From the NCBI GenBank assembly GCA_049366715.1, contig JBMNCQ010000004.1:100470-164469 (forward strand): a DNA stretch of 64,000 bases, read 5' to 3'. The number at the start of each line of letters is the position of its first letter. Within the stretch, counting starts at the first letter, position 1. The notes below the pieces were generated by a model. The model ran no database searches and was not told the DNA's origin. It was given only the letters and a program-made list of their open reading frames with translations. This document shows positions 1 through 64,000 of the stretch, in pieces. The stretch is from Peptococcaceae bacterium (GTDB taxonomy: Bacteria; Bacillota; Peptococcia; Peptococcales; BICA1-8). The position numbers and the translations under genes were made by a program.

Positions 1-749
1 GGAAGCAGGACATAAATTGTAGAAGGCAAACTCTCATCTGCACTTGCTGCCGTTTCAATATTAGTCTTTTCAACGGTATGACCTGCTTTTCGATCAAACC
101 ATTTTTGGACAAAATAATGAAGAACAGCGATAGCAATAATTACGGCAATGGAAACAGGTATTTGGTATTTAGCAAAATAAATGGCAACATCCATGCCGGC
201 ATTTTTAGCCGCTAAGTTAGCATTACCCGAAGCGGGACCCAGATCAAGACAGGCAGAAGTCCCTATCATAGCAGTTGCCGCCAGCTTGCTTACACCCAGA
301 CTTACTAAGATAGGATACATAGTTACCATCAGCAGAACACCCAGCCCTGAAGCACTGGGAACAAAAATGTTTAGTATCTGACCCAGAACATAACCTAATG
401 CTAAAACAACATAAGGTGCATGTAATTTCTGTAAAGGCTTGACAGCTAATTTAACCAACACCTTGCTTGCACCGATATGGTCCATATAGCGGGCAAAACC
501 GGCCACCGACATAATGATTAAACCCAGTCCTGCAGCCCGGCTGCTGAAAGTATTTTTGATAAATTCAAAAATATCAAACCAGACAAAACCCGTGGAAGTC
601 TCCTCAGAAAGAATTGTTCCCAGGGACAGCATAATGGTCAGAGCCATTAAGATAATTCCGCCCAACATCAATACTGTTTGCGGTTTATAGTTTTTAAGTA
701 TCAAGTAAGCAACAAAGATCGTAATGATAATTCCTAACAATAAACCCAT
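1..749 (-). CDS. DcuC-family anaerobic C4-dicarboxylate carrier, partial (N-terminal ~249 codons; 3' end beyond window edge)
   Basis: Open - strand frame runs off the left edge, so it is missing from the ORF track. ATG at 749-747 follows AAGGAGG (764-758). My translation MGLLLGIIITIFVAYLILKNYKPQTVLMLGG... is polytopic and resembles the E. coli DcuC N-terminal half. Confidence 0.75.
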   Translation of the reverse strand, partial: MGLLLGIIITIFVAYLILKNYKPQTVLMLGGIILMALTIMLSLGTILSEETSTGFVWFDIFEFIKNTFSSRAAGLGLIIMSVAGFARYMDHIGASKVLVKLAVKPLQKLHAPYVVLALGYVLGQILNIFVPSASGLGVLLMVTMYPILVSLGVSKLAATAMIGTSACLDLGPASGNANLAAKNAGMDVAIYFAKYQIPVSIAVIIAIAVLHYFVQKWFDRKAGHTVEKTNIETAASADESLPSTIYVLL

Positions 750-885
750 TTTTAAACCTCCTTAAATTAAAATGACACCCTGTAACGAATCCTCCTTTCA
801 GCTTTTGTGTATTTTACTACATTTTATATTATTTTTGTAGTACATACAACACAATTTTAAACATTCAATTTTTTCTTTCCATAAC

Positions 886-927
886 AAAAGCGGTTAATAA
901 CCATCCCCGTGATCATTAACCGCTTTT
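886..927. terminator. Symmetric stem-loop, probable terminator of the rpiR-like gene
   Basis: AAAAGCGGTTAAT-N16-ATTAACCGCTTTT. Perfect 10-bp stem flanked by an A-run and a T-run, 49 bp past the - strand stop at 976. Confidence 0.55.
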
Positions 928-975
928 GCTATGCCCTAAGTGCAACAGACAGTATAAAATATTTATGCCTTTTTA

Positions 976-1845
976 TTAAAAACCTTTGTATAAGTCCATA
1001 TCAAATACATCCATCCTCTGCATGTTTTCTTGCAAACTTTTAGATATTCTTTCTTTATCTTTCTCTAAGATACTCATCAGCAAAATGTGACACAATTCCA
1101 AAGTCACTACATGGGAATTAAAAAATGTAAAATCATTTTCGATATAAACAAGAAAAATGATATCACTTTTTATACTGATCGAAGAAGTATTCGTATCTGT
1201 AATGGTAAGCACTTTAGCACCCTTTTCCTTCGCTAAAAGGATAACATTATATGTAGGCTTGGAATACCTGGGGAAACTAAAGGTGATCAGCAAATCATTT
1301 TCCGTTATATCCATTATTTTTTCAAAATTAGCTAACCCGCCCTGGGTAATTTGTATTACCTTAAATCCCATTCTGCGCAAATGAAGCGCGAGAAAATCTA
1401 TGATGGTCCCACTAAGCCTCATGCCCATTAAATAGATCGCCCGGGCTTTATAGATAGCTTCTACCCCTTCGGCGATCTTCCCCATATCAAGGTTTAATAA
1501 AAAATCCTCCAGGTTTTTTAAATCGGTTTTACCAACCTGCGATAATTGATTTAACTCACCGGTAAGACTAGCGGAATTTTGCGGAATTCTATTGTGGGGC
1601 AGATCAATGTTTTTTAAACTTTCTCTTATACTATTCCTGAATTCTGCATATCCCTTAAACCCAATGGCTTGAGCAAAGCGAATGGCTGTAGCATCACTTA
1701 CTCCTACCTGCTCCCCTAGTTCTATGGCAGACATAAAAGCAACCTTCCGATAGTTATCCAGTACATATTTTCCCAGAGTTTTCTGGCTGCCGGTTAATTG
1801 ATCAAAATTTTCTTTTATAAATTGCAGCACATTTTTTTGCTCCAT
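976..1845 (-). CDS. RpiR-family transcriptional regulator (HTH_6 + SIS domain)
   Basis: HTH segment SAIELGEQVGVSDATAIRFAQAIGFKGYAEFR followed by a SIS-like half. Start moved to MEQKNV (ATG 1845), 11 nt after AAGGAGG. The track's 321-aa ORF carries a spurious N-terminal extension. Confidence 0.85.
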   Translation of the reverse strand: MEQKNVLQFIKENFDQLTGSQKTLGKYVLDNYRKVAFMSAIELGEQVGVSDATAIRFAQAIGFKGYAEFRNSIRESLKNIDLPHNRIPQNSASLTGELNQLSQVGKTDLKNLEDFLLNLDMGKIAEGVEAIYKARAIYLMGMRLSGTIIDFLALHLRRMGFKVIQITQGGLANFEKIMDITENDLLITFSFPRYSKPTYNVILLAKEKGAKVLTITDTNTSSISIKSDIIFLVYIENDFTFFNSHVVTLELCHILLMSILEKDKERISKSLQENMQRMDVFDMDLYKGF

Positions 1846-2016
1846 CCCATATTCGCCCTCCTTATAGGTATGGTTGTCTCCCATTATATCACAACCTCTC
1901 TTGAGCCTTAAACCTCTCCCGCAGCCCGAAATTGCTGCCAAAAAATTGCTCCTTGGCCTTATTTCAAGCCAGCGACTAAATGTAGTTCTCCGGCTTATCC
2001 GTTTGTTTGTGTCAGT

Positions 2017-2041
2017 GTGTCAGGGGACGGTTCTTTGACAC
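2017..2041 (+). repeat. Hairpin repeat copy A (class 1): GTGTCA-GGGGACGGTTCT-t-TGACAC
   Basis: 6-bp inverted arms around the invariant 12-nt core. Preceded by a tandem TGTGTCAG duplication (2007-2022). Confidence 0.85.
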
Positions 2042-2374
2042 ATTTGCCGGTGAATCTGGGGATTTAAATTTTACAGTGCGGTTGGGATTGATTGAGAAAT
2101 ATCACATTAATTAGTAATGGGGCTGTTAGTGCAACAGCCCCTTGTAGGTAGATATTATCAGTGAACTATTAATATGGTGAGGGGTAGGGAATGAGAAAAA
2201 ATACATTGGATTTAAATACTATTTAAAAGCTAAAGCGTCGCTCTGGTTTGAAGATTGCTTTTGATACTGTTAGTCATATGATTTTGGTATCATTCCCCAC
2301 TTCGCACATAGCCACAGGTAGTGATGTTTTATGTTTATTTATAAAGCGTTGTACCTGTTTTTCTCCGCTAAAAT

Positions 2375-3064
2375 TCATTCCGCAGGCGGCATTGCAGAAA
2401 CGAAATCTCTAAGACCATTATCAGAATAGAAGACATAACTTTTCACGCCATGCACTCGGCAAATATAGATTACCTCATCGGTCATTTGGACAGGGATAAG
2501 ATAGGAATGACCATTCACACGTGGGAATCTGATCCTTATATTATCAGATTTGATATACCCACCCCCTGCGGCCTCTCGATATTTTTCCTGTTCTCCAACA
2601 CTCAGCGGCTCAAGTTCCATACAAAATTTTACCAGTTTAGGTATATCCGCTTCGCCGACTGATCTCCGAATTCCATTGTAATACACCCCAACCCTCTCCG
2701 GTGATATGGTATAAGCTGTATTTATGATCTGCTGCGATTGAATCCGAAACGCCCCCAACAGCCCTGCGGATATCGTGAAACCGATTAGTAGCGCGAGAAC
2801 GGGCGCTTGCCATTTCTTTGTTTTCCATAGCAGAACTGCGGCAACAATCGGCGCGACAACTAATGCTGTTAAAATCGCTGTACCATAGCCTTCGGGCGCG
2901 TTGAAATAAGTCAGCTTATCCGGGGAAAAGAGAAACACCATCTTTTCATCGATGTACACAGCCTTTATGTTGATGAAGCAATATACAATAAGAGTCAGAA
3001 AAAGGAAGGCAATCGCCCAATCGCGCCTCCGGGTAATTTTTAGTTTCTTGATTTTCTCAATCAT
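2375..3064 (-). CDS. Hypothetical membrane protein, last gene of the ECF sigma operon
   Basis: 229-aa ORF overlaps the anti-sigma gene by 8 nt. It has hydrophobic segments and I recognise no family. Confidence 0.5.
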   Translation of the reverse strand: MIEKIKKLKITRRRDWAIAFLFLTLIVYCFINIKAVYIDEKMVFLFSPDKLTYFNAPEGYGTAILTALVVAPIVAAVLLWKTKKWQAPVLALLIGFTISAGLLGAFRIQSQQIINTAYTISPERVGVYYNGIRRSVGEADIPKLVKFCMELEPLSVGEQEKYREAAGGGYIKSDNIRIRFPRVNGHSYLIPVQMTDEVIYICRVHGVKSYVFYSDNGLRDFVSAMPPAE

Positions 3065-4019
3065 TGGTCATTCTCCCTTTCTTCATCACATTACTGTAAT
3101 TCCGGCCGGCAATTGATTGGGCAAATTCGGGTGAAATACGATACAGCGTTCCCCGACTTGTTAGCAAATATTGCTTCTCGCAGTTAATAAGAACAAGCAT
3201 GGTCTCCTTTTGATGTCTCCACGTAAATATGACCGGTATTTCCTCGTTGTGGTCACGCATTATGCTGTCATCCTGTACCAAGCCTGAATAGAAAATATTG
3301 TATATATCAGCATCTTTTCCTGGGGTCCAAACTATCGATGCCCCTTCCTTTTCAGGCGGTATCCAAATCTCCTCCACATTTTTCAGCGTTTCCATCTGCT
3401 TGATTTGATAGGCGTTAAAACCAAAGGATAAACCAACCGACAGCACGATCAATACAGCCCAGCAGGCAAGAAATTTCATAAGTCGCTGTAGCGTGAATAT
3501 TCGTTTGTCGCCGGTACAGTAGGCTAACGCTCCATAAATGGCTCCACCGAACAGGACTGCAACAACCCGCTCAGCGATCAGAGTTGCAAAGACCGACTCC
3601 GGGAAAAAATCCGTCTTTAGAAAACTCAGCCCCCCATACCGGATTTCTATATCCGAGTGATGATGCAGCAGGGTATGAATCCAGAAACTGAGTTTATAAG
3701 GGACTGCGATCACAGCCTTTAGCGGCCAGAACCCCATCGTCCTGTAGCTATAGCTGAACCATCCCAAAACCAAGCCAACAATTGTAAAGATAACGATCCT
3801 GCTGATGCCCTTGTCAAATTTTACGACTTGCTGTTTCAGCGTGTCAGGATTCCCTTGATATACGGTTTGCGGTAATTTCATTTTTTGTTCTGCGTCCAGA
3901 TATTCGTCGACCATAGCAGAACATTGCGGGCACCCAGCAAGGTGTGCTTCCAGTTCAGGATCATCGGAACCTTGTGAGTTCAGATAGGATAAGACTCTAT
4001 CATGATATTCGCAGTTCAT
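3057..4019 (-). CDS. Anti-sigma factor (zf-HC2 N-terminus, membrane-spanning)
   Basis: N-terminal HLAGCPQCSAMVDEY zinc-finger motif followed by several TM segments. It abuts the ECF sigma gene directly (4019/4020). Confidence 0.7.
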   Translation of the reverse strand: MNCEYHDRVLSYLNSQGSDDPELEAHLAGCPQCSAMVDEYLDAEQKMKLPQTVYQGNPDTLKQQVVKFDKGISRIVIFTIVGLVLGWFSYSYRTMGFWPLKAVIAVPYKLSFWIHTLLHHHSDIEIRYGGLSFLKTDFFPESVFATLIAERVVAVLFGGAIYGALAYCTGDKRIFTLQRLMKFLACWAVLIVLSVGLSFGFNAYQIKQMETLKNVEEIWIPPEKEGASIVWTPGKDADIYNIFYSGLVQDDSIMRDHNEEIPVIFTWRHQKETMLVLINCEKQYLLTSRGTLYRISPEFAQSIAGRNYSNVMKKGRMTND

Positions 4020-4535
4020 TCAATCACCCCTTGATTCTCCAGACCACTGCTGATACAGTGCCTGATATCGTTTCCTCGCACGAAAGATCCGCAATTTGAC
4101 AGCCGACTCCGACAGCCCCATGATCCGCCCGATTTCCTGATAGGACAATTCCTCATAGTCGCGCAAAAGCAAGACAGACCGGTCGTCCTCCCGTAACGCA
4201 AGCAAAACGTTTCTTATCATTTGTTCATGTTCGCGCAGCAGGATGTTTTCTTCCGGGTCAATACACAGCGCGGGCAACAGATTTGCCCACTCCTGTTCTT
4301 TCAGTAGGATGGGTTTTTTCTTTCTTGCATAGGAGAGAAACGTATTACGAGCAATTTTCAATACCCAAGTTTTTTCACTGCAATCTCCACGAAAGTGGAA
4401 TAAATTCAGGTATATCTTAAGAAAAGTATCCTGGCTCAAATCCTCAGCCGTTTTGCCATCTTTTGTCATGTAAAGCAAATATGCATAAACGACATCTTTC
4501 TGCCGTTCGTAGATATGGTTAAATCGCGCTTTCAC
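4020..4535 (-). CDS. ECF-type RNA polymerase sigma-70 factor
   Basis: Region 2 (DLSQDTFLKIYLNLFHF) and region 4 HTH (LSYQEIGRIMGLSESAVKLRIFRARKRY). Confidence 0.9.
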   Translation of the reverse strand: MKARFNHIYERQKDVVYAYLLYMTKDGKTAEDLSQDTFLKIYLNLFHFRGDCSEKTWVLKIARNTFLSYARKKKPILLKEQEWANLLPALCIDPEENILLREHEQMIRNVLLALREDDRSVLLLRDYEELSYQEIGRIMGLSESAVKLRIFRARKRYQALYQQWSGESRGD

Positions 4536-4696
4536 ACGCTCTCTCCTTCCTTTCCGAGATAAATGATCCTTTTGTAGATATAGACGCGCGCTTTACCCAA
4601 AAGTTACTCTGTTATCATAAATAACTCCAATACAGCATTCTGAAATAAGTTTTCCGCTAGGGATTCTGCAATTCTATTTCGTTCATTTTGAAAAGT

Positions 4697-4721
4697 GTGT
4701 CACAGAACCGTCCCTTGACAC
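4697..4721 (-). repeat. Hairpin repeat copy B (class 1, inverted): GTGTCA-cAGAACCGTCCCt-TGACAC
   Basis: Reverse complement reads GTGTCA-AGGGACGGTTCT-g-TGACAC, with one G>A change in the core. Inverted partner of copy A across the sigma operon. Confidence 0.85.
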
Positions 4722-4802
4722 AATGTAGACACTCTATCTTCAAAGTGAAGAACAAATTGAGATATGCAGCCGGACCAACTTTTAACTCCACACTTTTAGA
4801 CC

Positions 4803-4927
4803 TTAGATTCCTTCCCACGGGAAATCAAACGTATTATTTTCCACGATCCACCTACGTATCGTTGTTGAAGTAACCCCAATACCCCGGCAATCTCTTCTGC
4901 TTTTTACCAAATTTTGCGACTAGCCAT
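4803..4927 (-). pseudogene. Decayed small HTH (excisionase/HTH_17-like) gene remnant
   Basis: My - strand translation gives MASRKIW*KAEEIAGVLG, then after a frameshift VTSTTIRRWIVENNTFDFPWEGI*. It is a classic short HTH interrupted by a stop and a frameshift, about 80 bp from hairpin B. Confidence 0.35.
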
Positions 4928-5393
4928 ATTATTTCTCTTTTATATTCAGGATAAAAACTTTTTGGTTTTGTTTTTCGGTACTGACAATTCCTCTCGCATT
5001 TTTACTATAGATAATTCTATGTAGCTAGCAAAAAAGAAATTTTAAAAAGTTATCTTCTAACCGCTACATCGGCACTGGTATGTTTGCAAGTCAGATTATC
5101 TGCGGCGAGAGGACTTTCAAAAAAGTGATTTGTGACGGTGTTAAAAGTTACTCGCCGAACATAGCTGAAATGTTCACAAAAAAAGCTTGTGGTTTTAACA
5201 TAAAAGTTTTGTTTGAATGCCATAAATAAAAATTATACTATAAAGATGCAAACGATTACAGTAATTTCCGTAAGCAGCATCATATTAAAAGCGAATTAAG
5301 AAAGAAAACGAATGGCATAAGTGAACACCTTTAACCATAAAATTTTCGGACTTTTCGAAAGACTACAATTATTTTAAGAGGAGGCGAAGATAT

Positions 5394-6824
5394 ATGTCTT
5401 ATCCAAATGTTTATCCAACAGGTGTTACGATTTATAACCCTGAAAAGTGCTGGAATGGTTATACAATTCTACCTGCTAAAGAGCTTGGGGCACTACTCAT
5501 TAATATGAATGGAGCGGAAGTGAATCTTTGGGAAGGGCTACATGGATTTCCTAACAAAATGTTGCCAGGAGGATATGTTCTGGGGCATACAGGTGAACGA
5601 CCTAGTAGATTTGGACTCCAAGATCAAAAGGATCTTGTTCAAGTTGACTGGGATGGAAATATCGTTTGGAAATTTAATAAATATGAATATGTAGAAGACC
5701 CTGGTGAAGAGCCGCAATGGATGGCTAGGCAACACCATGATTATCAAAGGGAAGGGAATCCTGTTGGGTATTATGTGCCAGGTATGGATCCCTTCATAGA
5801 TAAAGGAAATACATTACTCCTGGTACACAAAAATCATGTAGTTCCCCAGCTATCCCCCTATGAACTCTCAGATGACGCCATTATTGAAGTTACTTGGGAT
5901 GGTGATATTATATGGGAGTGGGTCTGTTGTGACCACTTTGAAGAACTAGGGTTCAGTGAAGCTGCAAAAAACATATTGCATAGAGATCCGAATCTTAGGG
6001 GAACAGGCAAAGGAGACTGGATGCATATCAACTCAATGTCGGTGCTTGGTCCTAATAAGTGGTATGATGCCGGTGATGAGCGCTTTCATCCCGATAATGT
6101 TATATGGGATGCACGGGAAACAAATATATTGGCTATCATTGATAAGAAGACAGGGAAAATTGTATGGAAAGTTGGACCAGATTATGATAAAGGTGACGAA
6201 GCTAAACTAGGTTGGATTATTGGTCAACACCATTGTCATATGATTCCTCGCGGATTACCGGGTGAAGGAAATATTTTAGTGTTTGATAATGGTGGTTATG
6301 CCGGCTACGGAGCACCTCATGCAAGTTCAAAGACTGGTAGAAAAATTGCTTTAAGAGACTATACTCGTGTTTTAGAGTTTGATCCGGTTACCTTAGATAT
6401 TATTTGGCAATACACACCTGCAGAAGCAGGATTGCTTATGCCCTATGATGCACATCGCTTTTATAGTCCATTTATTAGTAGTGCTCAAAGGCTTCCTAAT
6501 GGAAATACATTGATTACCGAGGGATCCGGCGGAAGAATTATGGAAGTCACTCAAGATCATGAAGTAGTTTGGGAGTATATTAGCCCTTATTGGGGAAATA
6601 AAATGAAAATCAATATGGTATATCGAGCATACAGATTACCGTACGCTTGGGTTCCACAAGTTGAGAAACCTGTAGAAACTCAGATTGAGCGAATTGATGT
6701 AAAAACATTTCGCGTTTCAGGTGCGGAGTCGGTACGACTAAAACAAACTAAGGTTGATGGGGTTACGCCGTTTGATATCGGTGCCGGTTTATGTATCGGA
6801 ACTTTTGAAGAACTAAAGAAGTAG
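5394..6824 (+). CDS. Arylsulfotransferase (ASST)-family protein, no signal peptide
   Basis: 476 aa with strong RBS GAGGAGG. Beta-propeller-like repeats with His-rich motifs (ARQHHDYQ, IGQHHCHMIP) typical of ASST-like proteins. The N-terminus MSYPNVYPTG has no leader. Confidence 0.6.
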   Translation: MSYPNVYPTGVTIYNPEKCWNGYTILPAKELGALLINMNGAEVNLWEGLHGFPNKMLPGGYVLGHTGERPSRFGLQDQKDLVQVDWDGNIVWKFNKYEYVEDPGEEPQWMARQHHDYQREGNPVGYYVPGMDPFIDKGNTLLLVHKNHVVPQLSPYELSDDAIIEVTWDGDIIWEWVCCDHFEELGFSEAAKNILHRDPNLRGTGKGDWMHINSMSVLGPNKWYDAGDERFHPDNVIWDARETNILAIIDKKTGKIVWKVGPDYDKGDEAKLGWIIGQHHCHMIPRGLPGEGNILVFDNGGYAGYGAPHASSKTGRKIALRDYTRVLEFDPVTLDIIWQYTPAEAGLLMPYDAHRFYSPFISSAQRLPNGNTLITEGSGGRIMEVTQDHEVVWEYISPYWGNKMKINMVYRAYRLPYAWVPQVEKPVETQIERIDVKTFRVSGAESVRLKQTKVDGVTPFDIGAGLCIGTFEELKK

Positions 6825-6888
6825 TATATATTTATCAGGGGATAGGGATGTATTCCTACCCCTGATACCTCGAAAAGGAGTGTTAATT

Positions 6889-8298
6889 ATGAGTGAAAAG
6901 ATATTACTTCAAGAACAACCTGCCCAAAAGCTAGACGTTAAATTAATCTTAAAGTGGGCAACTCCGATTATTCTAGCTTTATTAGTTTATGGCCTAACTG
7001 CACCGTTAGGAGAAAGTGTTCGTTTATTTTCAACACTAACAATTTGGGCAGTTTTTTCTTGGGTTTTTGAAATTCTGCCGGAATCTTTAATTGCAATCAT
7101 GCTTGTAACTTTTTACATTTTAGCGGGAGTAGCAAAACCTGCTCAAGTATTTGCTCCTTGGCTTTCAAATATTCCTTGGATTGTATTTGGTGGGCTAATT
7201 TTAAGTATGGCTATGGGAAAAAGTGGTCTAGCCAAAAGAATTGCTTATAAGATTATAGCAGTTATAGGCACATCGTTTATAGGGATTCTTATAGGGTTAG
7301 GAATTATTGGGTTAGTATTAACTCCATTAATATCATCGCCGTCAGCGAAAGTCCTATTACTGGCACCAATTATTATTGGAATATTTCAGGCGTTAGATAT
7401 AAAACCTGGCTCAAAGGCAGGTACGGCACTTATGCTGGGTATTTTCTACGCAGTCTGGTCTCCTAGCTTTCTTTTCATTACTTCTAGTGAAGGTGCACTT
7501 GCTGTTCAAGCTGTACAAAAAGTTACCGGTGAGTCACTTACTTTCACCGGATACATGACTCATATGTCTCTAATTGCAGTATTGTGGACTTTCGTTTCCC
7601 TTGTCACCTTATTATTAATTAAACCAGGAAAATTGCATGTAAATAGGGATACTTTAGATAAAAACCTTAAAGAACTGGGAAGAATAACCAGAGAAGAGAA
7701 AAGCTGTGCATTGCTTTTTATTATAATGCTAATTTTATTCCTTACCGATAAATGGCATAAAACTAACCCTGCGTGGATTATTGTGTTAATTAGTTCACTT
7801 ATGTTTTTCCCTGGAATAAATGTTTTAAAAAAAGAAGATTTATCTAAGGTAAATTTTTTGATTCTCTTTTTTGTTACAGGCGCAATGGGAATTGGTGAAG
7901 CTGCCAACGCATGTGGAGCTACAAAAATTTTCACTGAAGCAGTTATCCCGTTTTTGCAAGATCAATCTGCATCCGCTGTAATCTTAGCAACCTGGCTTAT
8001 AGCGCTTATTGCCAATTTCTTACTAACGCCTGTTGCCATTATGGGAGCACTTTTTGTTCCAATTGTTGAGATTTTTAATACACTCGGTTTAAATCCCTAT
8101 ATAGGTCCGTATTCGTTAATACTAGGCTTTAGCCACCTGCTATTTCCGTATGAAATGGCACCTGCATTAGTAGTTTATTCCTTTGGGTATATTAAGTTAA
8201 ATGATATGATTAAACTGGGTTTTATAAGAATGATTGTAGGAGTTATTTTTATGCTACTTATAGTAATACCTTATTGGAAAATGATTAACCTAATGTAA
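6889..8298 (+). CDS. DASS/SLC13-type anion permease
   Basis: Polytopic protein of about 469 aa. Start set to the ATG at 6889, 8 nt after AAGGAG. Overall pattern matches divalent-anion:Na+ symporter / ArsB-NhaD superfamily permeases. Confidence 0.65.
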   Translation: MSEKILLQEQPAQKLDVKLILKWATPIILALLVYGLTAPLGESVRLFSTLTIWAVFSWVFEILPESLIAIMLVTFYILAGVAKPAQVFAPWLSNIPWIVFGGLILSMAMGKSGLAKRIAYKIIAVIGTSFIGILIGLGIIGLVLTPLISSPSAKVLLLAPIIIGIFQALDIKPGSKAGTALMLGIFYAVWSPSFLFITSSEGALAVQAVQKVTGESLTFTGYMTHMSLIAVLWTFVSLVTLLLIKPGKLHVNRDTLDKNLKELGRITREEKSCALLFIIMLILFLTDKWHKTNPAWIIVLISSLMFFPGINVLKKEDLSKVNFLILFFVTGAMGIGEAANACGATKIFTEAVIPFLQDQSASAVILATWLIALIANFLLTPVAIMGALFVPIVEIFNTLGLNPYIGPYSLILGFSHLLFPYEMAPALVVYSFGYIKLNDMIKLGFIRMIVGVIFMLLIVIPYWKMINLM

Positions 8299-8319
8299 TG
8301 AAAAAATAGATTGGAGATT

Positions 8320-8365
8320 TATATAAACCGGGGTTGATTTAGCCCCGGTTTATATAATGTTTTTG
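8320..8365. terminator. Bidirectional rho-independent terminator between convergent genes
   Basis: TATATAAACCGGGG-ttgatttag-CCCCGGTTTATATA followed by a T-run. Lies between the + strand stop at 8298 and the - strand stop at 8366. Confidence 0.75.
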
Positions 8366-9304
8366 CTAAAATGAATATTCTTTCAAAGAAATTGTTTTGA
8401 GGGTTTTGACAAATTTCTTTGCGGTAGGTGATAGTAAAGTATCTTTAAAAGTTATATATACTATCAGAAGTTCAAAATCAATCTTGGTTTTAATTGGTAT
8501 ATTTACAAAGAGACCTTTTTTTTCGTAACTCTTAGATAGACCATGTGAAATACCTATAGCTAGTCCACTACCAATAATTTCTTGATAAAAATCAAAATCC
8601 CAATTTGCAGTTTTAATTTTAATATTAGGTTCGCCAACACTTTCGAACATTTTGTGGATTGTTTTGATATGCTGTTGAGCATTAAAAACAACAATGGGGT
8701 ATTTTATCAACTCGTTAGGGGTAACAAATTTTCTTTTTGCTAGAGGTGAATTAGGTGCTATACTAGCAAACACTTCACATTTACAGAGTATATCGAAATT
8801 TAAATCTTTTTTATCATTTTCGTCCAGATCATCAAAGGCGTATTTTCTTATGCACAAGAGGCCAATTGTATTATTTTTGTTTTTAAATTCTTTAATTAAT
8901 TCATATGCAGGTAATTCAATGACATTTAAAGCCACTTGAGGATTTCTTTTGTAAAAGGCTAATACTGTTTTTTGCAAAATAGTTTTACTCAACAAATGGG
9001 TTGTGAGAATGCTTAATTCTTTGGCCGTACCAGCTTCTGAGCTTAGGTCGGGTGAAAATAATTCTAACATCTCATCGTATTTTTTTAAAATTTCCTTAGC
9101 GATTTCTATGGCTAGTTTTCCTTCATGTGTAAGAATAAGATTGTTAGATTTACGCTCAAATATAATACCGCCAAGTTCATTTTCGAGGCTTTTAATGGTA
9201 TAACTTAAGCCTTGTTGTGACATGTGCAAAATTTCGGCAGTATGTGAGATTGAACCTATTTTAGCTATATGAACCATTGCCCTTAGCTGATCTATACGCA
9301 TCAT
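8366..9304 (-). CDS. LysR-family transcriptional regulator
   Basis: N-terminal HTH MRIDQLRAMVHIAKIGSISHTAEILHMSQQGLSYTIKSLE plus a LysR substrate-binding half. Confidence 0.9.
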   Translation of the reverse strand: MMRIDQLRAMVHIAKIGSISHTAEILHMSQQGLSYTIKSLENELGGIIFERKSNNLILTHEGKLAIEIAKEILKKYDEMLELFSPDLSSEAGTAKELSILTTHLLSKTILQKTVLAFYKRNPQVALNVIELPAYELIKEFKNKNNTIGLLCIRKYAFDDLDENDKKDLNFDILCKCEVFASIAPNSPLAKRKFVTPNELIKYPIVVFNAQQHIKTIHKMFESVGEPNIKIKTANWDFDFYQEIIGSGLAIGISHGLSKSYEKKGLFVNIPIKTKIDFELLIVYITFKDTLLSPTAKKFVKTLKTISLKEYSF

Positions 9305-9429
9305 TTTAACCCCCTTCTGTTGAAAACTTATTTTGCTTGAAATATTTGGAAAGTTTTGTATAATAATATTTTATCATAATTATGTGATTGCGCAAAGTTT
9401 GTATCAAGTAGTTGTGGGCAAATTTTTCA

Positions 9430-10080
9430 TCTTCCTTGTAGCCAGCTTTTTACTATGGATCGCATTTATTCCACGCTCCTCTTGACAACGAGCCTCTCAC
9501 GGCATATTTTAGGCATCAGAGGCATAAACGCTGCTTTATCGGTAGGTCATTTCTCTAAAATTTTGCAGGTTAAACATGCTGCGTATGACTCTCCGTCCAT
9601 TTATCATCTTGCTGTTTGAAAATGGCATCTCTCCTCGGTGTAAAGATATATTGATTTTTTTACTGTTTTCTTTAGCACGTCTCAACTTCTATAATCCAAG
9701 CCTTCTGGCGGTGTTGGAATTTTCAAGTCTTCTCTATCCTGGTAAATCACTATGCCGTATTTGTTATTCTATATGTATTTCTCCAATACCGTAAGCTTCT
9801 CTACCTCACTCGCTAGACCACCACATTTATACTTTAATTCATCTATTTTTTTCAAAACTTTTTCAAATTCCCCAACCCTGAACCATCGTATTATATGTCT
9901 TCTGGCCTTTTTATCAGATACATTCCTACCTTTGGATTTATAAACTCTGCGACCGCTTCCGCTACTTCTCTGTACGACATCTCATAACTGTGTTCCAATA
10001 TTTTTTCCACTTACAGATACTTCTCCCATCAATGTCTTTATAACTGTTCTTCTGGTTCCTTTATGCCTTATGTCGAGGTG
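9430..10080 (-). pseudogene. Stop-riddled single-frame gene remnant of unknown family
   Basis: My - strand translation keeps one frame for about 650 nt (..RRHIIRWFRVGEFEKVLKKIDELKYKCGGLASEVEKL..GIVIYQDREDLKIPTPPEG..) but has about 6 in-frame stops. It ends next to hairpin C. Confidence 0.3.
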
Positions 10081-10103
10081 CAATGTGTCATGTGTCAGGG
10101 GAT

Positions 10104-10128
10104 GTGTCAGGGGACGGTTCTTTGACAC
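10104..10128 (+). repeat. Hairpin repeat copy C (class 1), identical to copy A
   Basis: GTGTCAGGGGACGGTTCTTTGACAC. Preceded by tandem partial duplications ATGTGTCA / TGTGTCAGGGG / ATGTGTCAGGGG (10084-10113). Confidence 0.85.
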
Positions 10129-10338
10129 ACCCTTCTTTGCACACTTTCCGATTTAAATCCAATAAAGCAGCAATCTTCCGGATTGACAACTGGATTTGGC
10201 TTTTAAGATCACCAGTATCTCTTATAAATAATGTTTATTGTCTTTACTTTTCCATTTACTCATTGATAATCTCTTTGCTTTTAAGTACTCTTCTAAAATA
10301 CCCGGCCTCCTCCGAAGATAATCGTGTCCCGTCGGGTT

Positions 10339-10363
10339 GTGTCACAGAACCGTCCCCTGACAC
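10339..10363 (-). repeat. Hairpin repeat copy D (class 1, inverted)
   Basis: Reverse complement is GTGTCA-GGGGACGGTTCT-g-TGACAC. It forms an inverted doublet with copy C, 210 bp apart. Confidence 0.85.
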
Positions 10364-10586
10364 ACCTCGACACGATGATAGTGCCGGACCAGTAATCATA
10401 ACTGAAGGTCTTGCTGTCTATCGTGGTATTTCCCAGCTATCCTGATTGTTAATGAAATAATTAAACACGTAACATAAAATTTAACAGGTAACAAAAGTTT
10501 TTGAATTTTTGTAGACCCCGTTGCTTTCCCCTCAAAAAAGCCGCTCTCTCTGAGAGCGGCTAAGTGAAAATGACCGGAAGCGGGCT

Positions 10587-11588
10587 TTATTCTGCCCAAA
10601 ATTCCTGAGTATAAGCATACAAAGCCGGGGAGCCGCCGGTATGAATGAACAAAACGTTGGCATCCTCCGGAAAATATCCTTTCCGTACTAAGCCCATAAG
10701 TCCGGCCATAGTTTTGCCGGTATAGACAGGATCAAGTAAAATTCCTTCGGTTCCGGCCAGCAATTTAACAGCCTCTACCATTTCCGGTGTGGGAAGGGAA
10801 TAACCGGGGCCGACATATTCATCAAAACAAACCACCGCTTCCCGGGGTATGCCGCTTTTCACACCTACCCGGGCAGCAGTTTTCCGGACCAGCTGATAAA
10901 CCAACTCCTCCTGCACAGCTTTTTCCCGGCTCACATTGATTCCAACAAGGGGAATATTTGCATTGCAGCCGTAAAAGCCGGTGACTAAACCGGCATGTGT
11001 CCCGGCACTGCCGCTGGCACAAATAACATAATCAATATTCAAGCCTTCCGCAAAAATTTGTTCTAAAATTTCCTGGGCACAGGCAACATAGCCGGTGGCG
11101 CCGATTTCATTGGAACCACCCCCGGGAATGATATAGGCCCGGCCCCCCTCTCTGTCCACTTCTTGCGCCACTTTTTCCATGGCCCGCAGCATATCGGATC
11201 CGCCCGGAACAACTGAAATGCTTTCCACACCTAAAAGATGGAAAAGAAAATTATTACCGCTGGCCTGAGGATCGTAGCTGCCCGCCACCCGTTCTTCTAG
11301 AACAAGACGGCACTTTAAGCCTTCTTTAACAGCGGCGGCAAGGGTCAAACGGCAATGATTGGATTGAACGGCACCGCAGGTAATCAGCGTATCAGCGCCT
11401 TGAGCTAAGGCATCGGCCACTAAAAACTCCAATTTCCTGGTTTTATTCCCGCCGGAGGTTAAGCCTAAAAGGTCATCCCTTTTCATATAAATATTGGGAC
11501 CGCCTAAGGCTTTAGAAAAACGCGGCAGTTTCTCCAAAGGGGTTGGTCCTTGCGTATAGCGTCTGCGGGGAAATTTTCCTAAATTCAT
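10587..11588 (-). CDS. PLP-dependent D-cysteine desulfhydrase / ACC deaminase / L-cysteate sulfo-lyase (CuyA) family enzyme
   Basis: GPTPLEKLPRFSKALGGPNIYMKRDDLLGLTSGGNKTRKLEFLVADAL..TCGAVQSNH aligns closely with the DcyD family, including the PLP lysine motif GGNKxRKLEF. Start set to the ATG at 11588, 7 nt after GGAGG. Confidence 0.85.
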   Translation of the reverse strand: MNLGKFPRRRYTQGPTPLEKLPRFSKALGGPNIYMKRDDLLGLTSGGNKTRKLEFLVADALAQGADTLITCGAVQSNHCRLTLAAAVKEGLKCRLVLEERVAGSYDPQASGNNFLFHLLGVESISVVPGGSDMLRAMEKVAQEVDREGGRAYIIPGGGSNEIGATGYVACAQEILEQIFAEGLNIDYVICASGSAGTHAGLVTGFYGCNANIPLVGINVSREKAVQEELVYQLVRKTAARVGVKSGIPREAVVCFDEYVGPGYSLPTPEMVEAVKLLAGTEGILLDPVYTGKTMAGLMGLVRKGYFPEDANVLFIHTGGSPALYAYTQEFWAE

Positions 11589-11669
11589 CTCCATACCTCC
11601 AAACTTTCACTAAATTTTATTTTTAATAATACACTCATTTCTGATCCGTCGGTCACTTAAACAGCTCCC

Positions 11670-12971
11670 TTACTTATTTTGGCCGGCCTCATAAAGGGGA
11701 ACAGGCAAATTGTATTTTTCCAAGCGTTTATCAATGGACATTTTGTGCCCTAACATACCTTCCATGGCACAAGAAATTGCACAATAAGGCGCAACATATT
11801 TCAATCCTTCCGGTTTCACTTTCTGATAGGTCAAATTTTTCAAGAACATGCCGACCCATAAACCGCCGGTATACCGGGAGGCTTTTCTAGTGGGGAGGAT
11901 ATGATTTGTTCCAATACCTTTATCTCCCAGAGCAACGGTCGAATACTGCCCGACAAATAAGGAGCCGTAGTTGGTTAAATTCTCCAAAAGCCATTCGTCA
12001 TCTTTAGTTTGAATCTCCACATGCTCACTGGCGTAATCATCCGCGACCTCTGCAGCCTCTTCCAAACTACCCACGACAATTACCTCACCGTTATTGTCCC
12101 AGCAAATCCGGGCGATGTCTCCCGTTGCTAATTCCGCAATTTGCTTATCCACCTCAGCAATTACTTTTAAGCCAAAATCCTCCGACAATGTGACTAAAAC
12201 CACCTCAGATTCCGTACCATGTTCAGCCTGGGCAATCAAGTCCGCTGCAACGATCACGGGATCAGCGGTTTCATCGGCAATTACCAGGGCTTCCGACGGG
12301 CCGGCAAACAAGTCGATCCCGACTTCACCGAACAACTGCCGTTTTGCTTCCGCTACATATTTATTCCCCGGTCCTACAATGATATCTACAGGTTTAATTG
12401 TTTCCGTTCCTAAGGCCAGAGCAACCACAGCCTGCACCCCGCCTAGGCAATATACTTCCCCGGCACCTGCCGAAGCCATAGCATAGATGGTCCGATTGGG
12501 AAGCTCACCCCGAAAAGGCGGGGTTACGGCGACAACCCTTTTGACACCTGCTACAACGGCAGGAGTAATACTCATATTGGCCGAAGCAACAATGGGATAA
12601 CTCCCCCCCGGTACGTATGAACCGGAAGAGGCAACGGGAACGGTTTTCTGTCCTAAAGTAACTCCCGGAAATAACTCCGTTTCAAAATCAGTAAACATCT
12701 CATATTGTTTCCGGGCAAAACGCCTTACGGAATCCTGGGCAAAACTAATGGTTTGTTTTTCGATCCCCGATACGGTCTTTGCTACTTTGGCCAGCTGTTC
12801 ATCGGAAATTCGAAAAGAAGCAGGTGCCCAGTTATCAAACTTCTGAGAATACTCCCGTACAGCTTCATCACCTCTGACATGAATATCTGCAATGATTTTT
12901 GCCACAGCTTCCTGAACTTCTGCCGCAGATTTTTTTTCCCGGAAATTTTTTTCTTTTAAATATTTTTTCAT
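11670..12971 (-). CDS. Histidinol dehydrogenase-family 4-electron alcohol dehydrogenase (HisD/HpsN-like paralog)
   Basis: HisD motifs QAEHG, SEHVEI and GIGTNHILPT are present. It is not in a his operon and sits in a TRAP-linked catabolic cluster. Confidence 0.8.
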   Translation of the reverse strand: MKKYLKEKNFREKKSAAEVQEAVAKIIADIHVRGDEAVREYSQKFDNWAPASFRISDEQLAKVAKTVSGIEKQTISFAQDSVRRFARKQYEMFTDFETELFPGVTLGQKTVPVASSGSYVPGGSYPIVASANMSITPAVVAGVKRVVAVTPPFRGELPNRTIYAMASAGAGEVYCLGGVQAVVALALGTETIKPVDIIVGPGNKYVAEAKRQLFGEVGIDLFAGPSEALVIADETADPVIVAADLIAQAEHGTESEVVLVTLSEDFGLKVIAEVDKQIAELATGDIARICWDNNGEVIVVGSLEEAAEVADDYASEHVEIQTKDDEWLLENLTNYGSLFVGQYSTVALGDKGIGTNHILPTRKASRYTGGLWVGMFLKNLTYQKVKPEGLKYVAPYCAISCAMEGMLGHKMSIDKRLEKYNLPVPLYEAGQNK

Positions 12972-13105
12972 GTTTTCACTCCTAACTGGATATTTTGTTT
13001 AAAAAATCCCGCCTTTTACTGATTCCAAGCTGTTATCTGCCGGCAATTGCAGGTCAATTAATTATTCACCCTTTTACGTGCCATTCTTTTCAACATGGAA
13101 CAGTT

Positions 13106-13131
13106 ATTGTACGGATGTTCATACATGTATG
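13106..13131. promoter_or_regulatory. Putative HutC/GntR operator 1 (ATTGTACGGATGTTCATACATGTATG)
   Basis: Imperfect palindrome TGTACGGA-TG-TTCATACA between the GntR stop (13156) and the hisD-like start (12971). It matches the site at 18324-18349 at 23 of 26 positions. Confidence 0.6.
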
Positions 13132-13155
13132 TGTAAAATTTTTTATTTTCGGATT

Positions 13156-13884
13156 TTATACTGAATTTTCACTCCGTCCCAAATTAACGACAAATCCATA
13201 ACTATCCGCTCGATAAACACTGTGCTCATATTCCACCGTATTCCCGGCCACATCGAAATTAATCCGTTCAATAAATAAAACGGGCACCGTATCAGGCATA
13301 TCCAAGAGCATACACTCTTCTGCCGTCGGCATCCTGGCGGTAATGATCTGCTTGGCATTCCAAAGCTTAATCCCCATATTTTCCAGTAAATTATAGGTGC
13401 CCACATTATTTAAATCAAATTTCGTTAATTTCCCCCCGATTTCCAAAGAATAATAGGAATTTTCTATCGAAATCGGATTATCATCGGCATAGCGGACCCG
13501 TTTGATGTTATAAAATTCTTCCTCTCCCAGAGTCTCAGCGACCTCTTGGGGCGTAGATGCTATAGTACTGCTCAAAAGCTTAATATAAGGCTTCATACCC
13601 ATATTTTCAATAATTTGCCGATAGGTACTAAAACTACCCAGCCACTCTTCAACAGGCTTAAAGGAGATAAAGGTACCCTTGCCGTGCAATTTCTTTAAAA
13701 TTCCCTGGTCGACCAGCTCCTTGACGGCCTGTCGTACAGTGGCTCTGCTTACGGAAAATCTCTCCATTAATTCAAATTCCCCGGGGATTTTTTCATCATA
13801 GATTCCTTTGAGAATTTCTTCTTCTAAAGTCATTTTTATTTGTACATGCAACGGTAAATATTTATTAAATTCCAATGATCGCAC
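13156..13884 (-). CDS. GntR-family regulator, HutC subfamily (wHTH + UTRA)
   Basis: N-terminal ELMERFSVSRATVRQAVKELVDQGILKKLHGKGTFI followed by a UTRA-like effector domain. Confidence 0.9.
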   Translation of the reverse strand: MRSLEFNKYLPLHVQIKMTLEEEILKGIYDEKIPGEFELMERFSVSRATVRQAVKELVDQGILKKLHGKGTFISFKPVEEWLGSFSTYRQIIENMGMKPYIKLLSSTIASTPQEVAETLGEEEFYNIKRVRYADDNPISIENSYYSLEIGGKLTKFDLNNVGTYNLLENMGIKLWNAKQIITARMPTAEECMLLDMPDTVPVLFIERINFDVAGNTVEYEHSVYRADSYGFVVNLGRSENSV

Positions 13885-13995
13885 CTCTAGCCTGGTCTAG
13901 TTTAGATTGCCAAATTCCAAATATATTGTATATTGCATTTTACGGCAAGTCAAGCTGGTCCGGATTTAACCCCCAACCCAGCCTTGCTCCTGCAA

Positions 13996-15210
13996 TTATC
14001 CAAATATTTCCTCCGTCACTTGCCGGATCACTTGGGCAATAATTTTACAATCATCCAGAGTAAAGGTTAAAGGAATACGGAAATCACACACAAAATTCAA
14101 AATACTTTTAGTACGGGGAAGATCCTGAAGGTTTTTGATATACTGCCAGCTTTCCCAGGAGCTGGTAAACCCTGCCGGTTCTTGTGCTCCGAACCACTTA
14201 ATCTCAACCCCTCTTTCCCCGCAGGTTTTTATAAACACCTCTACCAGTTCCTGCCGGGTATCGGTGAGAATAAATTGTAAAGAAGAACCGACATAACCTT
14301 CCTTAGTCCCCCTGGCGGGAATGCGCAAATGAGGAACTCCTGCCAGTTCCTGAACCAATAAATCATAGCGATCATTCCAACGCTTCACCTGTTGTTCCAA
14401 ATCAGGTAGCTGAGCCCGGATCAAAGCTGCCACCAGATTGGACATCCGCAAACTGAAATTAGGAATCTTTTTTTTATATGGTTCAAACACTTCTAAGGAC
14501 GGCCTGGCCAAATGCCGTTCATAGAGCATATAGGATCCTGAATACAAAATAGCCTTGGCAATCACCTCAGCATCATCCGTTACCAAAAGTCCTCCTTCTC
14601 CGGAGTTTAAATGTTTATAAGTTTGGGTGGAATAGCAGCCCGCCTTGCCAAAAGTACCGGTATATTTATCACCCCACCGGGCACCAACGGTGTGGGCGCA
14701 ATCCTCAATTAACGTAATACCCCGGCGCTTACAAACCGCCACCACTTCATCCATATCCACAATATGCCCCCGCATATGGGATAAAAGAAAATATTTGGCG
14801 TTGGTTTGCACCGCTTTATGCTCCAAATCAGCAAGATCCGTCAGCAAATCCTGGTTGATTTCCACAAAAACCGGGATGGCACCGGCATTTTCAATGGCTC
14901 CCGGAACCGGGGCTAAGGTAAAAGCGTTGCACAATACTTGATCACCCGGCATGACTCCACTGCTTTTAAGGGCCACATAAAGGGCGCTTCCACAGGATGA
15001 AACCCCTACACAGTATTTGGCCCCTACATAATCGGCATATTCTTTTTCCAAAAGGGCTACGTCGGAAACCTCTTCTCCGGCAGTATTATAGCGATGCAAT
15101 CGGCCTGATTGCAATAACTCTCCCACACGCTCAATACCGGCTTGGGGAATCCCTTCCTGACGTGTAAATTCCTTATTAAATCGGATCGGCTCTCTTTTTT
15201 CAGTTGTCAT
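13996..15210 (-). CDS. DegT/DnrJ/EryC1/StrS-family PLP aminotransferase
   Basis: 404 aa with a fold-type I pattern. Candidate PLP lysine in YSTQTYKHLNSGEGGLLVT. Confidence 0.8.
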   Translation of the reverse strand: MTTEKREPIRFNKEFTRQEGIPQAGIERVGELLQSGRLHRYNTAGEEVSDVALLEKEYADYVGAKYCVGVSSCGSALYVALKSSGVMPGDQVLCNAFTLAPVPGAIENAGAIPVFVEINQDLLTDLADLEHKAVQTNAKYFLLSHMRGHIVDMDEVVAVCKRRGITLIEDCAHTVGARWGDKYTGTFGKAGCYSTQTYKHLNSGEGGLLVTDDAEVIAKAILYSGSYMLYERHLARPSLEVFEPYKKKIPNFSLRMSNLVAALIRAQLPDLEQQVKRWNDRYDLLVQELAGVPHLRIPARGTKEGYVGSSLQFILTDTRQELVEVFIKTCGERGVEIKWFGAQEPAGFTSSWESWQYIKNLQDLPRTKSILNFVCDFRIPLTFTLDDCKIIAQVIRQVTEEIFG

Positions 15211-15254
15211 ATTGGCTTCTGCCTCCTTTATACCGCTTTTCTTAATTACCTTTT

Positions 15255-16550
15255 TTATCCCTTATAGCCTAATAATAGTTTAGGCAGGAATAAAACGATT
15301 TCCGGGAAAAATACCACGATAATTGTGGCAATTATTAATGTGATTAAAAAAGGGAAAACCGCCTTTGCCGTCTCCTCCAGGCTTAATTTGCCTACACTCA
15401 TGGCCACAAAAAGATTCACCCCTAAGGGAGGGGTCAGCATAGCCACCTCATTGGACATAACCATGAGGATTCCTAAATGAAGAGGATCAATACCGACCTG
15501 CCGGGCTAAAGGCACCAGAATGGGGGCCAGAACGGCCGTCGTCGCCAATTCCTCCATAAACATCCCCAGCAGGAATAAAAATCCCAAGATCATCAAAAGA
15601 ATTGCCTGGGGATTTGTACTAATGGACATGACCCACTTGGCAAGATTCTGCGGAACCTGGTACATTGTCAAAATACGGGCGAACAACTGGGTTACGCCTA
15701 CCACCATCAAAACCATTCCCGAGGTTTCAGCGGCATTGATGAATGAACCCCACAGCAGATTGAAATCCCGCAGCTTTTTCGTTGCAAAAAAGCCGACCAG
15801 GGCCGAATACAATACTGCAACTACCGACGCCTCTACGGGAGTGAAAATTCCGCCGTAAATGCCACCCAGAATAACGACCGGCGCTCCCAGAGACCATTTA
15901 TTCTTCCAAATTATTTTGAGAATTTCCCCCGACGTATAAGATTTGGCAGAACCTTGATAGCCTTTTTTACGGGCAATAAGATAGGCTGTCAAAATCAGCA
16001 TTCCCCCCACAAAAAAGCCCGGGATAAAGCCTGCCATAAAGAGTCCCGTTACAGATACGTTACCAATTACCCCATAGACGATCATGGGATTACTGGGGGG
16101 AATCAAAATTCCGATGGTACCCCCTGTCGCGCAAATGCCGGCGGCATAATCCTTGCCGTAGCCTTGCCGTACCATAGCCGGTATCATCAAGGTACCCATT
16201 GCGGCAGCCGTTGCAGGTCCTGAACCAATTAGGGCCGCAAAAAACATGCACCCTAAAATCGTCACAATTCCCAGTCCGCCCCGTACCTTGCCAACCATGG
16301 CTTGCATGGTTTCCACAATTTGATTGGCCATGTCACTTCTTTCCATCAAAGCACCTGCAAAAATGAATGAAGGGATCGCCAACAGAGGAAACAGTTCTGC
16401 CATTTTATAAAGATCCAAGGGTATAATGGAAAGAGGGATGTCCGTCATTAAAAGCACGGCAAAAGCCGATACGCCCAGAGAAACGAATATTGGTACCCCC
16501 AGCAAAAGACAAGCAAAGAGAACGATCCAGATCAAAACTTCAATCGGCAT
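15255..16550 (-). CDS. dctM: TRAP transporter large permease
   Basis: Polytopic protein of about 431 aa. Start set to MPIEVL (ATG 16550), 7 nt after AAGGAGG, overlapping the dctQ stop. Confidence 0.9.
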   Translation of the reverse strand: MPIEVLIWIVLFACLLLGVPIFVSLGVSAFAVLLMTDIPLSIIPLDLYKMAELFPLLAIPSFIFAGALMERSDMANQIVETMQAMVGKVRGGLGIVTILGCMFFAALIGSGPATAAAMGTLMIPAMVRQGYGKDYAAGICATGGTIGILIPPSNPMIVYGVIGNVSVTGLFMAGFIPGFFVGGMLILTAYLIARKKGYQGSAKSYTSGEILKIIWKNKWSLGAPVVILGGIYGGIFTPVEASVVAVLYSALVGFFATKKLRDFNLLWGSFINAAETSGMVLMVVGVTQLFARILTMYQVPQNLAKWVMSISTNPQAILLMILGFLFLLGMFMEELATTAVLAPILVPLARQVGIDPLHLGILMVMSNEVAMLTPPLGVNLFVAMSVGKLSLEETAKAVFPFLITLIIATIIVVFFPEIVLFLPKLLLGYKG

Positions 16551-17043
16551 TAAGCGTCCCTCCTTTCTCTTTTGACTCAAGATACTCCTGATAATAATTT
16601 TGCAATATTCTGAAGGTCATCAATAAAAATCCAATGGGAACAATTAAAAATATGTATTTCATGTCCCAGCCAAGTACAGGAGATATTTGCTTGTTTTTCC
16701 CCATACTGACAAAAACCTCAAATCCCTTATAGACTACAACACAGTTAAACACAAGCCACACACAGTCACTCAACAGCAAAACTTTTCTCCTGAGCTTAGC
16801 CTTTAAGGGTTTAAATTGAGCCGTAACACGGATATGGGTTTTATTTTTTGCGGATAATACGGTAGCAAAATACACAAGAAACACAAAACCATATCGGGAA
16901 ATTTCTTCTGTCCAGGGCAATGACTTACCGATAACATAACGGAAAAATACTTGCATCAGGAGACTGATAATCATTACTAACATGAAAATTACACAAAAAA
17001 CCTCTTCAAAATTTTTGATAAACCAGCTTACTTTTTTCTTCAT
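16540..17043 (-). CDS. dctQ: TRAP transporter small permease
   Basis: 167 aa with 4 TM segments, positioned between dctP and dctM. Confidence 0.85.
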   Translation of the reverse strand: MKKKVSWFIKNFEEVFCVIFMLVMIISLLMQVFFRYVIGKSLPWTEEISRYGFVFLVYFATVLSAKNKTHIRVTAQFKPLKAKLRRKVLLLSDCVWLVFNCVVVYKGFEVFVSMGKNKQISPVLGWDMKYIFLIVPIGFLLMTFRILQNYYQEYLESKEKGGTLNAD

Positions 17044-17156
17044 AAATGCCCCCCTTATTATCGGCAGCGGAATATTGGCTTATAAAATGCTTACAACAGT
17101 AAAAAAGGGAATATTTTGTAATAGGAGCAACTTTTTATAAAGTACCTCCTTTATTT

Positions 17157-18203
17157 TTAGGGCAGTTGCTTACCCAGCACTTCCATGGCCTTGGCTACTG
17201 TGTCTCTGCCGCCTACTTTTTCATAATAAGTGGGCCAGTCGGCTTTTGCTTTCTCCTCCCAAACACGTTCATCTTCCGGTGTAGGGTTAAGGGTTACGTT
17301 AACTTCCATTTCTCTTTTCGCTTTCTCAATAAAATCCTGGGTAAAACCTTTAATCCATTCCGTCGTTTCTTCTCCGGCTCTGATGAGGGCATTTTGCACA
17401 TTTTCAGGCTGGCTTTGCAGCCATTCATCCTTTACGACGATTGCACAGACATCATATTTGTAATGAATCTCCGTTATATAATCGATAATTTCATCCAAAT
17501 TTGTACTGTAAAAATCTCCGTAAGGAAGTTCCAGACCATCGATAACACCCTGCTGTACCGCGTTAATGGTTTCATCCCAGGCAATGGGCGTTGCATTTAC
17601 GCCCCAAGATGCAAAAGCCCCCAACATCATGGGATTTTTCGGCACCCTTATTTTTAAACCTTTCAAATCAGCAAGGGTTTTAACTGCACGACCGTTGGTT
17701 CCTAAAACCCGCGGCCCCTGCTCAAACCAGGTGATGGTTTTAAGACCGGATTCTTGAAATATCTTCTCGTTCAATTCATCATTCATTTCCGCCACAACTT
17801 TATTGAATTCTTCGCTGTTATTAACGAAATATGGTAAATCAAAGACACCAAAGGTAGGGGCAAAAGGGGATATATTATTCACCGATTCAATGGTGGCCTG
17901 AATTATTCCCGACTGTATATCCTGCACGGACTTATTCCCGCTCCCAATCTGACCCCCGGGATAAATTTGCACATCTATTTGACCTTGGGAATATTCTTCA
18001 GCCAGCTCTTTAAATTTTTCCGAAGCATGATGGAAAACACTATCGGTTCCTACCCCATGGGTTATTTTAAATGTTATCTTTTGGGGTTCCTCAGTCTGCC
18101 CTTTTGCTTCAGTATCCGTGTTTTTCCCGCAGCCTGCCAGAATCAACATTCCGCTTAATAATACCATCAGGATCATCAAACCTATTTTTCTTTTATTTTT
18201 CAT
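17157..18203 (-). CDS. dctP: TRAP transporter solute-binding lipoprotein
   Basis: Lipobox LILAGCGKN and a DctP-family body. Confidence 0.9.
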   Translation of the reverse strand: MKNKRKIGLMILMVLLSGMLILAGCGKNTDTEAKGQTEEPQKITFKITHGVGTDSVFHHASEKFKELAEEYSQGQIDVQIYPGGQIGSGNKSVQDIQSGIIQATIESVNNISPFAPTFGVFDLPYFVNNSEEFNKVVAEMNDELNEKIFQESGLKTITWFEQGPRVLGTNGRAVKTLADLKGLKIRVPKNPMMLGAFASWGVNATPIAWDETINAVQQGVIDGLELPYGDFYSTNLDEIIDYITEIHYKYDVCAIVVKDEWLQSQPENVQNALIRAGEETTEWIKGFTQDFIEKAKREMEVNVTLNPTPEDERVWEEKAKADWPTYYEKVGGRDTVAKAMEVLGKQLP

Positions 18204-18323
18204 TTTACCACCTCTTCAAATGATTATTTTCTTATTTTTACTGCAATTTAAAAATTAAAATTCTTTTAAACAACCTCCTTTCTTTTCGCAAAATCATTAG
18301 GTTTAAGGCATCACCCCTTTCTT

Positions 18324-18349
18324 ATTGTACAGATGTCTGTACATGTATG
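18324..18349. promoter_or_regulatory. Putative HutC/GntR operator 2 (ATTGTACAGATGTCTGTACATGTATG)
   Basis: Perfect 8-2-8 palindrome TGTACAGA-TG-TCTGTACA, 121-146 bp upstream of the dctP start. Near-identical to the site at 13106-13131. Confidence 0.65.
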
Positions 18350-18569
18350 GCTAAAAAAAATACATCCTTTTCCTGTTAATAATATTTTTACATTATTCAA
18401 TTTAAATTTTAGTATTCCACATTGAAATATTTTTTCCTGCCAATAAATAAAATTTATTATAAAAAGCCGGCGTGTTAAACAGCTTGAAAATAATTCCGGG
18501 GACGGTAAGCAGACGCCGGGAACCAGTTTTGCACCGGTTTCGAAACTTTCCCTTGATTTATTCACGAAT

Positions 18570-18616
18570 AAAAAAACTGCCGCCCGATGTACTGAACAGT
18601 GCATTGGACGGCAGCC
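18570..18616 (-). terminator. Rho-independent terminator (- strand)
   Basis: On the - strand, CTGCCGTCC-N21-GGGCGGCAG followed by TTTTTTT, just after the stop at 18639. Confidence 0.7.
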
Positions 18617-18638
18617 CCCTTATATCTGTTTCCCTAAG

Positions 18639-18821
18639 TCATTGATTAAACACCAGCATATAAATTGCTAATGAAAGTACCGTACTAATAAATACTATGC
18701 TAATTAAGCGATCACACCAGCCAGGTAATTCCCCCTTAGTTTCCGCTTCTTCTAACCGGGCTTTAAGGATTACTTTGGCAGTTTCTTCATTGCGAGCCCA
18801 ATCCCACATTTTAGAAAACAA
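18639..18821 (-). CDS. Small hypothetical membrane protein (60 aa)
   Basis: C-terminal TM segment LISIVFISTVLSLAIYMLVF, followed by a terminator. I see no family assignment. Confidence 0.35.
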   Translation of the reverse strand: MFSKMWDWARNEETAKVILKARLEEAETKGELPGWCDRLISIVFISTVLSLAIYMLVFNQ

Positions 18822-18879
18822 CTCCTTTTATCTCTGTTTTTCTATCATTTTAATTGAAATAAATTTTACCGCCCTTGAT

Positions 18880-19185
18880 TTAAACTGGAAGCTTTAACTG
18901 ATCCGGCGGTTTTTTCTTCCCAACCAAATGCTTCATTCTTTCAGCACCGTATTTCGTTATTTTATAAAATTGTTTCAGTCTGCCGGATTCGTCAAGGATA
19001 ATATCGGTCAAACCGATCATCCCCACAGCTTTTAGGGAGATAAGGTAATCTTCAATGCCCTTTTCAGTAAGATTCCGGCCCAGGCCATACTCTTTTTTTA
19101 AATTTGCCAGTAAATCTTCGTTGGAGATGCCTTCATGATATTTAATTAGTTGTAAGATTCTAATTTTGACAGGCAATAGACTCAC
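18880..19185 (-). CDS. Hypothetical small protein, possibly winged-helix
   Basis: 101 aa, 13 bp downstream of the permease gene. The pattern IRILQLIKYHEGISNEDLL..KITKYG suggests wHTH, but this is weak. Confidence 0.4.
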   Translation of the reverse strand: MSLLPVKIRILQLIKYHEGISNEDLLANLKKEYGLGRNLTEKGIEDYLISLKAVGMIGLTDIILDESGRLKQFYKITKYGAERMKHLVGKKKPPDQLKLPV

Positions 19186-19198
19186 GATCCCAACCTCC

Positions 19199-20194
19199 TT
19201 AATCTCCTCTTAAATTTGCAATTTGTTTAGGATTTCCGATCGTAAGGATTGTTCCTAAACTAATTGTGATAACCCCGGTAATCAGCGTTGGTGTTATTTC
19301 TAAACCGTTTAATAACCAGCCGAAGAATACAGACCACAGTGCATAAGTTACATTCAGACCCATAGCCCGGGTTACTCCCGTCATATTCATCGCACGATAC
19401 CAGCACAAATAACTGATGCCGCCTATTAAACCGATTATTCCCAGATACCAGCCGGATGGAGTATTAAGGCTGTGCAACAACAATTGTAAGGCCTCTCTGC
19501 CAGCTAAAGGAAGTATACATACTATGTAGAAAATGAATGAAGTGGCCTGCCGGATGCCTATGGCAATATCTGAATCCACCATATCCATGCCATAAGTTGA
19601 CATCACACCTTCAACAGCCCAGCTGACAGCGGCAACAAAGGCTAAACTGATGCCGAGATAAAAGTAAGGAGAATTTTCCGTTGCTGGCGGGACATAACTT
19701 ACGATAAATGAACCTATGATCGCTAAAGTAATTCCCGCCCTTACTTTAGCCGTGATTTTTTCTTTCAAAAAAACCGCCCCCAGTAAGGCCCCTATTGCCG
19801 GATAGGCCGCAGTAATAGCAGCCGTATAAGAGGCACCGGCGAAATATATCCCCAGGAGATTGCCGGACATCCCGACCGGTCCTCCGATAATCGCAGCCAT
19901 TACAATAATCCTGGCCGGCCGGGTTCTTAAAGTCCGGAGATATTCACACCCCTTGCCGCAAGCAAAATTCTTACCAAAAATCCAGAGGGCTGCAAACCCG
20001 TCATGTAAACACGCAGCTACCAGCGGGGCAGCAAACAAACCGGCACTATTCACGAATGGAATTAAACCTAATACTATTCCCAAAAGAACCCCGTCCAAGC
20101 CCCATAAAGCTCCCGTGAGCAGCCCCAGACCAAGTCCTCTTTTCGCAAAGGATAACTCTCTTCGTTGAAGTAATAATACCGCTCTTGGGTCCAT
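19199..20194 (-). CDS. DMT-superfamily (EamA/GRP-like) permease
   Basis: About 10 TM segments. EamA-like end motif GALLGAVFLKEKITAKVRAGITLAIIGSFIV. Confidence 0.65.
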   Translation of the reverse strand: MDPRAVLLLQRRELSFAKRGLGLGLLTGALWGLDGVLLGIVLGLIPFVNSAGLFAAPLVAACLHDGFAALWIFGKNFACGKGCEYLRTLRTRPARIIVMAAIIGGPVGMSGNLLGIYFAGASYTAAITAAYPAIGALLGAVFLKEKITAKVRAGITLAIIGSFIVSYVPPATENSPYFYLGISLAFVAAVSWAVEGVMSTYGMDMVDSDIAIGIRQATSFIFYIVCILPLAGREALQLLLHSLNTPSGWYLGIIGLIGGISYLCWYRAMNMTGVTRAMGLNVTYALWSVFFGWLLNGLEITPTLITGVITISLGTILTIGNPKQIANLRGD

Positions 20195-20390
20195 TTATTT
20201 TTAGCTCCTTTATATTGTGTTGAATTTCACTATCTCTATCTACTACGATAATATTCCTTACGACCATTGTGAAATACCGATTATATATGCCCCCTATAAG
20301 CAAGAAATATTGTAAAAAAACAAGACCTGTCCACACAGGTCTTGACAAACAACTCTTTCGTTCTAAAGTACCTCTCCTATTTACTTTGAA

Positions 20391-21353
20391 CTATATTTGC
20401 GATAATAAAAGTTCATTAACTTTACTCAGGTTTTCAGAGCAAGTGCTTCTTATGATCTTAATAAATTCTTTCTCGATGAGGGAAAGGTGGTGACGGTTAG
20501 ACCAAATTAAGATCACAACAACTTCCAGTTTTACGTCTTGTATTTTAACCGTCTTAAATTTAGTATCTTTAAAATATTCCTTAGCCATGAGATTAGGTAC
20601 AAATACCAAAGTTTGACCTTGAGATATTATCTTCTCCAGCATGGGTAAATTATCAACTCTAAAGGAGACATTAACATCCCCGTATTTATTTAGAATACTT
20701 GATACACCGCAATCTGTAACATATTCCGTATTATATAAAACGATGGGAAAAGATAGAGCCTCCCGCAAAGTAGCTATTTCATTAGAGATTGCACAGTCTT
20801 TTCCTGCTAAAACAACCAACTCGTCGGAAAACAGCTCTAAATGTTTAATGTCTTTTGCTCTGCTAAATGCCTCCGTTTTCATAATAATACCAAAATCAGC
20901 TTTTCCGGAATTTACATCTCTTAAAATATTATTAGATTCCCCTACTTTCAGAAATGTATTAACTTTGGGAAAATTCTTTTTAAAATTAATCAGAACGTTC
21001 GGCATTAAAGAGATATTAACTCCCGGTTCTGCCGCAATGGACATATCACCGGCTAGTTCTATGGAATTAACTTTAGCAACTTCTTTGATTTCATCAATCG
21101 TTTCTATAATTTCCATTGCCTTTTGAATAATCAGTTCACCTATTTCTGTCGGGAAAACCCCTTGATTCGTTCTTTTTAACAGTGGAATGCCCAGCTCCGC
21201 TTCTAACTTACTGATAGAAGTACTTAAGGCCGGCTGAGATATATGAGCCCGCTCAGACGCTAAAGAAATGGATTGAGATCTATATACTTCAACGAGAAAA
21301 TATAGCTGTTCCAGACGCAATATAATCACCTTTTCAATTTTATTGTAAAGCAA
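20391..21353 (-). CDS. LysR-family transcriptional regulator
   Basis: HTH LEQLYFLVEVYRSQSISLASERAHISQPALSTSISKLE. The true start may be the internal TTG at 21317. Confidence 0.9.
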   Translation of the reverse strand: MLYNKIEKVIILRLEQLYFLVEVYRSQSISLASERAHISQPALSTSISKLEAELGIPLLKRTNQGVFPTEIGELIIQKAMEIIETIDEIKEVAKVNSIELAGDMSIAAEPGVNISLMPNVLINFKKNFPKVNTFLKVGESNNILRDVNSGKADFGIIMKTEAFSRAKDIKHLELFSDELVVLAGKDCAISNEIATLREALSFPIVLYNTEYVTDCGVSSILNKYGDVNVSFRVDNLPMLEKIISQGQTLVFVPNLMAKEYFKDTKFKTVKIQDVKLEVVVILIWSNRHHLSLIEKEFIKIIRSTCSENLSKVNELLLSQI

Positions 21354-21390
21354 TTAAATTGTTAACAGAAATATTGTAATTTATTTTTTT

Positions 21391-21402
21391 TATCAGGTAT
21401 AT
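21391..21402 (+). promoter_or_regulatory. TATCAGGTATAT motif upstream of the LysR gene (site 3 of a shared motif)
   Basis: Reverse complement of the ATATACCTGATA core found at 23494 and 41621. Lies 38-49 bp upstream of the annotated LysR start. Confidence 0.4.
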
Positions 21403-21462
21403 AAAAAAATTTGTGGTAATTTAATCTTCCCTATTATTGTTGTGAAGCAGGTAAATTAAATT

Positions 21463-21500
21463 AAAAAACACAGCCCCCGCCAATTACCCAAGGGGCTGTG
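21463..21500 (-). terminator. Rho-independent terminator (- strand) downstream of the BCCT gene
   Basis: On the - strand, CACAGCCCC-N13-GGGGCTGTG followed by TTTTTT. Confidence 0.7.
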
Positions 21501-21707
21501 TATCATAGAAAATCCGCTTTACACCAACTATTCATTTACAATTATCATCCGATTATCTCCAAAATATTTCTTCTTTTTTTAAGCAAGCTGCGGCAAACCT
21601 TAACTCTTAGTTAAGGTTATCGGCCATAAAAAGCTAATATTTAAATGAATAGTTGTGAACCCTTGAGTATATAACCCTTCTATGCATATTGAAATTTGTC
21701 TTCCTCG

Positions 21708-23348
21708 CTACTTTCCGCTATTCGGTGTAATCGTTGTCTCAGACATTATCGACCTGCTTAGAGAATCGGTATTCTCTAAAGTATCATCTGATTTCAAACT
21801 TGAGTCGGCATAAGTTAGATATTGCGGTTTAACTTTTTCGCCGAAATCTTCTTTCAGCCATTTAACTAATGAAACAGCCAGCATAACCGTTACAATTGCT
21901 ACCGGGAAACTGGTTATAATTGATGATAACTGTACGACTTTCAAACCACCAACTAAAAATAAGGCCGAGGTACAGAAAAACAGCATAAAAGACCAGAATA
22001 TTCTTGACCATTTGGGAGGTTCCTGCGTATCCCTTATTTCAGAGCAGCACATAGCGGAAATTGTATAGGAAACAGAATCTACGGCTGTAACCTGAGATAC
22101 GAGCATTACAATCAGAAACACCGGTATTGCAACAGCACTCATCGGCAGGGTATTCAGCAAATGGGTTATGACTACCGGGCCCCCGGATTCCTGCAGCATC
22201 GTAATCAAGTCCGCCCCCCTGTTCAAAATCAAATCAACGGTATAAGAACCAAAAGTCAGATAGAAAAGAGAAGATCCTGCCGTCGCCGTGAAGATCATAT
22301 TTAAGACAAGCTCCTTGATCGTACGGCCTCTGGATATTCTGGTAGCAAAAAGCCCCATGTAAGTTGCCCAGGCGAACCACCAGGCCCAGTAAAAAACGGT
22401 CCAATCCTGGGGGAACCCGGATTTCGTTATGGGATCGGTATATAAGCTCATCCGCAGGAAGTTGTCTAAAAGCATTCCTACGTTGTCGAAGAATAAGGAA
22501 AGCATAAATGCTGTCGGTCCTGCAAGCAGCACGAATAATAACAGCAATAAAATTAGCCACATATTGTAATCCGATATTTTCGCAATCCCCGCATATAAAC
22601 CCCGGTAACAGCTATAACCATAAAGACAGGAAAACAGTGCTGCAACAATAATTCTTAACCACAGGGTGTCCGTAAGTCCTAAATAATTTGCTGCGATATT
22701 TGTCATCATAGGTAAAAGGAGTCCTAAGGAGGTTGCTACGCCACCCACCATACCTACAACCATGATTAAATCAATCACTCTGCCTAACCATCCGTCAACC
22801 CTGTTCCCTAAAATGCCCCGACAGGCATAACTTGGATAAAGGAACGGCTTTTTCCTAACATAAAACATATAAGAGAAACCAATTGCAGGAATAACAAAGG
22901 TACCCCAGGCACTGACACCCCAGTGAAAAATGCCATAGGAAAGAGCCCACTGAGCAGCCTGGGCCGAATTTGCTTCCGCCCAAAAAGGCGGCCACTGTAA
23001 ATAATAAATCGGTTCAAGAATCCCCCAGTAGATCAGACCCGCTCCCGAACCGCCGCAGAACATCATGGCAAACCAGGTAAAAGTAGAAAATTCCGGCTTT
23101 TCATCCGGCCCGCCCAGCTTTACCCTGCCATAAGGACCAAAGGCCAGCCACAAGGAAAAAAGCACCGCACCAAAAACAACGATTTCCCACATCCAGTCAG
23201 TACCATGGGTAACGGCATACATTACTTTATCTACCAGACCTTGCGCAGTTTCTTGGTAAATGATCATCGGACCAAAAAATAATAAGCAAATAAGTACACT
23301 ACCCCAAAAAACCGATTTGTTTATCTTTGCATATTTTGAAAAATCCAT
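21708..23348 (-). CDS. BCCT-family (betaine/carnitine/choline) transporter
   Basis: BCCT signature DWTVFYWAWWFAWATYMGLFATRISRGRTIKE. Start set to MDFSKY (ATG 23348), after AGAGGTGG. Confidence 0.9.
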   Translation of the reverse strand: MDFSKYAKINKSVFWGSVLICLLFFGPMIIYQETAQGLVDKVMYAVTHGTDWMWEIVVFGAVLFSLWLAFGPYGRVKLGGPDEKPEFSTFTWFAMMFCGGSGAGLIYWGILEPIYYLQWPPFWAEANSAQAAQWALSYGIFHWGVSAWGTFVIPAIGFSYMFYVRKKPFLYPSYACRGILGNRVDGWLGRVIDLIMVVGMVGGVATSLGLLLPMMTNIAANYLGLTDTLWLRIIVAALFSCLYGYSCYRGLYAGIAKISDYNMWLILLLLLFVLLAGPTAFMLSLFFDNVGMLLDNFLRMSLYTDPITKSGFPQDWTVFYWAWWFAWATYMGLFATRISRGRTIKELVLNMIFTATAGSSLFYLTFGSYTVDLILNRGADLITMLQESGGPVVITHLLNTLPMSAVAIPVFLIVMLVSQVTAVDSVSYTISAMCCSEIRDTQEPPKWSRIFWSFMLFFCTSALFLVGGLKVVQLSSIITSFPVAIVTVMLAVSLVKWLKEDFGEKVKPQYLTYADSSLKSDDTLENTDSLSRSIMSETTITPNSGK

Positions 23349-23493
23349 TTTTCCACCTCTTTTTTCGATTAGGTTATAAATTTTTCTTGACCGCAACTCC
23401 TTTCTCTAAAATTTTCCTTATCTAATTTTGTTAAATAATTCACTTTTGTTTTGATTATAAAATGTCTTTATATATTTGTTAATAAGGAAATAC

Positions 23494-23520
23494 ATATACC
23501 TGATATAATAATAAAATATA
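23494..23520. promoter_or_regulatory. Shared upstream motif site 1: ATATACCTGATATAATAATAAAATATA
   Basis: 146-172 bp upstream of the BCCT start. Matches 41621-41647 at 24 of 27 positions. Confidence 0.5.
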
Positions 23521-23641
23521 GCTATCAATAATATTTTCCGGGGATTAATTTTAATTATTATTAATATTAATGGCACCGGAAAGCATTTCTCCTTGACTGC
23601 TTTTCCGATCCTACTTGCATCATAAATTTTCGCTTTAGCAG

Positions 23642-23679
23642 ATAAGGGCTGCCTTGCTTTTGCCGGGGACAGCCCTTAT
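23642..23679 (-). terminator. Stem-loop after the last BMC gene (weak terminator or processing site)
   Basis: ATAAGGGCTG-N18-CAGCCCTTAT, a perfect 10-bp stem 22 bp past the stop at 23701. There is no clear U-tract on the - strand. Confidence 0.4.
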
Positions 23680-23700
23680 TATAATCTGTTTTCCGGCTCC

Positions 23701-23991
23701 TTAAGCTTCCTTCCTGCTTACAGGAAGGATAAATTCTACATCACCATGAGGACGTGGAATGACATGGACGGAGAGCAGTTCACCAACACGCTGGGCTGCT
23801 GCTGCTCCGGCGTCCGTTGCTGCTTTTACAGCACCTACATCACCTCTGACCATAACGGTTACCAGCCCGCCGCCGACTAATTCCCGGCCCAGGAGATAAA
23901 CATTGGCGGCTTTAACCATGGCGTCTGCCGCTTCAATTGCTCCTACCAGACCTTTTGTTTCAATTAACCCTAAAGCTTCTGTTTTACTCAT
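23701..23991 (-). CDS. BMC-H shell protein (PduA/EutM-like)
   Basis: [31 protein letters not shown]... is a canonical Pfam00936-type sequence. Confidence 0.92.
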
Positions 23992-24009
23992 TTTTGTTTC
24001 CTCCTAATT

Positions 24010-24651
24010 TTATTTTATAATTGTTATTTTTGAGTTTGGCACAAGGTTAAGAGCATTGGCTTCTTCCGTGTCAAGATGACATTCCAGAGCTGAGGTATTG
24101 CCGGCTCTGATGACAACATTACAGTAAGTTCCGCCACGAATTCCGCCTATGTTGATCGTTACCAATTCCCCGTCTGTTACCCCGAAGTTCCGGGCATCTT
24201 CTAAAGTCATATGAATATGCCGTTGGGCAATCATCACGCCGCGGGACAACCGGATACTATCCTGGGGGCCAATGACAGTGATCCCCGGGGTTCCGGCTAA
24301 ATCTCCGGACATTTTTACCGGCGCCTTGATCCCCAGCTTAAAACAATCTGCCTGCAGTATTTCTACCTGAGTTTCCCTTCTCACCGGCCCGAGGATGCGG
24401 ACTTTTTCAATAGCACCTTTAGGTCCGCAGATGGTCACCGTTTCCCGGCAGGCATACTGCATAGGCTGGGATAAATCCTTGGTTTTTGTCAATTGATATC
24501 CGGCACCAAACAAAATATTTAAATCAGTTGGGGAAAGATGGATATGACGGTTGGATATTCCTACGGGGATAGAGTCATCCTCTTTCCTAGAATCCCCCCC
24601 CTCTTTAAGAACCTCCAGAAGAAGCTCCTTCAAAGCATCATACCTTCCCAC
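24010..24651 (-). CDS. pduL: Phosphotransacylase PduL
   Basis: Duplicated PduL motifs GISNRHIHLSPTDL and IAQRHIHMTLEDA. Confidence 0.9.
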   Translation of the reverse strand: MGRYDALKELLLEVLKEGGDSRKEDDSIPVGISNRHIHLSPTDLNILFGAGYQLTKTKDLSQPMQYACRETVTICGPKGAIEKVRILGPVRRETQVEILQADCFKLGIKAPVKMSGDLAGTPGITVIGPQDSIRLSRGVMIAQRHIHMTLEDARNFGVTDGELVTINIGGIRGGTYCNVVIRAGNTSALECHLDTEEANALNLVPNSKITIIK

Positions 24652-24653
24652 TT

Positions 24654-26138
24654 TTAGTAATCACCCCTTTTCTTCAGCATGGCGAGAACTTCATCCACCA
24701 GGGTCATAAGCTGGTCTTCGCTGACGGCACCGGGGTTCTCCCGCCGCACTGTGCTGTCTCGATAAGAAGTTCCTGTATTTTCGGTACAATCTTTAAGCCC
24801 ATAGGCCACCCGTTTGATATTGATCAGGTGCAGAGGTGTTACATTGTCGGAAGTTGCACTTCCCCCCCAGGTACCGCAGCCTAATGTAAAGGCCGGAGCC
24901 AGTCCGGTACTTACCCCTACCCCGCCGTGGGTAGAGGGGGTGTTGACCAGGATTCTAAATACCGGCTTTGCTGAGAATTTTAGCGCCATTTCAGGTTTTT
25001 CCGTATGAATGGCCAGGCTATGACCCACACCGCCGTTATGCAAAAGTTTCATGCACAAATCACAAGCTTCCTGCCAATCCCTTACGGTATAAAAAGCCAG
25101 CACCGTAGTCAGTTTTTCATAGGACAGGGGATATTCTGCCCCCACACCCTGCTGCTCACCCAGCAAAACCTTGGTTTCCGGAGGAATAACGATCCCGGCA
25201 CTGTCTGCGATGATTGCCGCGGACCTGCCGACCATTTTGGCGTTCATGGCATGACCGTTAACAAAGAGCTTTTCAGCCACCTTAGCGGTCTCTGCCGGAG
25301 TCATGAAGTAACCGCCCTGGCCTCTGAATTCTTCCCTAACCTGTTCCCGGATGCATTCTTCCACAATAACCGCTTGCTCCGAAGCACAGACGGTTCCATA
25401 ATCAAAGGTTTTGCTGGTGATAATATTTTTTACGGCTTTTTTAATATCGGCAGTTTTTTCTATATAGGCCGGAACATTGCCCGGACCCACTCCCAAGGCC
25501 GGTTTGCCTGCACTATAGGCAGCCTTTACCATGGCTGTGCCGCCTGTGGCAATAATCATATCCACTTCAGCGCACTTCATGAGTTCATTGGTTGCCTGCA
25601 AGGAAGGCTGGGCAATACAGCCGATAATATTTGCCGGAGCACCGGCAGCTACTGCGGCCTCATTCATAACTTTGGCTGCCTGCAGGGTGCATTGCAAAGC
25701 CGCGGGATGGGGTGAAAATATGATCCCGTTACGGGACTTAATGGCAATAATCGCTTTATAGATGGTCGTCGAGGTAGGATTTGTCGAAGGAATAATCCCC
25801 AGCAGCAATCCGACCGGTTCAGCAATTTCCATGACCTTATTGACCTCGTCATTTTTAATGACTCCCACAGTTTGCATGGGTTTAATGAAATGATACAACT
25901 CCAGCGAAGCAAGCCGATTTTTAAAAACTTTATCTTCTACCTTGCCGAAGCCCGTTTCTTCCACCGCCAGTCTGGCCAGCGAAACAGCATTTTCTTCAGC
26001 CGCTTTTACCATATTGCAAATGATCTTTTCAATCTGTTCGCTATTGAACTTGGCCAGCTCAGCCTGTGCAGCTTTAGCCTGACGGGCCAGATTCCTGGCC
26101 CCTTGCACAGATTGTAAATCATAATCAAATGTTTCCAA
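24654..26138 (-). CDS. CoA-acylating aldehyde dehydrogenase with catalytic Cys intact
   Basis: Active-site motif KTFDYGTVCASEQ, with the Cys codon TGT at 25386-25388. Amphipathic C-terminal tail EDQLMTLVDEVLAMLKK resembles an encapsulation peptide. Confidence 0.9.
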   Translation of the reverse strand: METFDYDLQSVQGARNLARQAKAAQAELAKFNSEQIEKIICNMVKAAEENAVSLARLAVEETGFGKVEDKVFKNRLASLELYHFIKPMQTVGVIKNDEVNKVMEIAEPVGLLLGIIPSTNPTSTTIYKAIIAIKSRNGIIFSPHPAALQCTLQAAKVMNEAAVAAGAPANIIGCIAQPSLQATNELMKCAEVDMIIATGGTAMVKAAYSAGKPALGVGPGNVPAYIEKTADIKKAVKNIITSKTFDYGTVCASEQAVIVEECIREQVREEFRGQGGYFMTPAETAKVAEKLFVNGHAMNAKMVGRSAAIIADSAGIVIPPETKVLLGEQQGVGAEYPLSYEKLTTVLAFYTVRDWQEACDLCMKLLHNGGVGHSLAIHTEKPEMALKFSAKPVFRILVNTPSTHGGVGVSTGLAPAFTLGCGTWGGSATSDNVTPLHLINIKRVAYGLKDCTENTGTSYRDSTVRRENPGAVSEDQLMTLVDEVLAMLKKRGDY

Positions 26139-26173
26139 TGTACTCTTCCTCTCTCTGTCTTATTTACCCCAAG

Positions 26174-26752
26174 CTACTTGTTACTCCCCCGCCGGTAATA
26201 TTCCGTCAGCTTCTCTATTAACAAATCTTTATTGGCTTTAGATATGGCCCTGCCTGCTAAGTCAAGTTCCTCATAATCCCTGACCAGCTTACGGAGTTTT
26301 ACTACGGAGAGCCGTTTCAGAGTGCCGATACTTTCTGTAATACCCTGGTCCCGTACCAGAGCATCAACGTCCTCTTTGCCGGTGTGCTCCGGCAATAGTA
26401 CAGCGGAAGCCCCGCTTTTTTGCGGATTAACCTTCCGTTCAGGCACTTCTCTGGCCTTACTCCGGTCCGGCCCGGGATTGGTAACGGCGATCATCCCGGC
26501 TAGATCAGGATGGGGCCTGGGAATTACATGCCGGGAAACCGGTGGCAGCCGGCCCAGCTTGGCAGCTGCCGCCGCACCTGCTTCAACAGAAGCCTGAACA
26601 GCCGCCACATCACCTGTTACTGCAATTGTTACGTATCCGCCTCCTACCAAGGTTCTCTCCACAAGTTCTACCTGTGCCGTCTTAAGCATAACATCTGCGC
26701 ACTCAATAGCAGGGAGTAGTCCCCGGGTTTCAACTAGACCAAGAGCCTGCAT
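26174..26752 (-). CDS. BMC-H shell protein with a C-terminal extension of about 100 aa
   Basis: N-terminal MQALGLVETRGLLPAIECADVMLKTAQV BMC domain. The tail ends in LSVVKLRKLVRDYEELDLAGRAISKANKDLLIEKL, which resembles an HeH/SAP/Rho_N motif. Confidence 0.85.
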   Translation of the reverse strand: MQALGLVETRGLLPAIECADVMLKTAQVELVERTLVGGGYVTIAVTGDVAAVQASVEAGAAAAAKLGRLPPVSRHVIPRPHPDLAGMIAVTNPGPDRSKAREVPERKVNPQKSGASAVLLPEHTGKEDVDALVRDQGITESIGTLKRLSVVKLRKLVRDYEELDLAGRAISKANKDLLIEKLTEYYRRGSNK

Positions 26753-26763
26753 AGCTTACCCTC

Positions 26764-27483
26764 CTATTGTTTTACCATGATAAGATCAGCCCAGTTCGCC
26801 TTAACATAAAACAGCTTGACATACCCTGAAGAGCTCCGGGTTACTTGAGAACCTTGAGGTATAAAGAGAACATCCCCCTGGCAGGCTTCATAAGTCTCAC
26901 CATTGACCGTAACGGAGAGACTGCCTTCCAGAATGATATCAATCTCATCATTGCCCAGCTTCCGCTTAAATCCGGATTGTTCAATGCTTAAAAAGCCTGC
27001 ACCGGTTTGGGAATGATCTTTGCTGATTACTTCCCGGTAAGTTACCTTGGTGCGGGGGTCCCCCAGATCCAGGGGTTTATATTTTACTGTCCGGCCCCGC
27101 ACAATTTTCAAGCCGCTGCGGGGGTCGCAATCTGCAAGAAACGGCTCGGCAGAGCCTAACGGCACTGCACTTGTCAGAAGATTGTTTGCTAAGACAACTT
27201 TGATAATTTGATAGATTAAATCCCGGTCAATATTCTTTTTCACCTGGTCATCCTTCTGAAAAGCTTTATCCTCACAGGTGTGGTCTTCCGCACCGGATGA
27301 AGCTGCCAGAAGCTCTACGCCCAGTTCGCGGGCCAAGTCCCTGGCTGCCGGTGTAATAATGGTATCCCCTGCTAAGCAAAATATTTTCTGCCTTTTTTCT
27401 GCCGCGGCTTTAATCTCATCGGTACAAACAAGTTTTTTCAAGTCGGCACCTCCTTCACGAATAGTTGAAGATTGGATTTTCAT
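26764..27483 (-). CDS. eutQ: EutQ-like cupin protein
   Basis: N-terminus LVCTDEIKAAAEKRQ..IITPAARDLARELGVEL parallels Salmonella EutQ. C-terminal cupin segment EIDIILEGSLSVTVNGETYEACQGDVLFIPQGS. Confidence 0.8.
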   Translation of the reverse strand: MKIQSSTIREGGADLKKLVCTDEIKAAAEKRQKIFCLAGDTIITPAARDLARELGVELLAASSGAEDHTCEDKAFQKDDQVKKNIDRDLIYQIIKVVLANNLLTSAVPLGSAEPFLADCDPRSGLKIVRGRTVKYKPLDLGDPRTKVTYREVISKDHSQTGAGFLSIEQSGFKRKLGNDEIDIILEGSLSVTVNGETYEACQGDVLFIPQGSQVTRSSSGYVKLFYVKANWADLIMVKQ

Positions 27484-28032
27484 TTAAAAAATGGCGCCCC
27501 ACAATTTTGCCGCCGGAGCAGGAATCACTTCTACATCTACTAACAACCCGTTTTGGAGAACAAGGGCCTTGCCGGCATCGATACCTGCCTTGACAGCAGC
27601 TACATCTCCGGTAAAGGTGAAGTAGGCTTTACCGCCTAATCCACGGCCCAGACAAAGCTCCAGGGCTTGGATGTCTGCCGCTTTCAGCGCCGCATCGGCA
27701 GCAATTATCATGGAGGCCAGGGAAAAGGACTCCATGATCCCCAATGCTCCCGTTTCATCAGGCATGGTCGCACCTGTAATGGCCGGAAACACAGCTTCGT
27801 GAACATTGGGGAGAATAAAACTGTCGATCAGATATTCCCCGGCAGCTGCGCTGCCGGCGTTAATTGAGCTATCTACGGCGGCAACGTCTCCCTGAATGAC
27901 GGCGATATATTTTCCCGGACAGACGGGAGTCGCACTGACAACTTCAACTGAAGCTGTCTTCAGCAAGAGATCTGCCACATAAATTCCCCGGGCCACACTG
28001 GAAAGTTCAAGCATGCCTATTGCTCTATACAT
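27484..28032 (-). CDS. pduT: Tandem-domain BMC-T shell protein (PduT-like)
   Basis: Two BMC domains in 182 aa. The PVCPGK motif corresponds to the PduT Fe-S ligand Cys. Confidence 0.85.
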   Translation of the reverse strand: MYRAIGMLELSSVARGIYVADLLLKTASVEVVSATPVCPGKYIAVIQGDVAAVDSSINAGSAAAGEYLIDSFILPNVHEAVFPAITGATMPDETGALGIMESFSLASMIIAADAALKAADIQALELCLGRGLGGKAYFTFTGDVAAVKAGIDAGKALVLQNGLLVDVEVIPAPAAKLWGAIF

Positions 28033-29377
28033 AAGAACCCACCTTTATCACAATAAAATTACCGGTTATTTCCGTAACGGTACCGTCAAGGCTGGCATGA
28101 ACAGCAGCACCGAGGCTGTTGCCGGGTATTTTCCCAATCAATTGACCGGCTTTCACCTGCTCACCTACAGCGACAACAGGCAGGGCCGGCGCTCCAATGT
28201 GCTGACCAAGAGCAATGCCGGTGTATTCAGACCGCAATCGGGCCTGAGTCAGGGGAGCCGGTTTGTCGTAAGCACTTAAGCCGATTCTGGCGATCAGCCG
28301 CTTGCTGGGAATCAGACGATAGTCTCTAAAAGACCTGGCTTGAAATTCCCCCTGAACCGGCTGATATCTAAGACCTTGCTCTGTCAGTTTTTCCTTAACC
28401 AAAACATTGACGGCTTTAGGATGGAGATTAGCGGGACAGGAAAATAGCTCACAGGCATTACATTCACAGCATAATTGGGCAATTTGCCGTTCTTTTACGT
28501 CTGCCAGGTTGTAGTTTAAAGCTCGCATAATCTTATGGGGCTGGATATTGTGTCCCAGAAGATAACGGGGGCACAAATCCGTACACATCCGGCATTGTTC
28601 ACAGGCGGTTTTGCTTAATATCCTGGCCTGCTCCGGCCCCACCGATTTTTTTCGAATCAGAAAATGATCCTTTTTCAGGAGCACATAGCCTTTGCTTTTT
28701 TTCGTGACATACCCCTGCAGATTTTTTAGAACAGAGCCCATCATCGGACCGCCGTCTATCACTGCATAATCAGCGATATTTTCTACTCCGCATTGTCTGA
28801 TCACATCCTCTATCGGTACACCCACAGGAACCTTAAGGGTCAGGGGATGAGGGATATCGCCGGCAATGGTAATGTACGTTTCCGTAACTGCATGGCCGGT
28901 CAGAGCATAATAGATATTTAAGGACGTCTCGACATTGATCACCACACAACCAACCTTTAGTGGTATGGCTGCTTCCGGAACAATTCTCTGCGTCAGTTCA
29001 TAAACCAAGACCTGCTCATCACCGGCAGGATAAATATCCCTTAATTCCATGACCTCCATGTAATCTGCCAGTCCTAAAGCCCGAATTCTTGTATGCAAAA
29101 GATTGATAATTTTTTTATGTTTGCCCTTGATCCCAATGATGGCTTTACGGGCTCTAATATATCTCCCGGCAGCATCCAGGCCATGAATAATTTCGTCGGG
29201 GAACTGCTCCATTAATTGCTGGTCCACCCTGAGCAAAGGTTCACATTCTGCCCCGTTAAGCAGAATATACTCGGCCCGGGAAGTTAGTTTGGCGTGAGTT
29301 GGAAATCCGGCTCCTCCGGCCCCGATAACCCCTGCATCCCTGACTTTGTTCAGTAGATCCAACATTTCCACCTCCAA
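28025..29377 (-). CDS. pduS: PduS/RnfC-like Fe-S flavoprotein
   Basis: GAGGAGFPTHAKL nucleotide/FMN motif and two ferredoxin-type clusters (CEQCRMCTDLCP, CCECNACELFSCP). Confidence 0.85.
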   Translation of the reverse strand: MEVEMLDLLNKVRDAGVIGAGGAGFPTHAKLTSRAEYILLNGAECEPLLRVDQQLMEQFPDEIIHGLDAAGRYIRARKAIIGIKGKHKKIINLLHTRIRALGLADYMEVMELRDIYPAGDEQVLVYELTQRIVPEAAIPLKVGCVVINVETSLNIYYALTGHAVTETYITIAGDIPHPLTLKVPVGVPIEDVIRQCGVENIADYAVIDGGPMMGSVLKNLQGYVTKKSKGYVLLKKDHFLIRKKSVGPEQARILSKTACEQCRMCTDLCPRYLLGHNIQPHKIMRALNYNLADVKERQIAQLCCECNACELFSCPANLHPKAVNVLVKEKLTEQGLRYQPVQGEFQARSFRDYRLIPSKRLIARIGLSAYDKPAPLTQARLRSEYTGIALGQHIGAPALPVVAVGEQVKAGQLIGKIPGNSLGAAVHASLDGTVTEITGNFIVIKVGSYV

Positions 29378-29382
29378 ATTTC

Positions 29383-29643
29383 TTAAAAGGTACAGTCTTC
29401 ATCAATGATTCCCACAATAACCGCATCAATGGGGATATTGTCCTGGTCCAGCATCCTGCGGGCCGAACTGCCGGTACAAATCAAAACTCTCTCGCCGATA
29501 CCGGCCCCGATGGTATCGGCAGCTATAAGAAGGCGGCCGGCTTCAATGCCGCCCAGAACTTCCACCAACATGAATTTCAAGCCCCGGAGGGAATCGGCTT
29601 TTCTGGTGGACCAGATATGATCAATTACTTGGGCTGCGATCAT
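29383..29643 (-). CDS. eutN: BMC-P pentameric vertex protein (EutN/CcmL family)
   Basis: 86 aa, MIAAQVIDHIWSTRKADSLRGLKFMLVEVL..DAVIVGIID. Confidence 0.9.
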   Translation of the reverse strand: MIAAQVIDHIWSTRKADSLRGLKFMLVEVLGGIEAGRLLIAADTIGAGIGERVLICTGSSARRMLDQDNIPIDAVIVGIIDEDCTF

Positions 29644-29951
29644 AATTCCTCACCCTTTTTGGCCCCGGACAGTTTTTCTTTAATCTGATTAATTGCTGCT
29701 TCTACCGCCGCCGTATCGCCAAAGACAGCAATCATAATCAGATTCTGAGGACAATGGCCTTTAATATCCTCCACTACGACCCCCGCAGCCTTTTCAGCAA
29801 TATCGGCGGCAAAAACCATATCAATCAGCCGGCCCTGAATCAAACCGATGGCATCATAATTTACAATAGGGACGGTGGCCGGAGAGCTTTTGCGCCGCAG
29901 GAGCATATCCAGTGTTCCCCGGGACGGGGATTTGATCATTCGGTACTCCAT
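29640..29951 (-). CDS. Circularly permuted BMC-domain shell protein (EutS/PduU-like, short)
   Basis: AIGLIQGRLIDMVFAADIAEKAAGVVVEDI..IAVFGDTAAVEAAINQI aligns with the permuted PduU/EutS core. Confidence 0.7.
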   Translation of the reverse strand: MEYRMIKSPSRGTLDMLLRRKSSPATVPIVNYDAIGLIQGRLIDMVFAADIAEKAAGVVVEDIKGHCPQNLIMIAVFGDTAAVEAAINQIKEKLSGAKKGEEL

Positions 29952-29963
29952 GTAAACTCACTC

Positions 29964-30809
29964 CTATCTCAGGGCTTCCCGGGTGCAATTAAGCGCGATA
30001 CCCAAGGGTGTTACAAACATGGGGTTCTGCGGTTTATAAACGGGAAACCCGGTTCGTTGGGCGATAATATTTTCGATCCCCGCCAGACAGCAAGTTCCCC
30101 CGACCAGATAAACGGCTTCCACCTGGTAATCCTTGACGTGGCGGCTGATAATGGACGAAACTTTTTCTATGACAGGCCGTAATACAGGCAGCAATTCCCG
30201 CTGGTTTTGCGGATCCCGCTTATACAGGTCCGCATCGTCAAAGCTCATTTTATAGGCCCCGGCGATCACCAGGGAAAAATGCGTGCCGCCGGTAGGTTCA
30301 TCGGCAGCATAAATCACTCTGCTGTCCTGTAAGACGGCAATCCCGGTCGTGCCGCCGCCTATATCGACAATGGCTCCGTCTTTGATCTTTAGTACGGCAT
30401 TAGCTGCCGTCGGTTCATCCAGCAAACCGGTAATTTCAAAACCGGCCCCCTGAACCACGTGTTTAATCGCTCCCCCATCCAGGTTAAAGGTTCCCGGAGG
30501 CAGGGCTGCTGCTGCATAGATTAAGACTGTGTCCAGTTTTTCTTCCAGTTCCTGTTTTAATTCTTTGACGATCCTTATGGCACCGAGATAGTCCACCACC
30601 ATACCGTCTTTGACAACACCGGTCAAGCGGTAAGCACCGGCAACAGGCTGCTGGTTTTCATCAAGAACAGCCAGCACAATACAGGCAGTTCCCAGGTCAA
30701 CACCGGTATAATAAACGGAGGATTTTTTTAAAACAGGGGTTTTGATGACCTCCGCAAAACTACCCACAATTTCGTCACAATATTGAAAAACCGGATTTAT
30801 CATGTGCAT
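29964..30809 (-). CDS. eutJ: EutJ-like Hsp70/actin-fold chaperone
   Basis: GVDLGTACIV..IVDIGGGTTGIAV..YLVGGTCCLAGI ATPase motifs. Start set to the ATG at 30809, after GGGAGG. Confidence 0.85.
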   Translation of the reverse strand: MHMINPVFQYCDEIVGSFAEVIKTPVLKKSSVYYTGVDLGTACIVLAVLDENQQPVAGAYRLTGVVKDGMVVDYLGAIRIVKELKQELEEKLDTVLIYAAAALPPGTFNLDGGAIKHVVQGAGFEITGLLDEPTAANAVLKIKDGAIVDIGGGTTGIAVLQDSRVIYAADEPTGGTHFSLVIAGAYKMSFDDADLYKRDPQNQRELLPVLRPVIEKVSSIISRHVKDYQVEAVYLVGGTCCLAGIENIIAQRTGFPVYKPQNPMFVTPLGIALNCTREALR

Positions 30810-30953
30810 TTTTTCCTCCCTGACTTTTCTCCGCGTCACGGAGAGTATCTTCATAAACAACTTTCGGGCTTAAATTAATAAAATTTATGTCCTCATCTGC
30901 CCTTCCTTGATTTACTGCCGGGAAAAAATAAAGTAAATGTATCTATAAAAGAG

Positions 30954-31409
30954 CTATTTCTTGGCAGTTGTTTCCGGCAGACCGAATAAATAATCTTTTA
31001 AATCTGCCATACCTAGATTGTCTGGCAGAGAGATCGCAAAGTAAGGCTCAAAGACACCTGCTCTTTTCAACTGTTCCCTGGCCCGGGGGGCATTTTGCAC
31101 AGCTAAATCAATTTTGGTAATCACTCCCACAACAGGACAATTAAAGACTTTGGCAAAACCCGGCGGATAAACCTGAACAGGCCTGGATTGATCAACCAGA
31201 ATGAGCACACAGGACGCATCCTGAGCCAGGGCAATCAGATACCGGTACATCCCGGGGTTTTCGAGATACGCGCCCGGCGTATCAATGGTAGAGCGGCCAT
31301 AAATCACATCCTGGGTCTTTTTTAAAGGCAGAATACAGTCATTCAGCGCATTAATCAAAGTCGATTTGCCGGACTGAACCGGTCCCACCACCATAATCCG
31401 CTTTTTCAT
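30954..31409 (-). CDS. EutP/PduV-family small GTPase
   Basis: P-loop [16 protein letters not shown], 151 aa. Confidence 0.85.
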
Positions 31410-31759
31410 GTCCGGGTAATCCTGGCAGGAGTAAAGCCTAACAACTTTTCTAAAATATCATTAACGGCAGTCATGGCCGCTTCCACACTGGCCACATCAC
31501 CGGAAATAACCAGTGCTCCCGTAAACCGGTCCAGAAATCCGATCTCCACACCGGATGCTTTGGTGGCGATATCTGCGGCAATGATCGCCGTCTCACAGGG
31601 AGTAAGGGTTGCAATGCCAATGGCTCCCGTTTCTTCTATCCCCAGACGTTCATAGAGATCCCGGGCAGGTGCGGCTATGATATGAGCCAGCGTGACCTGT
31701 TTGCCGGGTACAGATTCCTGGATAATGCGTTTTTTGTTAAATTCAGCGGATCCGCTCAT
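31406..31759 (-). CDS. Circularly permuted BMC shell protein EutS/PduU
   Basis: [63 protein letters not shown] closely parallels EutS/PduU. Start moved to the ATG at 31759, after GGAGGG. Confidence 0.88.
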
Positions 31760-31784
31760 AAGATCCCTCCATCCTGCTAATCCT

Positions 31785-32768
31785 TTAATGCCTGATGATT
31801 TCTGCCTGTAAGCCATAACCCTTGATCAACTCTGCAATTTTAACCACCTCTGCTTCCGTAAAGCTCACATCCCCGCTGATGGCATATTCCAGATCCAATT
31901 GCTTGTATTTGCCGATACCCAGTTTATGATAAGGGAGCAGGTCAATCCCTTGAAAATTTTTATATATTTTAAAAGCTTGTAAAAACTCCACTGTTCTGCG
32001 GATGGTATCTTCACGATCATTCATGCCCTTGATCAGAGGCATCCGTACTTTAAGAGGAAAACCCCGGCGGATGAGTTCCGTCAGGTTACTCAAAATGCGT
32101 TCATTACGCACTCCTGTCAGCTCATAATGCCGCTCTGCATCAATATGCTTAAGATCATAGAGAATTAAGTCGCTAAAACGGGCCACCATCAGTAAGCGGT
32201 CCAGCTTTGCATATCCGCAGGTTTCAATTGCTGTATGGATTCCTATCCGCCGGCATTCCGCTAACAGGTTGACGGCAAATTCCAATTGGGCCGTAACTTC
32301 GCCCCCACCGAGAGTAACCCCTCCCCCGGAACTTTGGTAAAAAAGCGAATCCTCTTCAATAATCTCCATGACTTCAGAAATGGATTTATCTGCGCCAACA
32401 ATGGACAGAGCTTGTTGCGGACACGCAGCTTCGCATTTGCGGCATCCCACACAGTCAATGGTTCGCTTTACTTTATGACCGGGCCTTAGCAGGGTAGTGA
32501 TTCGCCCGCCCTCGGTTTGCTCCTGAAAATAATGGATATGCACAGGACAAACAGAAATACAGCTTCCGCAGTTGATGCAGAGATTTTCTTGAAACATAAC
32601 CTGGTATTTTCTTTCCAGTCCCTCGGGATTAGCACACCACTTACACCTGAGGGGACATCCTTTAAAAAAAATTAAAGTCCGCACCCCGGGTCCGTCATAT
32701 AGAGAATATTTCTGAACATTGAAGATTCTCGCTTTTCTTTCTAGGCCGTAACCAAGTTCTGTACGCAT
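31785..32768 (-). CDS. cutD: Glycyl-radical enzyme activating enzyme (choline TMA-lyase activase)
   Basis: Radical [11 protein letters not shown] plus two ferredoxin-like clusters ([24 protein letters not shown]). Lies immediately downstream of the GRE. Confidence 0.9.
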
Positions 32769-32837
32769 AATGTCCCCATCCCTTAAAAATACCTTCTGAA
32801 AAGTTAATCCTTTGCTTATTTAAAAATTATCGGTCAA

Positions 32838-35387
32838 TTAAAAATGGTCCAATACCGTCCTGCTGATAATTTCATCCTGGACTTCCTTGCACAGCTCTAC
32901 AAAGTAAGCACTGTATCCAGCCACGCGGATAATTAAATCCCGATACTGATCAGGCTTAAGCTGGGCTTTTTTCAATACTTCATTGTCCACATAGCTGAAT
33001 TGCATCTGGCCGTTACCGAGAATGGAGGCTGTCCTCAGCAAGGTAATCAGACCATTCTCACCTTCCGGAGTTTCCAAAATTCCCCGCAACAGCTTAAAAT
33101 TATGCACCATGCCAATATTCATCGCTTCCACATTCAACTTGCTGACGGACTTGATGATGGCTGTCGGACCCAGTTTATCAGCACCCTGAGTAGGGCTGAT
33201 CCCATCGGAAAGAGGGGTCCAGGCCAGACGCCCATTGGCTGAAGCACCGGTAATCTCCCCGATGGGCGTATTATTGGAAATGGAGAGAGTACCATGGGTG
33301 AAATGGGAATAAAGCATCTTAAAGCTGTTGTGCATCCGTTCAGTCCAGACAACAATATCGGCGGCAATCAAATCAGCGTAGTCGTCATCATTGCCGTATT
33401 TGGGGGCCTGGAGGCAATCGGTCCTGAGCCCTTCATACCCTGCAAAATTGACGGCCAAGGCATCCCTGACTTCTTTCAGGGCATATTTTTTTTCTTCAAA
33501 GACCAGCTTTTTAATGGCTGCCATGGAGTCTGCATAAGTTCCCAAACCGGAAAAAATCAGTCCGGGACCGTAGTTAATCAGCGCACCGCCGCCGGTGACA
33601 TCGGTGCCCTTTTCCATACAGCCTTCTACCAGCAGCGACATTAAGGGTTTCGGCACAAGTTCCCTGTGCACCCTCTGGCTAATAATCGTTCCAAGCGCAG
33701 ATAAACGGATAATATGTTCAATCTGCTTTTTAACGGCAGCGGCAAATTCCTCATAGGTCTTAAAATTGTCAAGATCCCCGGTGTCCAGCCCTTGCTGTGT
33801 TTGCTGCCATTTCATAATACCGCGGTTTAAAACAAATTCAATGGCAATTGGCCATTGGGTATAGCCGGTAGATGTCCACTGATAGATACGGCCGGATTTT
33901 TGCGGTTCAACACAGCCCATCAGACAGTAATCCCGGGCATCTTCCAGGGAGAATCCCTTGGCCAGCATCATTTTTATATGGGCATCATCAAAGTGACAGG
34001 CCGGAAAGCCTAGTCCTGCTTTAACAACATCCACAATTTTCTTTAAATATTTTTGCGGTGATTTGTTATGGATGCGGCAAGCCAGTGACGGCTGATACAT
34101 CTTGGTAAAGCGAACCGCATCCATAATCAGATAAGTTAAATCATTGGTTGCATCCCCGCCGGTCCGCTTTTGACCGCCAACGGTTAAATTAATAAAAGGC
34201 TGATAACCGGCGAAATATTTTGCGCCCAGTTCACTGGACAGCCACATAACTTCCGAGCATTTGATAAGAAAACACCCCAGCAGTTCAAAGGCTTCCAGTT
34301 TGTTCATACGCCCCGCTTCCAGATCGGCTTTGAACAGAGGGTAAATATATTGATCCAGACGTCCCAGGGAAATACCGGTCTGGTTTTCTTCCACCACAAA
34401 TAAAGACTGCAGCATCCAGATAGACTGGAGGGCTTCCTGAAAGGTACCGGGCGGATTGGCCGGTACACGGGTTAAAATACCGGAAATTTTGTACAGTTCT
34501 TCCTTGCGGCCGGTATCCTCTTCCCGGTCGGCCAGCTCCCGCGCATAGTCAGAAAGTCTTTGCGCATAGGCCAGAATACCGTCACAGGTTTCAATTTCCC
34601 CTTTATAAAAGTAAATCTTATCAAGATCCGCGGGATTTTCCGGAGATAGTTTGCTCAATCTCTCGGCAGCTTCCTGTCTGACACCGCCAATGCCTTTCGC
34701 GATAAGGATGATATCATAACCCGGGCAGGTGTCACCGCCGCCATTAATCTGATGATAGGAAAGATCACTAACAAAGGCTTCCCCCGCAAATGACCAGATA
34801 CCGGCTTCTTCATATTGCTGCTGACAAATTTCGTCTACACTGCGGCCTTCCCAAAAGGGGAAAATCTCTTCCCGTAAAATCTCCTTATCTTCTGCACTGA
34901 TCTGGAAGGGATCCTGGGGCCTGGTGGCCATAGTATCCAGTTCATCCCGGACCCATCTCCAGGCAATATCCGGGGACACAGCACCGGCCCGGGGTTTCCC
35001 GCAGGGATGCCCGACAATCAATTCATCTTTTTGAATGACTAAAGGCGCTGTCTCACAAGCCCTTCTAAAACACTTGGCCCGCAGCAGAATTTTGGGTAAG
35101 CCCGGATTTTCTCTGGTCACTTGGGTGAAAGCCCTGGCCCGGTAAGTACTGATACTGGGTTTAGCCTGTAAATAATTGGCCCGCAGCCGTTTTAAGCGCG
35201 GAGTCGGTCCTGTGATTTCCACATCATAAACAGGGTATTTGGTGGTAGTGGTATGATATACTGCAGCGTTTTGGGCAGAAAGTTCCCGGGAGATACCCTG
35301 AAACAGCTTCATGACAGCAGCCTTTTCTTCCGGGGACAGGTGCTTTGTTGCATCCGCAAATTTATTTGAAAATTCTGTAAGATCCAA
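32838..35387 (-). CDS. cutC: Choline trimethylamine-lyase (glycyl radical enzyme)
   Basis: 849 aa. Glycyl loop RVAGYSAYF (G824) and thiyl loop GCVEP (C492, E494). Y211, D219, F392, F398, T505 and Y509 equal D. alaskensis CutC Y208, D216, F389, F395, T502 and Y506 at a constant +3 offset. Confidence 0.92.
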
Positions 35388-35463
35388 CTTTTTTTCCCTC
35401 CTTACTTATCTAAATCAGCAGAGTAAGCTGCTTAATGATCTCTGCACAGTTACTGCACCGGTT

Positions 35464-36954
35464 TCAAAAATTGAGCTGCTCAAGTAATTTTTCCAACAGT
35501 TCTTTTAATTCATAATTTTCTCCGGGGGCAGGTCCTGTACTGTTTATTCCTCTAGTTGCAAAAGTTTCCGCAGACTGCACGCCTCCGGTTATATCCTCCG
35601 GTTGCCGCACACCATAGCCCACTTTGCGGATATTAATCAAATTCAGAGGCGAAACATTATCAGAAATAAATCCGCCTCCTGCCGCACCACAACCCAGGGT
35701 TAAAGCCGGGAAAAGATTCGTCGTGGCACCGATACCGCCTAATGACGCCGGAGTATTTACCAGTACCCTGGATACCGGTTTTTTCAGGGCAAATTCCCGA
35801 ATGACATCCTCATTACGGGAGTGAATAACCAGAGTATGCCCCCTACCTTCATTAATAAGCAATTCTATACATTTTTCACAAGCATTCTGCCAGTTCTTTT
35901 CCACGTAAAAGGCCAGAACAGGACAAAGCTTTTCCCTGGAATAAGGATTGGCGGGAGACACATATTTTTGTTCCGCAATCAATACTTTGGTATCTTTATC
36001 AGCATCAATTCCGCTGCGCCGGGCCAGCTCTACGGCTGATTTTCCCACAATCTCGGGATTGGGGCTGCCGTCAGAACGGAAAAAAAACCTGCCGAGCCGC
36101 TCCGCTTCTTGTCCCGACATGAAGTAAGCACCGCTTTTCCTGAGTTCTTGTCTGACCTCAGCGGCAATACATTCTTCAGCGACAATGGATTGTTCCGAAG
36201 CTGAGACAATTCCATAATCAAAGGTTCTGCTGGCAATAATATCGGCTACGGCTTTGCTTATGTCCGCCGAACGCTCTATGAAAGCCGGTCCGTTCCCCGG
36301 ACCGCCATAAATGGTCGGTTTGCCCGAAGCATATGCTGTCCGAACCAATTTAGGCACACCGGTAAGCAAAATCAGTGCCGTGTTCCGGTGATTCATTAAG
36401 GCCGCCGTACCGGCAACAGCCACTGTTCGCAAATAGCTGACAGCTCCCTTTGGCAGTCCCCGGGCTTCAGCAGCCTGTATCAAAATATCCAGGACTTTGC
36501 TAATGGTCTTTTGCGCCTTAGGATGGGGGGAAAATACAATAGCATTACCGGATTTTATGGCCAGCAGAGTTTTATAGATCGTGGTGGACACCGGGTTGGT
36601 TGCAGGAGGCACTGCGACAATCACACCTACGGGAACACCAATATCCAGGGTCTTCTTTTCTTTATCTTCAGAAATAATGCCGACCACTTTCATATCCCTG
36701 ATTTTTTGATAGAGAAAATCACTGACAAAAAGATTTTTGCTAAACTTGTCCTGCCATTTGCCGAATCCTGTCTCTGCAACGGACATCATGGCAAGCTCCC
36801 TGGCATGTTTAGCTGCTTCTGCCGCCATTTGCCGGACGATTCCGTCCAGTTTTTCCTGAGGGAAAGCAGCCAGTATCTTTTGCGCCTCCCGGGCGTTTTC
36901 TATCAGGATCCGAGCCTCTTGAACCGAAAGCAGGTCATGATCAATTCTCTGCAA
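35464..36954 (-). CDS. Aldehyde dehydrogenase paralog with catalytic Cys replaced by Ser
   Basis: Motif RTFDYGIVSASEQ, with the Ser codon TCA at 36202-36204. Start moved to the TTG at 36954 (MQRIDHDLLSVQEAR, parallel to METFDYDLQSVQGAR of the paralog), 7 nt after GGGGAG. C-terminal tail YELKELLEKLLEQL is amphipathic. Confidence 0.85.
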   Translation of the reverse strand: MQRIDHDLLSVQEARILIENAREAQKILAAFPQEKLDGIVRQMAAEAAKHARELAMMSVAETGFGKWQDKFSKNLFVSDFLYQKIRDMKVVGIISEDKEKKTLDIGVPVGVIVAVPPATNPVSTTIYKTLLAIKSGNAIVFSPHPKAQKTISKVLDILIQAAEARGLPKGAVSYLRTVAVAGTAALMNHRNTALILLTGVPKLVRTAYASGKPTIYGGPGNGPAFIERSADISKAVADIIASRTFDYGIVSASEQSIVAEECIAAEVRQELRKSGAYFMSGQEAERLGRFFFRSDGSPNPEIVGKSAVELARRSGIDADKDTKVLIAEQKYVSPANPYSREKLCPVLAFYVEKNWQNACEKCIELLINEGRGHTLVIHSRNEDVIREFALKKPVSRVLVNTPASLGGIGATTNLFPALTLGCGAAGGGFISDNVSPLNLINIRKVGYGVRQPEDITGGVQSAETFATRGINSTGPAPGENYELKELLEKLLEQLNF

Positions 36955-37004
36955 GTCCAATCTCCCCTTTCCCTTCCGAAGCAAAAACTTAACAAATCCG
37001 TTCT

Positions 37005-37295
37005 TTACCAATCGATAAAGTATTTCGCAATAATCTTCAGTACGTCGGGATGAGGCCGGGCGATGACATTAGAGCTATAGACCTGGCCTACCTTGCCGGC
37101 TTCCTCAATACCGGCCTCTACCGCAGTTCTTACCGCTGCCAGGTCACCCCGGACCACAACGGAAACCAAACCGGAGGCCACATTTTCATAGCCGATCAAC
37201 TCCACATCGGCGGCCTTGCACATGGCATCGGCAGCTTCCAGTACCGAAACCAGGCTGTATGTCTCGATAAAGCCCAGCGCATCATTTCTGCTCAA
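37005..37295 (-). CDS. BMC-H shell protein
   Basis: SRNDALGFIETYSLVSVLEAADAMCKAADV. Start set to the second TTG (37295), 6 nt after GGAAGGGGA. Confidence 0.88.
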   Translation of the reverse strand: MSRNDALGFIETYSLVSVLEAADAMCKAADVELIGYENVASGLVSVVVRGDLAAVRTAVEAGIEEAGKVGQVYSSNVIARPHPDVLKIIAKYFIDW

Positions 37296-37324
37296 GGGGA
37301 TTCCCCTTCCCAAATGAATTAAAA

Positions 37325-37624
37325 TTAATTCGCATCAATGTCATGTTTGGCAACAATCTTACCCACCCGGCTGACAGGACGCGGCATGACATGGGTGGCT
37401 GTCATCTCCCCAATGGCAGCGGCCCCTTTAACCCCTTGCTCTACAGCCGATCTGACCGCCGCAACATCCCCTTTTACCATAACCGTAACAAGACCTGAGC
37501 CCATATTTTCAAAAGAGACAAGAACAACATCAGCAGTTTTACACATAATGTCTACGGCTTGAATAGCCGGAACCATACCTTTTGTTTCAATAAGGCCTAA
37601 TGCTTCTTGGCCGGTATATTCCAT
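37325..37624 (-). CDS. BMC-H shell protein (first gene of the shell/enzyme block)
   Basis: [33 protein letters not shown]. Confidence 0.9.
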   Translation of the reverse strand: MEYTGQEALGLIETKGMVPAIQAVDIMCKTADVVLVSFENMGSGLVTVMVKGDVAAVRSAVEQGVKGAAAIGEMTATHVMPRPVSRVGKIVAKHDIDAN

Positions 37625-37673
37625 CGCACGAACTCCTTTTTTTTGCCGTCTTAAACTTCCGGGACCGTAAATA

Positions 37674-38885
37674 TTAATAAAGCTGCATTTTTAATTGTCC
37701 TTTATCTACAATACCTTCCAACCGTTTAATTTCCCGGCCCCGGTCTAAGACAAGAACTGCCGGTACCTGTCGGACAGCATATTTTGCGGCGAGATTTTTC
37801 TTGGATGCCAGATCAATCTTGACAATTTTATAGCCATTGCCCTCTTCAGTGTTTAATTGTTCCAATAAGGTGCTGAATTCTAAACTTTCATCGACGAAAG
37901 CATTAAAAAACAACAACAAAATCTTTTGATCACTTTGGAGCACCTGATCATGGTAACCATTAACCTCGTCAAGATACCTCTCCGCAGCCACAGCTGCGGT
38001 GGCACCGTCACCTGCCGCCGCAACAACCTGCCGGAGATATTTTACCCGGTTGTCGCCCGCCGCATAGATCCCGGCCAGATTGGTTTCCATGCGGTCATTA
38101 ACAGGCAGATATCCTCTTTTATCCATTTCAATTCCGCTATCCTTCAGGTAACCGGTGGAGGGAACCATCCCCACAAAGAAAAATACACCCTGACACGCTA
38201 ATTCTGTAGAGGCCCCTGTTTTAAGATTCTTAATTTTGACCCCTGCTACATTGTCTGCACCGATAACTTCCTCAATGGTAGAGTTCCAAATAAACGCCAT
38301 TTTTTCGTTATGAAAAGCCCTTTGGGCACTCACTTTATTACAATCCAGAATTCCTTCCTCATGGAGCACGATCACGGTAACTTTACGGGCAAACTTGGTA
38401 ATAAACATGCCTTCTTCGATGGCCTGATCACCACTGCCCACAACGACAACATCTTCTCCGGCAAAAAACTCGGCATCACAGGTAGCACAATAGGCAACTC
38501 CATTCCCCCGCAGTCTTTTTTCACCAGGGATATTCAGCAGGCGCGGTTCACTTCCGGAGGCAATAATAACGGCTTTGGCCGAAAATTCCTGTCCTTTCCT
38601 GGTCTTAACAATTTTCTCCTCTTGAGAGAAATCAACGCTGATTACTTCTCCTTTGAGAAATTCAACCCCAAAACCCTCCGCATGCTTCTGAAAATCCTTC
38701 ATTAAATCCGGGCCGCTGATTTGAAGATAGCCGGGGTAATTAACGATTTCCCGGGTGGTATCTACTAAACCGCCGATGCGCCCTTTATTAATCACGATTG
38801 TTTTCAGCTTAGCCCGGCCGCCGTAAATGGCGGCGGCAAGCCCGGCCGGACCCGCCCCGATTATGATTAAATCATAAGAAGTCAT
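37674..38885 (-). CDS. Thioredoxin-reductase-like flavoprotein fused to a Cys-less thioredoxin-fold domain
   Basis: GAGPAG FAD motif and redox-active CATCD. The second Rossmann motif reads VTVIVLHEEGILD where NADPH-type TrxR has HRRDxxRA. The C-terminal ~95 aa form a Trx fold without CxxC. Only 49 bp separate it from the first shell gene, with no terminator. Confidence 0.8.
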   Translation of the reverse strand: MTSYDLIIIGAGPAGLAAAIYGGRAKLKTIVINKGRIGGLVDTTREIVNYPGYLQISGPDLMKDFQKHAEGFGVEFLKGEVISVDFSQEEKIVKTRKGQEFSAKAVIIASGSEPRLLNIPGEKRLRGNGVAYCATCDAEFFAGEDVVVVGSGDQAIEEGMFITKFARKVTVIVLHEEGILDCNKVSAQRAFHNEKMAFIWNSTIEEVIGADNVAGVKIKNLKTGASTELACQGVFFFVGMVPSTGYLKDSGIEMDKRGYLPVNDRMETNLAGIYAAGDNRVKYLRQVVAAAGDGATAAVAAERYLDEVNGYHDQVLQSDQKILLLFFNAFVDESLEFSTLLEQLNTEEGNGYKIVKIDLASKKNLAAKYAVRQVPAVLVLDRGREIKRLEGIVDKGQLKMQLY

Positions 38886-38912
38886 GTATTCCACATCCCT
38901 TTAAACAGCAAT

Positions 38913-39239
38913 TTAGGCACCCAGAATTTCAGCAATTTTTTCTTCCACTTCCTCAGCTCCTGCGTTACCGGCAAGTTTTCCTTGATACTCACCCTCCCTG
39001 AAAAAAAGGATTTGCGGAACTCCTTTTAAGGAAAACCTCTGCAACAGACTCTTCTCTTCATCAACATCAACATAATAGAAACCAAATTCACCGTCATATT
39101 GAGGCTGCAATTCCTCCAACACAGGCACTACTTCTTTACATACATGGCAGTCCTTCCTGGAAAAAATAACCAGACAAGACGCACAATGGTCATAAATAAT
39201 TTCTTCAAAAAGGTTGACAGCCAACCGTTGTAAAGCCAT
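38913..39239 (-). CDS. Thioredoxin-family protein with atypical CHVC active site
   Basis: LVIFSRKDCHVCKEVVPVLEEL...LKGVPQILFF (cis-Pro motif), 108 aa. Confidence 0.8.
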   Translation of the reverse strand: MALQRLAVNLFEEIIYDHCASCLVIFSRKDCHVCKEVVPVLEELQPQYDGEFGFYYVDVDEEKSLLQRFSLKGVPQILFFREGEYQGKLAGNAGAEEVEEKIAEILGA

Positions 39240-39304
39240 ATTCCCACTCCTTAAAATTTTGCCTTAAAAATTAACTGTTAAATCTTAAGCGGCAGTATAC
39301 TTGT

Positions 39305-39343
39305 AAAAAGCAGCCATCAGAGTGCTACTTCCTGATAGCTGCT
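39305..39343 (-). terminator. Rho-independent terminator after the NPP-type gene
   Basis: On the - strand, AGCAGCTATCAG-N11-CTGATGGCTGCT (one mismatch) followed by TTTTT, 15 bp past the stop at 39358. Confidence 0.65.
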
Positions 39344-39357
39344 CAGGTCACAATCGA

Positions 39358-41409
39358 TCAAACATCTTCCGAAAAAATCTGATAAATTGGTGCACCTTCG
39401 CATTGGGCAGGATAACGTAAGCCCAGCAATGCCGCTACCGAGGGCGCCACATCCACTTGCCGGATAATCCGCTTTGTGGTAAATCCGGGCTTAATGCCGG
39501 GACCCGCCGCTACAAAAATCGGTGAAACGGAAGTCTCATAATATCCCTCTGAGGTGGAAATACTGTCACCATGCAATCTGTTGTATCCTTCTTCAACAGA
39601 GAAAAAGATGTCACCACATTCCGGTCCATGGGCACCGATTAACACAGCATCTTTATTCCTGAGGCAGATACCGACAACACGTTTACCTGTCCGGTGGTCC
39701 CGGTAATTATATAAATCACTGATTATTTGTTCCTCCAGTTCATATTTATCTTTAGGGTCCACAATACCATATTTATCACGGCCTTTAAGATTGATATAGA
39801 TATAGTTGCTGCGGATCTGCACAGCCCTGGTCCTTTCCCAATCTACTTCCCGCAGGGAATTGCCGTCTTCATCTTTTTTCAAGACCGTATAGCCCAGCTC
39901 TTCCATAACTTTTGTATTGAGGCCGCCATACTCCCCTAAAATAGGCGGAACATTTTCCCCGACGATCAGGCCGTGATCACTTACCAGTAAAATCGTCCAG
40001 CCTTCAGCCAACAAGGGCATGAATTCGCCCAGATAATCATCGGTCTGCCGGTAGAACTTTTCAATAAACCCTTGATAGGTTTTTTCCTCGGTATGATCCC
40101 ATTCAGGCAGCGTCTTAGCAAGATGCCACAACTGATGACCGGCACAATCAATATTGTGAAGATGGGAGAATACGACTTCATAACCCTTCTCTCTAATACA
40201 GTAATTCATGCAATCCGCCTGCCATTTATTGTATTGAACCCAGGAAGGTTCAAATATTTCCCGGACCAGCTCGTCATCTTCCCCGCCGATTAAGCTAACA
40301 GGCGGAACATGACCGATATTTTCCACAATTTCCTGATAGAGTGACTTAGGATGCCATAATTGATCATTAGAAATATCCAAAGCATTACTAATCCACAGCC
40401 TGACTTTTTCCCCGGCCGGATCAAGCTCTAAAATCTTCATAGAACGGCAGGCCGGCTTAGTGACTTCTTTTTTGGTAACATCATCAATAATTCCCGGCAC
40501 CATTTCACCCTTTTTTAAAGTAACAATAGGAGTTTCGGCTTTCTTATTTTTATAAATAGCCACCCGGTCGTATTCGCCGGCTGCATTTTTAAGAATTAAA
40601 GCCGGACGTCTCATTACACCGCCGGAAGTCAGCACGGTGAATTCTTTGGCTCCTTCCGGGGCATGGGCCCAACCTGCGGCATCTTTGAGGGGAGAGTTAA
40701 CGATATCATAGGCTACCTTACTGCCGATAACAACTTCCGTATCTTCATCATCCATAACATAGGTACGGACCTCACCGCCTTGACGGGCTGTATCACCCCA
40801 CCACAACTCCATCATTTCATCATCAATATCATCGTCTAAAGTATCTTCCAAATCAGTAATGATACAACCCACACCTGCCGGTTTATCCACCCTGGGTGCA
40901 TAACGCACTTCTTTAATCTCAGGTGCGGCCACGATCACTTTTTCCCAGTCAAGCTGGGCCACGCCCATATTGACCGAACCTGGCTGCGTACCATCCACAA
41001 CACTTAGATTTTCACTCTGGGAAGACGGGGGCCAGGAGCTCCCGGGCCAATGCCAGACCAGAGTTTTCATACCGGCTTCCGAGGTAATATTCCAAATTTG
41101 TTCTGCGGTGCAATTACGGGAGTCCATATTATAAACAACCGCATCCAGGCTCTCCGGAGATTGGCGCCAATAGCAGGTGATGCCATGGGTTCCCGGATAG
41201 GCACCGGTAGCAAGTGTCGTCCAGCAAGGAGGTGTGATCGTGGGGATTGCTCCCAGAAGGATTAAATCTTCTCGGGCCGCTCCCCGGTCAATTAATTTTT
41301 GCAGATTAGGCATTTTCCCTTCAGCCAGGTATTTCCGGCTGATTCTTGGATCCATCCCGTCGACCCCAACTACCAATAGTTTATTCGTAAGTCCTTTTCT
41401 CTTCATCAT
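39358..41409 (-). CDS. Alkaline-phosphatase-superfamily enzyme, NPP/type-I phosphodiesterase type, cytoplasmic (683 aa)
   Basis: Core motifs VVGVDGMDPR, Thr-nucleophile block IPTITPPCWTTLATGAYPGTHGI, HNIDCAGHQ and LLVSDHGL. No signal peptide and no sulfatase CxPxR motif. Confidence 0.75.
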   Translation of the reverse strand: MMKRKGLTNKLLVVGVDGMDPRISRKYLAEGKMPNLQKLIDRGAAREDLILLGAIPTITPPCWTTLATGAYPGTHGITCYWRQSPESLDAVVYNMDSRNCTAEQIWNITSEAGMKTLVWHWPGSSWPPSSQSENLSVVDGTQPGSVNMGVAQLDWEKVIVAAPEIKEVRYAPRVDKPAGVGCIITDLEDTLDDDIDDEMMELWWGDTARQGGEVRTYVMDDEDTEVVIGSKVAYDIVNSPLKDAAGWAHAPEGAKEFTVLTSGGVMRRPALILKNAAGEYDRVAIYKNKKAETPIVTLKKGEMVPGIIDDVTKKEVTKPACRSMKILELDPAGEKVRLWISNALDISNDQLWHPKSLYQEIVENIGHVPPVSLIGGEDDELVREIFEPSWVQYNKWQADCMNYCIREKGYEVVFSHLHNIDCAGHQLWHLAKTLPEWDHTEEKTYQGFIEKFYRQTDDYLGEFMPLLAEGWTILLVSDHGLIVGENVPPILGEYGGLNTKVMEELGYTVLKKDEDGNSLREVDWERTRAVQIRSNYIYINLKGRDKYGIVDPKDKYELEEQIISDLYNYRDHRTGKRVVGICLRNKDAVLIGAHGPECGDIFFSVEEGYNRLHGDSISTSEGYYETSVSPIFVAAGPGIKPGFTTKRIIRQVDVAPSVAALLGLRYPAQCEGAPIYQIFSEDV

Positions 41410-41620
41410 GCTTATCTCCCCTCTTATTACCTATTCAGGCTTAATATGCAAATAAGAATCATTAGTTCTATTTATAGGTTAATATCTGGGCAGGGTAATG
41501 TAAAATATTGAACATATATACCCCCTATAATCAAAATAAATCTGCATTAAATACACTTCCGCCTTAACTATTGGTATGAGCCGTTCAGCGCCGCCGGCTC
41601 CCATTTAAACTAAGAAATGG

Positions 41621-41647
41621 CTATACCTGATATAGCAATAAAATATA
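41621..41647. promoter_or_regulatory. Shared upstream motif site 2: CTATACCTGATATAGCAATAAAATATA
   Basis: 212-238 bp upstream of the NPP-type gene start. Matches 23494-23520 at 24 of 27 positions. Confidence 0.5.
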
Positions 41648-41880
41648 ACCTCTTTTCTAATAACAGAAACTGCCTTTCCTATGCACTGAGAATATTTCTG
41701 CCGCTCCCCCGGGCAATATTTTTCCTTATATTTCCAAAAATGGCCGCATAAAAAAACCTCTCTAAAAAGCGGTTGGCCCATTGATCACTTTATTTTTAAC
41801 TGCTCCGTTCTAAACAGCCCTTAAGCAAAGGAATTGTCATAACGGACAATAAATGGCTGAGGAGAGCACATTTAACTGCA

Positions 41881-41922
41881 AAAATAAAACTAAGGCCGCA
41901 CTCCTTCTTGGTGCGGCCTTAG
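41881..41922 (-). terminator. Rho-independent terminator of the molybdoenzyme operon
   Basis: CTAAGGCCGCAC-N9-GTGCGGCCTTAG, a perfect 12-bp stem followed on the - strand by TTTTATTTT. Lies 25 bp past the stop at 41947. Confidence 0.85.
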
Positions 41923-41946
41923 TTTAACTACTAGGGGAATCTCTGC

Positions 41947-42459
41947 TTATTTTTCTCCTGCTGTTTTGTAGGCGGCATTAATCATATTCCCCGCAAATTT
42001 AAATTCCTTATTCTCCAAAACTTTATTAAGAGGCGCAAACTTTAAAGCCTCCACCGGGCACACCCTTACGCAGGCAGGCTGCAAACCCGCTTCTACCCTT
42101 TCCGTACAGAGACTGCATTTGTACATTTTATCCTCCAGGTCATAACGGGGAACCCCGAAAGGGCAGGCCAAGGCGCAGCTATGACACCCTATGCAGAGCT
42201 CTTTATTGACCAGTACGGCTTTGGTCTTAAGATTTTTTGTTATGGCTCCGGTGGGACAGCCCATAATGCAGGGACTGTCTTCACAGTGCAGACAGGAAGC
42301 CGAGATATAATGAATACTGCCTCCCTCTTCCACCTGATAGATTCTGCGGTTAGCGGGCTGTCCTTTTTCCGGATCAATATCATTCTGATCCATACAGGCC
42401 ACGGCACAAGCCCCGCAGCCGGAGCATATATTCAAATCCAGATAAATCGCCATTTCCAT
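41947..42459 (-). CDS. 4x[4Fe-4S] ferredoxin-type electron-transfer subunit (DmsB-like)
   Basis: Four Cys clusters (CSGCGACAVAC, CLHCEDSPCIMGCP, CIGCHSCALACP, CSLC..CVRVCP). Confidence 0.85.
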   Translation of the reverse strand: MEMAIYLDLNICSGCGACAVACMDQNDIDPEKGQPANRRIYQVEEGGSIHYISASCLHCEDSPCIMGCPTGAITKNLKTKAVLVNKELCIGCHSCALACPFGVPRYDLEDKMYKCSLCTERVEAGLQPACVRVCPVEALKFAPLNKVLENKEFKFAGNMINAAYKTAGEK

Positions 42460-44624
42460 TAGTTGCTGCCCCCTTCCTCAATTTTCTCCACCTTGCAAAG
42501 AACAGATTTAAATCCCGGAAATCCGGAAAGGGGATCGAGATAATCTCCTGCAAAGAGCAGGTTGACATCTGCCGCCGGATGACCATGGTACATATGGATA
42601 ACCCCCGGCTGGACCATCTGGGTCAGATTTGCTTTCACGATAATGGAATTCCGGGGTGTCGCCAAACGCACGGCTTCATCCTGCTTAATGCCCAGGCGCA
42701 AGGCATCATCAGGATTAAGGTCCGCCGCAGGGTTATTGGGACGCAAGCTGTTTGTCCAGGAAAGACGGAAAGTCCGGGAGTGAATGAACATGGGCAGTCT
42801 TGAACCCGTATTGAGAATATAAGGGTATTCCTGAGCCATTTCCGGGGTCCTTTCTCTACTGTATTTGGGCGGGATATAGGCAGGCAGGGCTTCAAACCCG
42901 GGGCGGCCTTCATATTTCTCCAAGATCTTGGATTTAAATTCAAACTTACCCGACGGTGTTTTAAACCCGCTGTCTACATACTTTCTCTCAGGTATCTGCA
43001 AAGGATTCGGCACAAACATTCCGCCCGGATGCTTTTTCAGTTCTTCCACCTTCATCCCACTAGGTTCCAGAATCCAGTCAATACTTGCTTCATAACCGGC
43101 CTGGAAAAGAGGGTCCTCAAGCCCCAGTTTTTCCGCTAGCCCATAAATAATGTCCGTGTCGGAGCGGGAATCATAAAGAGGCTCAATAGCAGGAGTCGTA
43201 AAAATAAGGTAGCCCATCCCCCAGCAGCGCATTTCACTCCGCTCCACCGAGGAACAAGCCGGCAGAACGATATCGGCATACCGGCAGGTATCGGTCATAA
43301 AAATATCTACATTAACAAAGAACTCAAGTTTTTGGAGACTCTCCAGCATGCCCTGGGAATCAGGCCACATCCGGTAATTGAGACCAAATCCGATCAGCCC
43401 TTTAACCGGATAAGGTTTTCCCGATTTGATCTGATACGGCAGTTCCATAGCCTGAGCCTCTTCATCAATGACTTCTGTCCAAACCGGGAATTTAGCGGCC
43501 CCGATTCTGGGTGCCATCTCATTCCACGGTTTAGGCTGAATAAATTCATGTTCCCGGGACAAAAAACGTCCCGGCTGGTGGATAAAACTCTGCGGCGCGA
43601 CAAAATTTCCGCCTTTCACATCATAGTTACCGGTTAGACCTACCAGAGAAAATATCGCCCGGTAATTTTGCACCCCATTGGTGTGATGTACCACAGGAGA
43701 TGCACTGGGCAGGATGGCTCCCGGCTTAACAGTTCCATACATCCGGGCTGCAGCCCGGATCTTTTCGGCAGGTACTCCTGTCAGTTCTTCCCCTTTCTCC
43801 GGCGGAAAGTTTTTGACATACTCCTGATACTCCTTAAACCCATAACAATAATTCGCTGTAAATTCCTGATCATACAGCTTTTCCTTAATCAGGACATGAG
43901 CCATGGCCAGAGCCAGGGCCCCGTCGGTACCGGGCCTGACCTGCAGATGGATATCGGCCTGGGCTGTAGTGGGTGTCTTCCGGGGATCCACCACAATGAG
44001 TTTCATTCCCCGCCCTTTACCCTTAAGAATCGCCCGGGCATTGCCGGGATTGGTATAAAAAGGGTTGGCACTCCAGACTAAGAGACAATTGGTATTTTTT
44101 AAATCCGGACCGCCCGCCCGCCCGAAAACAAGCTGCTGGGCCATAGCCGTCGCCCGGGCACAGGTACTGGATTCCGATAAATAATTAGGAGAGCCGAAAG
44201 AATGGGCCAGACGCTTTAAGTAAGGCCGGAACCATTTGCTGTAGCCGGCGAAAAAAGCCACCGATTCCGGACCGGATTCACTTTTAAAAGTATTGAATCT
44301 TTCCGCAATTGTCCCCAAAGCTTCATCCCAGGATATCGGCTCAAACTGGCCCGAACCCCGTTCCCCGCTTCTCTTTAAAGGAGTTTTTAAACGTTCCTCA
44401 TGATACACGTACTGGCGGGTGGCGGCCCCTTTAGAACACAATTTTCCCTGACTATACGGGTGTGCCTCACTGCCCTCAACCTTGATGATCCTGCCGTCTT
44501 TCACAAAGAGATCCAGCCCGCACTGTGTGGTGGGATCACAGATCGCACAAATAGATTTTCTGATTTGAATACCGGTCCGGGGACCGGGAATCTTCCCTTT
44601 TAATAATTGCTCAACATCTTTCAC
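42459..44624 (-). CDS. Molybdopterin (bis-PGD) oxidoreductase catalytic subunit, no Tat signal
   Basis: N-terminal Fe-S motif CAICDPTTQCG..CSKG, 721 aa with Mo-oxidoreductase and C-terminal dinucleotide-binding regions. No RRxFLK leader. Overlaps both neighbours. Confidence 0.85.
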   Translation of the reverse strand: MKDVEQLLKGKIPGPRTGIQIRKSICAICDPTTQCGLDLFVKDGRIIKVEGSEAHPYSQGKLCSKGAATRQYVYHEERLKTPLKRSGERGSGQFEPISWDEALGTIAERFNTFKSESGPESVAFFAGYSKWFRPYLKRLAHSFGSPNYLSESSTCARATAMAQQLVFGRAGGPDLKNTNCLLVWSANPFYTNPGNARAILKGKGRGMKLIVVDPRKTPTTAQADIHLQVRPGTDGALALAMAHVLIKEKLYDQEFTANYCYGFKEYQEYVKNFPPEKGEELTGVPAEKIRAAARMYGTVKPGAILPSASPVVHHTNGVQNYRAIFSLVGLTGNYDVKGGNFVAPQSFIHQPGRFLSREHEFIQPKPWNEMAPRIGAAKFPVWTEVIDEEAQAMELPYQIKSGKPYPVKGLIGFGLNYRMWPDSQGMLESLQKLEFFVNVDIFMTDTCRYADIVLPACSSVERSEMRCWGMGYLIFTTPAIEPLYDSRSDTDIIYGLAEKLGLEDPLFQAGYEASIDWILEPSGMKVEELKKHPGGMFVPNPLQIPERKYVDSGFKTPSGKFEFKSKILEKYEGRPGFEALPAYIPPKYSRERTPEMAQEYPYILNTGSRLPMFIHSRTFRLSWTNSLRPNNPAADLNPDDALRLGIKQDEAVRLATPRNSIIVKANLTQMVQPGVIHMYHGHPAADVNLLFAGDYLDPLSGFPGFKSVLCKVEKIEEGGSN

Positions 44625-45879
44625 CCTTTTCCACCTCCATTAGGATCTTATCGATTAAAATATTTTGCATCACTGGTGCCGAATATCCCGGAGCAGGGGT
44701 ATTCTGCAGCAATGCTTTGATCATTCCGGTCTTTAAAGCACCGGACGAGGTATAATCATCCACGAAATTGGCCCCGGTCAAGCGTTCATCCTGCCAGAAT
44801 AACTGACTGAACCTCTGCCCGTCATACCTTTTTTCGGTTCTGGTATAGTTCCGGACATCACCGATTCCTACAAAATCCATCCCCATAAAATGAGTAATAT
44901 TATGGGGAATATTCCCGGGTAATGCTTCCGCCAACCCGGCCATATTCCGTCCTGCCGTGCGTCCCTGGTAACGGCCATTAGCCCACAGCCCGATGATCTG
45001 CTGTTCCCCCGTAAGAAGATTCGTACCCTGAGCTACGTCGCCCGCCGCATAAACCCCCGGGACATTGGTCCTCATATACTTATCCACCAGCACCCCTTGC
45101 TGACATTGAATCTGGCCGCGGTCAATAAAATTAATGTTGGCCCGCACACCGATACACATGACTAAAAAATCCGCTGCTTCTCCTTCCGGGCTCTCTCCGA
45201 AATAGGCCTTAATCCCCCCCGCTGTTTCTTCAATCTTTTTGATGGCGGCACCGAATTTTAACTTTATTCCCTTTTTCACTAAACGGTCTTCAATCACTTC
45301 GGCACAATCCCGGTGGGCAGCTAAAGGAAAGATGTACTCTGCTAAATCGGCTAAAGTTACTTCCAAACCGGCTTTGTAGAAAGTCTCCACGAGCTTGATG
45401 CCTACCATTGAAGCACCGATTATCAGGGCTTTCTGCGGCCTCTGAGCCAGAACCTCTTTCAGCCGGACAGCATCCTCTACCGTTCTCATGACATAAACCT
45501 TGTTGGAGTCGATTCCCGGAATGGGCGGTAAAAAAGGGGCCGCCCCCGCGGCAATCAAGCATTGGTCAAATTGAAGCTCAAACCCCCCTTGATTTGCGAC
45601 CACCCTTTCCGAAGCATCCAGCTTGATTACAGGTGAATCCGGATGCACATCTGCCCGGTATGTTTGATAAATCTCGTCTCCATTTCCATAAGGAAAAAGG
45701 CCCGGAAAGTCAATTTTTCCCGCTACATAATAGGTTGTTAACATGGGATTGGCTACCGGCCATTGATTATCTGTGAAAATATGAATTTCCCCGGTATAGC
45801 CGCTTTCCCGCAGCGCTTTAAGGCACTCGGCACCGGCACAGCCATTACCGATTATGGCAATTTTTTTTCCAGCCTCCAA
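44611..45879 (-). CDS. FAD/NAD(P)H pyridine-nucleotide-disulfide-oxidoreductase-fold reductase, no redox Cys
   Basis: IAIIGNGCAGAE and IIGASMVGIKLVE Rossmann motifs. ANPMLT replaces the CoADR/Nox Cys motif. 14-nt overlap with the Mo subunit gene. Confidence 0.8.
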   Translation of the reverse strand: MEAGKKIAIIGNGCAGAECLKALRESGYTGEIHIFTDNQWPVANPMLTTYYVAGKIDFPGLFPYGNGDEIYQTYRADVHPDSPVIKLDASERVVANQGGFELQFDQCLIAAGAAPFLPPIPGIDSNKVYVMRTVEDAVRLKEVLAQRPQKALIIGASMVGIKLVETFYKAGLEVTLADLAEYIFPLAAHRDCAEVIEDRLVKKGIKLKFGAAIKKIEETAGGIKAYFGESPEGEAADFLVMCIGVRANINFIDRGQIQCQQGVLVDKYMRTNVPGVYAAGDVAQGTNLLTGEQQIIGLWANGRYQGRTAGRNMAGLAEALPGNIPHNITHFMGMDFVGIGDVRNYTRTEKRYDGQRFSQLFWQDERLTGANFVDDYTSSGALKTGMIKALLQNTPAPGYSAPVMQNILIDKILMEVEKGERC

Positions 45880-45900
45880 AATACTTCACCTCATTTTCCG

Positions 45901-45919
45901 CAACTTGTCTGACAGGTTG
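45901..45919. promoter_or_regulatory. Putative FadR-type GntR operator CAACTTGTC-T-GACAGGTTG
   Basis: 9-1-9 palindrome with 8 of 9 positions matched and a tGTC-n-GACa core. Lies in the divergent region 22-40 bp upstream of the reductase start. Confidence 0.5.
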
Positions 45920-46099
45920 TGTTTTCATTATAGCATTTTTTTCATAATCTTACACTTATTATTACAAAAACCCCCTGAGGAATTTCCTGGAGGCAGGTCT
46001 ATTTTCATCCGGGGATTCAGCAGCTTATTGCCCCCTGGGCGCTATTCTTTTATAATTATCTTAATGAGAAATTGATCTTACGATTAAAGGAGCAGGAAA

Positions 46100-46825
46100 A
46101 TGTTTGCGAAAAACGGCGGGGAAAAATTATATGAAAAGGTTATCGGACATGTACAAAACCTGATCAGCACCAACGAGCTTAAAGACGGGGATATGCTCCC
46201 TTCCGAGGGGAAATTGTCAAAAACCCTGGAAGTAAGCAGGTCGACAGTCAGAGAAGGGTTAAGAATCTTAGAATTAATGGGGCTGGTGGAAACCTTGCGG
46301 GGCAAAGGTACTTTTGTGAGAATAAATGACGGCGAATCCTTTAAAAATAAACTGCATGAAAGTTTTCAGAGTATTAGCAGTCCTAATTCCTATTATGTTT
46401 ATGAGATTGACAAATTACTGGAACCCAACATTGCCAAGCTTGCCGCCCAAAGGGCTGGCGCTGAAGATATCACCGCATTAAAACAGGCTCTGGAGCAAAT
46501 GGAAAAATCCATTAAGGAAGGCGGGTCCGGGGAAGAAGAATCCCTTTATTTTCATAAATGCCTGATTAATATTCTGAAGAATCCCTTTCTTAATTCTGTC
46601 TTCGATTTAACAAAAGAGATTCACCAGCGAAACCGCGGGGTTATCCTTAACTTGCCTTACCGGGCCCGGGAAGTTCTTCAGGAACACACCAAAATATATG
46701 AAGCGGTTAAAGCCGGTGACGGGAATAAAGCCGGACGTTATATGCAGAAACATCTGGAAAAGGTGGGCCGGACACATAACGTAATTTATAACCTGATCAA
46801 AGAGAGCCCTGCAAAAGATACCTAA
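46100..46825 (+). CDS. GntR-family regulator, FadR subfamily (wHTH + FCD)
   Basis: LPSEGKLSKTLEVSRSTVREGLRILELMGLVETLRGKGTFV plus an all-helical FCD-like C-terminus. Divergent from the Mo operon. Confidence 0.9.
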   Translation: MFAKNGGEKLYEKVIGHVQNLISTNELKDGDMLPSEGKLSKTLEVSRSTVREGLRILELMGLVETLRGKGTFVRINDGESFKNKLHESFQSISSPNSYYVYEIDKLLEPNIAKLAAQRAGAEDITALKQALEQMEKSIKEGGSGEEESLYFHKCLINILKNPFLNSVFDLTKEIHQRNRGVILNLPYRAREVLQEHTKIYEAVKAGDGNKAGRYMQKHLEKVGRTHNVIYNLIKESPAKDT

Positions 46826-47263
46826 GACACCGCTGTTTATACAACACAGAGCCGGCTAATACCCAATGGGAATTATGCTGACTACCGGCAGCAAATACAG
46901 CCAATTGCTGATCAAATGGAAACTAAGTTTCTGCTGTAAAGATTTTTATCACGATAATAGGTACATCTTATATTTTCTGCCTCAGCCGCTGCCCTGTCCA
47001 TTATTTCCCGGCCTGCGGACCGGCCGGTTTAATATATTTTTCTCTTTCAGCAAAATAGTAAGTTTATCCAGCCTAATATGGGTCACAAAGCATGTCTCAC
47101 GCCATTTTCAGCTGTTCTCTGTCCATCTTGTTATTCTTCCGCGCTCAACCAGAACTACCACGGCGCTTTCTTTTTCATAATATTCAATATATACTATTTT
47201 AAAGAGGAATAATAAGAGTATTACAGAGAAATACTATTTAATCACTTTTAGTGAGGTGCTCTT

Positions 47264-48082
47264 ATGATTTTTGATTATACAATAAATTTTAACCTTGACA
47301 CCGACTGGTTAATGCAAAAACACGATTTCCACGAAAACTACGAGGTACTTTTCTCTTTATCCAATGCAGGCAAGTGTTTTGTAGGCAGCAACACCTACCC
47401 TTTAGAGCGGGGAACGATCATGATCATCAAAGATGCTGTCCTGCACAGAACAATCGCGAATGAGTGTACCGATTACCAAAGATACGTTTTGTACATCTCA
47501 AAGGAAACTCTAAAATCCATATCAACACCACAAACAGACTTACTATCCCGGTTTAGTACGTTGAATCAATGTAGTAAGATCCAAGAAATGGACATTCCTA
47601 AAGTGATCCGACTATTCAAATCATGCTACACTCCCCAAAATGCAGGCTTCGGGGATGATCTCAGAAAAGGCATCGCTTTTATTGAGCTGCTGCTCACGAT
47701 CTCTGAATTGATCGACGATCAAAATCCTTCCGAGGCTTTAATGAATTTTGATTTCATAAAAGTATCACCGATTATCGAATACATCCAGAATAACCTGGCT
47801 GAAGAGCTATCCTTGGACTCTTTGGCAAAAAATTTTTTCATGAGCAAATATTATATGTGCCATATTTTCAAATCTTCCACCGGGTTCTCCGTAGGTGAAT
47901 TCATTATATCCAACCGGGTATTGCTGGCCCGGTCCCTGCTGAGAGAAGGATGCAGTGTTCAGGAAGCCGGTGAAAAATCAGGATTCAAAAACAACTCGCA
48001 CTTTATCCATACTTTTGGCAAATTGTCGGGAAAATCTCCCGGACTCTACAGAAAGGAATATCTTATGAGCAGCAAAAAATAA
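47264..48082 (+). CDS. AraC-family transcriptional regulator (cupin + HTH)
   Basis: C-terminal double HTH LSLDSLAKNFFMSKYYMCHIFK..VQEAGEKSGFKNNSHFIHTFGK. Confidence 0.9.
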   Translation: MIFDYTINFNLDTDWLMQKHDFHENYEVLFSLSNAGKCFVGSNTYPLERGTIMIIKDAVLHRTIANECTDYQRYVLYISKETLKSISTPQTDLLSRFSTLNQCSKIQEMDIPKVIRLFKSCYTPQNAGFGDDLRKGIAFIELLLTISELIDDQNPSEALMNFDFIKVSPIIEYIQNNLAEELSLDSLAKNFFMSKYYMCHIFKSSTGFSVGEFIISNRVLLARSLLREGCSVQEAGEKSGFKNNSHFIHTFGKLSGKSPGLYRKEYLMSSKK

Positions 48083-48085
48083 TAA

Positions 48086-48139
48086 AAGACTAAGCAGTTA
48101 AGCTCTCATTTCAAAGGCCTGTACCGCTTAGTCTTTTTT
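48086..48139 (+). terminator. Probable terminator after the AraC gene
   Basis: AAGACTAAGC-N30-GCTTAGTCTT followed by TTTT. The loop is long. Confidence 0.5.
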
Positions 48140-48374
48140 AATAACGATCTAAGGTCGCATCACTGCTCAATAAATTCCTTTTGCCATAATAATGCAAATT
48201 TTTTTTGATAATTCTAGTATTTTTTGAAATTTTCTGCACTATCCGGGCCTTTTCCCGCTACCTTACCTGCTCTAACAGGTCCCTTCTAACCCTAATCCTA
48301 TACTTTGCAGGATTTGAGCGGCAGCCTTGTTTATGGTAACCGGCCTCCCGCTTCAAGCAATGCGTTTGAGAGAA

Positions 48375-49328
48375 TCATTTTTCTTGCAACTGGTAAGTAT
48401 CGACAATTTTACCGACAACGATCACACCGATGGCATCATAAGCATCATGACTGGCACCACCGATGTGGGAACTTACAGTGAAGTTGTCAAATTCAAATAA
48501 CGGAGAAGTAATGACAACATCTTCACTGGATAATCCCCCGGTACCTAATTCCGTAGCCAGTACGTCTACAGATACGCCGCCCAGCTTGCCTGATTTCAGA
48601 TTATCGTAGGCAGCCTCTTCATTTAACACTCCGCCCCGTCCCGTATTTATAATAAACGCCCCTTCTTTTAATTCAGCGATTTGCTCATAAGAAATCATGT
48701 TATGTGTTTCTTCAGTAAGGGGTGTATGGAGAGTTATACAATCGGAACGATTCAGCAATTCTTTTAAAGAAACCAGCTCCGTACCTTTGGCAGCAACCTC
48801 TTCTTTATCAAGATAAGGATCATAGGCAATCGTCGTCATATCAAGAGCTTGGGCAATCTCTCCTACCCGGCTTCCGATTTTACCGTATCCGATGATCCCT
48901 AGTGTCTTCCCTTTTAATTCCATTCCAATCCATCTATACTTATTCCAAATGTTTTTACCTTTAATTTCTGTGTTGGATTGCATAGTATTACGGAAAAGAT
49001 CCAAAATTTTAGAAAGAGTCAGTTCTGCAACCGCATTACTGTTTGCGCCGGGAGCATTGGTTACAAGAATTCCTTTCTCGCGGCAATATGTTAAGTCGAT
49101 ATGATTTGTCCCTACAGAGCAAACATGAATGGATTTAAGATTTGTTGCCGCATCAATAATTTCTTTGTCAATAAAAGGATCTACCCGCATAATTAATAAA
49201 TCATAATTACCGATAAAATTTATTAATTCCTGCTTTGTGGGCAGGACTTTATAGTCAACTTCAACACCATACTTTACGAGGGATTCTCCAATAATTTTTG
49301 AAACATGATCGATAATCACTGCTTTCAT
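48375..49328 (-). CDS. D-isomer-specific 2-hydroxyacid dehydrogenase (PGDH-like)
   Basis: NAD motif GIIGYGKIGSRVG and catalytic-region motif SSHIGGAS. Confidence 0.85.
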   Translation of the reverse strand: MKAVIIDHVSKIIGESLVKYGVEVDYKVLPTKQELINFIGNYDLLIMRVDPFIDKEIIDAATNLKSIHVCSVGTNHIDLTYCREKGILVTNAPGANSNAVAELTLSKILDLFRNTMQSNTEIKGKNIWNKYRWIGMELKGKTLGIIGYGKIGSRVGEIAQALDMTTIAYDPYLDKEEVAAKGTELVSLKELLNRSDCITLHTPLTEETHNMISYEQIAELKEGAFIINTGRGGVLNEEAAYDNLKSGKLGGVSVDVLATELGTGGLSSEDVVITSPLFEFDNFTVSSHIGGASHDAYDAIGVIVVGKIVDTYQLQEK

Positions 49329-50230
49329 ATTATCTGTATCTCCTTTTGGTCTTTATCTTTTTCCGCCAGAAGGTTCAGGAGCTTTTCTTCTTCCCCGGCC
49401 ATCATCTTATAACTGTGCTCCGGTCCCGGATATGTCCCGTCCTGACACTCTTTAATAAATCGTCCGGCTGCTTCAAGGATCACACTACGGATATCCGCAT
49501 ACTTTTTAACAAACTTGGGATTATGCTCATAGAAACCCAGCATGTCATACCAATTGATCATCGGACTGTCACTGTAAGGGCCGCAGCCTGTTCCGAGAAT
49601 GGGAATACTACTCCGCTCATAAATTATTTTTCCTACTTCAGCCGGTACGGCTTCAATCACTACCGCGATCGCGCCGGCTTCTTCAAATGCCGCAACAACC
49701 TCTATCAGTTTAAGGGCAAGCTCCGCACTTCTTCCTTGCGCTTTAAACCCACCCAGCATTAATGCACTCTGGGGTGTTAAGCCAGTATGGGCAATGACCG
49801 GAATACCTGCTTTGGTCAGAGCCTCAATAACGGGAACTATTTCTAATCCTCCTTCGATCTTTACACAATCCATATCTGCTTCACGGATATAGCGCCCGGC
49901 ATTGTGAACCGCTTCTGCGATAGAAGCCTGATAGGTCATAAAAGGCATGTCTCCCATGATAAAAGCTGAGGGGGCACCTTTGCGTACCGCTTTAGCATGT
50001 TCGATCATGATATCAAGGTCAGCTTTTGTTGTAGATGCATAACCAAATGTAATATTGGCGATAGAGTCACCCATGTTAATGATTTCGATACCTGCTTCTT
50101 CGGCAAGTACTGCCATCGGATAATCATACAATGCGGTCCTGGATAATTTTTCGCCTTTGGCCTTTTTCTCCAGGATGTATCCAATTGTAACCTTTTTTCT
50201 TGGTGTTTTTGCTTCTTCTAAATAGGCCAT
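49325..50230 (-). CDS. PanB-like 3-methyl-2-oxobutanoate hydroxymethyltransferase-family enzyme
   Basis: Aligns along its length with E. coli PanB (..MGDS..KGAP..GDMPFMTY..VKIEGG..GLTPQS...GGFKAQGR..IPILGTGCG..YPGPEHSY). No panC, panD or panE nearby. Confidence 0.8.
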   Translation of the reverse strand: MAYLEEAKTPRKKVTIGYILEKKAKGEKLSRTALYDYPMAVLAEEAGIEIINMGDSIANITFGYASTTKADLDIMIEHAKAVRKGAPSAFIMGDMPFMTYQASIAEAVHNAGRYIREADMDCVKIEGGLEIVPVIEALTKAGIPVIAHTGLTPQSALMLGGFKAQGRSAELALKLIEVVAAFEEAGAIAVVIEAVPAEVGKIIYERSSIPILGTGCGPYSDSPMINWYDMLGFYEHNPKFVKKYADIRSVILEAAGRFIKECQDGTYPGPEHSYKMMAGEEEKLLNLLAEKDKDQKEIQII

Positions 50231-50268
50231 TGTTTATTTCCTCCTTATGGTTTTCTGGCTTTGAACAA

Positions 50269-51042
50269 TTACCATTCTTCAGGGGGGAGAATATCTTTTA
50301 AACTTTCGTAAGATTTTCCCTGGGCAATTGCATCAACCAAAACTTCTTCCCGTTTGGCATCTTGAAGCAGTCTCTCCAGCACTGCTTCAACCTGATCATA
50401 GGGAATAAAACAAACACCATTGTCATCAGCTACCACTAAATCTCCGGGATTTACAGATACACCGCCGCAGGCAATAGGTCCATTTATCTCTATCGTTCCT
50501 ACCCGGTGCCTCCCGGTTATAGGAGTTACGCCTCTGCTCCAAACTCCGAATCCTAATCTTCTCATTAAGCCTGTATCCCTGACTCCTCCGTCGACAATAC
50601 AAGCGGCTACTCCCGAATTAACGGCATATTGAGTAGAAAGGCCACCCATCGTGGAAATTTCACTCCTGCCGCCATTATCAAAAACAACGATATCCCCGGC
50701 CCGGGCTATTGCATATGCGTCTTTATCACCCAATTTAGCTTTTTTAGATGTTTGCAAAGCTTCCTTGGGCACGACCTCCTCCGGAATATATCTGATTGTT
50801 ATGGCCGGACCTGCAACGACTTTTCCGGAGCAAACCGGTTTAAGAACAGAGGCCGGTACCGTCCTGGCTATTCCTAAATCATCTAGAATATCAGAAATTG
50901 AAGGAGTAGGGTCTTCAATAGCCATAAAGCTTTTAATAATTTCTTTTGCTGGTCTGGGAAAGCTTATTTTCACAAAATTTTCCTTGTCTACTACGCCGGC
51001 AAGCTTGTGCTCAACTTCTTTCCATTCGTCCGCTTTTATCAA
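50269..51042 (-). CDS. RraA-like / class II HMG-CHA aldolase-oxaloacetate decarboxylase family protein
   Basis: GDIVVFDNGG..STMGGLSTQYAVNSGVAACIVDGGVRD motif. Start set to the TTG at 51042, after GAGGAGG. Confidence 0.7.
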   Translation of the reverse strand: MIKADEWKEVEHKLAGVVDKENFVKISFPRPAKEIIKSFMAIEDPTPSISDILDDLGIARTVPASVLKPVCSGKVVAGPAITIRYIPEEVVPKEALQTSKKAKLGDKDAYAIARAGDIVVFDNGGRSEISTMGGLSTQYAVNSGVAACIVDGGVRDTGLMRRLGFGVWSRGVTPITGRHRVGTIEINGPIACGGVSVNPGDLVVADDNGVCFIPYDQVEAVLERLLQDAKREEVLVDAIAQGKSYESLKDILPPEEW

Positions 51043-51112
51043 AATTAATCCTCCTCTCAATCAACCTATTTTTTTTGACATTTAAAGTATAGTCCAAACT
51101 TAAAACAACAGA

Positions 51113-51151
51113 TATCGATTTGTTGAGTTCTTATTTGTATATCTTGCTATG
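51113..51151 (+). repeat. 39-bp direct repeat copy 1 (TATCGATTTGTTGAGTTCTTATTTGTATATCTTGCTATG)
   Basis: 36 of 39 positions identical to 55539-55577. Lies 71-109 bp upstream of the RraA-like start. Confidence 0.85.
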
Positions 51152-51416
51152 TATCGTCAACCGACCAAGGGGAATTCTGAATGCCAATATTTCCCTGCAT
51201 AACTGCACCTTAATTAGTCTCATTACTCATGAGCTAAAAAAGCGGTCCGGAATTTTATCCGGGCCGCCATAGGTTACGGAAATCATTGCTGCTGTTTCAT
51301 TATGGAATTCTCCACCAGCACTATTTAAAGCCAAAATCCGGCAGAGTTGTCTGACGTTTAAAAAGAATCGGGTGAATATGCTTTGCATCTTCCGAGTAGA
51401 AATCCCGGGCAGAATT

Positions 51417-52178
51417 TTACAACACCGGATAAACTTTATTTTCGAGGACTTTGTCGTCATGACTGGGGATAACTGTAGCATGATAAGACTTCATTTTTTG
51501 AATGCTCTCATAATATTTCGCCATATCCAGACACAGACCGCTGATTACGAAATCATCTCCCGGGCAGTTATCGTACAGCGGAACGGCATCGGATGCCAGT
51601 AAATGAGGACCCTTTTCCGTATCCACAACGACACCCTGTAATCCCAAAGTATGACCTGGGATATGAATCAACTTAATGCCTTCCATTAATTCATAATCAC
51701 CGTCAATGTACTTCCAGCGGGTATCTTGCCGCGCCCACGGCGGAACAACACCCGTAGCGAAGGCCTCATATGTTATCATGAATCTGGGGAGAGGATCAAC
51801 TGCTCCTAACATTTCGCTTCTCTGAACATAGAAATCTGCCTGGGGGAACAAATGATTATTGTAACAATGATCCCAATGCAGATGGGTCATGATTACCGTG
51901 TCAATTTCTGCGCATTTCACCCCCAGGGCTGCCAGGGCCCGGCCGGGTTCTTCCTCGGGAGATCTGGTGCTCGGCCCGTGAAAACTGACCTTCATGGATT
52001 CCGTATCAGGGTCGCCACAACCGGTATCGACCAGAATCTTTTTCCCCTTTCCTTCAATCAAAAAAATCAAAACAGGAAAATCTTCTTTTTCCTTGTAATG
52101 ATCCTGATTAGATGAAAATGCACCCCGATAATATAAAATACTTCCCACTTTTATCGGTTTGATTGTATAATTCGCCAT
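51417..52178 (-). CDS. Metallo-beta-lactamase-fold hydrolase (lactonase-like)
   Basis: HLHWDH (HxHxDH) motif, plus downstream HIPGHT and the Asp in LLASDAV. Confidence 0.8.
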   Translation of the reverse strand: MANYTIKPIKVGSILYYRGAFSSNQDHYKEKEDFPVLIFLIEGKGKKILVDTGCGDPDTESMKVSFHGPSTRSPEEEPGRALAALGVKCAEIDTVIMTHLHWDHCYNNHLFPQADFYVQRSEMLGAVDPLPRFMITYEAFATGVVPPWARQDTRWKYIDGDYELMEGIKLIHIPGHTLGLQGVVVDTEKGPHLLASDAVPLYDNCPGDDFVISGLCLDMAKYYESIQKMKSYHATVIPSHDDKVLENKVYPVL

Positions 52179-52208
52179 ATTTTATTCTCCTTTCCGGTAT
52201 GAATTGTA

Positions 52209-53513
52209 TTAAATGAACATAGTTGATAAAAAAGGAATAAATGTGATCAATAAGATACCGATTATCCCGGAAATTACAAAAGGAATGATGCGTTTAAATA
52301 CAGAATCTACCGTCAAGCTTGACATGCCGGCAGAAAGAAAAACATTAGCACCAAAAGGCGGGGTGTACATGCCGATTGCCAGATTTGTACATGTAATGAC
52401 GCCGAAATGAACCAGATCAACTCCGAATTTAGCGGCAACGGGGTAAATCAACGGTACTACTAACAAAATAATCGAGCTTGTTTCCATCAGCATACCGGCA
52501 ATAAGGTATAACACATTCATCATTAGCAGAAATACAAATTGATTTGGGGAAACAGTTATAAACCATTCCGATACCATTTTGGGAATATGCAGCGTTGTCA
52601 TGACCCAGCCAAAGAAACTTGCGGTACCAATCAGGAACATGATTACGGCACTTGTCACCGCAGAATTCTTCAGTGCATTCCAGATCGTCTTGAAAGTCAG
52701 CTCCTTATACCAGAATACCCCGACAATAATGGCATAAATTGAAGCGATTACAGCCGACTCAGTGGGAGTAAATAAACCGGAATAAATTCCGCCCAGTACA
52801 ATAACCGGTGTTAAAATTGCCGGTATACCGTCTATCAAGGTCTTTTTCACGTCCACTTTTTCCCTTTCCTTTTCCTTTTCAAGAGCCATTCCATTTCTGA
52901 TAATGATAAACTGAGAAGTACCCATATAAATTATCGACATTAAAAACCCCGGAATAATTATCGCCATAAATAATTTGCCCACAGAGGCACCTGTTAAGGT
53001 CCCATATAAAATTAATGGAATCGAAGGGGGAATCATCAGACCTAAAGTGCCGCTGCAGGCAACAATTGCAGAAGCAAAAGGCGGATCATAATCATTATTT
53101 TTCGTCATTTCCGGATACAAAATGCCTCCTACTGCTGCAGAAGTAGCAAGGGCGGAACCGGAAATGGCACCAAAAAAAGCACTGGAAGAAAAACAAATTA
53201 ACGAAAGATTGCCGCGAAATCTACCGAAAAATAATTTGGCGATATTGATTAGCCTACGGGAGATACCTCCCTGCATCATTAAATCTCCGGCCATGATAAA
53301 AAAAACAATGGCCAGCAAGGGAAAGGAGTTGATTGCGGTAAATACTCGTTGTGGAAAAACCATTAAAGGAATATTATTATCAGTTATTAATACAATAACG
53401 CCGGCAGCCCCCAATGCATATGCAATGGGAAGTCCGATTACGATCAACGCCACAGCGCTTATACATAAAATTGCTCCTAAAGAAACCAAATACATCGCCT
53501 CCATTGTGGTCAA
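52209..53513 (-). CDS. dctM: TRAP transporter large permease
   Basis: 434 aa, polytopic, a paralog of the protein encoded at 15255-16550. Confidence 0.9.
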   Translation of the reverse strand: MTTMEAMYLVSLGAILCISAVALIVIGLPIAYALGAAGVIVLITDNNIPLMVFPQRVFTAINSFPLLAIVFFIMAGDLMMQGGISRRLINIAKLFFGRFRGNLSLICFSSSAFFGAISGSALATSAAVGGILYPEMTKNNDYDPPFASAIVACSGTLGLMIPPSIPLILYGTLTGASVGKLFMAIIIPGFLMSIIYMGTSQFIIIRNGMALEKEKEREKVDVKKTLIDGIPAILTPVIVLGGIYSGLFTPTESAVIASIYAIIVGVFWYKELTFKTIWNALKNSAVTSAVIMFLIGTASFFGWVMTTLHIPKMVSEWFITVSPNQFVFLLMMNVLYLIAGMLMETSSIILLVVPLIYPVAAKFGVDLVHFGVITCTNLAIGMYTPPFGANVFLSAGMSSLTVDSVFKRIIPFVISGIIGILLITFIPFLSTMFI

Positions 53514-53543
53514 TAACCCCTAATGTAATAGCTCAAATCATGC

Positions 53544-54038
53544 TTATTGCAGACTTTTGTCTTTTTCCATTTTGAAATAAGTATGAATTTCATCAAATGT
53601 ATATATAAGAGCTAAAACACTGCCCACGGGCAAAGCCAAATAGACAATACCCATCTTCAGAAATTTCATAGATGCGGATACCTGCCCCATCGTTTTCATT
53701 GACAACTCCCAGCCATATATGGCCAGAATAACAAATAATCCGATTTGAATAATAAAATTAATGATGACCAGAATATTCTTCAGCACTTCACTTTTCTTAG
53801 CTATAAATTCCGTGAAACTGCTCACGACGGCGAGTGCCTTCACCCGGATACCCATGCAGATGCCTAACATAGTGGCCCAAATATATAAATAACGGAGCAA
53901 TTCTTCAGACCAGGATAATGAGTTTGACAAAAGGTATCTCCAAAACACCTGCATACCGCCGACAACAAGCATTACTACTAAAATCATCACTAATATTGCA
54001 TAAATTAACGTATCTAAATATTTATAGCACCGCTCCAT
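53544..54038 (-). CDS. dctQ: TRAP transporter small permease
   Basis: 164 aa with 4 TM segments. Confidence 0.85.
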   Translation of the reverse strand: MERCYKYLDTLIYAILVMILVVMLVVGGMQVFWRYLLSNSLSWSEELLRYLYIWATMLGICMGIRVKALAVVSSFTEFIAKKSEVLKNILVIINFIIQIGLFVILAIYGWELSMKTMGQVSASMKFLKMGIVYLALPVGSVLALIYTFDEIHTYFKMEKDKSLQ

Positions 54039-54130
54039 TGGCAGTCACAAACCTCCTTAATTATAATGAAGACATACCGACATCAGAAGACCGCCGGTAT
54101 GTCATTAACAAATGACCTCTTAGCTGAATC

Positions 54131-55138
54131 CTATTTCGACAGGGCCCTGATCTCGTCCAGCTTATCTCCATATTCAGCTTTGTATTTCTCATACACAGGC
54201 TGAACAGCTTCGGTAAAGCTGGTCTTGTCCGGATAATTAACAGTCATGCCGGCCGCCTCCATAGCAGCAACGTCGGCATTAACTTTTCTTGCTTCCTCCC
54301 GCTGGTAAATTTTCGCTTTATCGGCAGCATCCAGCAAAATCCCCTGATCTTCTTCAGACAGAGAATTAAATAGCTCGGCATTAATCAGCAGCTCGGCAGG
54401 AGCATAAAGGTGCTCGGTCATAGCAAGATATTTATTAACTTCGAAAATCTTACCGTCGCGTACTGCCATCAGCGGGTTTTCCTGTCCGTCGATGGTACCC
54501 TGGGATAAAGCTGTATATACTTCCCCCCAGGACATAGGTGTTGCATTTGCCCCCATAGCGTTGAAAGCTGCGATATGAATCTCACTTTCCATAGTACGAA
54601 TCTTCATATTTTCCAAATCTGCCACCGTATTGATCGGTTTATTGGAGGTCATATTTCTGAACCCGTTTTCAAAATATGCCAAACCCACAATACCGATATC
54701 ATTCAATTCATCCAAAAGGGATTTGCCGATCTCACCGTCAAGAACAGCCGCCACATGATCGAAGTCCCTGAACATATACGGGAATTCAAACACACTAAAG
54801 TTTTTCGAGAAATTAGTCAGAGGTGCGTTAGTAGTAATACACATATCTATGGTTCCTATTCCGGTTCCCTCAACCAGGTCACGTTCTTGCCCAAGAGTAC
54901 CGGCAGGGTAAATTTCAACTTGTATTCTTGAATCCGTTGCTTCTTCCACTAATTCTTTGAAACGAACGGCACCTAGATGATAGGGATGAGCTTCAGTCTG
55001 GCCATGCCCAAGTTTAATAACAACGGCCTCGCTCTCAGTCTTATCTGCAGCTGGAGTAGGTTCAGATTTCGAACTGCAGCCGGTAAAAATTGTTAATATG
55101 AACACCAAAATTAATATTATTGCACTCAATCTCTTCAT
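54131..55138 (-). CDS. dctP: TRAP transporter solute-binding lipoprotein
   Basis: Lipobox IFTGCSSKS and a DctP-family body. Confidence 0.9.
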   Translation of the reverse strand: MKRLSAIILILVFILTIFTGCSSKSEPTPAADKTESEAVVIKLGHGQTEAHPYHLGAVRFKELVEEATDSRIQVEIYPAGTLGQERDLVEGTGIGTIDMCITTNAPLTNFSKNFSVFEFPYMFRDFDHVAAVLDGEIGKSLLDELNDIGIVGLAYFENGFRNMTSNKPINTVADLENMKIRTMESEIHIAAFNAMGANATPMSWGEVYTALSQGTIDGQENPLMAVRDGKIFEVNKYLAMTEHLYAPAELLINAELFNSLSEEDQGILLDAADKAKIYQREEARKVNADVAAMEAAGMTVNYPDKTSFTEAVQPVYEKYKAEYGDKLDEIRALSK

Positions 55139-55538
55139 TAAAATTTCCTCCCCTTTTAATTTGCCTTACTTTTAGCCTCATGCATCATTGTCTAGAAAAA
55201 CTTGTAATGCAAAATGACTTTTAAGTCTTTCTTATAGAAGAATACGCGCCACCACCTCCTAAATACTATAATATTGTCGTAACAACAGGCGCTCAGCACC
55301 TGTTTCTTATATCCACTAAAAGCACACTCAGCATATTTTTCAAAACTAAATCATCATAACCGTTATCTCAAGAAAACACGTTAAATCGGTAATGTGAAAA
55401 TCTAATTTTTCTCTACATACTTTATAGTTAAAATCAGAACTTTCGATAAAATTTGCTCAATTTTATGGAACAAATCCTCTAAAAGGAAGTCTGAGATGAG
55501 TCCGTATTCTAAGTATAAGGCAAATTATATGGATCAAC

Positions 55539-55577
55539 TATCGATTTGTTGAGATATTATTTGTATATCTTGCTATG
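55539..55577 (+). repeat. 39-bp direct repeat copy 2
   Basis: TATCGATTTGTTGAGATATTATTTGTATATCTTGCTATG, 401-439 bp upstream of the second dctP start. Confidence 0.85.
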
Positions 55578-55653
55578 GATATTATGGATATTACGGATAT
55601 GGATATCGCGGAAGCATAGGCGAAGCATGGGGAAGCATGGGGAAGCATGGGGG

Positions 55654-55682
55654 GGAAGCATGGGGACGGTTCTTTTGCTTCC
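55654..55682 (+). repeat. Hairpin repeat copy E (class 2): GGAAGCA-tGGGGACGGTTCTtt-TGCTTCC
   Basis: 7-bp arms around the invariant core. Preceded by about four tandem GAAGCATGGGG units (55617-55665). Confidence 0.85.
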
Positions 55683-55856
55683 TCTCCCCCAAAACCGTCC
55701 TGATCCTCGAAGGCCACCGGAGGATCTCAGCCGCTAAAATTCCGTTAGAAATCTTTTTTAAGCCTATCTTAAACTGTTTAATTATTATAACACTCTAATT
55801 ATTCAGAGGCATTTAGCAGCACTTTCCTCCCTGCCGTCAAGCCCTTGATACAAATT

Positions 55857-55902
55857 AAGCACAAGCAGACAACCCCTTCCCGGACTTGTTTGCTTGTGCT
55901 TC
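55857..55902 (-). terminator. Stem-loop downstream of sstT (weak terminator)
   Basis: AAGCACAAGCA..N..TGCTTGTGCTT stem 80 bp past the stop. The U-tract is poor. Confidence 0.4.
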
Positions 55903-55981
55903 TATCGTATAATATTAATTTGTTATTATATCAGCCTAATTATAGAAATAAAGAAAATCAAGGAAGCAGCATAAATTCATT

Positions 55982-57214
55982 CTATTTCCTGATAATAATT
56001 TCTCTGCCTTCTTTACGCCATTGGGCAAATTCAGCTACTGCCGTAAAAAGCACATCTGTGGATGAGTTAAGGGCTGTTTCACAGGAATCCTGTACAACCC
56101 CTATGATAAATCCCACTCCAACTACCTTCATTGCAATGTCATTGGGAATGCCAAATAAACTACACGCCAGGGGGATCAATAATAGTGACCCCCCGGCTAC
56201 TCCGGAAGCGCCGCAAGCACTTATGGCCGCCATGATACTGAGGATTAGCGCTGTAGCCATATCTACTTCAATACCTAAGGTATTAACCGCTGCGAGGGTC
56301 AAAATAGTAATTGTAATAGCCGCACCGGCCATATTAATGGTAGCCCCTAATGGGATAGATACAGAATAAGTATCTTTATCTAACCCCAGTTTTTCACATA
56401 AACTCATATTCACAGGAATATTTGCCGCCGAACTACGGGTAAAAAATGCAGTAATCCCACTTTCCCTTAAACACTTAAATACAAGGGGATACGGGTTTTG
56501 CCGGATATTTATCAATGCTATAATCGGATTGACAATAAGTGCCATAAAAAACATTGTTCCGACCAAAACGGTAAGTAACTGTCCGTAGCTAAGTAAAGAT
56601 TGTATTCCATTGGTAGCAATAGCTTCAAATACCAGCCCCATAATTCCTAGCGGGGCCAGGCTGATAACCCATCTAACCATTTGGGATAATGCTCCTGAGA
56701 AATCAGCTATCATTGTCTTTGTAGAATCAGGTGCCGACCTTAATGCAAGACCCAAAAGTACCGCCCAGGACAATATTCCAATATAATTAGCATTATAAAG
56801 TGCTTTAACAGGGTTATCAACGATATTCAGCAGCAATGTCTTGAGAACCTCGGCTACACCTCCGGGAGGAGTCATATTCTCTGCCCCTGCGGTAAGTGTT
56901 AAGCTTACCGGGAACATAAAACTTGTCACGATTGCTGTCAGGGCAGCCAAAAATGTTCCTAGCAAATAGAGTAGGATAATGGATTTCATATTCGTTTGCT
57001 GACCACTCTGGTGCTGAGAAATAGCCGACATAACCAGAAAGAACACCAGTATAGGGGCAATTGCTTTTAAAGCGCCTACAAATAAAGAACCTAGAATAAC
57101 GATAGGCCTTGCCATATCCGGAATTGTCACAGCTAAAATAATCCCTATAATCAAACCTACAATTATTCGTTTCACTAAGCTCAGTTGATTCCACCTCTGC
57201 AATAATTTAATCAA
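55982..57214 (-). CDS. sstT: Serine/threonine:Na+ symporter SstT (DAACS family)
   Basis: Near-colinear with E. coli SstT ([89 protein letters not shown]). Confidence 0.95.
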
Positions 57215-57455
57215 ATTTTATCTTCCTCCCATAGATATAATAGAAAAATTTTTTCGGCCGACTAATAATATTTAGTCTGCACCAAGTACAATTTTACCAT
57301 TAACCCTCATCAACATGAAACAATAAAATATCAAAAACAAGTAAAAAAATATGCCAAATTTTTCTATAGACATCCACGTTCTGGTTTAGAAAAAGCTCCT
57401 AAAAAAAAACAAGGCCGCACTACGCAGCCTGCTTATTTATAATATTTACCGTTTA

Positions 57456-57475
57456 GGAAGCAGAAGAACCGTCCC
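57456..57475 (-). repeat. Hairpin repeat copy F (class 2, inverted; left arm decayed)
   Basis: GGAAGCA-gaAGAACCGTCCCC. The reverse complement carries the intact core plus the TGCTTCC arm, while the opposite arm is degenerate. Confidence 0.75.
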
Positions 57476-57497
57476 CGCGCATCTGCCGTCCTTTAAT

Positions 57498-57851
57498 CTA
57501 CCAGCCTCCTGTTTTCTTCATATATTTAACATATTCTTTATATTCATTACCCCACTGGGCTAAGCCTTCGATAACCGGCAGCAGCTTTATGCCAATTTCC
57601 GTTAATGAATACTCTACCTTAGGAGGAACTTCCGGGTATACCTTCCGCTTTATAAGGTGATAACTTTCGAGACTTCGCAGTTCTTTTGTCAAAGTGGATT
57701 GCGTCATGCTCGGCATTAAGCGGTTTAGTTCTCCGAAGCGCAGAATTCCCTTACTCAGGTGATATAATATCAGGATGGTCCACTTACCGCCAATTATTTT
57801 CTGGGCTGTTGAAACAGGACAATTTATAAATCCATCGTTATTATGCTTCAT
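57498..57851 (-). CDS. HxlR-family transcriptional regulator
   Basis: CPVSTAQKIIGGKWTILILYHL..FGELNRLMPSMTQSTLTKELRSLE..PPKVEYSLTEIG. Confidence 0.9.
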   Translation of the reverse strand: MKHNNDGFINCPVSTAQKIIGGKWTILILYHLSKGILRFGELNRLMPSMTQSTLTKELRSLESYHLIKRKVYPEVPPKVEYSLTEIGIKLLPVIEGLAQWGNEYKEYVKYMKKTGGW

Positions 57852-57980
57852 TGTTTCCTACCTCCATACTATCTTTCTTGATAGTATCTATCAAAAATAA
57901 CTATACTTGACACATTGATTGTAACATCATAAGTTATATGCGTAAATAAATTTATCATAAATTAGAAAGAAGGTTATAAA

Positions 57981-58379
57981 GTGGAGAAAATTATTAATTT
58001 TCTAAAAGAAAACCCCGTATTCTATTTTGCGACTGTAGATGGTAACAAACCTAAAGTTAGACCCTTTGGTTTTTTTATGGAATATAATGGGAAGCTGTAC
58101 TTTGGGATGGGCAAACATAAACAATCTTATCAGCAGGTTGTTACAAACCCCCATGTAGAAATATGTACTGCAAATGCCAAAGGACAGTGGATTAGGATTA
58201 GCGGGGTCGCTGTATTTGACGACAGTACAGAAACAATGGCTAAGGTATTCGAGACAATGCCCAGTTTAAAAGATATTTATAATGAGAAAAGCGGCTTAAT
58301 TCTTGGTAATTTTTATCTGGAGAGCGGAGTCGCCGAATTAGCCGATATCGCAGGTAATTTTGAAAAAATTAATTTTTAA
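57981..58379 (+). CDS. Pyridoxamine-5'-phosphate-oxidase-like FMN-binding split-barrel protein
   Basis: 132 aa with a GTG start, divergent from the HxlR gene, which is a common pairing. FYFATVDGNKPKVRPFGF pattern. Confidence 0.7.
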   Translation: MEKIINFLKENPVFYFATVDGNKPKVRPFGFFMEYNGKLYFGMGKHKQSYQQVVTNPHVEICTANAKGQWIRISGVAVFDDSTETMAKVFETMPSLKDIYNEKSGLILGNFYLESGVAELADIAGNFEKINF

Positions 58380-58500
58380 AGCTAATTATACATATTCTTT
58401 ATTTATCTAAACTTAAGTTTTATACCATCACAAATAACCCAAATAAACAAATCAACCGAACACTCCAAATTTATCCAGCCATCATAGTTATGATAAAGGA

Positions 58501-58530
58501 TACTCCGGATGATACCATTCATCCGGAGTA
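58501..58530. terminator. Perfect 11-bp stem-loop TACTCCGGATG-N8-CATCCGGAGTA between convergent genes
   Basis: Perfect inverted repeat. No strong U-tract on either strand. Confidence 0.45.
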
Positions 58531-58539
58531 TCTCTTAAA

Positions 58540-58566
58540 GAAGCAAGGGGACGGTTCTCCTGCTTC
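58540..58566 (+). repeat. Hairpin repeat copy G (class 2): GAAGCA-aGGGGACGGTTCTcc-TGCTTC
   Basis: 6-7 bp arms around the invariant core. Confidence 0.85.
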
Positions 58567-58580
58567 CATTCCCTTTCTCG

Positions 58581-59360
58581 CTAGGCCTTGAAAATCAGGT
58601 TTGGGGAAACCCCTAATATTCTTGCCGCCTGTCTTTGCGTTATTCCTTCTATTTTTTTAACCTTTTGTAAAATTTTATCCCTCTCGATCTTAGGAAGACT
58701 CTTTATTTGTGCGATTTCAACTCCAGTAATCAGCTTTAAGATTTCTTCTCTTACCTTCTCATCGGATAGCTGTACTTTTTCATTAAATCCCACATCTAAA
58801 CATCGATCATTATTTTCTCGTTCATTAAATTCCCTGAAACGCAACATAGCTGTATTCTCAACATCCGCAAACATCTGCAGGACAAAGCCGGTATTTAATA
58901 ATCCCACCGGTACAATGTTCTGTCCATAATATCCTGGACAACTGCTCCATTGCCAGTTCTCAAGTTTTTTTACCATTCCTGCCTGCCGGGGGTTTTGATG
59001 AATATATCTAAGTACGCTTAATAAATATTCGTTTGATTCTACCTTTTCGCTTCTAAATCTATCCTGAAAAAGATGACCTGTTGTTTTATATTTCTGATTA
59101 TAATACCATACAAAGCTCACCCCGATCCGCTTCATGGTAACAGAAAGGTCTTCATCACCCTCTTTTAAAAGAAGATGCAGATGATTGCTCATTAAACACC
59201 ATCCATATATTTCCATTTCAGCCGCCAATTTATATTTCTTTAAAATTTCCAGAAATCTTAATTTGTCTTCATCATCATGAAAAATCTCCTGTTTATTCGC
59301 TCCTCTGATCATTATGTGATATATCCCGCTTGCACTTTTCTCTCTAGCCACACGGGGCAT
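58581..59360 (-). CDS. REP-associated tyrosine transposase-like protein (Y1/HUH, IS200-like fold) with C-terminal HTH
   Basis: HUH motif CLMSNHLHLLL and Tyr helix LRYIHQNPRQAGMV. C-terminal HTH GITQRQAARILGVSPNLI. Start set to the ATG at 59360, after GAGGTGA. Confidence 0.8.
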   Translation of the reverse strand: MPRVAREKSASGIYHIMIRGANKQEIFHDDEDKLRFLEILKKYKLAAEMEIYGWCLMSNHLHLLLKEGDEDLSVTMKRIGVSFVWYYNQKYKTTGHLFQDRFRSEKVESNEYLLSVLRYIHQNPRQAGMVKKLENWQWSSCPGYYGQNIVPVGLLNTGFVLQMFADVENTAMLRFREFNERENNDRCLDVGFNEKVQLSDEKVREEILKLITGVEIAQIKSLPKIERDKILQKVKKIEGITQRQAARILGVSPNLIFKA

Positions 59361-59410
59361 CTTAATCACCTCAAATTTATTTTTAATCTATTATAACATT
59401 CCCCATTTTT

Positions 59411-59440
59411 GGAAGCAAAAGAACCGTCCCCGTGCTGTTC
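59411..59440 (-). repeat. Hairpin repeat copy H (class 2, inverted)
   Basis: GGAAGCA-aaAGAACCGTCCCCg-TGCTGTTC. The second arm carries a 1-nt insertion and a mismatch. Confidence 0.8.
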
Positions 59441-59493
59441 AAAGGACCATTAATTTCCGGAAGAACTCCGCCCCGGCATCAATACCGCCGGGA

Positions 59494-60552
59494 TTATAGA
59501 CCGTGTCCTGCACGCAACCCATTGCTACCGGCTGCCTTTTTAATATCTTCAATAAAAGCTAATACTTTTTCTTCTTTCGTTGCCCAGGAGGTAACGAGCC
59601 GGATAGCTGAACGATCAGCATTAACCTTTTCCCAGACATAAAAAGCATATTTCTGCTGCAGTTCAGCTATTACAGCATTTGGAAGTATGGGAAATATCTG
59701 ATTGGACGGAGAATGGATAAGAAATCCGAAGCCTGCCTTTTTTATTTCCTCCCGAAGTAAACCCGCCATCTTATTTGCATGTTGCGCCAGATCAAAATAC
59801 AGGTTATCCTCGAAAAGCTCCCAAAATTGTATCCCCAGGATTCTGCCTTTAGCCAGGAGAGCCCCCTTTTGTTTCATATGAAAGCGGAAGTTATCCTTAA
59901 GTGATTCATTGCATATGATCAGCGCCTCACCCAGGAGGGCTCCGTTTTTCGTTCCTCCTATGTAAAAAGCGTCCGCCAGTATGCCGAGGTCTTTCAGTTC
60001 CAGGTCATTCTCTGCGCAGCACAAAGCAGAACCCAGTCTGGCGCCGTCCATAAATAAAAAGAGATTATTTTCCCGGCAGAACCTGTTTAATTCTTGCAGT
60101 TCGGACTTATGATAAATTGATCCGATCTCTGTTGAATTAGAGATATACACCAGTTTGGGTTTAACCATGTGTTCATCAGTATGGATGTCAAGTACAGCTT
60201 TAATGCGGGCAGGGCTGACTTTTCCGTCGCCGGTTTCAACAGATATTACTTTATGGCCCGTCCCCTCTATGGCACCGGTCTCATGCACCAAAATATGACC
60301 TGTATGGCAGGCAATCACAGCCTCATATGGTTTTAGAAATGCTGAAATAGCCGTAAGATTAGTTTGGGTACCACCTACAAAGAAATGAATATCTATATCA
60401 TCTCTGCCGATTTTCTGTTTTAACAGTTCACTTGCTTTTTGCGAATAACTATCACAACCATAACCTGCAGCCTGTTCAAGGTTGGACTCTAATAATGCAT
60501 GCAAGATTCTGGGATGTGCTCCTTCACTATAATCGTTCTTAAAGCTATACAC
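59494..60552 (-). CDS. Low-specificity threonine aldolase (beta-eliminating lyase fold, PLP)
   Basis: YSFKNDYSEGAHPRIL..GYGCDSY..FFVGGTQTNL and PLP-lysine motif IGGTKNGALLGEA. Start set to the GTG at 60552, 9 nt after GGGGAGG. Confidence 0.85.
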   Translation of the reverse strand: MYSFKNDYSEGAHPRILHALLESNLEQAAGYGCDSYSQKASELLKQKIGRDDIDIHFFVGGTQTNLTAISAFLKPYEAVIACHTGHILVHETGAIEGTGHKVISVETGDGKVSPARIKAVLDIHTDEHMVKPKLVYISNSTEIGSIYHKSELQELNRFCRENNLFLFMDGARLGSALCCAENDLELKDLGILADAFYIGGTKNGALLGEALIICNESLKDNFRFHMKQKGALLAKGRILGIQFWELFEDNLYFDLAQHANKMAGLLREEIKKAGFGFLIHSPSNQIFPILPNAVIAELQQKYAFYVWEKVNADRSAIRLVTSWATKEEKVLAFIEDIKKAAGSNGLRAGHGL

Positions 60553-60743
60553 TTTACTAAACCTCCCCTTTATTCTCCACTTATCTCTCCGTCTCACCAT
60601 GAGCAAAACAGGACGTTTCTTAAATTCTTTACCATTTCTTCTCCCTCTCTTTCCTTAAAACCTTCCTCCGAGGTTCCTAAAACTTTATTTTATTTTATCC
60701 TATATATATCCCGCCGGTATTATTAAAAAGCACAGCACTCCTC

Positions 60744-60764
60744 GGAAGCAGGAGAACCGTCCCC
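60744..60764 (-). repeat. Hairpin repeat copy I (class 2, inverted; one arm decayed)
   Basis: GGAAGCA-ggAGAACCGTCCCC followed by a tandem CCCATGTTTTTCT x2 (60761-60790). Confidence 0.75.
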
Positions 60765-60992
60765 ATGTTTTTCTCCCATGTTTTTCTTGTCAAAAAGTCA
60801 TAAAAAATCCTGTGCATCATGGGCATCGTCATTTGTGCATTAATGTAATGCTACATGCTCTGTATCCATTAATTTACAGGTAACCATAAGCTACCAGACC
60901 GTTAGCTTAAAAATATTGCGGCCCTCCACCCTACCCGGGAGGCCATTGAGAGTATCCAAATAAACATTCATACTATTCATATAATTATTAAC

Positions 60993-61042
60993 GATAAGGA
61001 AAATTTTTTTGTAGCCTAGGCGACAAAAAATTTTCCTTTATC
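60993..61042. promoter_or_regulatory. Long inverted repeat upstream of the OPT transporter gene
   Basis: GATAAGGAAAATTTTTTTGT-agcctaggcg-ACAAAAAATTTTCCTTTATC, about 19-20 bp arms with two indels. Lies 62 bp upstream of the ATG at 61104. Confidence 0.5.
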
Positions 61043-61103
61043 ATTGCTAAAATTATATTACGCACGAGATCATAATTAAATGAAAGAAAAGGAGGTCCTT
61101 ATA

Positions 61104-62795
61104 ATGTCTGAACAAAATGATAATACAGTCGATCCAATTGAATTAATGATTGATGAAGCAATGAAAAAGCCCCATCCCCAAACATTAAACCCGATAATTT
61201 TCGTTGTAACTATTTGTGTTTCAATCCTAGGTGCCATCATTGGAATGGAACTAATTACAAGCTTGGGGGTAAACCCCAATACTTCCATTATCGGTGCATT
61301 GATTGCAGTTGCCATCGGGTTTATTCCGCTAAAAATGTTTGATCAATTTCGAAGTATCCACACACAAAACCTTGTAGAGACTGGTATTTCAGCAGCGACA
61401 TTTGGTGCGGGCAATGTCATGATTTATGCATTAAGTGTCTGCTGGCTACTGGGTCTCACGGATATCATTCCAGCAATGCTGGTTGGTGCTTCTATCGGTA
61501 TGCTTATCGACATTACAGTATTATATTGGCTGTACGATACATCCGTTTTCCCGGCAAAAGATGCCTGGCCACTGGGAATCGCAACTAGTGAAACAATTTT
61601 AGCGGCTACGGAAAAAGGCAAAAAAGCCTTAATCCTGGTCTGCGGCGCGGTAGTCGGCGCCTTCGGCTCATGGATCAAAATCCCGATGGACATTATAGGT
61701 ATTTGTACCATTGGAAACCTCTGGGCACTATCAATGTTCTGCATCGGACTGATTCTCAGGGGATATGTTTGCCCGTGGTTTAATTTCAAGCTTGACGACT
61801 ATTACATACCACACGGAATGATGATCGGTGCCGGACTTGTAGCAATGATTCAGATTTGGATAATAATTAGTAAGGAATCCAAGAAAAAGAAAATGAAGCA
61901 AATGTCATTGAAGACAGATGCTGAACTTGCCACAACAATCACGGAAACTATACAACCAGGAGAGCCAACTAGAAGTGCAGACGATATGAAAAAAGGGCTT
62001 ATCAAGGGGTATGTCCTATTTACACTGGGCGCAATTGCCATGGTAGTCATAGCAGGTCTCTGGACTGACATGAGCCTGCCTTGGCTCATCGGATTCATTT
62101 TATTTACGGCTGTCGCAGCAATTGCAACAGAGCTGATGATCGGGATCTCCGCAATGCACTCAGGCTGGTTCCCGGGCGTTGCGACAACACTGATCTTTCT
62201 CGTACTGGGAGTTTTAATCGGATTTCCGATTAGTGCAATGGCTTTAATCACTGGCTACGCAGCATCCACGGGTCCGGCATTTGCCGATATGGGCTATGAC
62301 TTAAAAGCCGGATGGATTCTTCGTGGCAAAGGCAAAAATCCCGCATTTGAACTCGAAGGAAGAAAACAGCAGTATATTGCCGAATTACTTGGTGGGATTG
62401 TGGCTATTATCATAGGGTCAGTAGCATACACCGGCTACTTTGTCAGAGATCTCGTTCCGCCTGCGTCCAGAGTTTTGGCAAAAACCATTGAAGCAGGTAT
62501 TAACCCTGAAATTATCAAATGGCTTGCAATTTTCGCAATATTCGGCGGTCTGATTCAGTTTATCGGCGGTCCGGAAAAACAACTCGGTATTTTGCTTTCC
62601 ACCGGTCTGCTGATTACAAATCCCAAAGCCGGCATTTTCGGTCTTGCAACAATCATCATCCGCTTCATTATTGAAAAGAAGTGGGGCAGCAAAGCCATGG
62701 ACCAGGTAATTGTTTTCGGTGCGGGCTTGATTGCAGGATCTGCACTCTTCAGTTTCTTTAATGGAACAATTGGGAATATAAAGAAGAAATTATAA
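61104..62795 (+). CDS. OPT-family (oligopeptide transporter-like) membrane protein
   Basis: About 563 aa, highly polytopic. Start set to MSEQND (ATG 61104), 7 nt after AAGGAGG. The family call is from overall pattern and gene context, and I did not verify it. Confidence 0.55.
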   Translation: MSEQNDNTVDPIELMIDEAMKKPHPQTLNPIIFVVTICVSILGAIIGMELITSLGVNPNTSIIGALIAVAIGFIPLKMFDQFRSIHTQNLVETGISAATFGAGNVMIYALSVCWLLGLTDIIPAMLVGASIGMLIDITVLYWLYDTSVFPAKDAWPLGIATSETILAATEKGKKALILVCGAVVGAFGSWIKIPMDIIGICTIGNLWALSMFCIGLILRGYVCPWFNFKLDDYYIPHGMMIGAGLVAMIQIWIIISKESKKKKMKQMSLKTDAELATTITETIQPGEPTRSADDMKKGLIKGYVLFTLGAIAMVVIAGLWTDMSLPWLIGFILFTAVAAIATELMIGISAMHSGWFPGVATTLIFLVLGVLIGFPISAMALITGYAASTGPAFADMGYDLKAGWILRGKGKNPAFELEGRKQQYIAELLGGIVAIIIGSVAYTGYFVRDLVPPASRVLAKTIEAGINPEIIKWLAIFAIFGGLIQFIGGPEKQLGILLSTGLLITNPKAGIFGLATIIIRFIIEKKWGSKAMDQVIVFGAGLIAGSALFSFFNGTIGNIKKKL

Positions 62796-62826
62796 TCAGG
62801 TGATACCGGAAGGGAGACTTAAGTAA

Positions 62827-63474
62827 ATGGTGAAAGTAGGATTAGTCAGAGTACTTACGGTTACCAGCGATAAAGCCCTTAAGTCACAAGAAGAAGTCAT
62901 CCTTAAAAACTATGCAGGTATTGAAATTACGTCAAGATGCATTTTAGACCAACCGGAAGGCATTTACGATGATAAAACCGAGCAAATCGCTATACCAAAA
63001 ATTTTAAAACTCGCAAAGGATTTTGAGCAGGAGGGATATGACCTTGTCTATATAAGCTGTGCCGCGGACCCAGGAGTTAGAGAATGCCGCACGGTACTTA
63101 AGATCCCAGTGATCGGTGCAGGATCCTGCTGCGCTTCTATGGCGGTAAGTTTGGGTCAGCACATTGGTGTGCTAGGCATTACCGCCGGTGTACCAAAGGT
63201 TATGCAGGAAATTATCGGGGAGCGTTTTGTTAAAATTATCAAGCCTGCAGGAGTCAGTTCGGTACTGGATATTTTAGTGCCGGGCGGCGCAGAAAAATGC
63301 ATCTCCTCAGCTAAAGAACTTGCTGAATCAGGCTGCGATGTAATTGCACTTGCCTGCGCAGGATTTTCCACTCTGGGAATTTATAAAGAGATCAAAAAAC
63401 AAACAGGGCTAATAGTCATAGACCCAGTCATGGCAGCCGGCGGAGTCATTGCAGCAATGAGGCCTTTTATTTAA
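62827..63474 (+). CDS. AroM / Asp-Glu-hydantoin-racemase-superfamily protein
   Basis: 215 aa with two Rossmann-like halves and conserved Cys-containing loops (YISCAADPG, IALACAGFS). Confidence 0.55.
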   Translation: MVKVGLVRVLTVTSDKALKSQEEVILKNYAGIEITSRCILDQPEGIYDDKTEQIAIPKILKLAKDFEQEGYDLVYISCAADPGVRECRTVLKIPVIGAGSCCASMAVSLGQHIGVLGITAGVPKVMQEIIGERFVKIIKPAGVSSVLDILVPGGAEKCISSAKELAESGCDVIALACAGFSTLGIYKEIKKQTGLIVIDPVMAAGGVIAAMRPFI

Positions 63475-63561
63475 TTTAAAAGAAAATGTAATTTTTAAAA
63501 CACTAAGATAAGCATATTGAAATTAAATGTAATTTTTGAACGAATAGGAGGAAATGCTACT

Positions 63562-64000
63562 ATGTTACTCAAGCAGACAGTTGAAGTGCTAGATTTATTA
63601 GACAGCTCAACAGCAAATGGCGAAGAGATAAAAGAACTTTTACTCTCTCGCGGGCTTAAAAATGTGAAAACAAAAACCGTCGAAGGGAAAACCGGGAGCA
63701 CTGATTTCATTAAGGCAGTCATCCCTGGAACAAACGGGAAGCTCAGCGGAGGCAAAGCACCAACCCTCGGTATCGTTGGGCGCCTTGGGGGGCTTGGCGC
63801 CCGTCCGACCCAGATCGGTTTTGTATCTGACGGAGACGGCGCGGCGGCGGTACTTGCAGCAGCTCTTAAATTTGGGGACATGCTGACACGCGGTGACGTG
63901 CTGGAAGGCGACACGATCATTGCAACACATATCTGCCCTAATGCACCGATTAATTATCCCATGATGGGTTCTCCTGTTGATATGACTGTAATGAACGAAA
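63562..64000 (+). CDS. DUF1177-like protein, partial (N-terminal 146 codons; continues past window end)
   Basis: My translation from the ATG at 63562 (RBS AGGAGG at 63546-63551) is MLLKQTVEVLDLLDSSTANGEEIKELL..TLGIVGRLGGLGARPTQIGFVSDGDGAA.., open to the window edge. It is missing from the ORF track because it has no stop. The family call is from memory. Confidence 0.55.
   Translation, partial: MLLKQTVEVLDLLDSSTANGEEIKELLLSRGLKNVKTKTVEGKTGSTDFIKAVIPGTNGKLSGGKAPTLGIVGRLGGLGARPTQIGFVSDGDGAAAVLAAALKFGDMLTRGDVLEGDTIIATHICPNAPINYPMMGSPVDMTVMNE

Follow-up and report, generated by a model that had tools for sequence, protein, structure and literature searches.

A loop-specified DNA hairpin family and its probable cognate RAYT transposase in a Peptococcaceae bacterium

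Analysis of a 64-kb stretch of DNA from a Peptococcaceae bacterium (hereafter, the window) revealed nine DNA hairpin repeats of ~30 bases whose 12-base loop is fixed. We consider it likely that they form a REP-like, loop-specified hairpin family recognised by its RAYT, the product of a Y1 HUH transposase gene in the same window, and probably mobilised by it. This reading rests on the following features: (i) the repeats are associated with the transposase gene, (ii) their geometry at the gene is fixed, (iii) their stems covary, (iv) their loops are clade-specific, and (v) the unit formed with the gene has discrete ends. The repeats together with the RAYT constitute a REP-like system that is common in Firmicutes.

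Census of the repeats in the window

All nine repeats claimed in the earlier note were found again at the same positions and on the same strands (Table 1). The core GGGGACGGTTCT is exact in eight copies, and copy B differs from it by one mismatch; the AGGG variant seen in copy B is frequent beside RAYT genes of other genomes. With at most one mismatch allowed, 0.14 matches are expected, and nine were reached in none of 100 dinucleotide-preserving shuffles of the window; raising the tolerance to two mismatches adds just five sites. Inspection of the arms of one of these, 897-, revealed an unrelated palindrome. A covariance model, which the earlier note had proposed building, was trained on 134 instances, 9 of them window copies, and recovers exactly the nine copies with scores of 27-40 bits, whereas all other window sites score at most 10.9 bits. 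Thus, nine is the full census of the window. The repeats are intergenic, as had been stated, in that no copy lies inside a credible gene; the only ORFs overlapping or adjoining copies, 10083-10445 (over C and D) and 55845-56369 (near E), have no family match.

The two arm classes described previously also hold: (T)GTGTCA / TGACAC(A) in copies A-D (class 1) and (G)GAAGCA / TGCTTCC in copies E and G (class 2), with TGCTTCC retained and the left arm degraded in F, H, and I. Two further features of the arrangement emerged. The pairs A/B, C/D, E/F, and G/H follow a strict plus-then-minus order, and the left arm is tandemly reiterated 5' of copies A, C, E, and I; this apparently polar reiteration comprises the left arm and the first 3-12 loop bases. 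Copies C and D are 93% complementary, and the 202 nt between them have no similarity to a RAYT. Five of the nine copies cluster round the RAYT gene. The class 1 stems lack a RAYT of their own in the window, a point against the reading given above.

Table 1. Hairpin copies and transposase gene features in the window
Feature	Coordinates	Strand	Core at	Score (bits)	Details
Copy A, class 1 hairpin	2008..2042	+	2023	31.2	Hairpin 2016-2042; TGTGTCA / GGGGACGGTTCT / t / TGACACA; -5.0 kcal/mol as ssDNA; single reiterated left-arm unit TGTGTCA+G, 2008-2015
Copy B, class 1 hairpin	4696..4722	-	4704	26.8	Core variant AGGGACGGTTCT; convergent pair A/B encloses three genes, an ECF-type sigma factor (4020-4535) and two unknown ORFs
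Copy C, class 1	10084..10129	+	10110	31.6	Hairpin 10103-10129; reiterated left-arm units TGTGTCA and TGTGTCAGGGGA, 10084-10102
Copy D, class 1 hairpin	10338..10364	-	10346	29.8	Convergent with C
Copy E, class 2	55610..55682	+	55662	39.6	Hairpin 55654-55682; GGAAGCAt / core / tt / TGCTTCC; five AAGCAT+G(4-7) units in tandem (first bases 55612, 55623, 55633, 55643, and 55656), the last being the left arm of the hairpin
Copy F, class 2	57456..57484	-	57465	29.0	Core and right arm TGCTTCC intact, left arm degraded; between HxlR-type gene stop (57498) and its terminator-like hairpin (57412-57430)
Copy G, class 2 hairpin	58539..58567	+	58547	40.2	-6.7 kcal/mol; inverted repeat 3' of RAYT gene, right-arm end to stop codon 14 nt
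RAYT gene	58581..59360	-			259 aa from ATG 59360; in-frame upstream GTG at 59369
RAYT RBS (read from sequence)	59367-59372	-			GAGGTG
Putative RAYT promoter	59390..59418	-			-35-like TTGCTT 59413-59418, 17-nt spacer, TGtTATAAT 59390-59398
Copy H, class 2	59411..59439	-	59420	32.2	Left arm degraded; inverted repeat 5' of RAYT gene, core start 60 nt upstream of ATG
Copy I, class 2	60744..60783	-	60753	32.5	Right arm intact, left arm mutated to AAAAACA; one reiterated unit AAACATGGG has the same mutation

The transposase gene

Copies G(+) and H(-) bracket, as inverted repeats, the single RAYT gene of the window, and seven more copies are dispersed. The gene between G and H had been overlooked in the earlier note. 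Judged from its sequence, this ORF encodes an intact RAYT. The product carries a Y1 HUH domain with NHLH (H60, H62) and Y119 in RYIHQNP, as well as a WSS motif at 138-140. It matches Pfam Y1_Tnp (E 1.7e-14) and NCBIfam NF047646, REP-associated tyrosine transposase (80.5 bits, cutoff 80), and PDB 4ER8, TnpA_REP with a REP hairpin, is both its sole PDB sequence match and its best fold match. A MAG protein at NCBI, from a Peptococcaceae bacterium, is 100% identical to it, and relatives with 60-73% identity occur across Clostridia and Bacilli. The catalytic residues H60, H62, and Y119 are invariant in 20 homologues. The C-terminal domain, with helices predicted by modelling and an HTH-like appearance, is highly conserved in 20 close homologues aligned; its HTH_23 match is weak (E 0.0035, below the Pfam cutoff).

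The -35-like TTGCTT of the putative RAYT promoter falls within the right arm of copy H. This promoter is under the consensus-scan threshold, since its -35 element matches at just 3/6 positions. A TTG[AC][CT][AT] hexamer is found in or adjoining the right arm at 34 of 54 homologous loci. Binding at the upstream copy, whose right arm overlaps the -35 region, could therefore autoregulate the gene as well.

Homologous loci in other genomes

Using the protein alone, we collected 80 metagenomic loci of RAYT homologues. At 40/76 loci the core precedes the start by 60-70 nt in sense orientation, and at 39/74 it follows the stop by 9-30 nt on the antisense strand; when paired arms were required, the flanking copies pointed inward in ratios of 39:0 and 40:1. 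Window copies G and H fit these positions. A GGGAC[AG][GT] core lies within 200 nt of 73 of the 78 intact homologues, and most loci lacking the exact core are built in the same way around a variant loop (GGGGACAGGTAC, GGGGACGGGGTT, and others) that is particular to the protein clade; for instance, protein cluster 12 has GGGGACGGGGTT/GGGGACGGGGTA throughout. It is the 3' half of the loop that differs from one transposase clade to another. Taken over all loci, loop sequence correlates modestly with protein identity (Spearman -0.13; 51/2000 permutations), since the GGTTCT loop recurs in many deep clades. The proposal that the loop is read sequence-specifically finds indirect support here: the hairpins are the inverted terminal repeats of a Y1 HUH transposase gene, and the 3' half of the loop tracks the clade.

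Loci found via the DNA motif alone point to the same association: in 4 of 120, a RAYT or RAYT remnant is directly beside a core. In Acetoanaerobium, 15 of at least 32 copies cluster round the RAYT gene. One related family has at least 32 places in a replicon of 2.63 Mb, a count that points to tens of copies. At a spacing of 30-60 nt, other genomes contain 38 convergent dimers versus 1 divergent dimer, and tandem arrays are present as well. Relatives are rare on plasmids (22 of 72,556 records).

Conservation and folding of the hairpin

The observation that the stem changes with complementarity kept while the loop stays constant is true well beyond the window. In an ungapped alignment of 134 instances gathered without regard to the stem, double changes were found at all 8 stem pairs, and 67.7% of cells are paired versus 37-48% with the partner slid. 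The covariation score is 0.536 versus 0.21, a value matched by none of 500 shuffles; the pairing register of the arms is unique, and stem complementarity persists across phylum-level divergence. Composition by position in 52 non-redundant hairpins revealed conservation of the loop and the apical CAA/TTG, with nothing conserved outside -9 to +9, and the arms vary widely from genome to genome.

Folding as single-stranded DNA gives the hairpin expected for copies A-E and G, with energies of -5 to -6.7 kcal/mol; H and I do not adopt it, and F folds differently. It counts against the preferred reading that the ssDNA stems are weak (-5 to -7 kcal/mol) and that H, a gene-flanking copy, is among the three unable to form the hairpin. 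Moreover, a dimeric binder of double-stranded DNA would also keep the inverted symmetry, so covariation alone is no proof of a hairpin.

A discrete transposase unit

Three genomes, at loci L132, L140, and L142, have a hairpin-RAYT-hairpin unit in common at 90-92% identity. The homology stops at the outer arms, beyond which the flanks are unrelated, and the unit ends have no target duplication. Positions 130-579 of L142 are an internally deleted copy of the unit. A search for a filled/empty site pair for a solo hairpin returned none. The earlier note had allowed that all copies might be terminal repeats of one ordinary IS element; the copies are indeed terminal repeats of a transposase unit, but this unit is not an ordinary IS, and the 30-nt hairpin is also an independent dispersed unit.

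Proposed mechanism and alternative explanations

Under the preferred reading, the repeats would be the cognate sites of the RAYT/TIRYT-type Y1 HUH transposase of the window. Each repeat spans ~30 nt, with a 6-8 bp stem carrying the conserved apical C-A-A/T-T-G and a 13-14 nt loop bearing GGGGACGGTTCT. The inward-pointing G and H bound the gene, and the other seven copies would be solo or paired intergenic derivatives in two stem sub-families. By analogy with the IS608/TnpA_REP paradigm, the hairpin may extrude in single-stranded DNA, the transposase may recognise the structure via the stem and the identity via the loop, and cutting and rejoining of the strand by the transposase may spread or rearrange copies, mostly locally.

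Another explanation, which we regard as improbable, is that the repeats are double-stranded operators whose arms, about two helical turns apart, bind a dimeric protein (the RAYT HTH or a host regulator), in which case they would define a regulon and not a mobile element. The 13-14 nt between the inverted arms, the overlap of the upstream copy with the -35 region at 34/54 loci, the conserved helical C-terminal domain with its weak HTH_23 match, and the covariation that a symmetric dimer would equally produce are consistent with operators. However, the conserved part of the repeat is its asymmetric 12-nt centre, whereas the arms vary widely and fall into two classes within this window. The C-terminal domain is highly conserved in the 20 close homologues. 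With respect to the starts of neighbouring genes, the copies follow no fixed position or orientation, tandem arrays and 30-60 nt dimers exist, and the unit is a discrete block across differing genomic contexts.

To a similarly small degree we credit the view that the copies are inert debris, either decayed ends of a once multi-copy IS-like unit or by-products of replication slippage or recombination, devoid of present activity or function, with the RAYT domesticated for another role. Degraded arms in F, H, and I, left-arm reiterations that copy the local arm variant as slippage would, the presence of one RAYT in 64 kb, the rarity on plasmids, and the count of only about 12 copies per replicon for the flanking 16-mers of Group 1 RAYTs (PMC5581495) fit this view. 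On the other hand, 8/9 of the 12-nt cores are without a mismatch despite differing flanks, pointing to either recent origin or constraint. Stem complementarity has been kept across phylum-level divergence, and the RAYT retains all its catalytic residues, with 60-73% identity between relatives in Clostridia and Bacilli.

The earlier note had allowed for a DNA or an RNA hairpin; the reading as DNA is now preferred, and a role of the transcript as a terminator, mRNA stabiliser, or small RNA with a loop read by an RNA-binding factor is very improbable. Copies F and H, 22-63 nt after stop codons in sense orientation, would be transcribed, and E. coli REPs, which stabilise mRNA, provide a precedent, but the window has 0 Rfam matches at the gathering threshold, no intrinsic terminator, defined by a GC-rich stem, a 3-8 nt loop, and a T-run, was called among the nine copies, the stem is not followed by a T-run, and the terminator-like hairpins beside F and G are separate from the copies. 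The copies do not face transcription in one consistent way, and a role as RNA read by its sequence is unlikely for this reason: of the six that lie downstream of a gene in the window, three are sense (D, F, H) and three antisense (A, E, G). At RAYT genes, the -10 box lies downstream of the upstream copy, and the downstream copy is always antisense to the mRNA; hence the strand of the conserved loop is not tied to transcription.

Comparison with known systems

The loop-specified hairpins and their RAYT resemble the REP/RAYT system (REPtron, TnpA_REP) in that a low-copy Y1 HUH gene is bracketed by inverted, dispersed short palindromes, and the convergent dimers of other genomes appear to resemble REPINs. 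A REPIN is a doublet of inverted REPs with a short spacer that forms one long hairpin; the closest pair in the window, C/D, is 236 nt apart. In contrast to REPs, composition by position in the 52 non-redundant hairpins shows no GTAG, and a conserved GT[AG]G is lacking on the 5' side of the stem base; the 12-nt loop is invariant, whereas in most REPs the loop has 2-5 nt and conservation resides in the stem; and copies appear to number tens, not hundreds. The RAYT described here is 100 aa longer than E. coli TnpA_REP.

With IS200/IS605 elements (TnpA of IS608 and ISDra2) the system shares the HUH/Tyr catalytic core, the fold, hairpins at the ends, and the lack of target duplication at the unit ends; from that family we infer a single-strand mechanism. 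The ends of IS608 are not inverted repeats and have both hairpins on one strand, whereas those in the window are inverted, and IS608 cleavage sites lie outside the hairpins and are read by a guide tetranucleotide. The tyrosine motif is Y...Q in IS200/IS605 and Y...NP (YIHQNP) in the window RAYT. IS200/IS605 elements, with their multi-copy, near-identical transposase genes, often carry tnpB; here there is no tnpB among the RAYT neighbours, and the transposase has a single copy in the window.

An invariant loop on a variable stem, served by an HUH endonuclease, is also found in the nick-site hairpins of rolling-circle Rep proteins (circovirus and geminivirus nonanucleotide origins, pT181-type plasmids). 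However, no replicon and no Rep-type helicase domain are present here, and the resemblance is in design only.

The closest likeness by protein is to the TIRYT transposases of TIRtrons (Di Nocera et al. 2013, PMC3733652). TIRYTs probably equal TnpA_Y1 subclass 2.1 and the Group 1 RAYTs of Bertels et al. 2017 (PMC5581495), according to Quentin et al. 2018 (PMC6006769), who found no REP-like secondary structure for subclass 2.1; its published repeats are GGGGWSAS inverted repeats only, described as 'long TIRs'. The window RAYT is 41% identical to the Pelobacter TIRYT over 145 aa (E 7e-38) and 39% to that of Desulforudis, versus 25% to E. coli TnpA_REP. NHxH, FQ, Y..xNP, and WSS signatures and a long C-terminal HTH-like tail are common to the window RAYT and TIRYTs, although its C-terminal domain does not align with those two. 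Inverted repeats starting with GGGG stand at fixed distances on either side of the gene in both systems, and the repeat families are moderately abundant. Plasmid-borne relatives and sister clades match GGGGWSAS fully (GGGGACAG, carried by sister clades, and GGGGTCAG), and the window core GGGGACGG matches it at 7/8 positions, with G for A at position 7. Unlike the published long TIRs, the repeat described here forms a short hairpin whose stem covaries and whose loop contains the GGGG motif, and it is scattered over Bacillota in the form of solo units, dimers, and arrays. The protein alignment of PMC3733652 includes the Firmicute Desulforudis (dau 2153), and none of the six Bacillota genera looked for is present in its text supplements; we found no published description of hairpin repeats for this RAYT branch in the literature.

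We raise, as a tentative possibility, that the Bacillota hairpins are the missing cognate repeats of the largest and functionally orphan RAYT group (Group 1 / subclass 2.1), with a logic unlike that of REPs and IS608: identity would reside in the loop, and nicking would take place inside the loop or at its edge, as by rolling-circle Rep proteins. Such a logic would account for the lack of conservation outside the hairpin, for the tracking of enzyme clade by the 3' half of the loop, and for the polar reiteration.

Nine copies of the repeat in the window

The dispersed repeats of the window are a REP-like hairpin family tied to a RAYT (REP-associated tyrosine transposase) of the TIRYT type, the transposases of Di Nocera et al. 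2013, with putative activity on the repeats. The earlier note, which had read them as a hairpin with a constant loop and a compensating stem, was essentially right. The 12-nt core GGGGACGGTTCT is present in eight exact copies and in a ninth, copy B, with one mismatch (AGGG...), at the coordinates and on the strands claimed for them (see table). In the shuffled window, 0.14 core matches are expected, and nine were reached in none of 100 shuffles. A search with two mismatches added five sites, none of them above noise in a covariance model trained on 134 instances; the one that was inspected, at 897 on the minus strand, is due to an unrelated palindrome downstream of an RpiR-type gene. In the same model the nine copies score 27-40 bits and the next match 10.9 bits; thus, the window total is nine.

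Copies A-D carry the arms (T)GTGTCA ... TGACAC(A), and E and G carry (G)GAAGCA ... TGCTTCC. In F, H, and I the left arm is decayed and the right arm TGCTTCC is kept. These arms, as well as the location of all nine copies outside credible genes, agree with the earlier description. Folding as single-stranded DNA gave the expected hairpin in A-E and G (-5 to -6.7 kcal/mol), a shifted register in F, and no stable fold in H and I.

Coordinates of the hairpin copies and of other features (in the window, unless another locus is named)
Feature	Position	Strand	Description
Palindrome	880-933		24-nt arms, 88% complementary; 6-nt loop
Two-mismatch core match	897-908	-	
RpiR-type gene	976-1941		
Copy A	2017	+	class 1 stem
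ECF-sigma cassette	2375-4535		ECF-type sigma factor and two ORFs without family match
Copy B	4697	-	class 1 stem
Copy C	10104	+	class 1 stem
Copy D	10339	-	class 1 stem
Gene	50269-51060	-	
75-nt direct repeat, first copy	51080-51154		upstream of start of 50269-51060
DctP-type binding protein gene	54131-55138	-	
75-nt direct repeat, second copy	55506-55580		upstream of start of 54131-55138
Copy E	55654	+	class 2 stem
Dicarboxylate symporter gene	55982-57214		
Terminator-like hairpin	57412-57430		strong; 8-bp stem; separate from F
Copy F	57456	-	class 2 stem
Terminator-like hairpin	58499-58532		strong; 14-bp stem; separate from G
Copy G	58540	+	class 2 stem
RAYT gene	58581-59360	-	
Copy H	59411	-	class 2 stem
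Copy I	60744	-	class 2 stem
L142, shortened block	130-579		
L142, complete RAYT	3233-3991		
L098 (Micropruina MAG), arrays	1425-1625, 1727-1843		9 and 5 copies, period 22
L201 (Acetoanaerobium noterae, NZ_CP154629.1)	401884-442612		15 hairpins

Stem covariation and stem classes

Pairing is confined to a single register, position -k with +(k+1): at least five consecutive Watson-Crick pairs were found in half of the instances in this register and in 0-8% in the neighbouring ones. Covariation was measured on an ungapped alignment of 134 distinct instances from RAYT loci and the window, chosen regardless of stem. Double changes occur in all eight stem pairs across genomes, which upholds the claim that the stem changes in sequence yet stays complementary. 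Paired cells amount to 67.7%, compared with 37-48% for slid partners, a control free of the bias by sequence relatedness that inflates the shuffle control; against the latter, 279 cells were changed on both sides versus 132, and the covariation score was 0.536 versus 0.21 (reached in 0 of 500 shuffles).

The consensus hairpin is rAnACAA / GGGGACGGTTCT / yTTGTnT, with three conserved apical pairs, free basal pairs, and no conserved position outside -9 to +9. The two stem classes described by the earlier note thus represent two sub-families of a much larger set. Stems of the GAAGCA/TGCTTC type go with the clade of the window RAYT in Peptococcaceae and Bacillaceae, GTGTCA/TGACAC-like stems go with other clades (clusters 9 and 25), and a Pelotomaculum MAG (L036) has both side by side. 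Selection for a double-strand operator bound by a dimeric protein would also keep the inverted symmetry; we consider this explanation improbable, as it is the asymmetric centre that is conserved, arm sequences vary from genome to genome, with two classes in the window alone, and the copies have no fixed relation to promoters.

A RAYT gene between copies G and H

The ORF between copies G and H, overlooked by the earlier note, encodes a Y1 HUH transposase, with matches to Pfam Y1_Tnp (E 1.7e-14) and to the NCBIfam model 'REP-associated tyrosine transposase' (80.5 bits, cutoff 80); the protein is identical to an NCBI protein of that name from a Peptococcaceae MAG. All 20 aligned homologues retain H60 and H62 (NHLH) as well as Y119 (RYIHQNP). 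The sole solved structure related in sequence, E. coli TnpA_REP in complex with a REP hairpin (4ER8, E 1.3e-7), is also the best fold match of the AlphaFold model (pLDDT 84; TM 0.72 on target), followed by the IS608 and ISDra2 transposases. G and H are mutually inverted and both point towards the gene, with the H core starting 60 nt upstream of the ATG and the right arm of G ending 14 nt past the stop. No second RAYT was found in the 64-kb window. Strong terminator-like hairpins adjoin F and G, and the one beside F places this copy in the 3' UTR of an HxlR-type gene.

Association with RAYT genes in other genomes

Scanned for a 14-base pattern, 185,579 species genomes yielded at least 120 loci; such a pattern is expected thousands of times by chance in this genome set, so single matches are no proof. 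A covariance model built without the scan loci matches 79 of the first 100 listed. The matched loci belong to Clostridia, Bacilli, and Negativicutes, as well as to Atribacterota, Coriobacteriia, two Bacteroidales MAGs, and Micropruina, and those without a match include Proteobacteria, archaeal, and other singletons, as chance predicts. Among the matches listed, a RAYT or RAYT remnant lies directly beside the core at 4 of 120 loci. The converse test started from the protein alone and covered 80 metagenomic loci encoding RAYT homologues (39-67% identity): (i) in 40 of 76 loci the core, with at most two mismatches, was found on the sense strand at 60-70 nt upstream of the homologue, (ii) in 39 of 74 loci it was found on the antisense strand at 9-30 nt downstream, and (iii) a GGGAC[AG][GT] core is found within 200 nt of 73 of the 78 intact homologues. 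Complete genomes with close RAYTs include those of Geosporobacter ferrireducens, Rossellomorea vietnamensis, and Acetoanaerobium noterae.

Most RAYT loci lacking the core show this architecture around a different loop: GGGGACAGGTAC, GGGGACGGGGTT, GGGGACGTTTTG, GGGGACGGTGAC, and others. Loop variants are specific to a protein clade; for instance, cluster 12 has GGGGACGGGGTT/GGGGACGGGGTA throughout. The overall correlation between loop and protein identity is modest (Spearman -0.13; as low in 51 of 2000 permutations), because the GGTTCT loop spans many deep clades. A strong global correlation was therefore rejected; it is weak only, and the clade-specific signal comes from minority loops. Single copies, F, H, and I among them, may have decayed into non-functional debris; for the family this is improbable, as it would not account for cores that are intact and stems that stay complementary across phyla.

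Unit ends, arrangement of copies, and arm reiteration

Three comparison loci (L132, L140, and L142) have a hairpin-RAYT-hairpin block in common (90-92% identity) that begins and ends at the outer arms of the two hairpins; the sequences outside it are unrelated, without visible target duplication at the block ends. The L142 block is a MITE-like derivative with an internal deletion that removed 404 nt of the RAYT gene, and the same contig has its own complete, but only 74% identical, RAYT. This is the pattern of a putative mobile or transferable module with non-autonomous derivatives.

The copies are clustered near the RAYT gene: five of the nine window copies are within 3 kb of it. In A. noterae, whose 2.63 Mb replicon has the family at no fewer than 32 places, 15 lie within 40 kb of its RAYT; these 15 are AGGGACGGTTCT hairpins with AATCA/TGATT stems. 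The record is filed as 'plasmid' with only four annotated features and is probably a chromosome. Neighbouring copies 30-60 nt apart are convergent in 38 cases and divergent in one, and the window pairs A/B, C/D, E/F, and G/H are all convergent. A/B encloses the ECF-sigma cassette in the same geometry as the RAYT in G/H, and E/F encloses the symporter gene; both blocks may be cargo units or coincidence. C/D encloses 202 unassigned nt without protein similarity to RAYT, and its origin as an internally deleted RAYT unit was rejected. Beyond the two that immediately flank it, copies within 10 kb of a RAYT (L001-L200 and the window) also tend to face the gene from either side (20:3 upstream, 7:14 downstream); these counts are not independent, since several copies come from the same loci. 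A role of the repeats as RNA is unlikely, given that the window has no Rfam match (an Rfam family was accordingly rejected), the T-run is absent and separate terminator-like hairpins adjoin F and G, the six copies downstream of genes are three sense and three antisense, and the loop strand at RAYT genes is independent of transcription direction.

Tandem reiteration 5' of the core, comprising the left arm and the first 3-12 core bases (most often GGG), was found in 37 of 166 well-paired hairpins, all with a single right arm. In the window it affects A, C, E (five units), and I; the reiterated unit of I has the same mutated arm as I itself, so the process copies local sequence. A Pseudomonas relative likewise has left-arm reiteration, and Micropruina has it in the form of 22-nt arrays. 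These arrays form an inverted pair with the unit GGTCACC-GGGGACGGTTCC-yyy, in which the near-palindromic arm of each unit doubles as right arm of the unit before it. The prefixes vary in length (3:14, 4:6, 5:6, 8:3, 12:9), by which a single cleavage site was rejected; the spread points to putative slippage on the G-run rather than to one fixed nick. Elsewhere in the window, a 75-nt direct repeat (77% identical) precedes two minus-strand genes and may be a shared regulatory region.

Proposed mechanism and promoter overlap

The association of hairpin and RAYT, its geometry, the stem covariation, the clade-specific loops, and the discrete ends are observed. By analogy with the biochemistry of IS608 and TnpA_REP, the hairpin would form in single-stranded DNA, the enzyme would recognise the stem shape and loop sequence, and Y119 would cut and rejoin DNA. 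Since nothing is conserved outside the hairpin, the features that guide recognition and cleavage are expected within the apical stem and loop, whereas in IS608 the guide and cleavage site are outside the hairpin; speculatively, this placement recalls Rep nick sites. The class 2 copies of the window, with the right arm intact in five of five and the left degraded in three, prompted the idea that the target supplies the left arm and the right arm acts as an IS608-like guide. It was rejected: mismatches to consensus number 338 on the left versus 317 on the right in 49 multi-copy loci, families split 22:19, and the outer arm is kept in three genomic contexts.

At 34 of 54 loci the upstream copy merges, at its right arm, into a TTGACA-like -35 box; a -10 box, a GGAGGTG RBS, and ATG-CCx come next. 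The candidate promoter of the window RAYT, not called by a consensus scan, has only TTGCTT at -35 and an extended -10, TGtTATAAT. Autoregulation via putative binding at the upstream copy is plausible.

Significance and comparison with known systems

RAYTs are a classic example of transposase domestication. To our knowledge, DNA partners among them are known only for the GTAG-REP groups. The largest RAYT group has been reported to lack a REP-like partner; in the loci compared here, its members from Firmicutes and a few neighbouring phyla come with a compact hairpin whose loop is nearly invariant and whose stem is free to covary. The interest is moderate to high, because this group gains a defined DNA partner in Bacillota. 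The hairpin offers a defined 30-nt substrate for biochemistry and a marker for repeats that are now unannotated and able to seed spurious ORFs, and the loop variants matched to enzyme clades are a natural series for dissecting how Y1 HUH enzymes read DNA.

The defining GT[AG]G foot is absent, so the family is not a canonical REP; convergent copies 30-60 nt apart resemble REPIN dimers. The window RAYT is 41% and 39% identical to two TIRYTs in the alignment of Di Nocera et al. 2013, compared with 25% for E. coli TnpA_REP, and its motifs (NHxH, FQ, WSS, and a C-terminal HTH-like tail) fit subclass 2.1 (Quentin et al. 2018), the same set as Group 1 (Bertels et al. 2017). For subclass 2.1, REP-like sequences were not found in automatic or manual searches (Quentin et al. 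2018; PMC6006769), and flanking 16-mers had only about 12 genome copies (Bertels et al. 2017; PMC5581495). Di Nocera et al. 2013 (PMC3733652) described 'TIRs' with GGGGWSAS at fixed distances from such genes, in families moderately abundant in some species; their protein alignment includes the Firmicute Desulforudis, and none of six Bacillota genera looked for is named in the text supplements. A literature text search with the 12-mer in both orientations and with the loop variants gave only chance primer matches and the GGGGWSAS of Di Nocera. Plasmid relatives have the GGGGWSAS theme in other architectures (GGGGTCAGACCCC in R. rubrum, GGGGTCAGGCCT in Sporomusa, GGGGACAGATTTATTTTCCC in P. aeruginosa); a plasmid-borne origin was rejected, as just 22 of 72,556 plasmid records have relatives, none above 35% identity. 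Thus, the enzyme type is common to the TIRYT systems and the window family, whereas the repeat of the latter is a short hairpin with the GGGG motif in a long invariant loop, a covarying stem, and a spread through Bacillota.

Follow-up and report, generated by a model that had tools for sequence, protein, structure and literature searches.

Do short repeats that face each other across whole genes mark those genes as something that moves, or once moved, with them? The question is raised by a 64-kb stretch of Peptococcaceae DNA, here called the window, whose first-pass annotation took four convergent pairs of hairpins, together with the genes between them, to be composite REPIN-like non-autonomous transposons with cargo that a REP-associated tyrosine transposase (RAYT) can, or once could, mobilise in trans. 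The evidence set out below makes that reading improbable.

Nine copies of a short repeat

The core of the repeat, GGGACGGTTCT, occurs in nine exact copies in the window, where shuffled sequence has 0.57 on average and never more than 2, and a motif scan finds the copies, A to I (Table 1), at the annotated positions and in the annotated order, + - + - + - + - -. All nine (9/9) are intergenic. The stems are of two kinds, TGTGTCA/TGACACA in A-D (class 1) and GAAGCA/TGCTTCC in E-I (class 2). Only six of the nine copies are true hairpins, because F, H and I, in which core and right arm are kept and the left arm is decayed to a stem of 2-4 bp, fold no better than shuffles.

Table 1. Repeats and associated features, in positions of the window
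Feature	Coordinates	Strand	Core position	Remarks
REP hairpin A	2016..2042	+	2024	class 1, TGTGTCA-G-GGGACGGTTCT-T-TGACACA; same sequence as C
Partial left-arm copy, one				directly 5' of hairpin A
Sigma / anti-sigma / membrane-protein cassette	2051..4667	-		with promoter region and 324-nt 3' flank; discrete homology block
REP hairpin B	4696..4722	-	4704	class 1; one base off D; 28 nt from cassette block
Partial left-arm copies, two	10084-10102			upstream of hairpin C
REP hairpin C	10103..10129	+	10111	class 1; left half of loose doublet
REP hairpin D	10338..10364	-	10346	class 1; right half of loose doublet, spacer 208 nt
Four tandem partial copies of GAAGCATGGG	55611-55654			ahead of hairpin E
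REP hairpin E	55655-55683 (with repeats 55611..55683)	+	55663	class 2
Candidate decayed partner of E	55691-55702	-		9/12 match to 12-mer GGGGACGGTTCT; tentative
sstT, SDF-family transporter	55982..57214	-		sole gene between E and F
Terminator-like hairpin and T run	57412..57430	-		downstream of hxlR; inside E-F interval, after F
REP copy F	57455..57483	-	57465	class 2; core and right arm intact, left arm decayed; hxlR 3' region
REP hairpin G	58541..58567	+	58548	class 2; inverted copy just 3' of RAYT stop codon
RAYT gene	58581..59360	-		259 aa; identical to P0001 'REP-associated tyrosine transposase'
REP copy H	59411..59436	-	59420	class 2; left arm decayed; directly before TGTTATAAT
REP copy I	60744..60770	-	60753	class 2; left arm decayed; one partial 5' iteration

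How much is to be read into the alternating order? It is merely nominally unusual, as at least seven alternations of the possible eight have a chance of 9/256 = 0.035 if orientations are independent. In two of the four pairs, C/D and G/H, convergence belongs to the family's own architecture (see below); the two remaining singleton pairs each had about a 1/4 chance of it. That the members of a pair share a stem class, as had been pointed out, holds but carries no information: class 1 is confined to 2-10 kb and class 2 to 55-61 kb, and pairing by class is trivial where classes are clustered by region. The segment between C and D is, as annotated, empty, its 208 nt containing no convincing gene; this is the sole cargo-free doublet of the window, and its spacer is long for a REPIN. 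As for the two 'remnants' that had been noted, the putative excisionase-like one (4803-4927) has HTH matches of sub-threshold strength only (E = 0.003-0.09), and in the putative gene remnant (9430-10080) Pfam finds nothing and no ORF reaches 100 aa. There is no tRNA gene in the window that might be an integration site.

A family with a fixed loop and a free stem

A scan of GTDB representatives supplied at least 120 loci from other genomes, taken as 8-kb stretches, and among the matches listed the family is present in many Bacilli and Clostridia. Its unit is a 6-7 bp stem, variable between lineages, around a conserved 11-nt loop, nnGGGACGGTTCTnn; the arms start G-A/T-N-N-C-A and the loop GGGACGGTTCT is the sole invariant stretch. 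In 116 unselected copies 75% of cells are paired, against 59% in shuffles (0/500), and double-sided stem changes number 138 against 55, so that the stem is, as far as sequence comparison goes, supported by compensatory changes between lineages. About 12% of copies have, on the 5' side of the hairpin, tandem partial repeats of the left arm and loop start.

The classified REP super-families (PMC3733652) are marked by a tetranucleotide at the stem foot, GTAG or CGTC, which these repeats lack. Since the tag is lacking and the conserved part is the loop, recognition may work otherwise than in E. coli TnpAREP. Membership of the CGTC-tagged REP family was considered, as CGTC appears when the core is read on the other strand, and rejected; CGTC-tagged elements have their tag at the stem foot, loops of 4-5 nt and no RAYT link (PMC3733652).

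Is the pairing real? Among the matches listed (at least 120 loci), pairs spaced at less than 150 nt number 57 convergent, 27 tandem and 1 divergent, and, again among the matches listed, the other genomes have 51 clean '+-' doublet units and 127 singletons, the main mode of the core-to-core distance within doublets being 26-61 nt. The natural unit of the family is a convergent, head-on, doublet, and the pairing is therefore real. It is over longer distances that the picture changes. Five wide convergent pairs among the matches listed enclose RAYT genes, but neighbouring singletons that are separated by more than 500 nt of DNA other than RAYT are, among the same matches, convergent in 4 cases (5 if locus L035, counted as a tandem cluster, is included) and divergent in 6; the pairs of like orientation, taken over all spacings, number 17. 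In this small sample of listed matches convergent pairs around non-RAYT genes are thus not enriched over divergent ones, which argues against composite transposons, though pairs around single non-RAYT genes do exist among them (L025, L035, L092 and L094) and count in their favour.

The singletons also allow a quite different explanation of the window, namely coincidence: every copy, A and B included, would be an independent single-REP insertion into free intergenic space, and neither the order nor the nearness of A and B would have a common cause. With this agree the excess of singletons over doublets elsewhere and their seemingly random relative orientations (among the matches listed), the presence of the five class-2 copies in five out of six successive intergenic gaps about the RAYT, and the nominal P for alternation given above. 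What stands against it comes from A and B, to which we return.

The RAYT and its flanking pair

Does any gene travel with the repeats? The RAYT does. Its protein has a Y1_Tnp domain (PF01797, E = 1.7e-14), scores 80.5 bits against NF047646 REP_Tyr_transpos (cut-off 80) and aligns with E. coli TnpAREP (PDB 4ER8) at E = 1e-5, HLH being opposite HMH of the HUH motif and YIHQNP opposite YIYINP with the tyrosine; with the PF01797 and NF047646 matches between G and H, the annotated enclosure of a RAYT gene is borne out. G(+) and H(-) flank it as inverted copies, H lying about 50 nt upstream of its start codon in the orientation of the gene. Homologues 71-73% identical are found in Peptococcaceae BICA1-8 and Dehalobacterium, in both of which a core lies about 60 nt upstream in gene orientation and an inverted copy downstream, among neighbouring genes that are unrelated and with no synteny between species. 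The nucleotide homology of the RAYT block in other species runs exactly from hairpin G to hairpin H. Judging from these alignments, the hairpins travel with the RAYT between genomes.

In every case examined, five further genomes among the matches listed included, the RAYT is within a convergent pair. As the family's unit is convergent and the RAYT always lies inside such a pair, G/H and C/D are the expected architecture. The REP/REPIN-like nature and RAYT link that had been proposed are well founded on this, and on the 57 to 1 ratio at short distance among the matches listed. The RAYT may of course itself be seen as 'cargo' in a convergent pair, moving with the hairpins, and to that extent it favours composite transposons.

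Could the hairpins instead be terminators, mRNA stabilisers or operator sites, and not transposase substrates? F and G do each follow a stop codon and precede a terminator-like hairpin, and H abuts the RAYT -10 region; the promoter scanner made no sigma-70 call inside H, where only an extended -10 is visible by eye. However, copies occur in both orientations relative to transcription, an Rfam search of the window gave no match, the stems are weak (7 bp around a loop of 13-15 nt, fold z-scores -0.5 to -1.9) and the RAYT link is constant across species, and a role in RNA or regulation is highly improbable.

The sigma cassette between A and B

A and B enclose, as annotated, sigma-70-family (ECF-type), anti-sigma and membrane-protein genes. 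The cassette is a block of 2617 bp that is 89% identical to positions 9354-11964 of locus L142, from another lineage; identity is 0.89-0.94 in coding sequence, drops to 0.70-0.83 where the flanks do not code, and is about 0.3-0.4 beyond the block. Between the end of the homology and the nearest hairpin there are 8 nt on the side of A and 28 nt on that of B, close to where the proposal would place the block boundaries; for E/F just the ORF aligns. The three genes occur in three other lineages, in three unrelated contexts (L142-L148), with no core motif within +-10 kb; the cassette was not found in plasmid and phage collections.

That the cassette ends so close to A and B, and has different contexts in four lineages, is what composite transposons would lead one to expect. 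Ends near A and B are equally expected, though, if the cassette inserted into a doublet, and its copies in the three other lineages are without hairpins. The recurrence of the same cassettes elsewhere with breakpoints at hairpins, which had been suggested as a check, is not seen: the homologues are in unrelated contexts and hairpin-free. Nor was a second copy of any bracketed unit seen, and no longer transposon ends are evident, the flanks of the nine copies sharing nothing past the hairpin of about 30 nt and their best local alignments being within the shuffle range.

What, then, are A and B? Removal of the block from the window brings their cores to 63 nt apart, just past the main mode elsewhere, and, A being identical to C and B one base from D, their composition is that of the C/D doublet. 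They are most likely, at roughly even odds, two halves of a class-1 doublet split by the 2.6-kb cassette. This turns on one coincidence, for which a rough estimate of chance, given the intergenic sizes, is 1-2%. Independent single insertions, by comparison, would have to place both cassette boundaries less than 30 nt from a hairpin though the upstream gap is 858 nt, and to reproduce in A and B the left-type/right-type composition and the orientation of C/D; such coincidence is accordingly rather unlikely. The A-B site lies between rpiR and arylsulfotransferase (ASST) genes. When metagenomes were searched with the arylsulfotransferase next to the cassette, so as to find the site unoccupied, the best match had 74% identity, with no synteny and no hairpins.

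sstT between E and F

It had been claimed that E and F enclose sstT alone. It is the sole gene there, but the segment is not a clean sstT unit, because F falls in the 3' region of hxlR, past the stop codon of that gene and ahead of its terminator, which itself speaks against a composite transposon. The nearest sstT homologue is 88% identical in protein, and the DNA alignment is limited to the ORF +-20 nt (55980-57234); the closest homologues (L140-L141) have no core motif and are in unrelated contexts. E, moreover, may own a partner: the candidate at 55691-55702(-) is 29 nt from E, the spacing of a tight doublet, and if it is a decayed partner the E-F pairing would be undone.

With the relatives of sstT and of the sigma cassette hairpin-free, and wide convergent pairs unenriched, the claim that the bracketed genes are cargo moved by the hairpins is not supported. 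As transposable units both bracketed segments, that of sstT and that of the sigma operon, are unproven, A/B being the one suggestive case.

A reading of the whole

The hairpins are, with good confidence, REP elements of a RAYT/REP system widespread in Bacillota, with the RAYT within one convergent doublet and A/B, at about even odds, a split doublet. If the RAYT, being a Y1 HUH enzyme, works like E. coli TnpAREP and IS608 TnpA, it would recognise the hairpin in single-stranded form, nick and rejoin it, and so seed copies into nearby intergenic DNA. On this reading G/H is the RAYT-bearing doublet and C/D a loose, empty one, and E (possibly with its decayed partner), F and I, the last a singleton oriented like H, are single copies gathered in consecutive intergenic gaps beside the RAYT. 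The sigma cassette would move between genomes independently of hairpins and have split the A/B doublet.

A bolder version makes REP doublets landing pads or carriers: the A/B spacer would have taken up a mobile ECF sigma cassette, and the RAYT would excise or copy the unit, nicking the loop at about GGGG|ACGG, a site proposed because of the 5' partial iterations. This is a long shot.

Known systems and meaning

The closest likeness is to REP/RAYT systems ('REPtrons': E. coli REP-BIME with TnpAREP, Pseudomonas REPs), where, as here, one Y1 HUH gene lies between two inverted extragenic palindromes that are also scattered intergenically, and inverted dimers are found. The present repeats differ in having no GTAG/CGTC foot tag and an 11-nt loop that is invariant while the stem varies with compensatory substitutions; the RAYT, at 259 aa against 165 aa for E. 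coli TnpAREP, has an extra C-terminal region past the aligned part; and the hosts are Bacillota. In the REPIN/RAYT papers listed 'Firmicutes' does not occur and Clostridia are mentioned once (PMC5581495); literature searches with the core motif string gave unrelated papers alone, and with RAYTs and Bacillus nothing relevant. A REPIN, as defined in PMC3337134, is two inverted REPs with a spacer; among REPs head-to-head dimers predominate and DNA can be inserted between dimer partners (PMC3733652). Like the REPINs of Bertels and Rainey (PMC3116915, PMC3337134), the family here is dominated by short-spacer convergent doublets, non-autonomous and RAYT-linked, but most copies in the window are singletons and C/D alone is cargo-free.

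IS200/IS605 elements share the Y1 HUH transposase, sub-terminal hairpin ends and the possibility of passenger genes. Their ends, however, are hairpins on the same strand, whereas the flanking copies here are inverted, and no whole element in several copies was seen. Rolling-circle Rep origins (geminivirus/circovirus, with a loop nonamer, variable stem and upstream iterons) likewise have a conserved loop, variable stem, 5' partial repeats and an HUH enzyme, but the resemblance is all there is: neither a replicon nor a Rep gene is present here, nor is there evidence that the loop is nicked.

The main value of the analysis is for annotation: neither the repeats nor their pairing should lead one to annotate transposon ends on either side of sstT or of the sigma operon. 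Nearly all work on REP/RAYT systems has been on Proteobacteria, and here is a Bacillota-wide family whose conserved loop and free, variable stem point to a different mode of transposase recognition. If A/B is a doublet with a captured cassette, REP doublets would become sites of gene gain, possibly vehicles, and the capture, if true, would say something about the part that domesticated transposases play in shaping what genomes contain.

A structured repeat and its transposase gene

The window has nine copies of the exact core GGGACGGTTCT, as compared with a mean of 0.57 and a maximum of 2 in dinucleotide-preserving shuffles, and all nine, here A to I in positional order, are intergenic. Copies A–D have the arms TGTGTCA/TGACACA (class 1) and E–I the arms GAAGCA/TGCTTCC (class 2). 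A stem of 6–7 bp with a loop of 13–15 nt can be folded in A, B, C, D, E and G; the left arm has been lost in F, H and I, leaving a 2–4 bp stem with core and right arm retained. The class-1 doublet has unlike halves: A and C are the same in sequence and have T directly 3′ of the core, and B and D, which differ from each other by one base, have G there. What the first-pass annotation had said of the contents of each pair proved correct (Table).

Table. Hairpin cores, contents of the convergent pairs and other features of the window
Feature	Position	Strand	Description
A	2024	+	
B	4704	-	
C	10111	+	
D	10346	-	
E	55663	+	
F	57465	-	
G	58548	+	
H	59420	-	
I	60753	-	
A/B contents			sigma-70-family factor; 320-aa anti-sigma protein (NCBI name); 229-aa membrane protein
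C/D contents			208 nt non-coding DNA
E/F contents			sstT
G/H contents	58581-59360	-	PF01797 protein
Partial left-arm copies, E	55611-55654		
Partial left-arm copies, C	10084-10102		
Partial left-arm copies, A	2007-2015		
Partial left-arm copies, I	60764-60790		
75-nt direct repeat	51080-51154, 55506-55580		
AT-rich motif	20268-20310, 23477-23520, 41499-41541, 41614-41647		…ATATA(T/C)(G/A)CCCCCTATAA… / …ATACCTGATATA…
HTH-like remnant	4803-4927	-	frameshifted; …AEEIAGVLGVTSTTIRRWIVENN…

Is the proposed pairing real? Seven proposed pairs were assessed for covariation in 116 unselected exact-core copies, where 75% of cells were Watson-Crick or G-U as against 59% on shuffling, with none of 500 shuffles reaching 75%; sliding the partner gave pairing in 32–50% of cells, and double-sided changes numbered 138 against 55 expected.

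Judged from its sequence, the gene between G and H is a REP-associated tyrosine transposase (RAYT) gene. Its product is 100% identical to a GenBank ‘REP-associated tyrosine transposase’ of a Peptococcaceae MAG, lies narrowly above the cut-off of NCBIfam NF047646, and aligns with E. coli TnpAREP (4ER8) so that the HUH and Tyr motifs of the two coincide. Homologues with 71–73% identity are present in Peptococcaceae BICA1-8 and Dehalobacterium, where the neighbouring genes are unrelated; each of them has the same core on its upstream side, about 60 nt away and in gene orientation, and an inverted copy directly downstream. Nucleotide homology with those loci runs from 58541 to 59434–59436, which is exactly hairpin G to hairpin H, and on these alignments the hairpins move together with the RAYT gene. 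Covariation, the identity of the RAYT and its association with the hairpin across species make this a genuine, structured repeat linked to a RAYT, i.e., a REP/RAYT system. Classified REP super-families have a GTAG or CGTC foot tag, whereas the repeat of the window has neither, and no description of a REP/RAYT system of this type was found in the REPIN/RAYT literature searched.

On the 5′ side of the RAYT gene (59380–59436, minus strand) 17 nt separate the hairpin right arm (TTGCTT...) from a following TGTTATAAT, with TAAAAT at the matching place in two other species (L001 9932–10000; L004 9931–10000), so that the RAYT promoter seemingly overlaps its own REP, an overlap which suggests autoregulation. 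A simple promoter scanner made no call of a RAYT promoter at H. In two Dehalobacterium assemblies (L004 10781–10900; L005 6776–6950) the gene upstream of RAYT ends in ~47 nt that recur on the downstream side of RAYT, where a second copy of the downstream hairpin comes after them. No such duplication is present in a third assembly (L006 6061–6130), a polymorphism among strains at a REP.

The family in other genomes and its convergent pairing

Scanning GTDB representative genomes for the pattern provided a sample of at least 120 loci in arbitrary 8-kb stretches. Among the matches listed, the hairpin is present in many Bacilli (Neobacillus, Rossellomorea, Oceanobacillus, Mesobacillus) and Clostridia (Pelotomaculum, Desulfosporosinus, Syntrophomonas and others); complete genomes, such as Neobacillus drentensis NZ_CP091110.1, are among them. 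The loop is invariant, and the arms, G-A/T-N-N-C-A, are lineage-dependent (GAAGCA, GAATCA, GACTCA, GAGACA, GACACA). Genuine-looking family hairpins and doublets are also found on a predicted viral contig (L016 9445–9499, IMG/VR) and in MAGs with the non-Bacillota labels Prevotella (L078) and Atribacterota (L027, L049); these could stem from mis-binning, from host sequence carried on viral contigs or from horizontal spread.

The convergent pairing noticed in the window held for the family at large: among the matches listed for 120 loci, neighbouring copies less than 150 nt apart were convergent in 57 cases, tandem in 27 and divergent in 1, and clustering left 51 clean ‘+-’ doublets and 127 singletons. 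Convergent core-to-core distances in these matches have a main mode at 26–61 nt, with others at 74–134 nt and a few at 180–393 nt, and five wide convergent pairs of 850–1140 nt have RAYT genes inside them. Given such spacings and such RAYT-enclosing pairs, C/D (235 nt core to core) and G/H are a normal arrangement for the family. By chance, the alternation of orientations along the window would arise with a nominal P of 9/256 = 0.035; with C/D and G/H set aside, two singleton pairs are left, A/B and E/F, each with a chance of about 1/4 of being convergent. That pair members always share a stem class simply reflects regional clustering, class 1 being confined to 2–10 kb and class 2 to 55–61 kb. 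Of six consecutive intergenic gaps around RAYT, five hold a class-2 copy each, which looks like local accumulation rather than bracketing.

Do the wide pairs carry cargo?

Adjacent singleton pairs in other genomes were, among the matches listed, same-orientation in 17 cases, convergent in 13 and divergent in 8. The 13 convergent pairs comprised four around RAYT, five loose doublets of 180–400 nt and four around other genes (L025, L078, L092, L094); a fifth case of the last kind, L035, was scored apart as its left end is a tandem cluster. With four (five including L035) such pairs against six divergent ones wider than 500 nt in the same matches, convergent brackets around ordinary genes exist at about the frequency expected of randomly oriented singletons. 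Mobilisation of sstT or of the sigma operon by the pairs finds no support here, the closest sstT homologues and the sigma cassette of three other lineages being hairpin-free.

For sstT, which encodes an SDF-family transporter and lies between dctP and hxlR, the closest homologues (88% and 85% protein identity) are in unrelated neighbourhoods with no core motif, and alignment to them covers only 55980–57234 (the ORF ±20 nt) at 79–82%. Since F comes after the hxlR stop codon (57498) and ahead of a good terminator-like hairpin (57430–57412) that ends in a T run, an E–F segment would include the hxlR terminator. E may be a decayed doublet by itself: a minus-strand 9/12 match to the core lies 29 nt from it, at doublet spacing, for which the estimated chance is roughly 1–5%. 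Two minus-strand genes, TRAP dctP being one, have the 75-nt direct repeat in their upstream regions; its identity is 77%, rising to 93% over a 42-nt core, and it may be a shared operator or promoter. Three intergenic regions that precede long minus-strand operons share the AT-rich motif.

The three-gene sigma cassette of A/B, which in the window lies between rpiR and an arylsulfotransferase gene, is present in three other lineages (anti-sigma identity 88%, 77% and 76%), in a different genomic context in each and with no core motif within ±10 kb. Against the closest lineage (L142–L145), window 2051–4667 aligns at 89% identity, coding DNA at 0.89–0.94 and the promoter region and 324-nt 3′ flank at 0.70–0.83; outside it, identity falls to a background of about 0.3–0.4. 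Hairpin A lies 8 nt from one end of the block and hairpin B 28 nt from the other, and the part of the upstream gap outside the block is about 730 nt; we estimate, by inference only, a chance of roughly 1–2% that both hairpins would abut the block. When the block is removed, A/B form a convergent pair with a 36-nt spacer, 63 nt core to core, slightly past the main doublet mode of the matches listed, and with the left-type/right-type composition of C/D. Hairpins do not accompany the cassette as it moves between genomes, and these sequences are therefore most simply read as a doublet that was already there and took up the cassette, by insertion or by recombination; PMC3733652 notes that the partners of a REP dimer can have DNA inserted between them. 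A search for an empty site at A/B turned up no close relative.

The operon occupies four unrelated contexts (the window, L142, L146, L148) at 81–89% nucleotide identity, and the L148 copy is next to phage-like genes and a tyrosine integrase; plasmid and phage collections gave no match to the operon. The supposed excisionase-like HTH remnant matches HTH_23, HTH_28 and HTH_17, all sub-threshold (E = 0.003–0.02), and no family is detectable in the ‘remnant’ at 9430–10080.

Mechanism and meaning

E. coli TnpAREP and IS608 TnpA bind hairpins on single-stranded DNA, and cut and rejoin them. By analogy, the RAYT would bind the hairpin on single-stranded DNA, and would cut and rejoin hairpin DNA to give new copies. 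That the loop is conserved and the stem free suggests sequence-specific reading of the loop by the transposase. Partial ‘left arm + GGG(G)’ copies lie in tandem 5′ of E, C, A and I and in other stretches (L075, L054, L136, L004–L006); at E, GAAGCATGGG (left arm and first loop Gs) is present four times. Such copies accompany 32/266 family copies versus 10/266 for a mirror-image downstream control among the matches listed, and terminate at GGGG or GGGGAC; a break, slippage or template switch inside the conserved loop is a speculation that they invite.

The hairpins and RAYT are a REP/RAYT system, whose convergent arrangement is genuine family architecture. The junction coincidence at A/B, judged on alignments, is the one result favouring the cassette proposal and is not proof for or against mobilisation of the cassette by hairpins; it is worth pursuing.

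Follow-up and report, generated by a model that had tools for sequence, protein, structure and literature searches.

The thioredoxin/thioredoxin reductase (trx/trxR) gene pair that lies directly ahead of a choline microcompartment operon in the DNA analysed here (a 64-kb stretch from a Peptococcaceae bacterium, hereafter the window) is, as judged by sequence comparison, probably not a repair module for the shell or its cargo. We lean towards a reading in which the pair is a pathway-dedicated, paralogous thioredoxin system that forms the downstream part of a mobile cassette with a phosphodiesterase-like core, and that would serve the core enzyme. The features of the window that bear on this question are as follows:

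18880-19185, minus strand: conserved 101-aa ORF, recognised by synteny
19199-20194, minus strand: EamA exporter (Pfam)
20391-21353, minus strand: LysR regulator (Pfam)
21708-23396, minus strand: BCCT transporter (Pfam)
23701-37624, minus strand: cut (choline-utilisation, GRM1-type) microcompartment operon (profile scores, Pfam)
37625-37673, minus strand: spacer between trxR and the first BMC gene, 49 bp, with the RBS AAAGGAG and with neither a hairpin nor a sigma-70-like site
37674-38885, minus strand: trxR, a low-molecular-weight TrxR-type flavoprotein with a fused Trx fold, 403 aa (GxGxxG, CATC, GSGDQA, HEEGILD)
37677-37958, minus strand: redox-inactive Trx-fold domain of the reductase, residues ~310-403, cysteine-free
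38913-39239, minus strand: trx, a thioredoxin (Trx108) of 108 aa (PF00085) with active site C31-H-V-C34 and cis-Pro GVPQ
39303-39344, minus strand: intrinsic-terminator-like hairpin at the junction of the phosphodiesterase-like gene and trx, GCAGCTATCAG...CTGATGGCTGC plus a U-run
39358-41409, minus strand: NPP/alkaline-phosphatase-superfamily phosphodiesterase-like enzyme, 683 aa (PF01663, 110.5 bits), the hub gene of the cassette

The initial annotation had described a 108-aa thioredoxin with a CHVC site followed by a flavoprotein of about 403 aa with the motif CATCD, and both assignments are borne out by profile searches. Trx108 scores 58.7 bits against PF00085 (cut-off 23.5) and has the CxxC and cis-proline of the thioredoxin fold, but at 51.5 bits against TIGR01068 (cut-off 96.8) it does not reach the equivalog level. 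Its active site reads DCHVC rather than the canonical WCGPC. The family alignment shows conservation of both C31-H-V-C34 and GVPQ. CHVC occurs in 24 of its 26 members, and the two remotest relatives (41% and 38% identity) carry CQVC and CDIC. For the reductase, translation from the ATG at 38885 gives 403 aa and from an in-frame GTG at 38894 gives 406 aa; we favour the ATG because the homologues open with MxNxYDLIIIG. The protein matches Pyr_redox_2 with 167.9 bits and narrowly misses the cut-off of TIGR01292 (341.0 versus 343.45 bits). Its FAD fingerprint is IIGAGPAG at residues 8-15, in which G10, G12, P13 and G15 are invariant, and the redox motif C133-A-T-C136-D, located in the dinucleotide-binding domain, is invariant in all homologues. 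TIGR03143, the family of AhpF homologues, was considered for this protein and rejected, since the match covers no more than model positions 1-312 of 555 and its 345.8 bits fall far short of the cut-off of 687.65. An exact-sequence look-up found no identical entry on record for the reductase, and there is no second, canonical TrxR within the 64-kb window.

The additional C-terminal thioredoxin fold lacking a CxxC that had been noted on the reductase is also real. Residues 310-400 match PF00085 with 33 bits, and although the AF2 model of the whole protein has a mean pLDDT of 68 and a pTM of 0.59 (the alignment is shallow, with all members at least 73% identical), the tail itself is predicted with a pLDDT of 85-91 and has the beta-alpha-beta topology of a thioredoxin. 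There is no cysteine beyond residue 231 (none in 232-403), and the position of WCGPC is filled by FVDES, part of a family-wide pattern (V/I/N)(N/D/T)ES. With neither a CxxC nor any cysteine, the fused domain cannot carry electrons. BLASTP finds no similarity between Trx108 and the fused fold, which means that the tail did not arise by recent duplication of the adjoining trx gene. The domain is also rare: among 1.84 billion proteins, only 15 representative clusters match it at E<=1e-10. Plant and cyanobacterial NTRC and the Mycobacterium leprae TR-Trx protein share this layout of a TrxR core followed by a C-terminal Trx fold, and NTRC-type structures (7p9d, 9vv4) are among the fold matches of our reductase. 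Unlike in those proteins, the fused domain here is without a CxxC and a separate thioredoxin gene adjoins in almost every locus.

The reductase also departs from known thioredoxin reductases in its cofactor pocket. Where E. coli TrxB has HRRDGFR the reductase reads HEEGILD, with a two-residue insertion just before it, so the absence of the NADPH-specifying motif stands as first reported; the change from HRRxxxR to a HEEGILD-type sequence is common to every fusion-type homologue examined. The three arginines that contact the 2'-phosphate are thereby replaced by E176, E177 and D181. By the rules that hold for Rossmann folds, acidic residues at these positions exclude a 2'-phosphate and favour NADH, and the substitution therefore points to NADH rather than to a loss of dinucleotide binding. 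This reasoning suggests NADH as the predicted electron donor.

[quoted passage not shown] That it is ferredoxin-dependent, or otherwise independent of pyridine nucleotides, seems to us unlikely. The resemblance is one of superfamily, of the missing HRRxxxR (which holds for every member of the family) and of setting, namely anaerobic Firmicutes with several TrxBs; the host is a strict anaerobe with many ferredoxins, and missing NAD(P)H motifs are the literature criterion for non-NTRs (PMC10880999). That criterion, however, is the absence of both GxGxxA and HRRxxxR, and FFTRs are described as lacking both (PMC10880999), whereas our reductase retains the former as GSGDQA (residues 150-155, aligned with GGGNTA of E. 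coli TrxB). Its replaced arginines have become specifically acidic, and in place of the aromatic C-terminal tail of FFTRs it has a Trx fold. In phmmer searches against solved structures it scores 286.8 bits with the B. cereus NTR (7aaw), versus 177.8 bits with 5j60, 111.6 bits with the C. acetobutylicum FFTR 6gna (108-112 for 6gna-6gnd) and 91 bits with the D. vulgaris TRi (5nii), which makes the FFTR analogy weak. By both sequence and structure, its nearest relatives are NAD(P)H-type TrxRs, with 43-45% identity to the best solved structures. Compared with TrxB/NTR proteins (B. cereus 7AAW, D. radiodurans 2Q7V and E. coli TrxB), it shares the two Rossmann domains, GxGxxG, CATC and GxGxxA, and differs in HEEGILD, in the ~95-aa Cys-free Trx-fold domain and in its score just below the TIGR01292 cut-off. 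We thus regard it as an uncharacterised TrxR variant that combines an acidic dinucleotide pocket and a redox-dead Trx-fold tail with a cognate CHVC thioredoxin.

Our reading of the pair's role draws on where it occurs. In a comparison set of about 100 related loci, it behaves as a portable unit of two genes, with occurrences in Desulfosporosinus, Desulfitobacterium, Desulforamulus, Clostridium beijerinckii and Propionispora. A genome survey centred on the reductase shows the gene for the CHVC thioredoxin adjoining that of the reductase in almost every locus, and a phosphodiesterase-family gene within 10 kb of the reductase in ~20 of ~27 distinct loci. The latter linkage is seen with no BMC gene nearby for both D. 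orientis copies, both Desulfitobacterium sp. Sab5 copies and C. beijerinckii. A second survey, centred on the phosphodiesterase-like gene, drew on metagenomes and comprised 55 loci, each with at least 2.5 kb of downstream sequence: the reductase is present in 22, shell genes in 11 and both in 3, leaving 19 loci with the reductase but no shell genes and 8 with shell genes but no reductase (for example L066/L067, ordered LysR, PDE, BMC-H, BMC-H, CutC, CutD). The phosphodiesterase-like gene is without the trx/trxR pair in 33 of the 55. One locus (L124) contains two tandem PDE-Trx-TrxR triads. In the reductase-centred survey, six loci (L011, L013, L016, L018, L019 and L046, the last from D. dichloroeliminans) have the pair but no phosphodiesterase-like gene in the 6-10 kb upstream.

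The phosphodiesterase-like enzyme is itself very highly conserved (86% identity to a C. beijerinckii protein) and predicted to be cytoplasmic, as there is no signal peptide and the catalytic Asp17 lies near the N-terminus. Its best Foldseek matches are PafA, ENPP1/3/6/7 and PhnA, although its identity to solved NPPs is no higher than 10-12%. The metal and nucleophile residues of the bimetal site (D17, T59, D421, H425, D478, H479 and H613) are invariant in 40 homologues, as are three cysteines, C100, C182 and C670. In five paralogues of 36-54% identity, C100 and C182 are retained in all five and C670 in four. The AF2 model has a pLDDT of 74 and a pTM of 0.80, with low confidence for residues 55-61, 73-99 and 174-215 and thus around C100 and C182. 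The gene is the usual neighbour of the trx/trxR pair, along with genes for a LysR regulator, for an EamA exporter and for an uptake transporter (of the BCCT, MFS or SsuA-type ABC kind). In the window, BCCT, LysR, EamA and the 101-aa ORF form a block at 18880-23396 (minus strand) on the far side of the cut operon, and we assign them to the same cassette because in other genomes they are found directly upstream of the phosphodiesterase-like gene. In Sporobacter, the phosphodiesterase-like gene heads an operon for sulfite reductase and a sulfur carrier.

Judging from its profile scores, the operon downstream of trxR is a genuine and complete cut locus. CutC scores 1537.6 bits against TIGR04394 (cut-off 1050) and CutD 506 bits against TIGR04395 (cut-off 360). 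The order is two BMC-H genes, aldehyde dehydrogenase, CutC, CutD, BMC, PduV/EutP, EutJ-like, BMC, PduS-like, BMC-T, EutQ, BMC, aldehyde dehydrogenase, PduL and BMC-H; a PduT-like gene is also present in the locus. The spacing that had been given for the pair was reproduced on recomputation: 27 bp between trx and trxR (38886-38912) and 49 bp between trxR and the first shell gene (37625-37673). So was the terminator said to separate the pair from the upstream gene: a 14-bp stem at ~39308-39344 followed by UUUUU, with a folding energy of -20.8 kcal/mol (z -3.3 relative to shuffled sequences), whose stem sequence is kept after the orthologous gene in 13 related loci (among them L001-L004, L007, L008, L010, L017, L039, L040, L043 and L047, the last from C. 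beijerinckii). With such a strong, conserved hairpin between them, trx and the phosphodiesterase-like gene may be transcribed separately. The 49-bp spacer, as first described, has no terminator: its folding energy of -5.5 kcal/mol is weaker than that of all shuffles, indicating no stable structure, and neither a terminator-like nor a sigma-70 promoter-like element lies between trx/trxR and the first shell gene of the window. With no terminator closing trxR here, trx-trxR transcripts probably continue into the shell genes. No riboswitch or leader emerged close to the cassette when the window and four related loci were scanned with Rfam; the sole match was an unrelated c-di-GMP-I riboswitch in L048.

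These features are what had suggested that the pair is a disulfide-reducing module of the choline microcompartment, co-transcribed with it and acting to maintain the thiols of CutC or CutD, the PduS-like flavoprotein or the PduT cluster in a reduced state. If true, glycyl-radical microcompartments would come with a built-in thiol-repair system, but the comparative evidence speaks against this, and we consider it quite improbable. Read-through into the shell genes is plausible for the window and for L001, in which the gap is 45 bp, again with nothing detectable in it, and the pair stands immediately before BMC-H in the window, L001, L002, L007, L009 and L056, set off from the upstream gene by the terminator in the window. 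In other loci trxR has a terminator of its own (L005, L008, L010, L011, L018, L019, L043, L044 and L046), accompanied in L008 and L010 by an opposite-strand gene before BMC-H, and in L002, L007 and L009 a candidate promoter motif lies immediately 5' of BMC-H. The position of the pair relative to the cut operon also varies. The pair precedes the operon in the window, L001, L002, L007 and L009, and L003, L017 and L132 (D. acidiphilus) have the cassette downstream of the operon's 3' end; the pair is behind or away from the operon in D. acidiphilus, D. nitroreducens, D. lacus, D. orientis and D. fructosivorans, and no cut or BMC gene is found within 8-10 kb on either side in D. orientis (L043/L044) or D. 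fructosivorans (L039). Most occurrences of the pair are, in fact, without a nearby BMC gene. The adjacency does recur, in ~10 Desulfosporosinus-type loci, which makes some tie to choline metabolism likely. The reductase is absent from 8 of the 11 shell-bearing metagenomic loci, and in those 8 the cut genes and the phosphodiesterase-like gene do without it. Trx and TrxR are accordingly not conserved parts of cut (GRM1) loci, and a cut-cluster survey paper never mentions thioredoxin (PMC4453576). More broadly, we found nothing relevant in the literature on thioredoxin in cut/GRM1 loci, on the phosphodiesterase-like family beside cutC or on choline sulfatase with thioredoxin. Finally, Trx (108 aa) and TrxR (402-407 aa) match in length their orthologues from loci without a BMC and have no extra N- or C-terminal segment, which implies that no encapsulation peptide has been added. 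Dedication of the pair to the microcompartment, and with it repair of shell or cargo thiols, is therefore disfavoured: the pair travels with the phosphodiesterase-like gene.

It could also be that the pair is a general or stress thioredoxin system, one of many paralogues, and that it lies near the cut operon and the phosphodiesterase-like gene without any specific functional significance. Some pairs do stand alone in a setting of housekeeping-type genes (L011, L016, L018, L019 and, from D. dichloroeliminans, L046), and redundancy is common: single genomes have two or three paralogues of the reductase, D. orientis has seven trx genes (bioRxiv 10.1101/2024.09.27.615472), and Clostridia commonly have two to four TrxBs (PMC10880999). 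We nonetheless find a general role doubtful, because the phosphodiesterase linkage is maintained across distant hosts (Peptococcaceae, Clostridium and Negativicutes), across 36-90% diverged paralogues and in tandem triads; the CHVC site, like the Cys-free fused domain, is a specialised trait of narrow distribution; and the accompanying LysR, EamA and uptake transporter genes indicate a substrate-specific function. Dedicated trxA/trxB pairs have a precedent in the glycine/sarcosine/betaine reductase (grd) clusters of Clostridia and Peptococcaceae (PMC6778437), although the partner here is an NPP/alkaline-phosphatase-superfamily hydrolase-like enzyme rather than a selenoprotein reductase, and the window contains no grd genes.

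Gene anatomy, sequence motifs and synteny statistics are observed; the electron donor, the thioredoxin target and the substrate of the dedicated system that we favour are inferred. The cassette would be a mobile accessory unit made up of the phosphodiesterase-like core, trx/trxR, LysR, EamA and an uptake transporter, and this lineage would have the version with a BCCT transporter, abutting the cut operon. Electrons would pass from NADH (the predicted donor) to FAD, to Cys133/Cys136 and on to Trx108, which would in turn reduce a cytosolic target, the likeliest being the phosphodiesterase-like enzyme or a covalent intermediate of its reaction. A point against this target is that no requirement for a reductant is known among NPP-type hydrolases. 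The enzyme itself would most plausibly free choline from an ester taken up by the cell, for instance choline-O-sulfate or phosphocholine, which would explain why its gene, and not the Trx pair, recurs beside cut loci. Choline-specific NPPs offer a parallel, with ENPP6 and ENPP7 among its fold matches. So do the betC loci for choline-O-sulfate utilisation, in which a sulfatase is accompanied by a LysR regulator and a binding protein: here too an alkaline-phosphatase-superfamily hydrolase, the phosphodiesterase-like enzyme, keeps company with LysR and a quaternary-amine or sulfonate-type transporter. In contrast to betC, however, it belongs to PF01663 and has a Thr nucleophile, rather than to the formylglycine sulfatases of PF00884.

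The cassette is widespread and unstudied, and it couples a thioredoxin system to this highly conserved enzyme. The phosphodiesterase-like enzyme, and not the Trx pair, is the recurrent neighbour of cut genes, including on gut-type metagenome contigs, which makes it a candidate for an unrecognised route to choline, and hence to trimethylamine, from esterified precursors.

A more specific version, to which we would give little credence at present, is that the phosphodiesterase-like enzyme, the CHVC thioredoxin and the NADH-type TrxR fusion make up a hitherto undescribed enzyme system of anaerobes, which reductively cleaves an imported organosulfate ester in a thioredoxin-dependent manner, the best-fitting substrate being choline-O-sulfate, which would yield choline and sulfite. 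The intermediate would be a thiosulfonate on an enzyme cysteine, which thioredoxin would resolve in the manner of PAPS reductase, so that ATP-dependent activation of sulfate would be bypassed. Organosulfate cleavage would explain the three invariant cysteines of the phosphodiesterase-like enzyme, the link to cut loci (with the choline product feeding the microcompartments), the BCCT and SsuA/TauA-type transporters of the cassette and the position of the gene in the Sporobacter sulfite-reductase/sulfur-carrier operon. The links to sulfonate-type transporters and to sulfite reductase also bear on how strict anaerobes gain sulfur from organosulfur esters.

A thioredoxin gene (trx, encoding the 108-aa Trx108) and a gene for a 403-aa flavoprotein reductase with a C-terminal thioredoxin fold (trxR) lie between the gene for a phosphodiesterase-like protein (PDE) and the choline-utilisation (cut) microcompartment operon.

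Gene order in the window
45879-41947, minus strand: flavoprotein, molybdopterin oxidoreductase and 4Fe-4S protein trio
537 bp, non-coding: gap between this trio and the PDE gene
41409-39358, minus strand: PDE gene, 683 aa (PF01663)
39239-38913, minus strand: thioredoxin, 108 aa (PF00085, 58.7 bits)
38885-37674, minus strand: reductase, 403 aa
37624-23701, minus strand: complete choline-utilisation microcompartment operon, with CutC, CutD and several BMC shell genes
23396-18880, minus strand: BCCT transporter, LysR regulator, EamA exporter, 101-aa ORF

CutC matches TIGR04394 at 1537.6 bits and CutD matches TIGR04395 at 506 bits; other products of the operon are two aldehyde dehydrogenases, PduL, PduS-like, PduT-like, EutQ and EutJ-like proteins, and PduV. 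The sequence features listed in the initial annotation were all correct: the CHVC thioredoxin, the CATCD flavoprotein, the gaps (27 bp from trx to trxR, 49 bp from trxR to the first shell gene), the terminator, the HEEGILD segment and the CxxC-less thioredoxin fold.

Using the reductase as query against species-representative genomes, we recovered 38 loci, about 25 of them of the fusion type, mapped the window's proteins onto them and also read the neighbourhoods of further homologues (L numbers denote loci from these genome or metagenome surveys). In this reductase-centred survey the thioredoxin gene adjoins the reductase gene almost everywhere, and the commonest companion of the pair is the 683-aa PDE gene rather than a shell gene: PDE orthologues (85-92% identical) or paralogues (36-54%) lie just upstream of the pair in most loci. 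Both reductase copies of D. orientis (L043, L044), both of Desulfitobacterium sp. Sab5 (L041, L042) and the copy in a Desulforamulus-type contig (L045) are PDE-linked, with no BMC gene within 8-10 kb at any of these loci. The same PDE-Trx-TrxR triad occurs in Clostridium beijerinckii (PDE 86% identical to the window's), where an SsuA/TauA-type ABC transporter precedes it, and in the Negativicute Propionispora vibrioides.

A PDE-centred metagenome scan yielded 80 loci, and counts were made on the 55 in which the sequence continues for 2.5 kb or more past the 3′ end of the PDE gene. The fusion reductase is present in 22 and shell genes in 11, but the two coincide in only 3, leaving 19 loci with the reductase and no shell genes and 8 with the reverse. 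The order in L066 and L067 is LysR, PDE, BMC-H, BMC-H, CutC, CutD, with the Trx genes absent, and L124 (3326-13000) carries two PDE-Trx-TrxR triads in tandem. From these counts and layouts, the PDE gene is therefore the hub, beside which the Trx pair and the cut loci occur for the most part independently of each other. The PDE gene neighbours cut loci even in lineages without the Trx pair (L066/L067, L069-L072, L076, L099). Three PDE paralogues stand in a row in L125, and tandem duplication of the module, listed at L124, L125 and L112, suggests substrate diversification.

The place of the pair relative to the cut operon is not conserved. In the window and in L001, L002, L007 and L009 it is followed after 45-205 bp by the first BMC-H gene. 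The arrangement differs in D. nitroreducens, D. lacus and D. acidiphilus, where the cut operon finishes with PduL and BMC-H; a small ORF, opposite-strand EamA and LysR genes and a transporter gene come next, followed by PDE, Trx and, most distant of all from the shell genes, the reductase. Neither flank of the cassette, over the 8-10 kb that was read, contains a cut or BMC gene in D. orientis or D. fructosivorans, although Desulfosporosinus genomes reportedly all have a cut cluster (PMC4453576). The LysR, EamA and small-ORF genes stand with an uptake transporter directly upstream of the PDE gene in D. fructosivorans, D. orientis and D. acidiphilus, the transporter being a BCCT but an MFS protein in D. 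acidiphilus. In the window, the BCCT, LysR, EamA and conserved 101-aa ORF genes (18880-23396, minus strand) lie downstream of the cut operon, so that the cassette is divided by this 14-kb operon. The PDE gene and trx are parted in D. acidiphilus SJ4 by an inserted IS110-family transposase (L132, 7752-8993, minus strand), which fits a recombination-prone region.

Co-transcription with the shell genes, as originally proposed, is plausible in the window genome as read-through from trx and trxR: the 49-bp spacer is unstructured on folding, and no sigma-70-like site was found in it or on the coding strand of the 118 bp before trx. Clear terminators follow trxR in L005, L011, L018, L019, L043, L044 and L046; in L008, L010 and L055 trxR is closed by its own terminator, and a kinase gene on the opposite strand (about 300 aa) stands between it and BMC-H; and L002, L007 and L009 share a motif (AAAAGTGACAATCCTTAG ... 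TATATTATTGAGGGG) immediately 5′ of BMC-H that could be the cut operon's own promoter. Because the position of the pair varies and trxR has terminators elsewhere, the direct junction in the window looks like a local rearrangement with loss of the terminator rather than an ancestral operon design. The intervening kinase (L010 11333-12247, minus strand; also L008 and L055) is a 304-aa protein of APH/choline-kinase type, scoring 92 bits to GntI and 49 bits to ThiK, both below cut-off, and the same three loci have an extra EamA-like gene between CutC and CutD.

The hairpin 3′ of the PDE gene (-20.8 kcal/mol, z = -3.3) is followed by a U-run. Its sequence (window 39303-39344, minus strand) is kept in L001-L010, L017, L039, L043 and L047, with the consensus GCAGCTATCAG-N6-11-CTGATAGCTGC plus a T-run shared even by Peptococcaceae and C. 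beijerinckii. This conservation exceeds the need of a plain terminator; the hairpin may double as a palindrome bound by a protein, or its conservation may be a mere trace of the cassette's recent horizontal transfer.

Trx108 and the reductase have the same length and termini as their orthologues in genomes without a nearby BMC, a comparison that gave no sign of encapsulation, and at its N-terminus Trx108 begins with the helix that normally opens the thioredoxin fold. Together with the variable position and the 3-in-55 association, this argues against a repair module dedicated to the microcompartment. The pair is best filed as the pathway-dedicated thioredoxin system of an uncharacterised PDE-centred cassette, with some tie to choline metabolism likely. 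Functionally, the nearest parallels are glycine/betaine reductase clusters, which contain a dedicated trxA/trxB pair (PMC6778437), and the multiple Trx systems that Clostridia generally have (PMC10880999). Sulfate reducers also have atypical thioredoxins with their own reductases, D. orientis having seven trx genes (bioRxiv 10.1101/2024.09.27.615472). In our literature search no paper turned up on the cassette, on the CHVC thioredoxin or on a reductase of this architecture; databases name the reductase "thioredoxin-disulfide reductase" or "FAD-dependent oxidoreductase" and the PDE "alkaline phosphatase family protein".

By sequence and fold, the reductase is a low-molecular-weight TrxR, with an FAD fingerprint, C133-A-T-C136-D and GSGDQA motifs, and 43-45% identity to the best solved structures. 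[quoted passage not shown] 112 against a clostridial FFTR (and 91 against D. vulgaris TRi), and, unlike the non-NAD(P)H-type enzymes, defined by loss of both GxGxxA and HRRxxxR (PMC10880999), it has lost HRRxxxR only and kept GxGxxA. In alignment, its HEEGILD, preceded by a two-residue insertion, corresponds to HRRDGFR in E. coli TrxB and EFAPEMK in AhpF, so that R176, R177 and R181 (E. coli numbering) become E, E and D. Close fusion members (at least 70% identity) keep H(D/E)(E/K)G(I/V)LD, and the 54%-identical L020 has HDPGVVD. These substitutions would repel a 2′-phosphate. Since acidic residues replace the arginines, and an acidic residue after the second beta-strand of a Rossmann fold favours NAD(H), NADH is the predicted electron donor.

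The fused thioredoxin fold (PF00085 match, residues 310-400) lacks cysteine here and in every other member and therefore, judged from sequence, cannot be catalytic. Its distribution is narrow: a search of 1.84 billion proteins gave only 15 representative clusters at E<=1e-10, the matches of full length being fusions of about 407-412 aa and the rest short fragments. Similarity between this fold and Trx108 was not detectable. The obvious guess would be a docking or regulatory role, but at pLDDT 68 the AF2 model is too poor to back one. Trx108 itself has its active site at C31-H-V-C34; a second CxxC-like pair, C19-A-S-C22, lies at the start of the second beta-strand (residues 19-22). It reads NCEPC in many homologues and NGEPC, NEEAC or NCEPS in others, and is probably non-functional because it is not kept in all members.

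Of greater interest are the neighbouring PDE enzyme and its possible thioredoxin dependence. The bimetal site of the NPP/alkaline-phosphatase type is complete (D17, T59, D421, H425, D478, H479, H613) and, like C100, C182 and C670, invariant in 40 homologues; among the 36-54% identical paralogues, C100 and C182 are kept in 5/5 and C670 in 4/5. With only 10-12% identity, its fold matches those of PafA, PhnA, ENPP1/3 and the choline-specific ENPP6 and ENPP7. The protein has no signal peptide and its substrate must therefore be imported, in keeping with the transporter gene (BCCT, MFS or SsuA-type ABC) that is always present nearby. The contexts that recur around the PDE gene comprise cut loci, transporters of choline and sulfonate type, a choline-kinase/APH-type kinase and a sulfite-reductase operon, and the simplest reconciliation of these would be hydrolysis of an imported choline ester: phosphocholine-type esters would match the fold, and choline-O-sulfate the sulfur contexts. 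The thioredoxin system may then keep the PDE cysteines reduced or resolve a covalent intermediate.

Conservation of the PDE across distant Firmicutes is unusual (86% in C. beijerinckii, 85% in Propionispora, 68% in Sporobacter). In Sporobacter termitidis, where the triad is replaced by another arrangement, its gene heads an operon for an O-acetylhomoserine-sulfhydrylase-like protein, sulfite reductase, TusA, a canonical thioredoxin, ThiS, ThiF and a JAB protease, which is a sulfur-carrier-protein sulfur-assimilation context. Operons of this type (L049 9001-15258, L091 5800-8700) encode a sulfite reductase (sulfite_red_C, 140 bits) and a Cys/Met-metabolism PLP enzyme, with an SsuA-family ABC transporter encoded divergently. 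Upstream of the cassette in the window, the oxidoreductase operon (41947-45879, minus strand) has three products: a PadH-like NADH flavoprotein (NF045765, 229 bits), a molybdopterin oxidoreductase resembling Fdh-alpha or PhsA, with scores of 330 and 294 bits that both miss the cut-off, and a 4Fe-4S protein.
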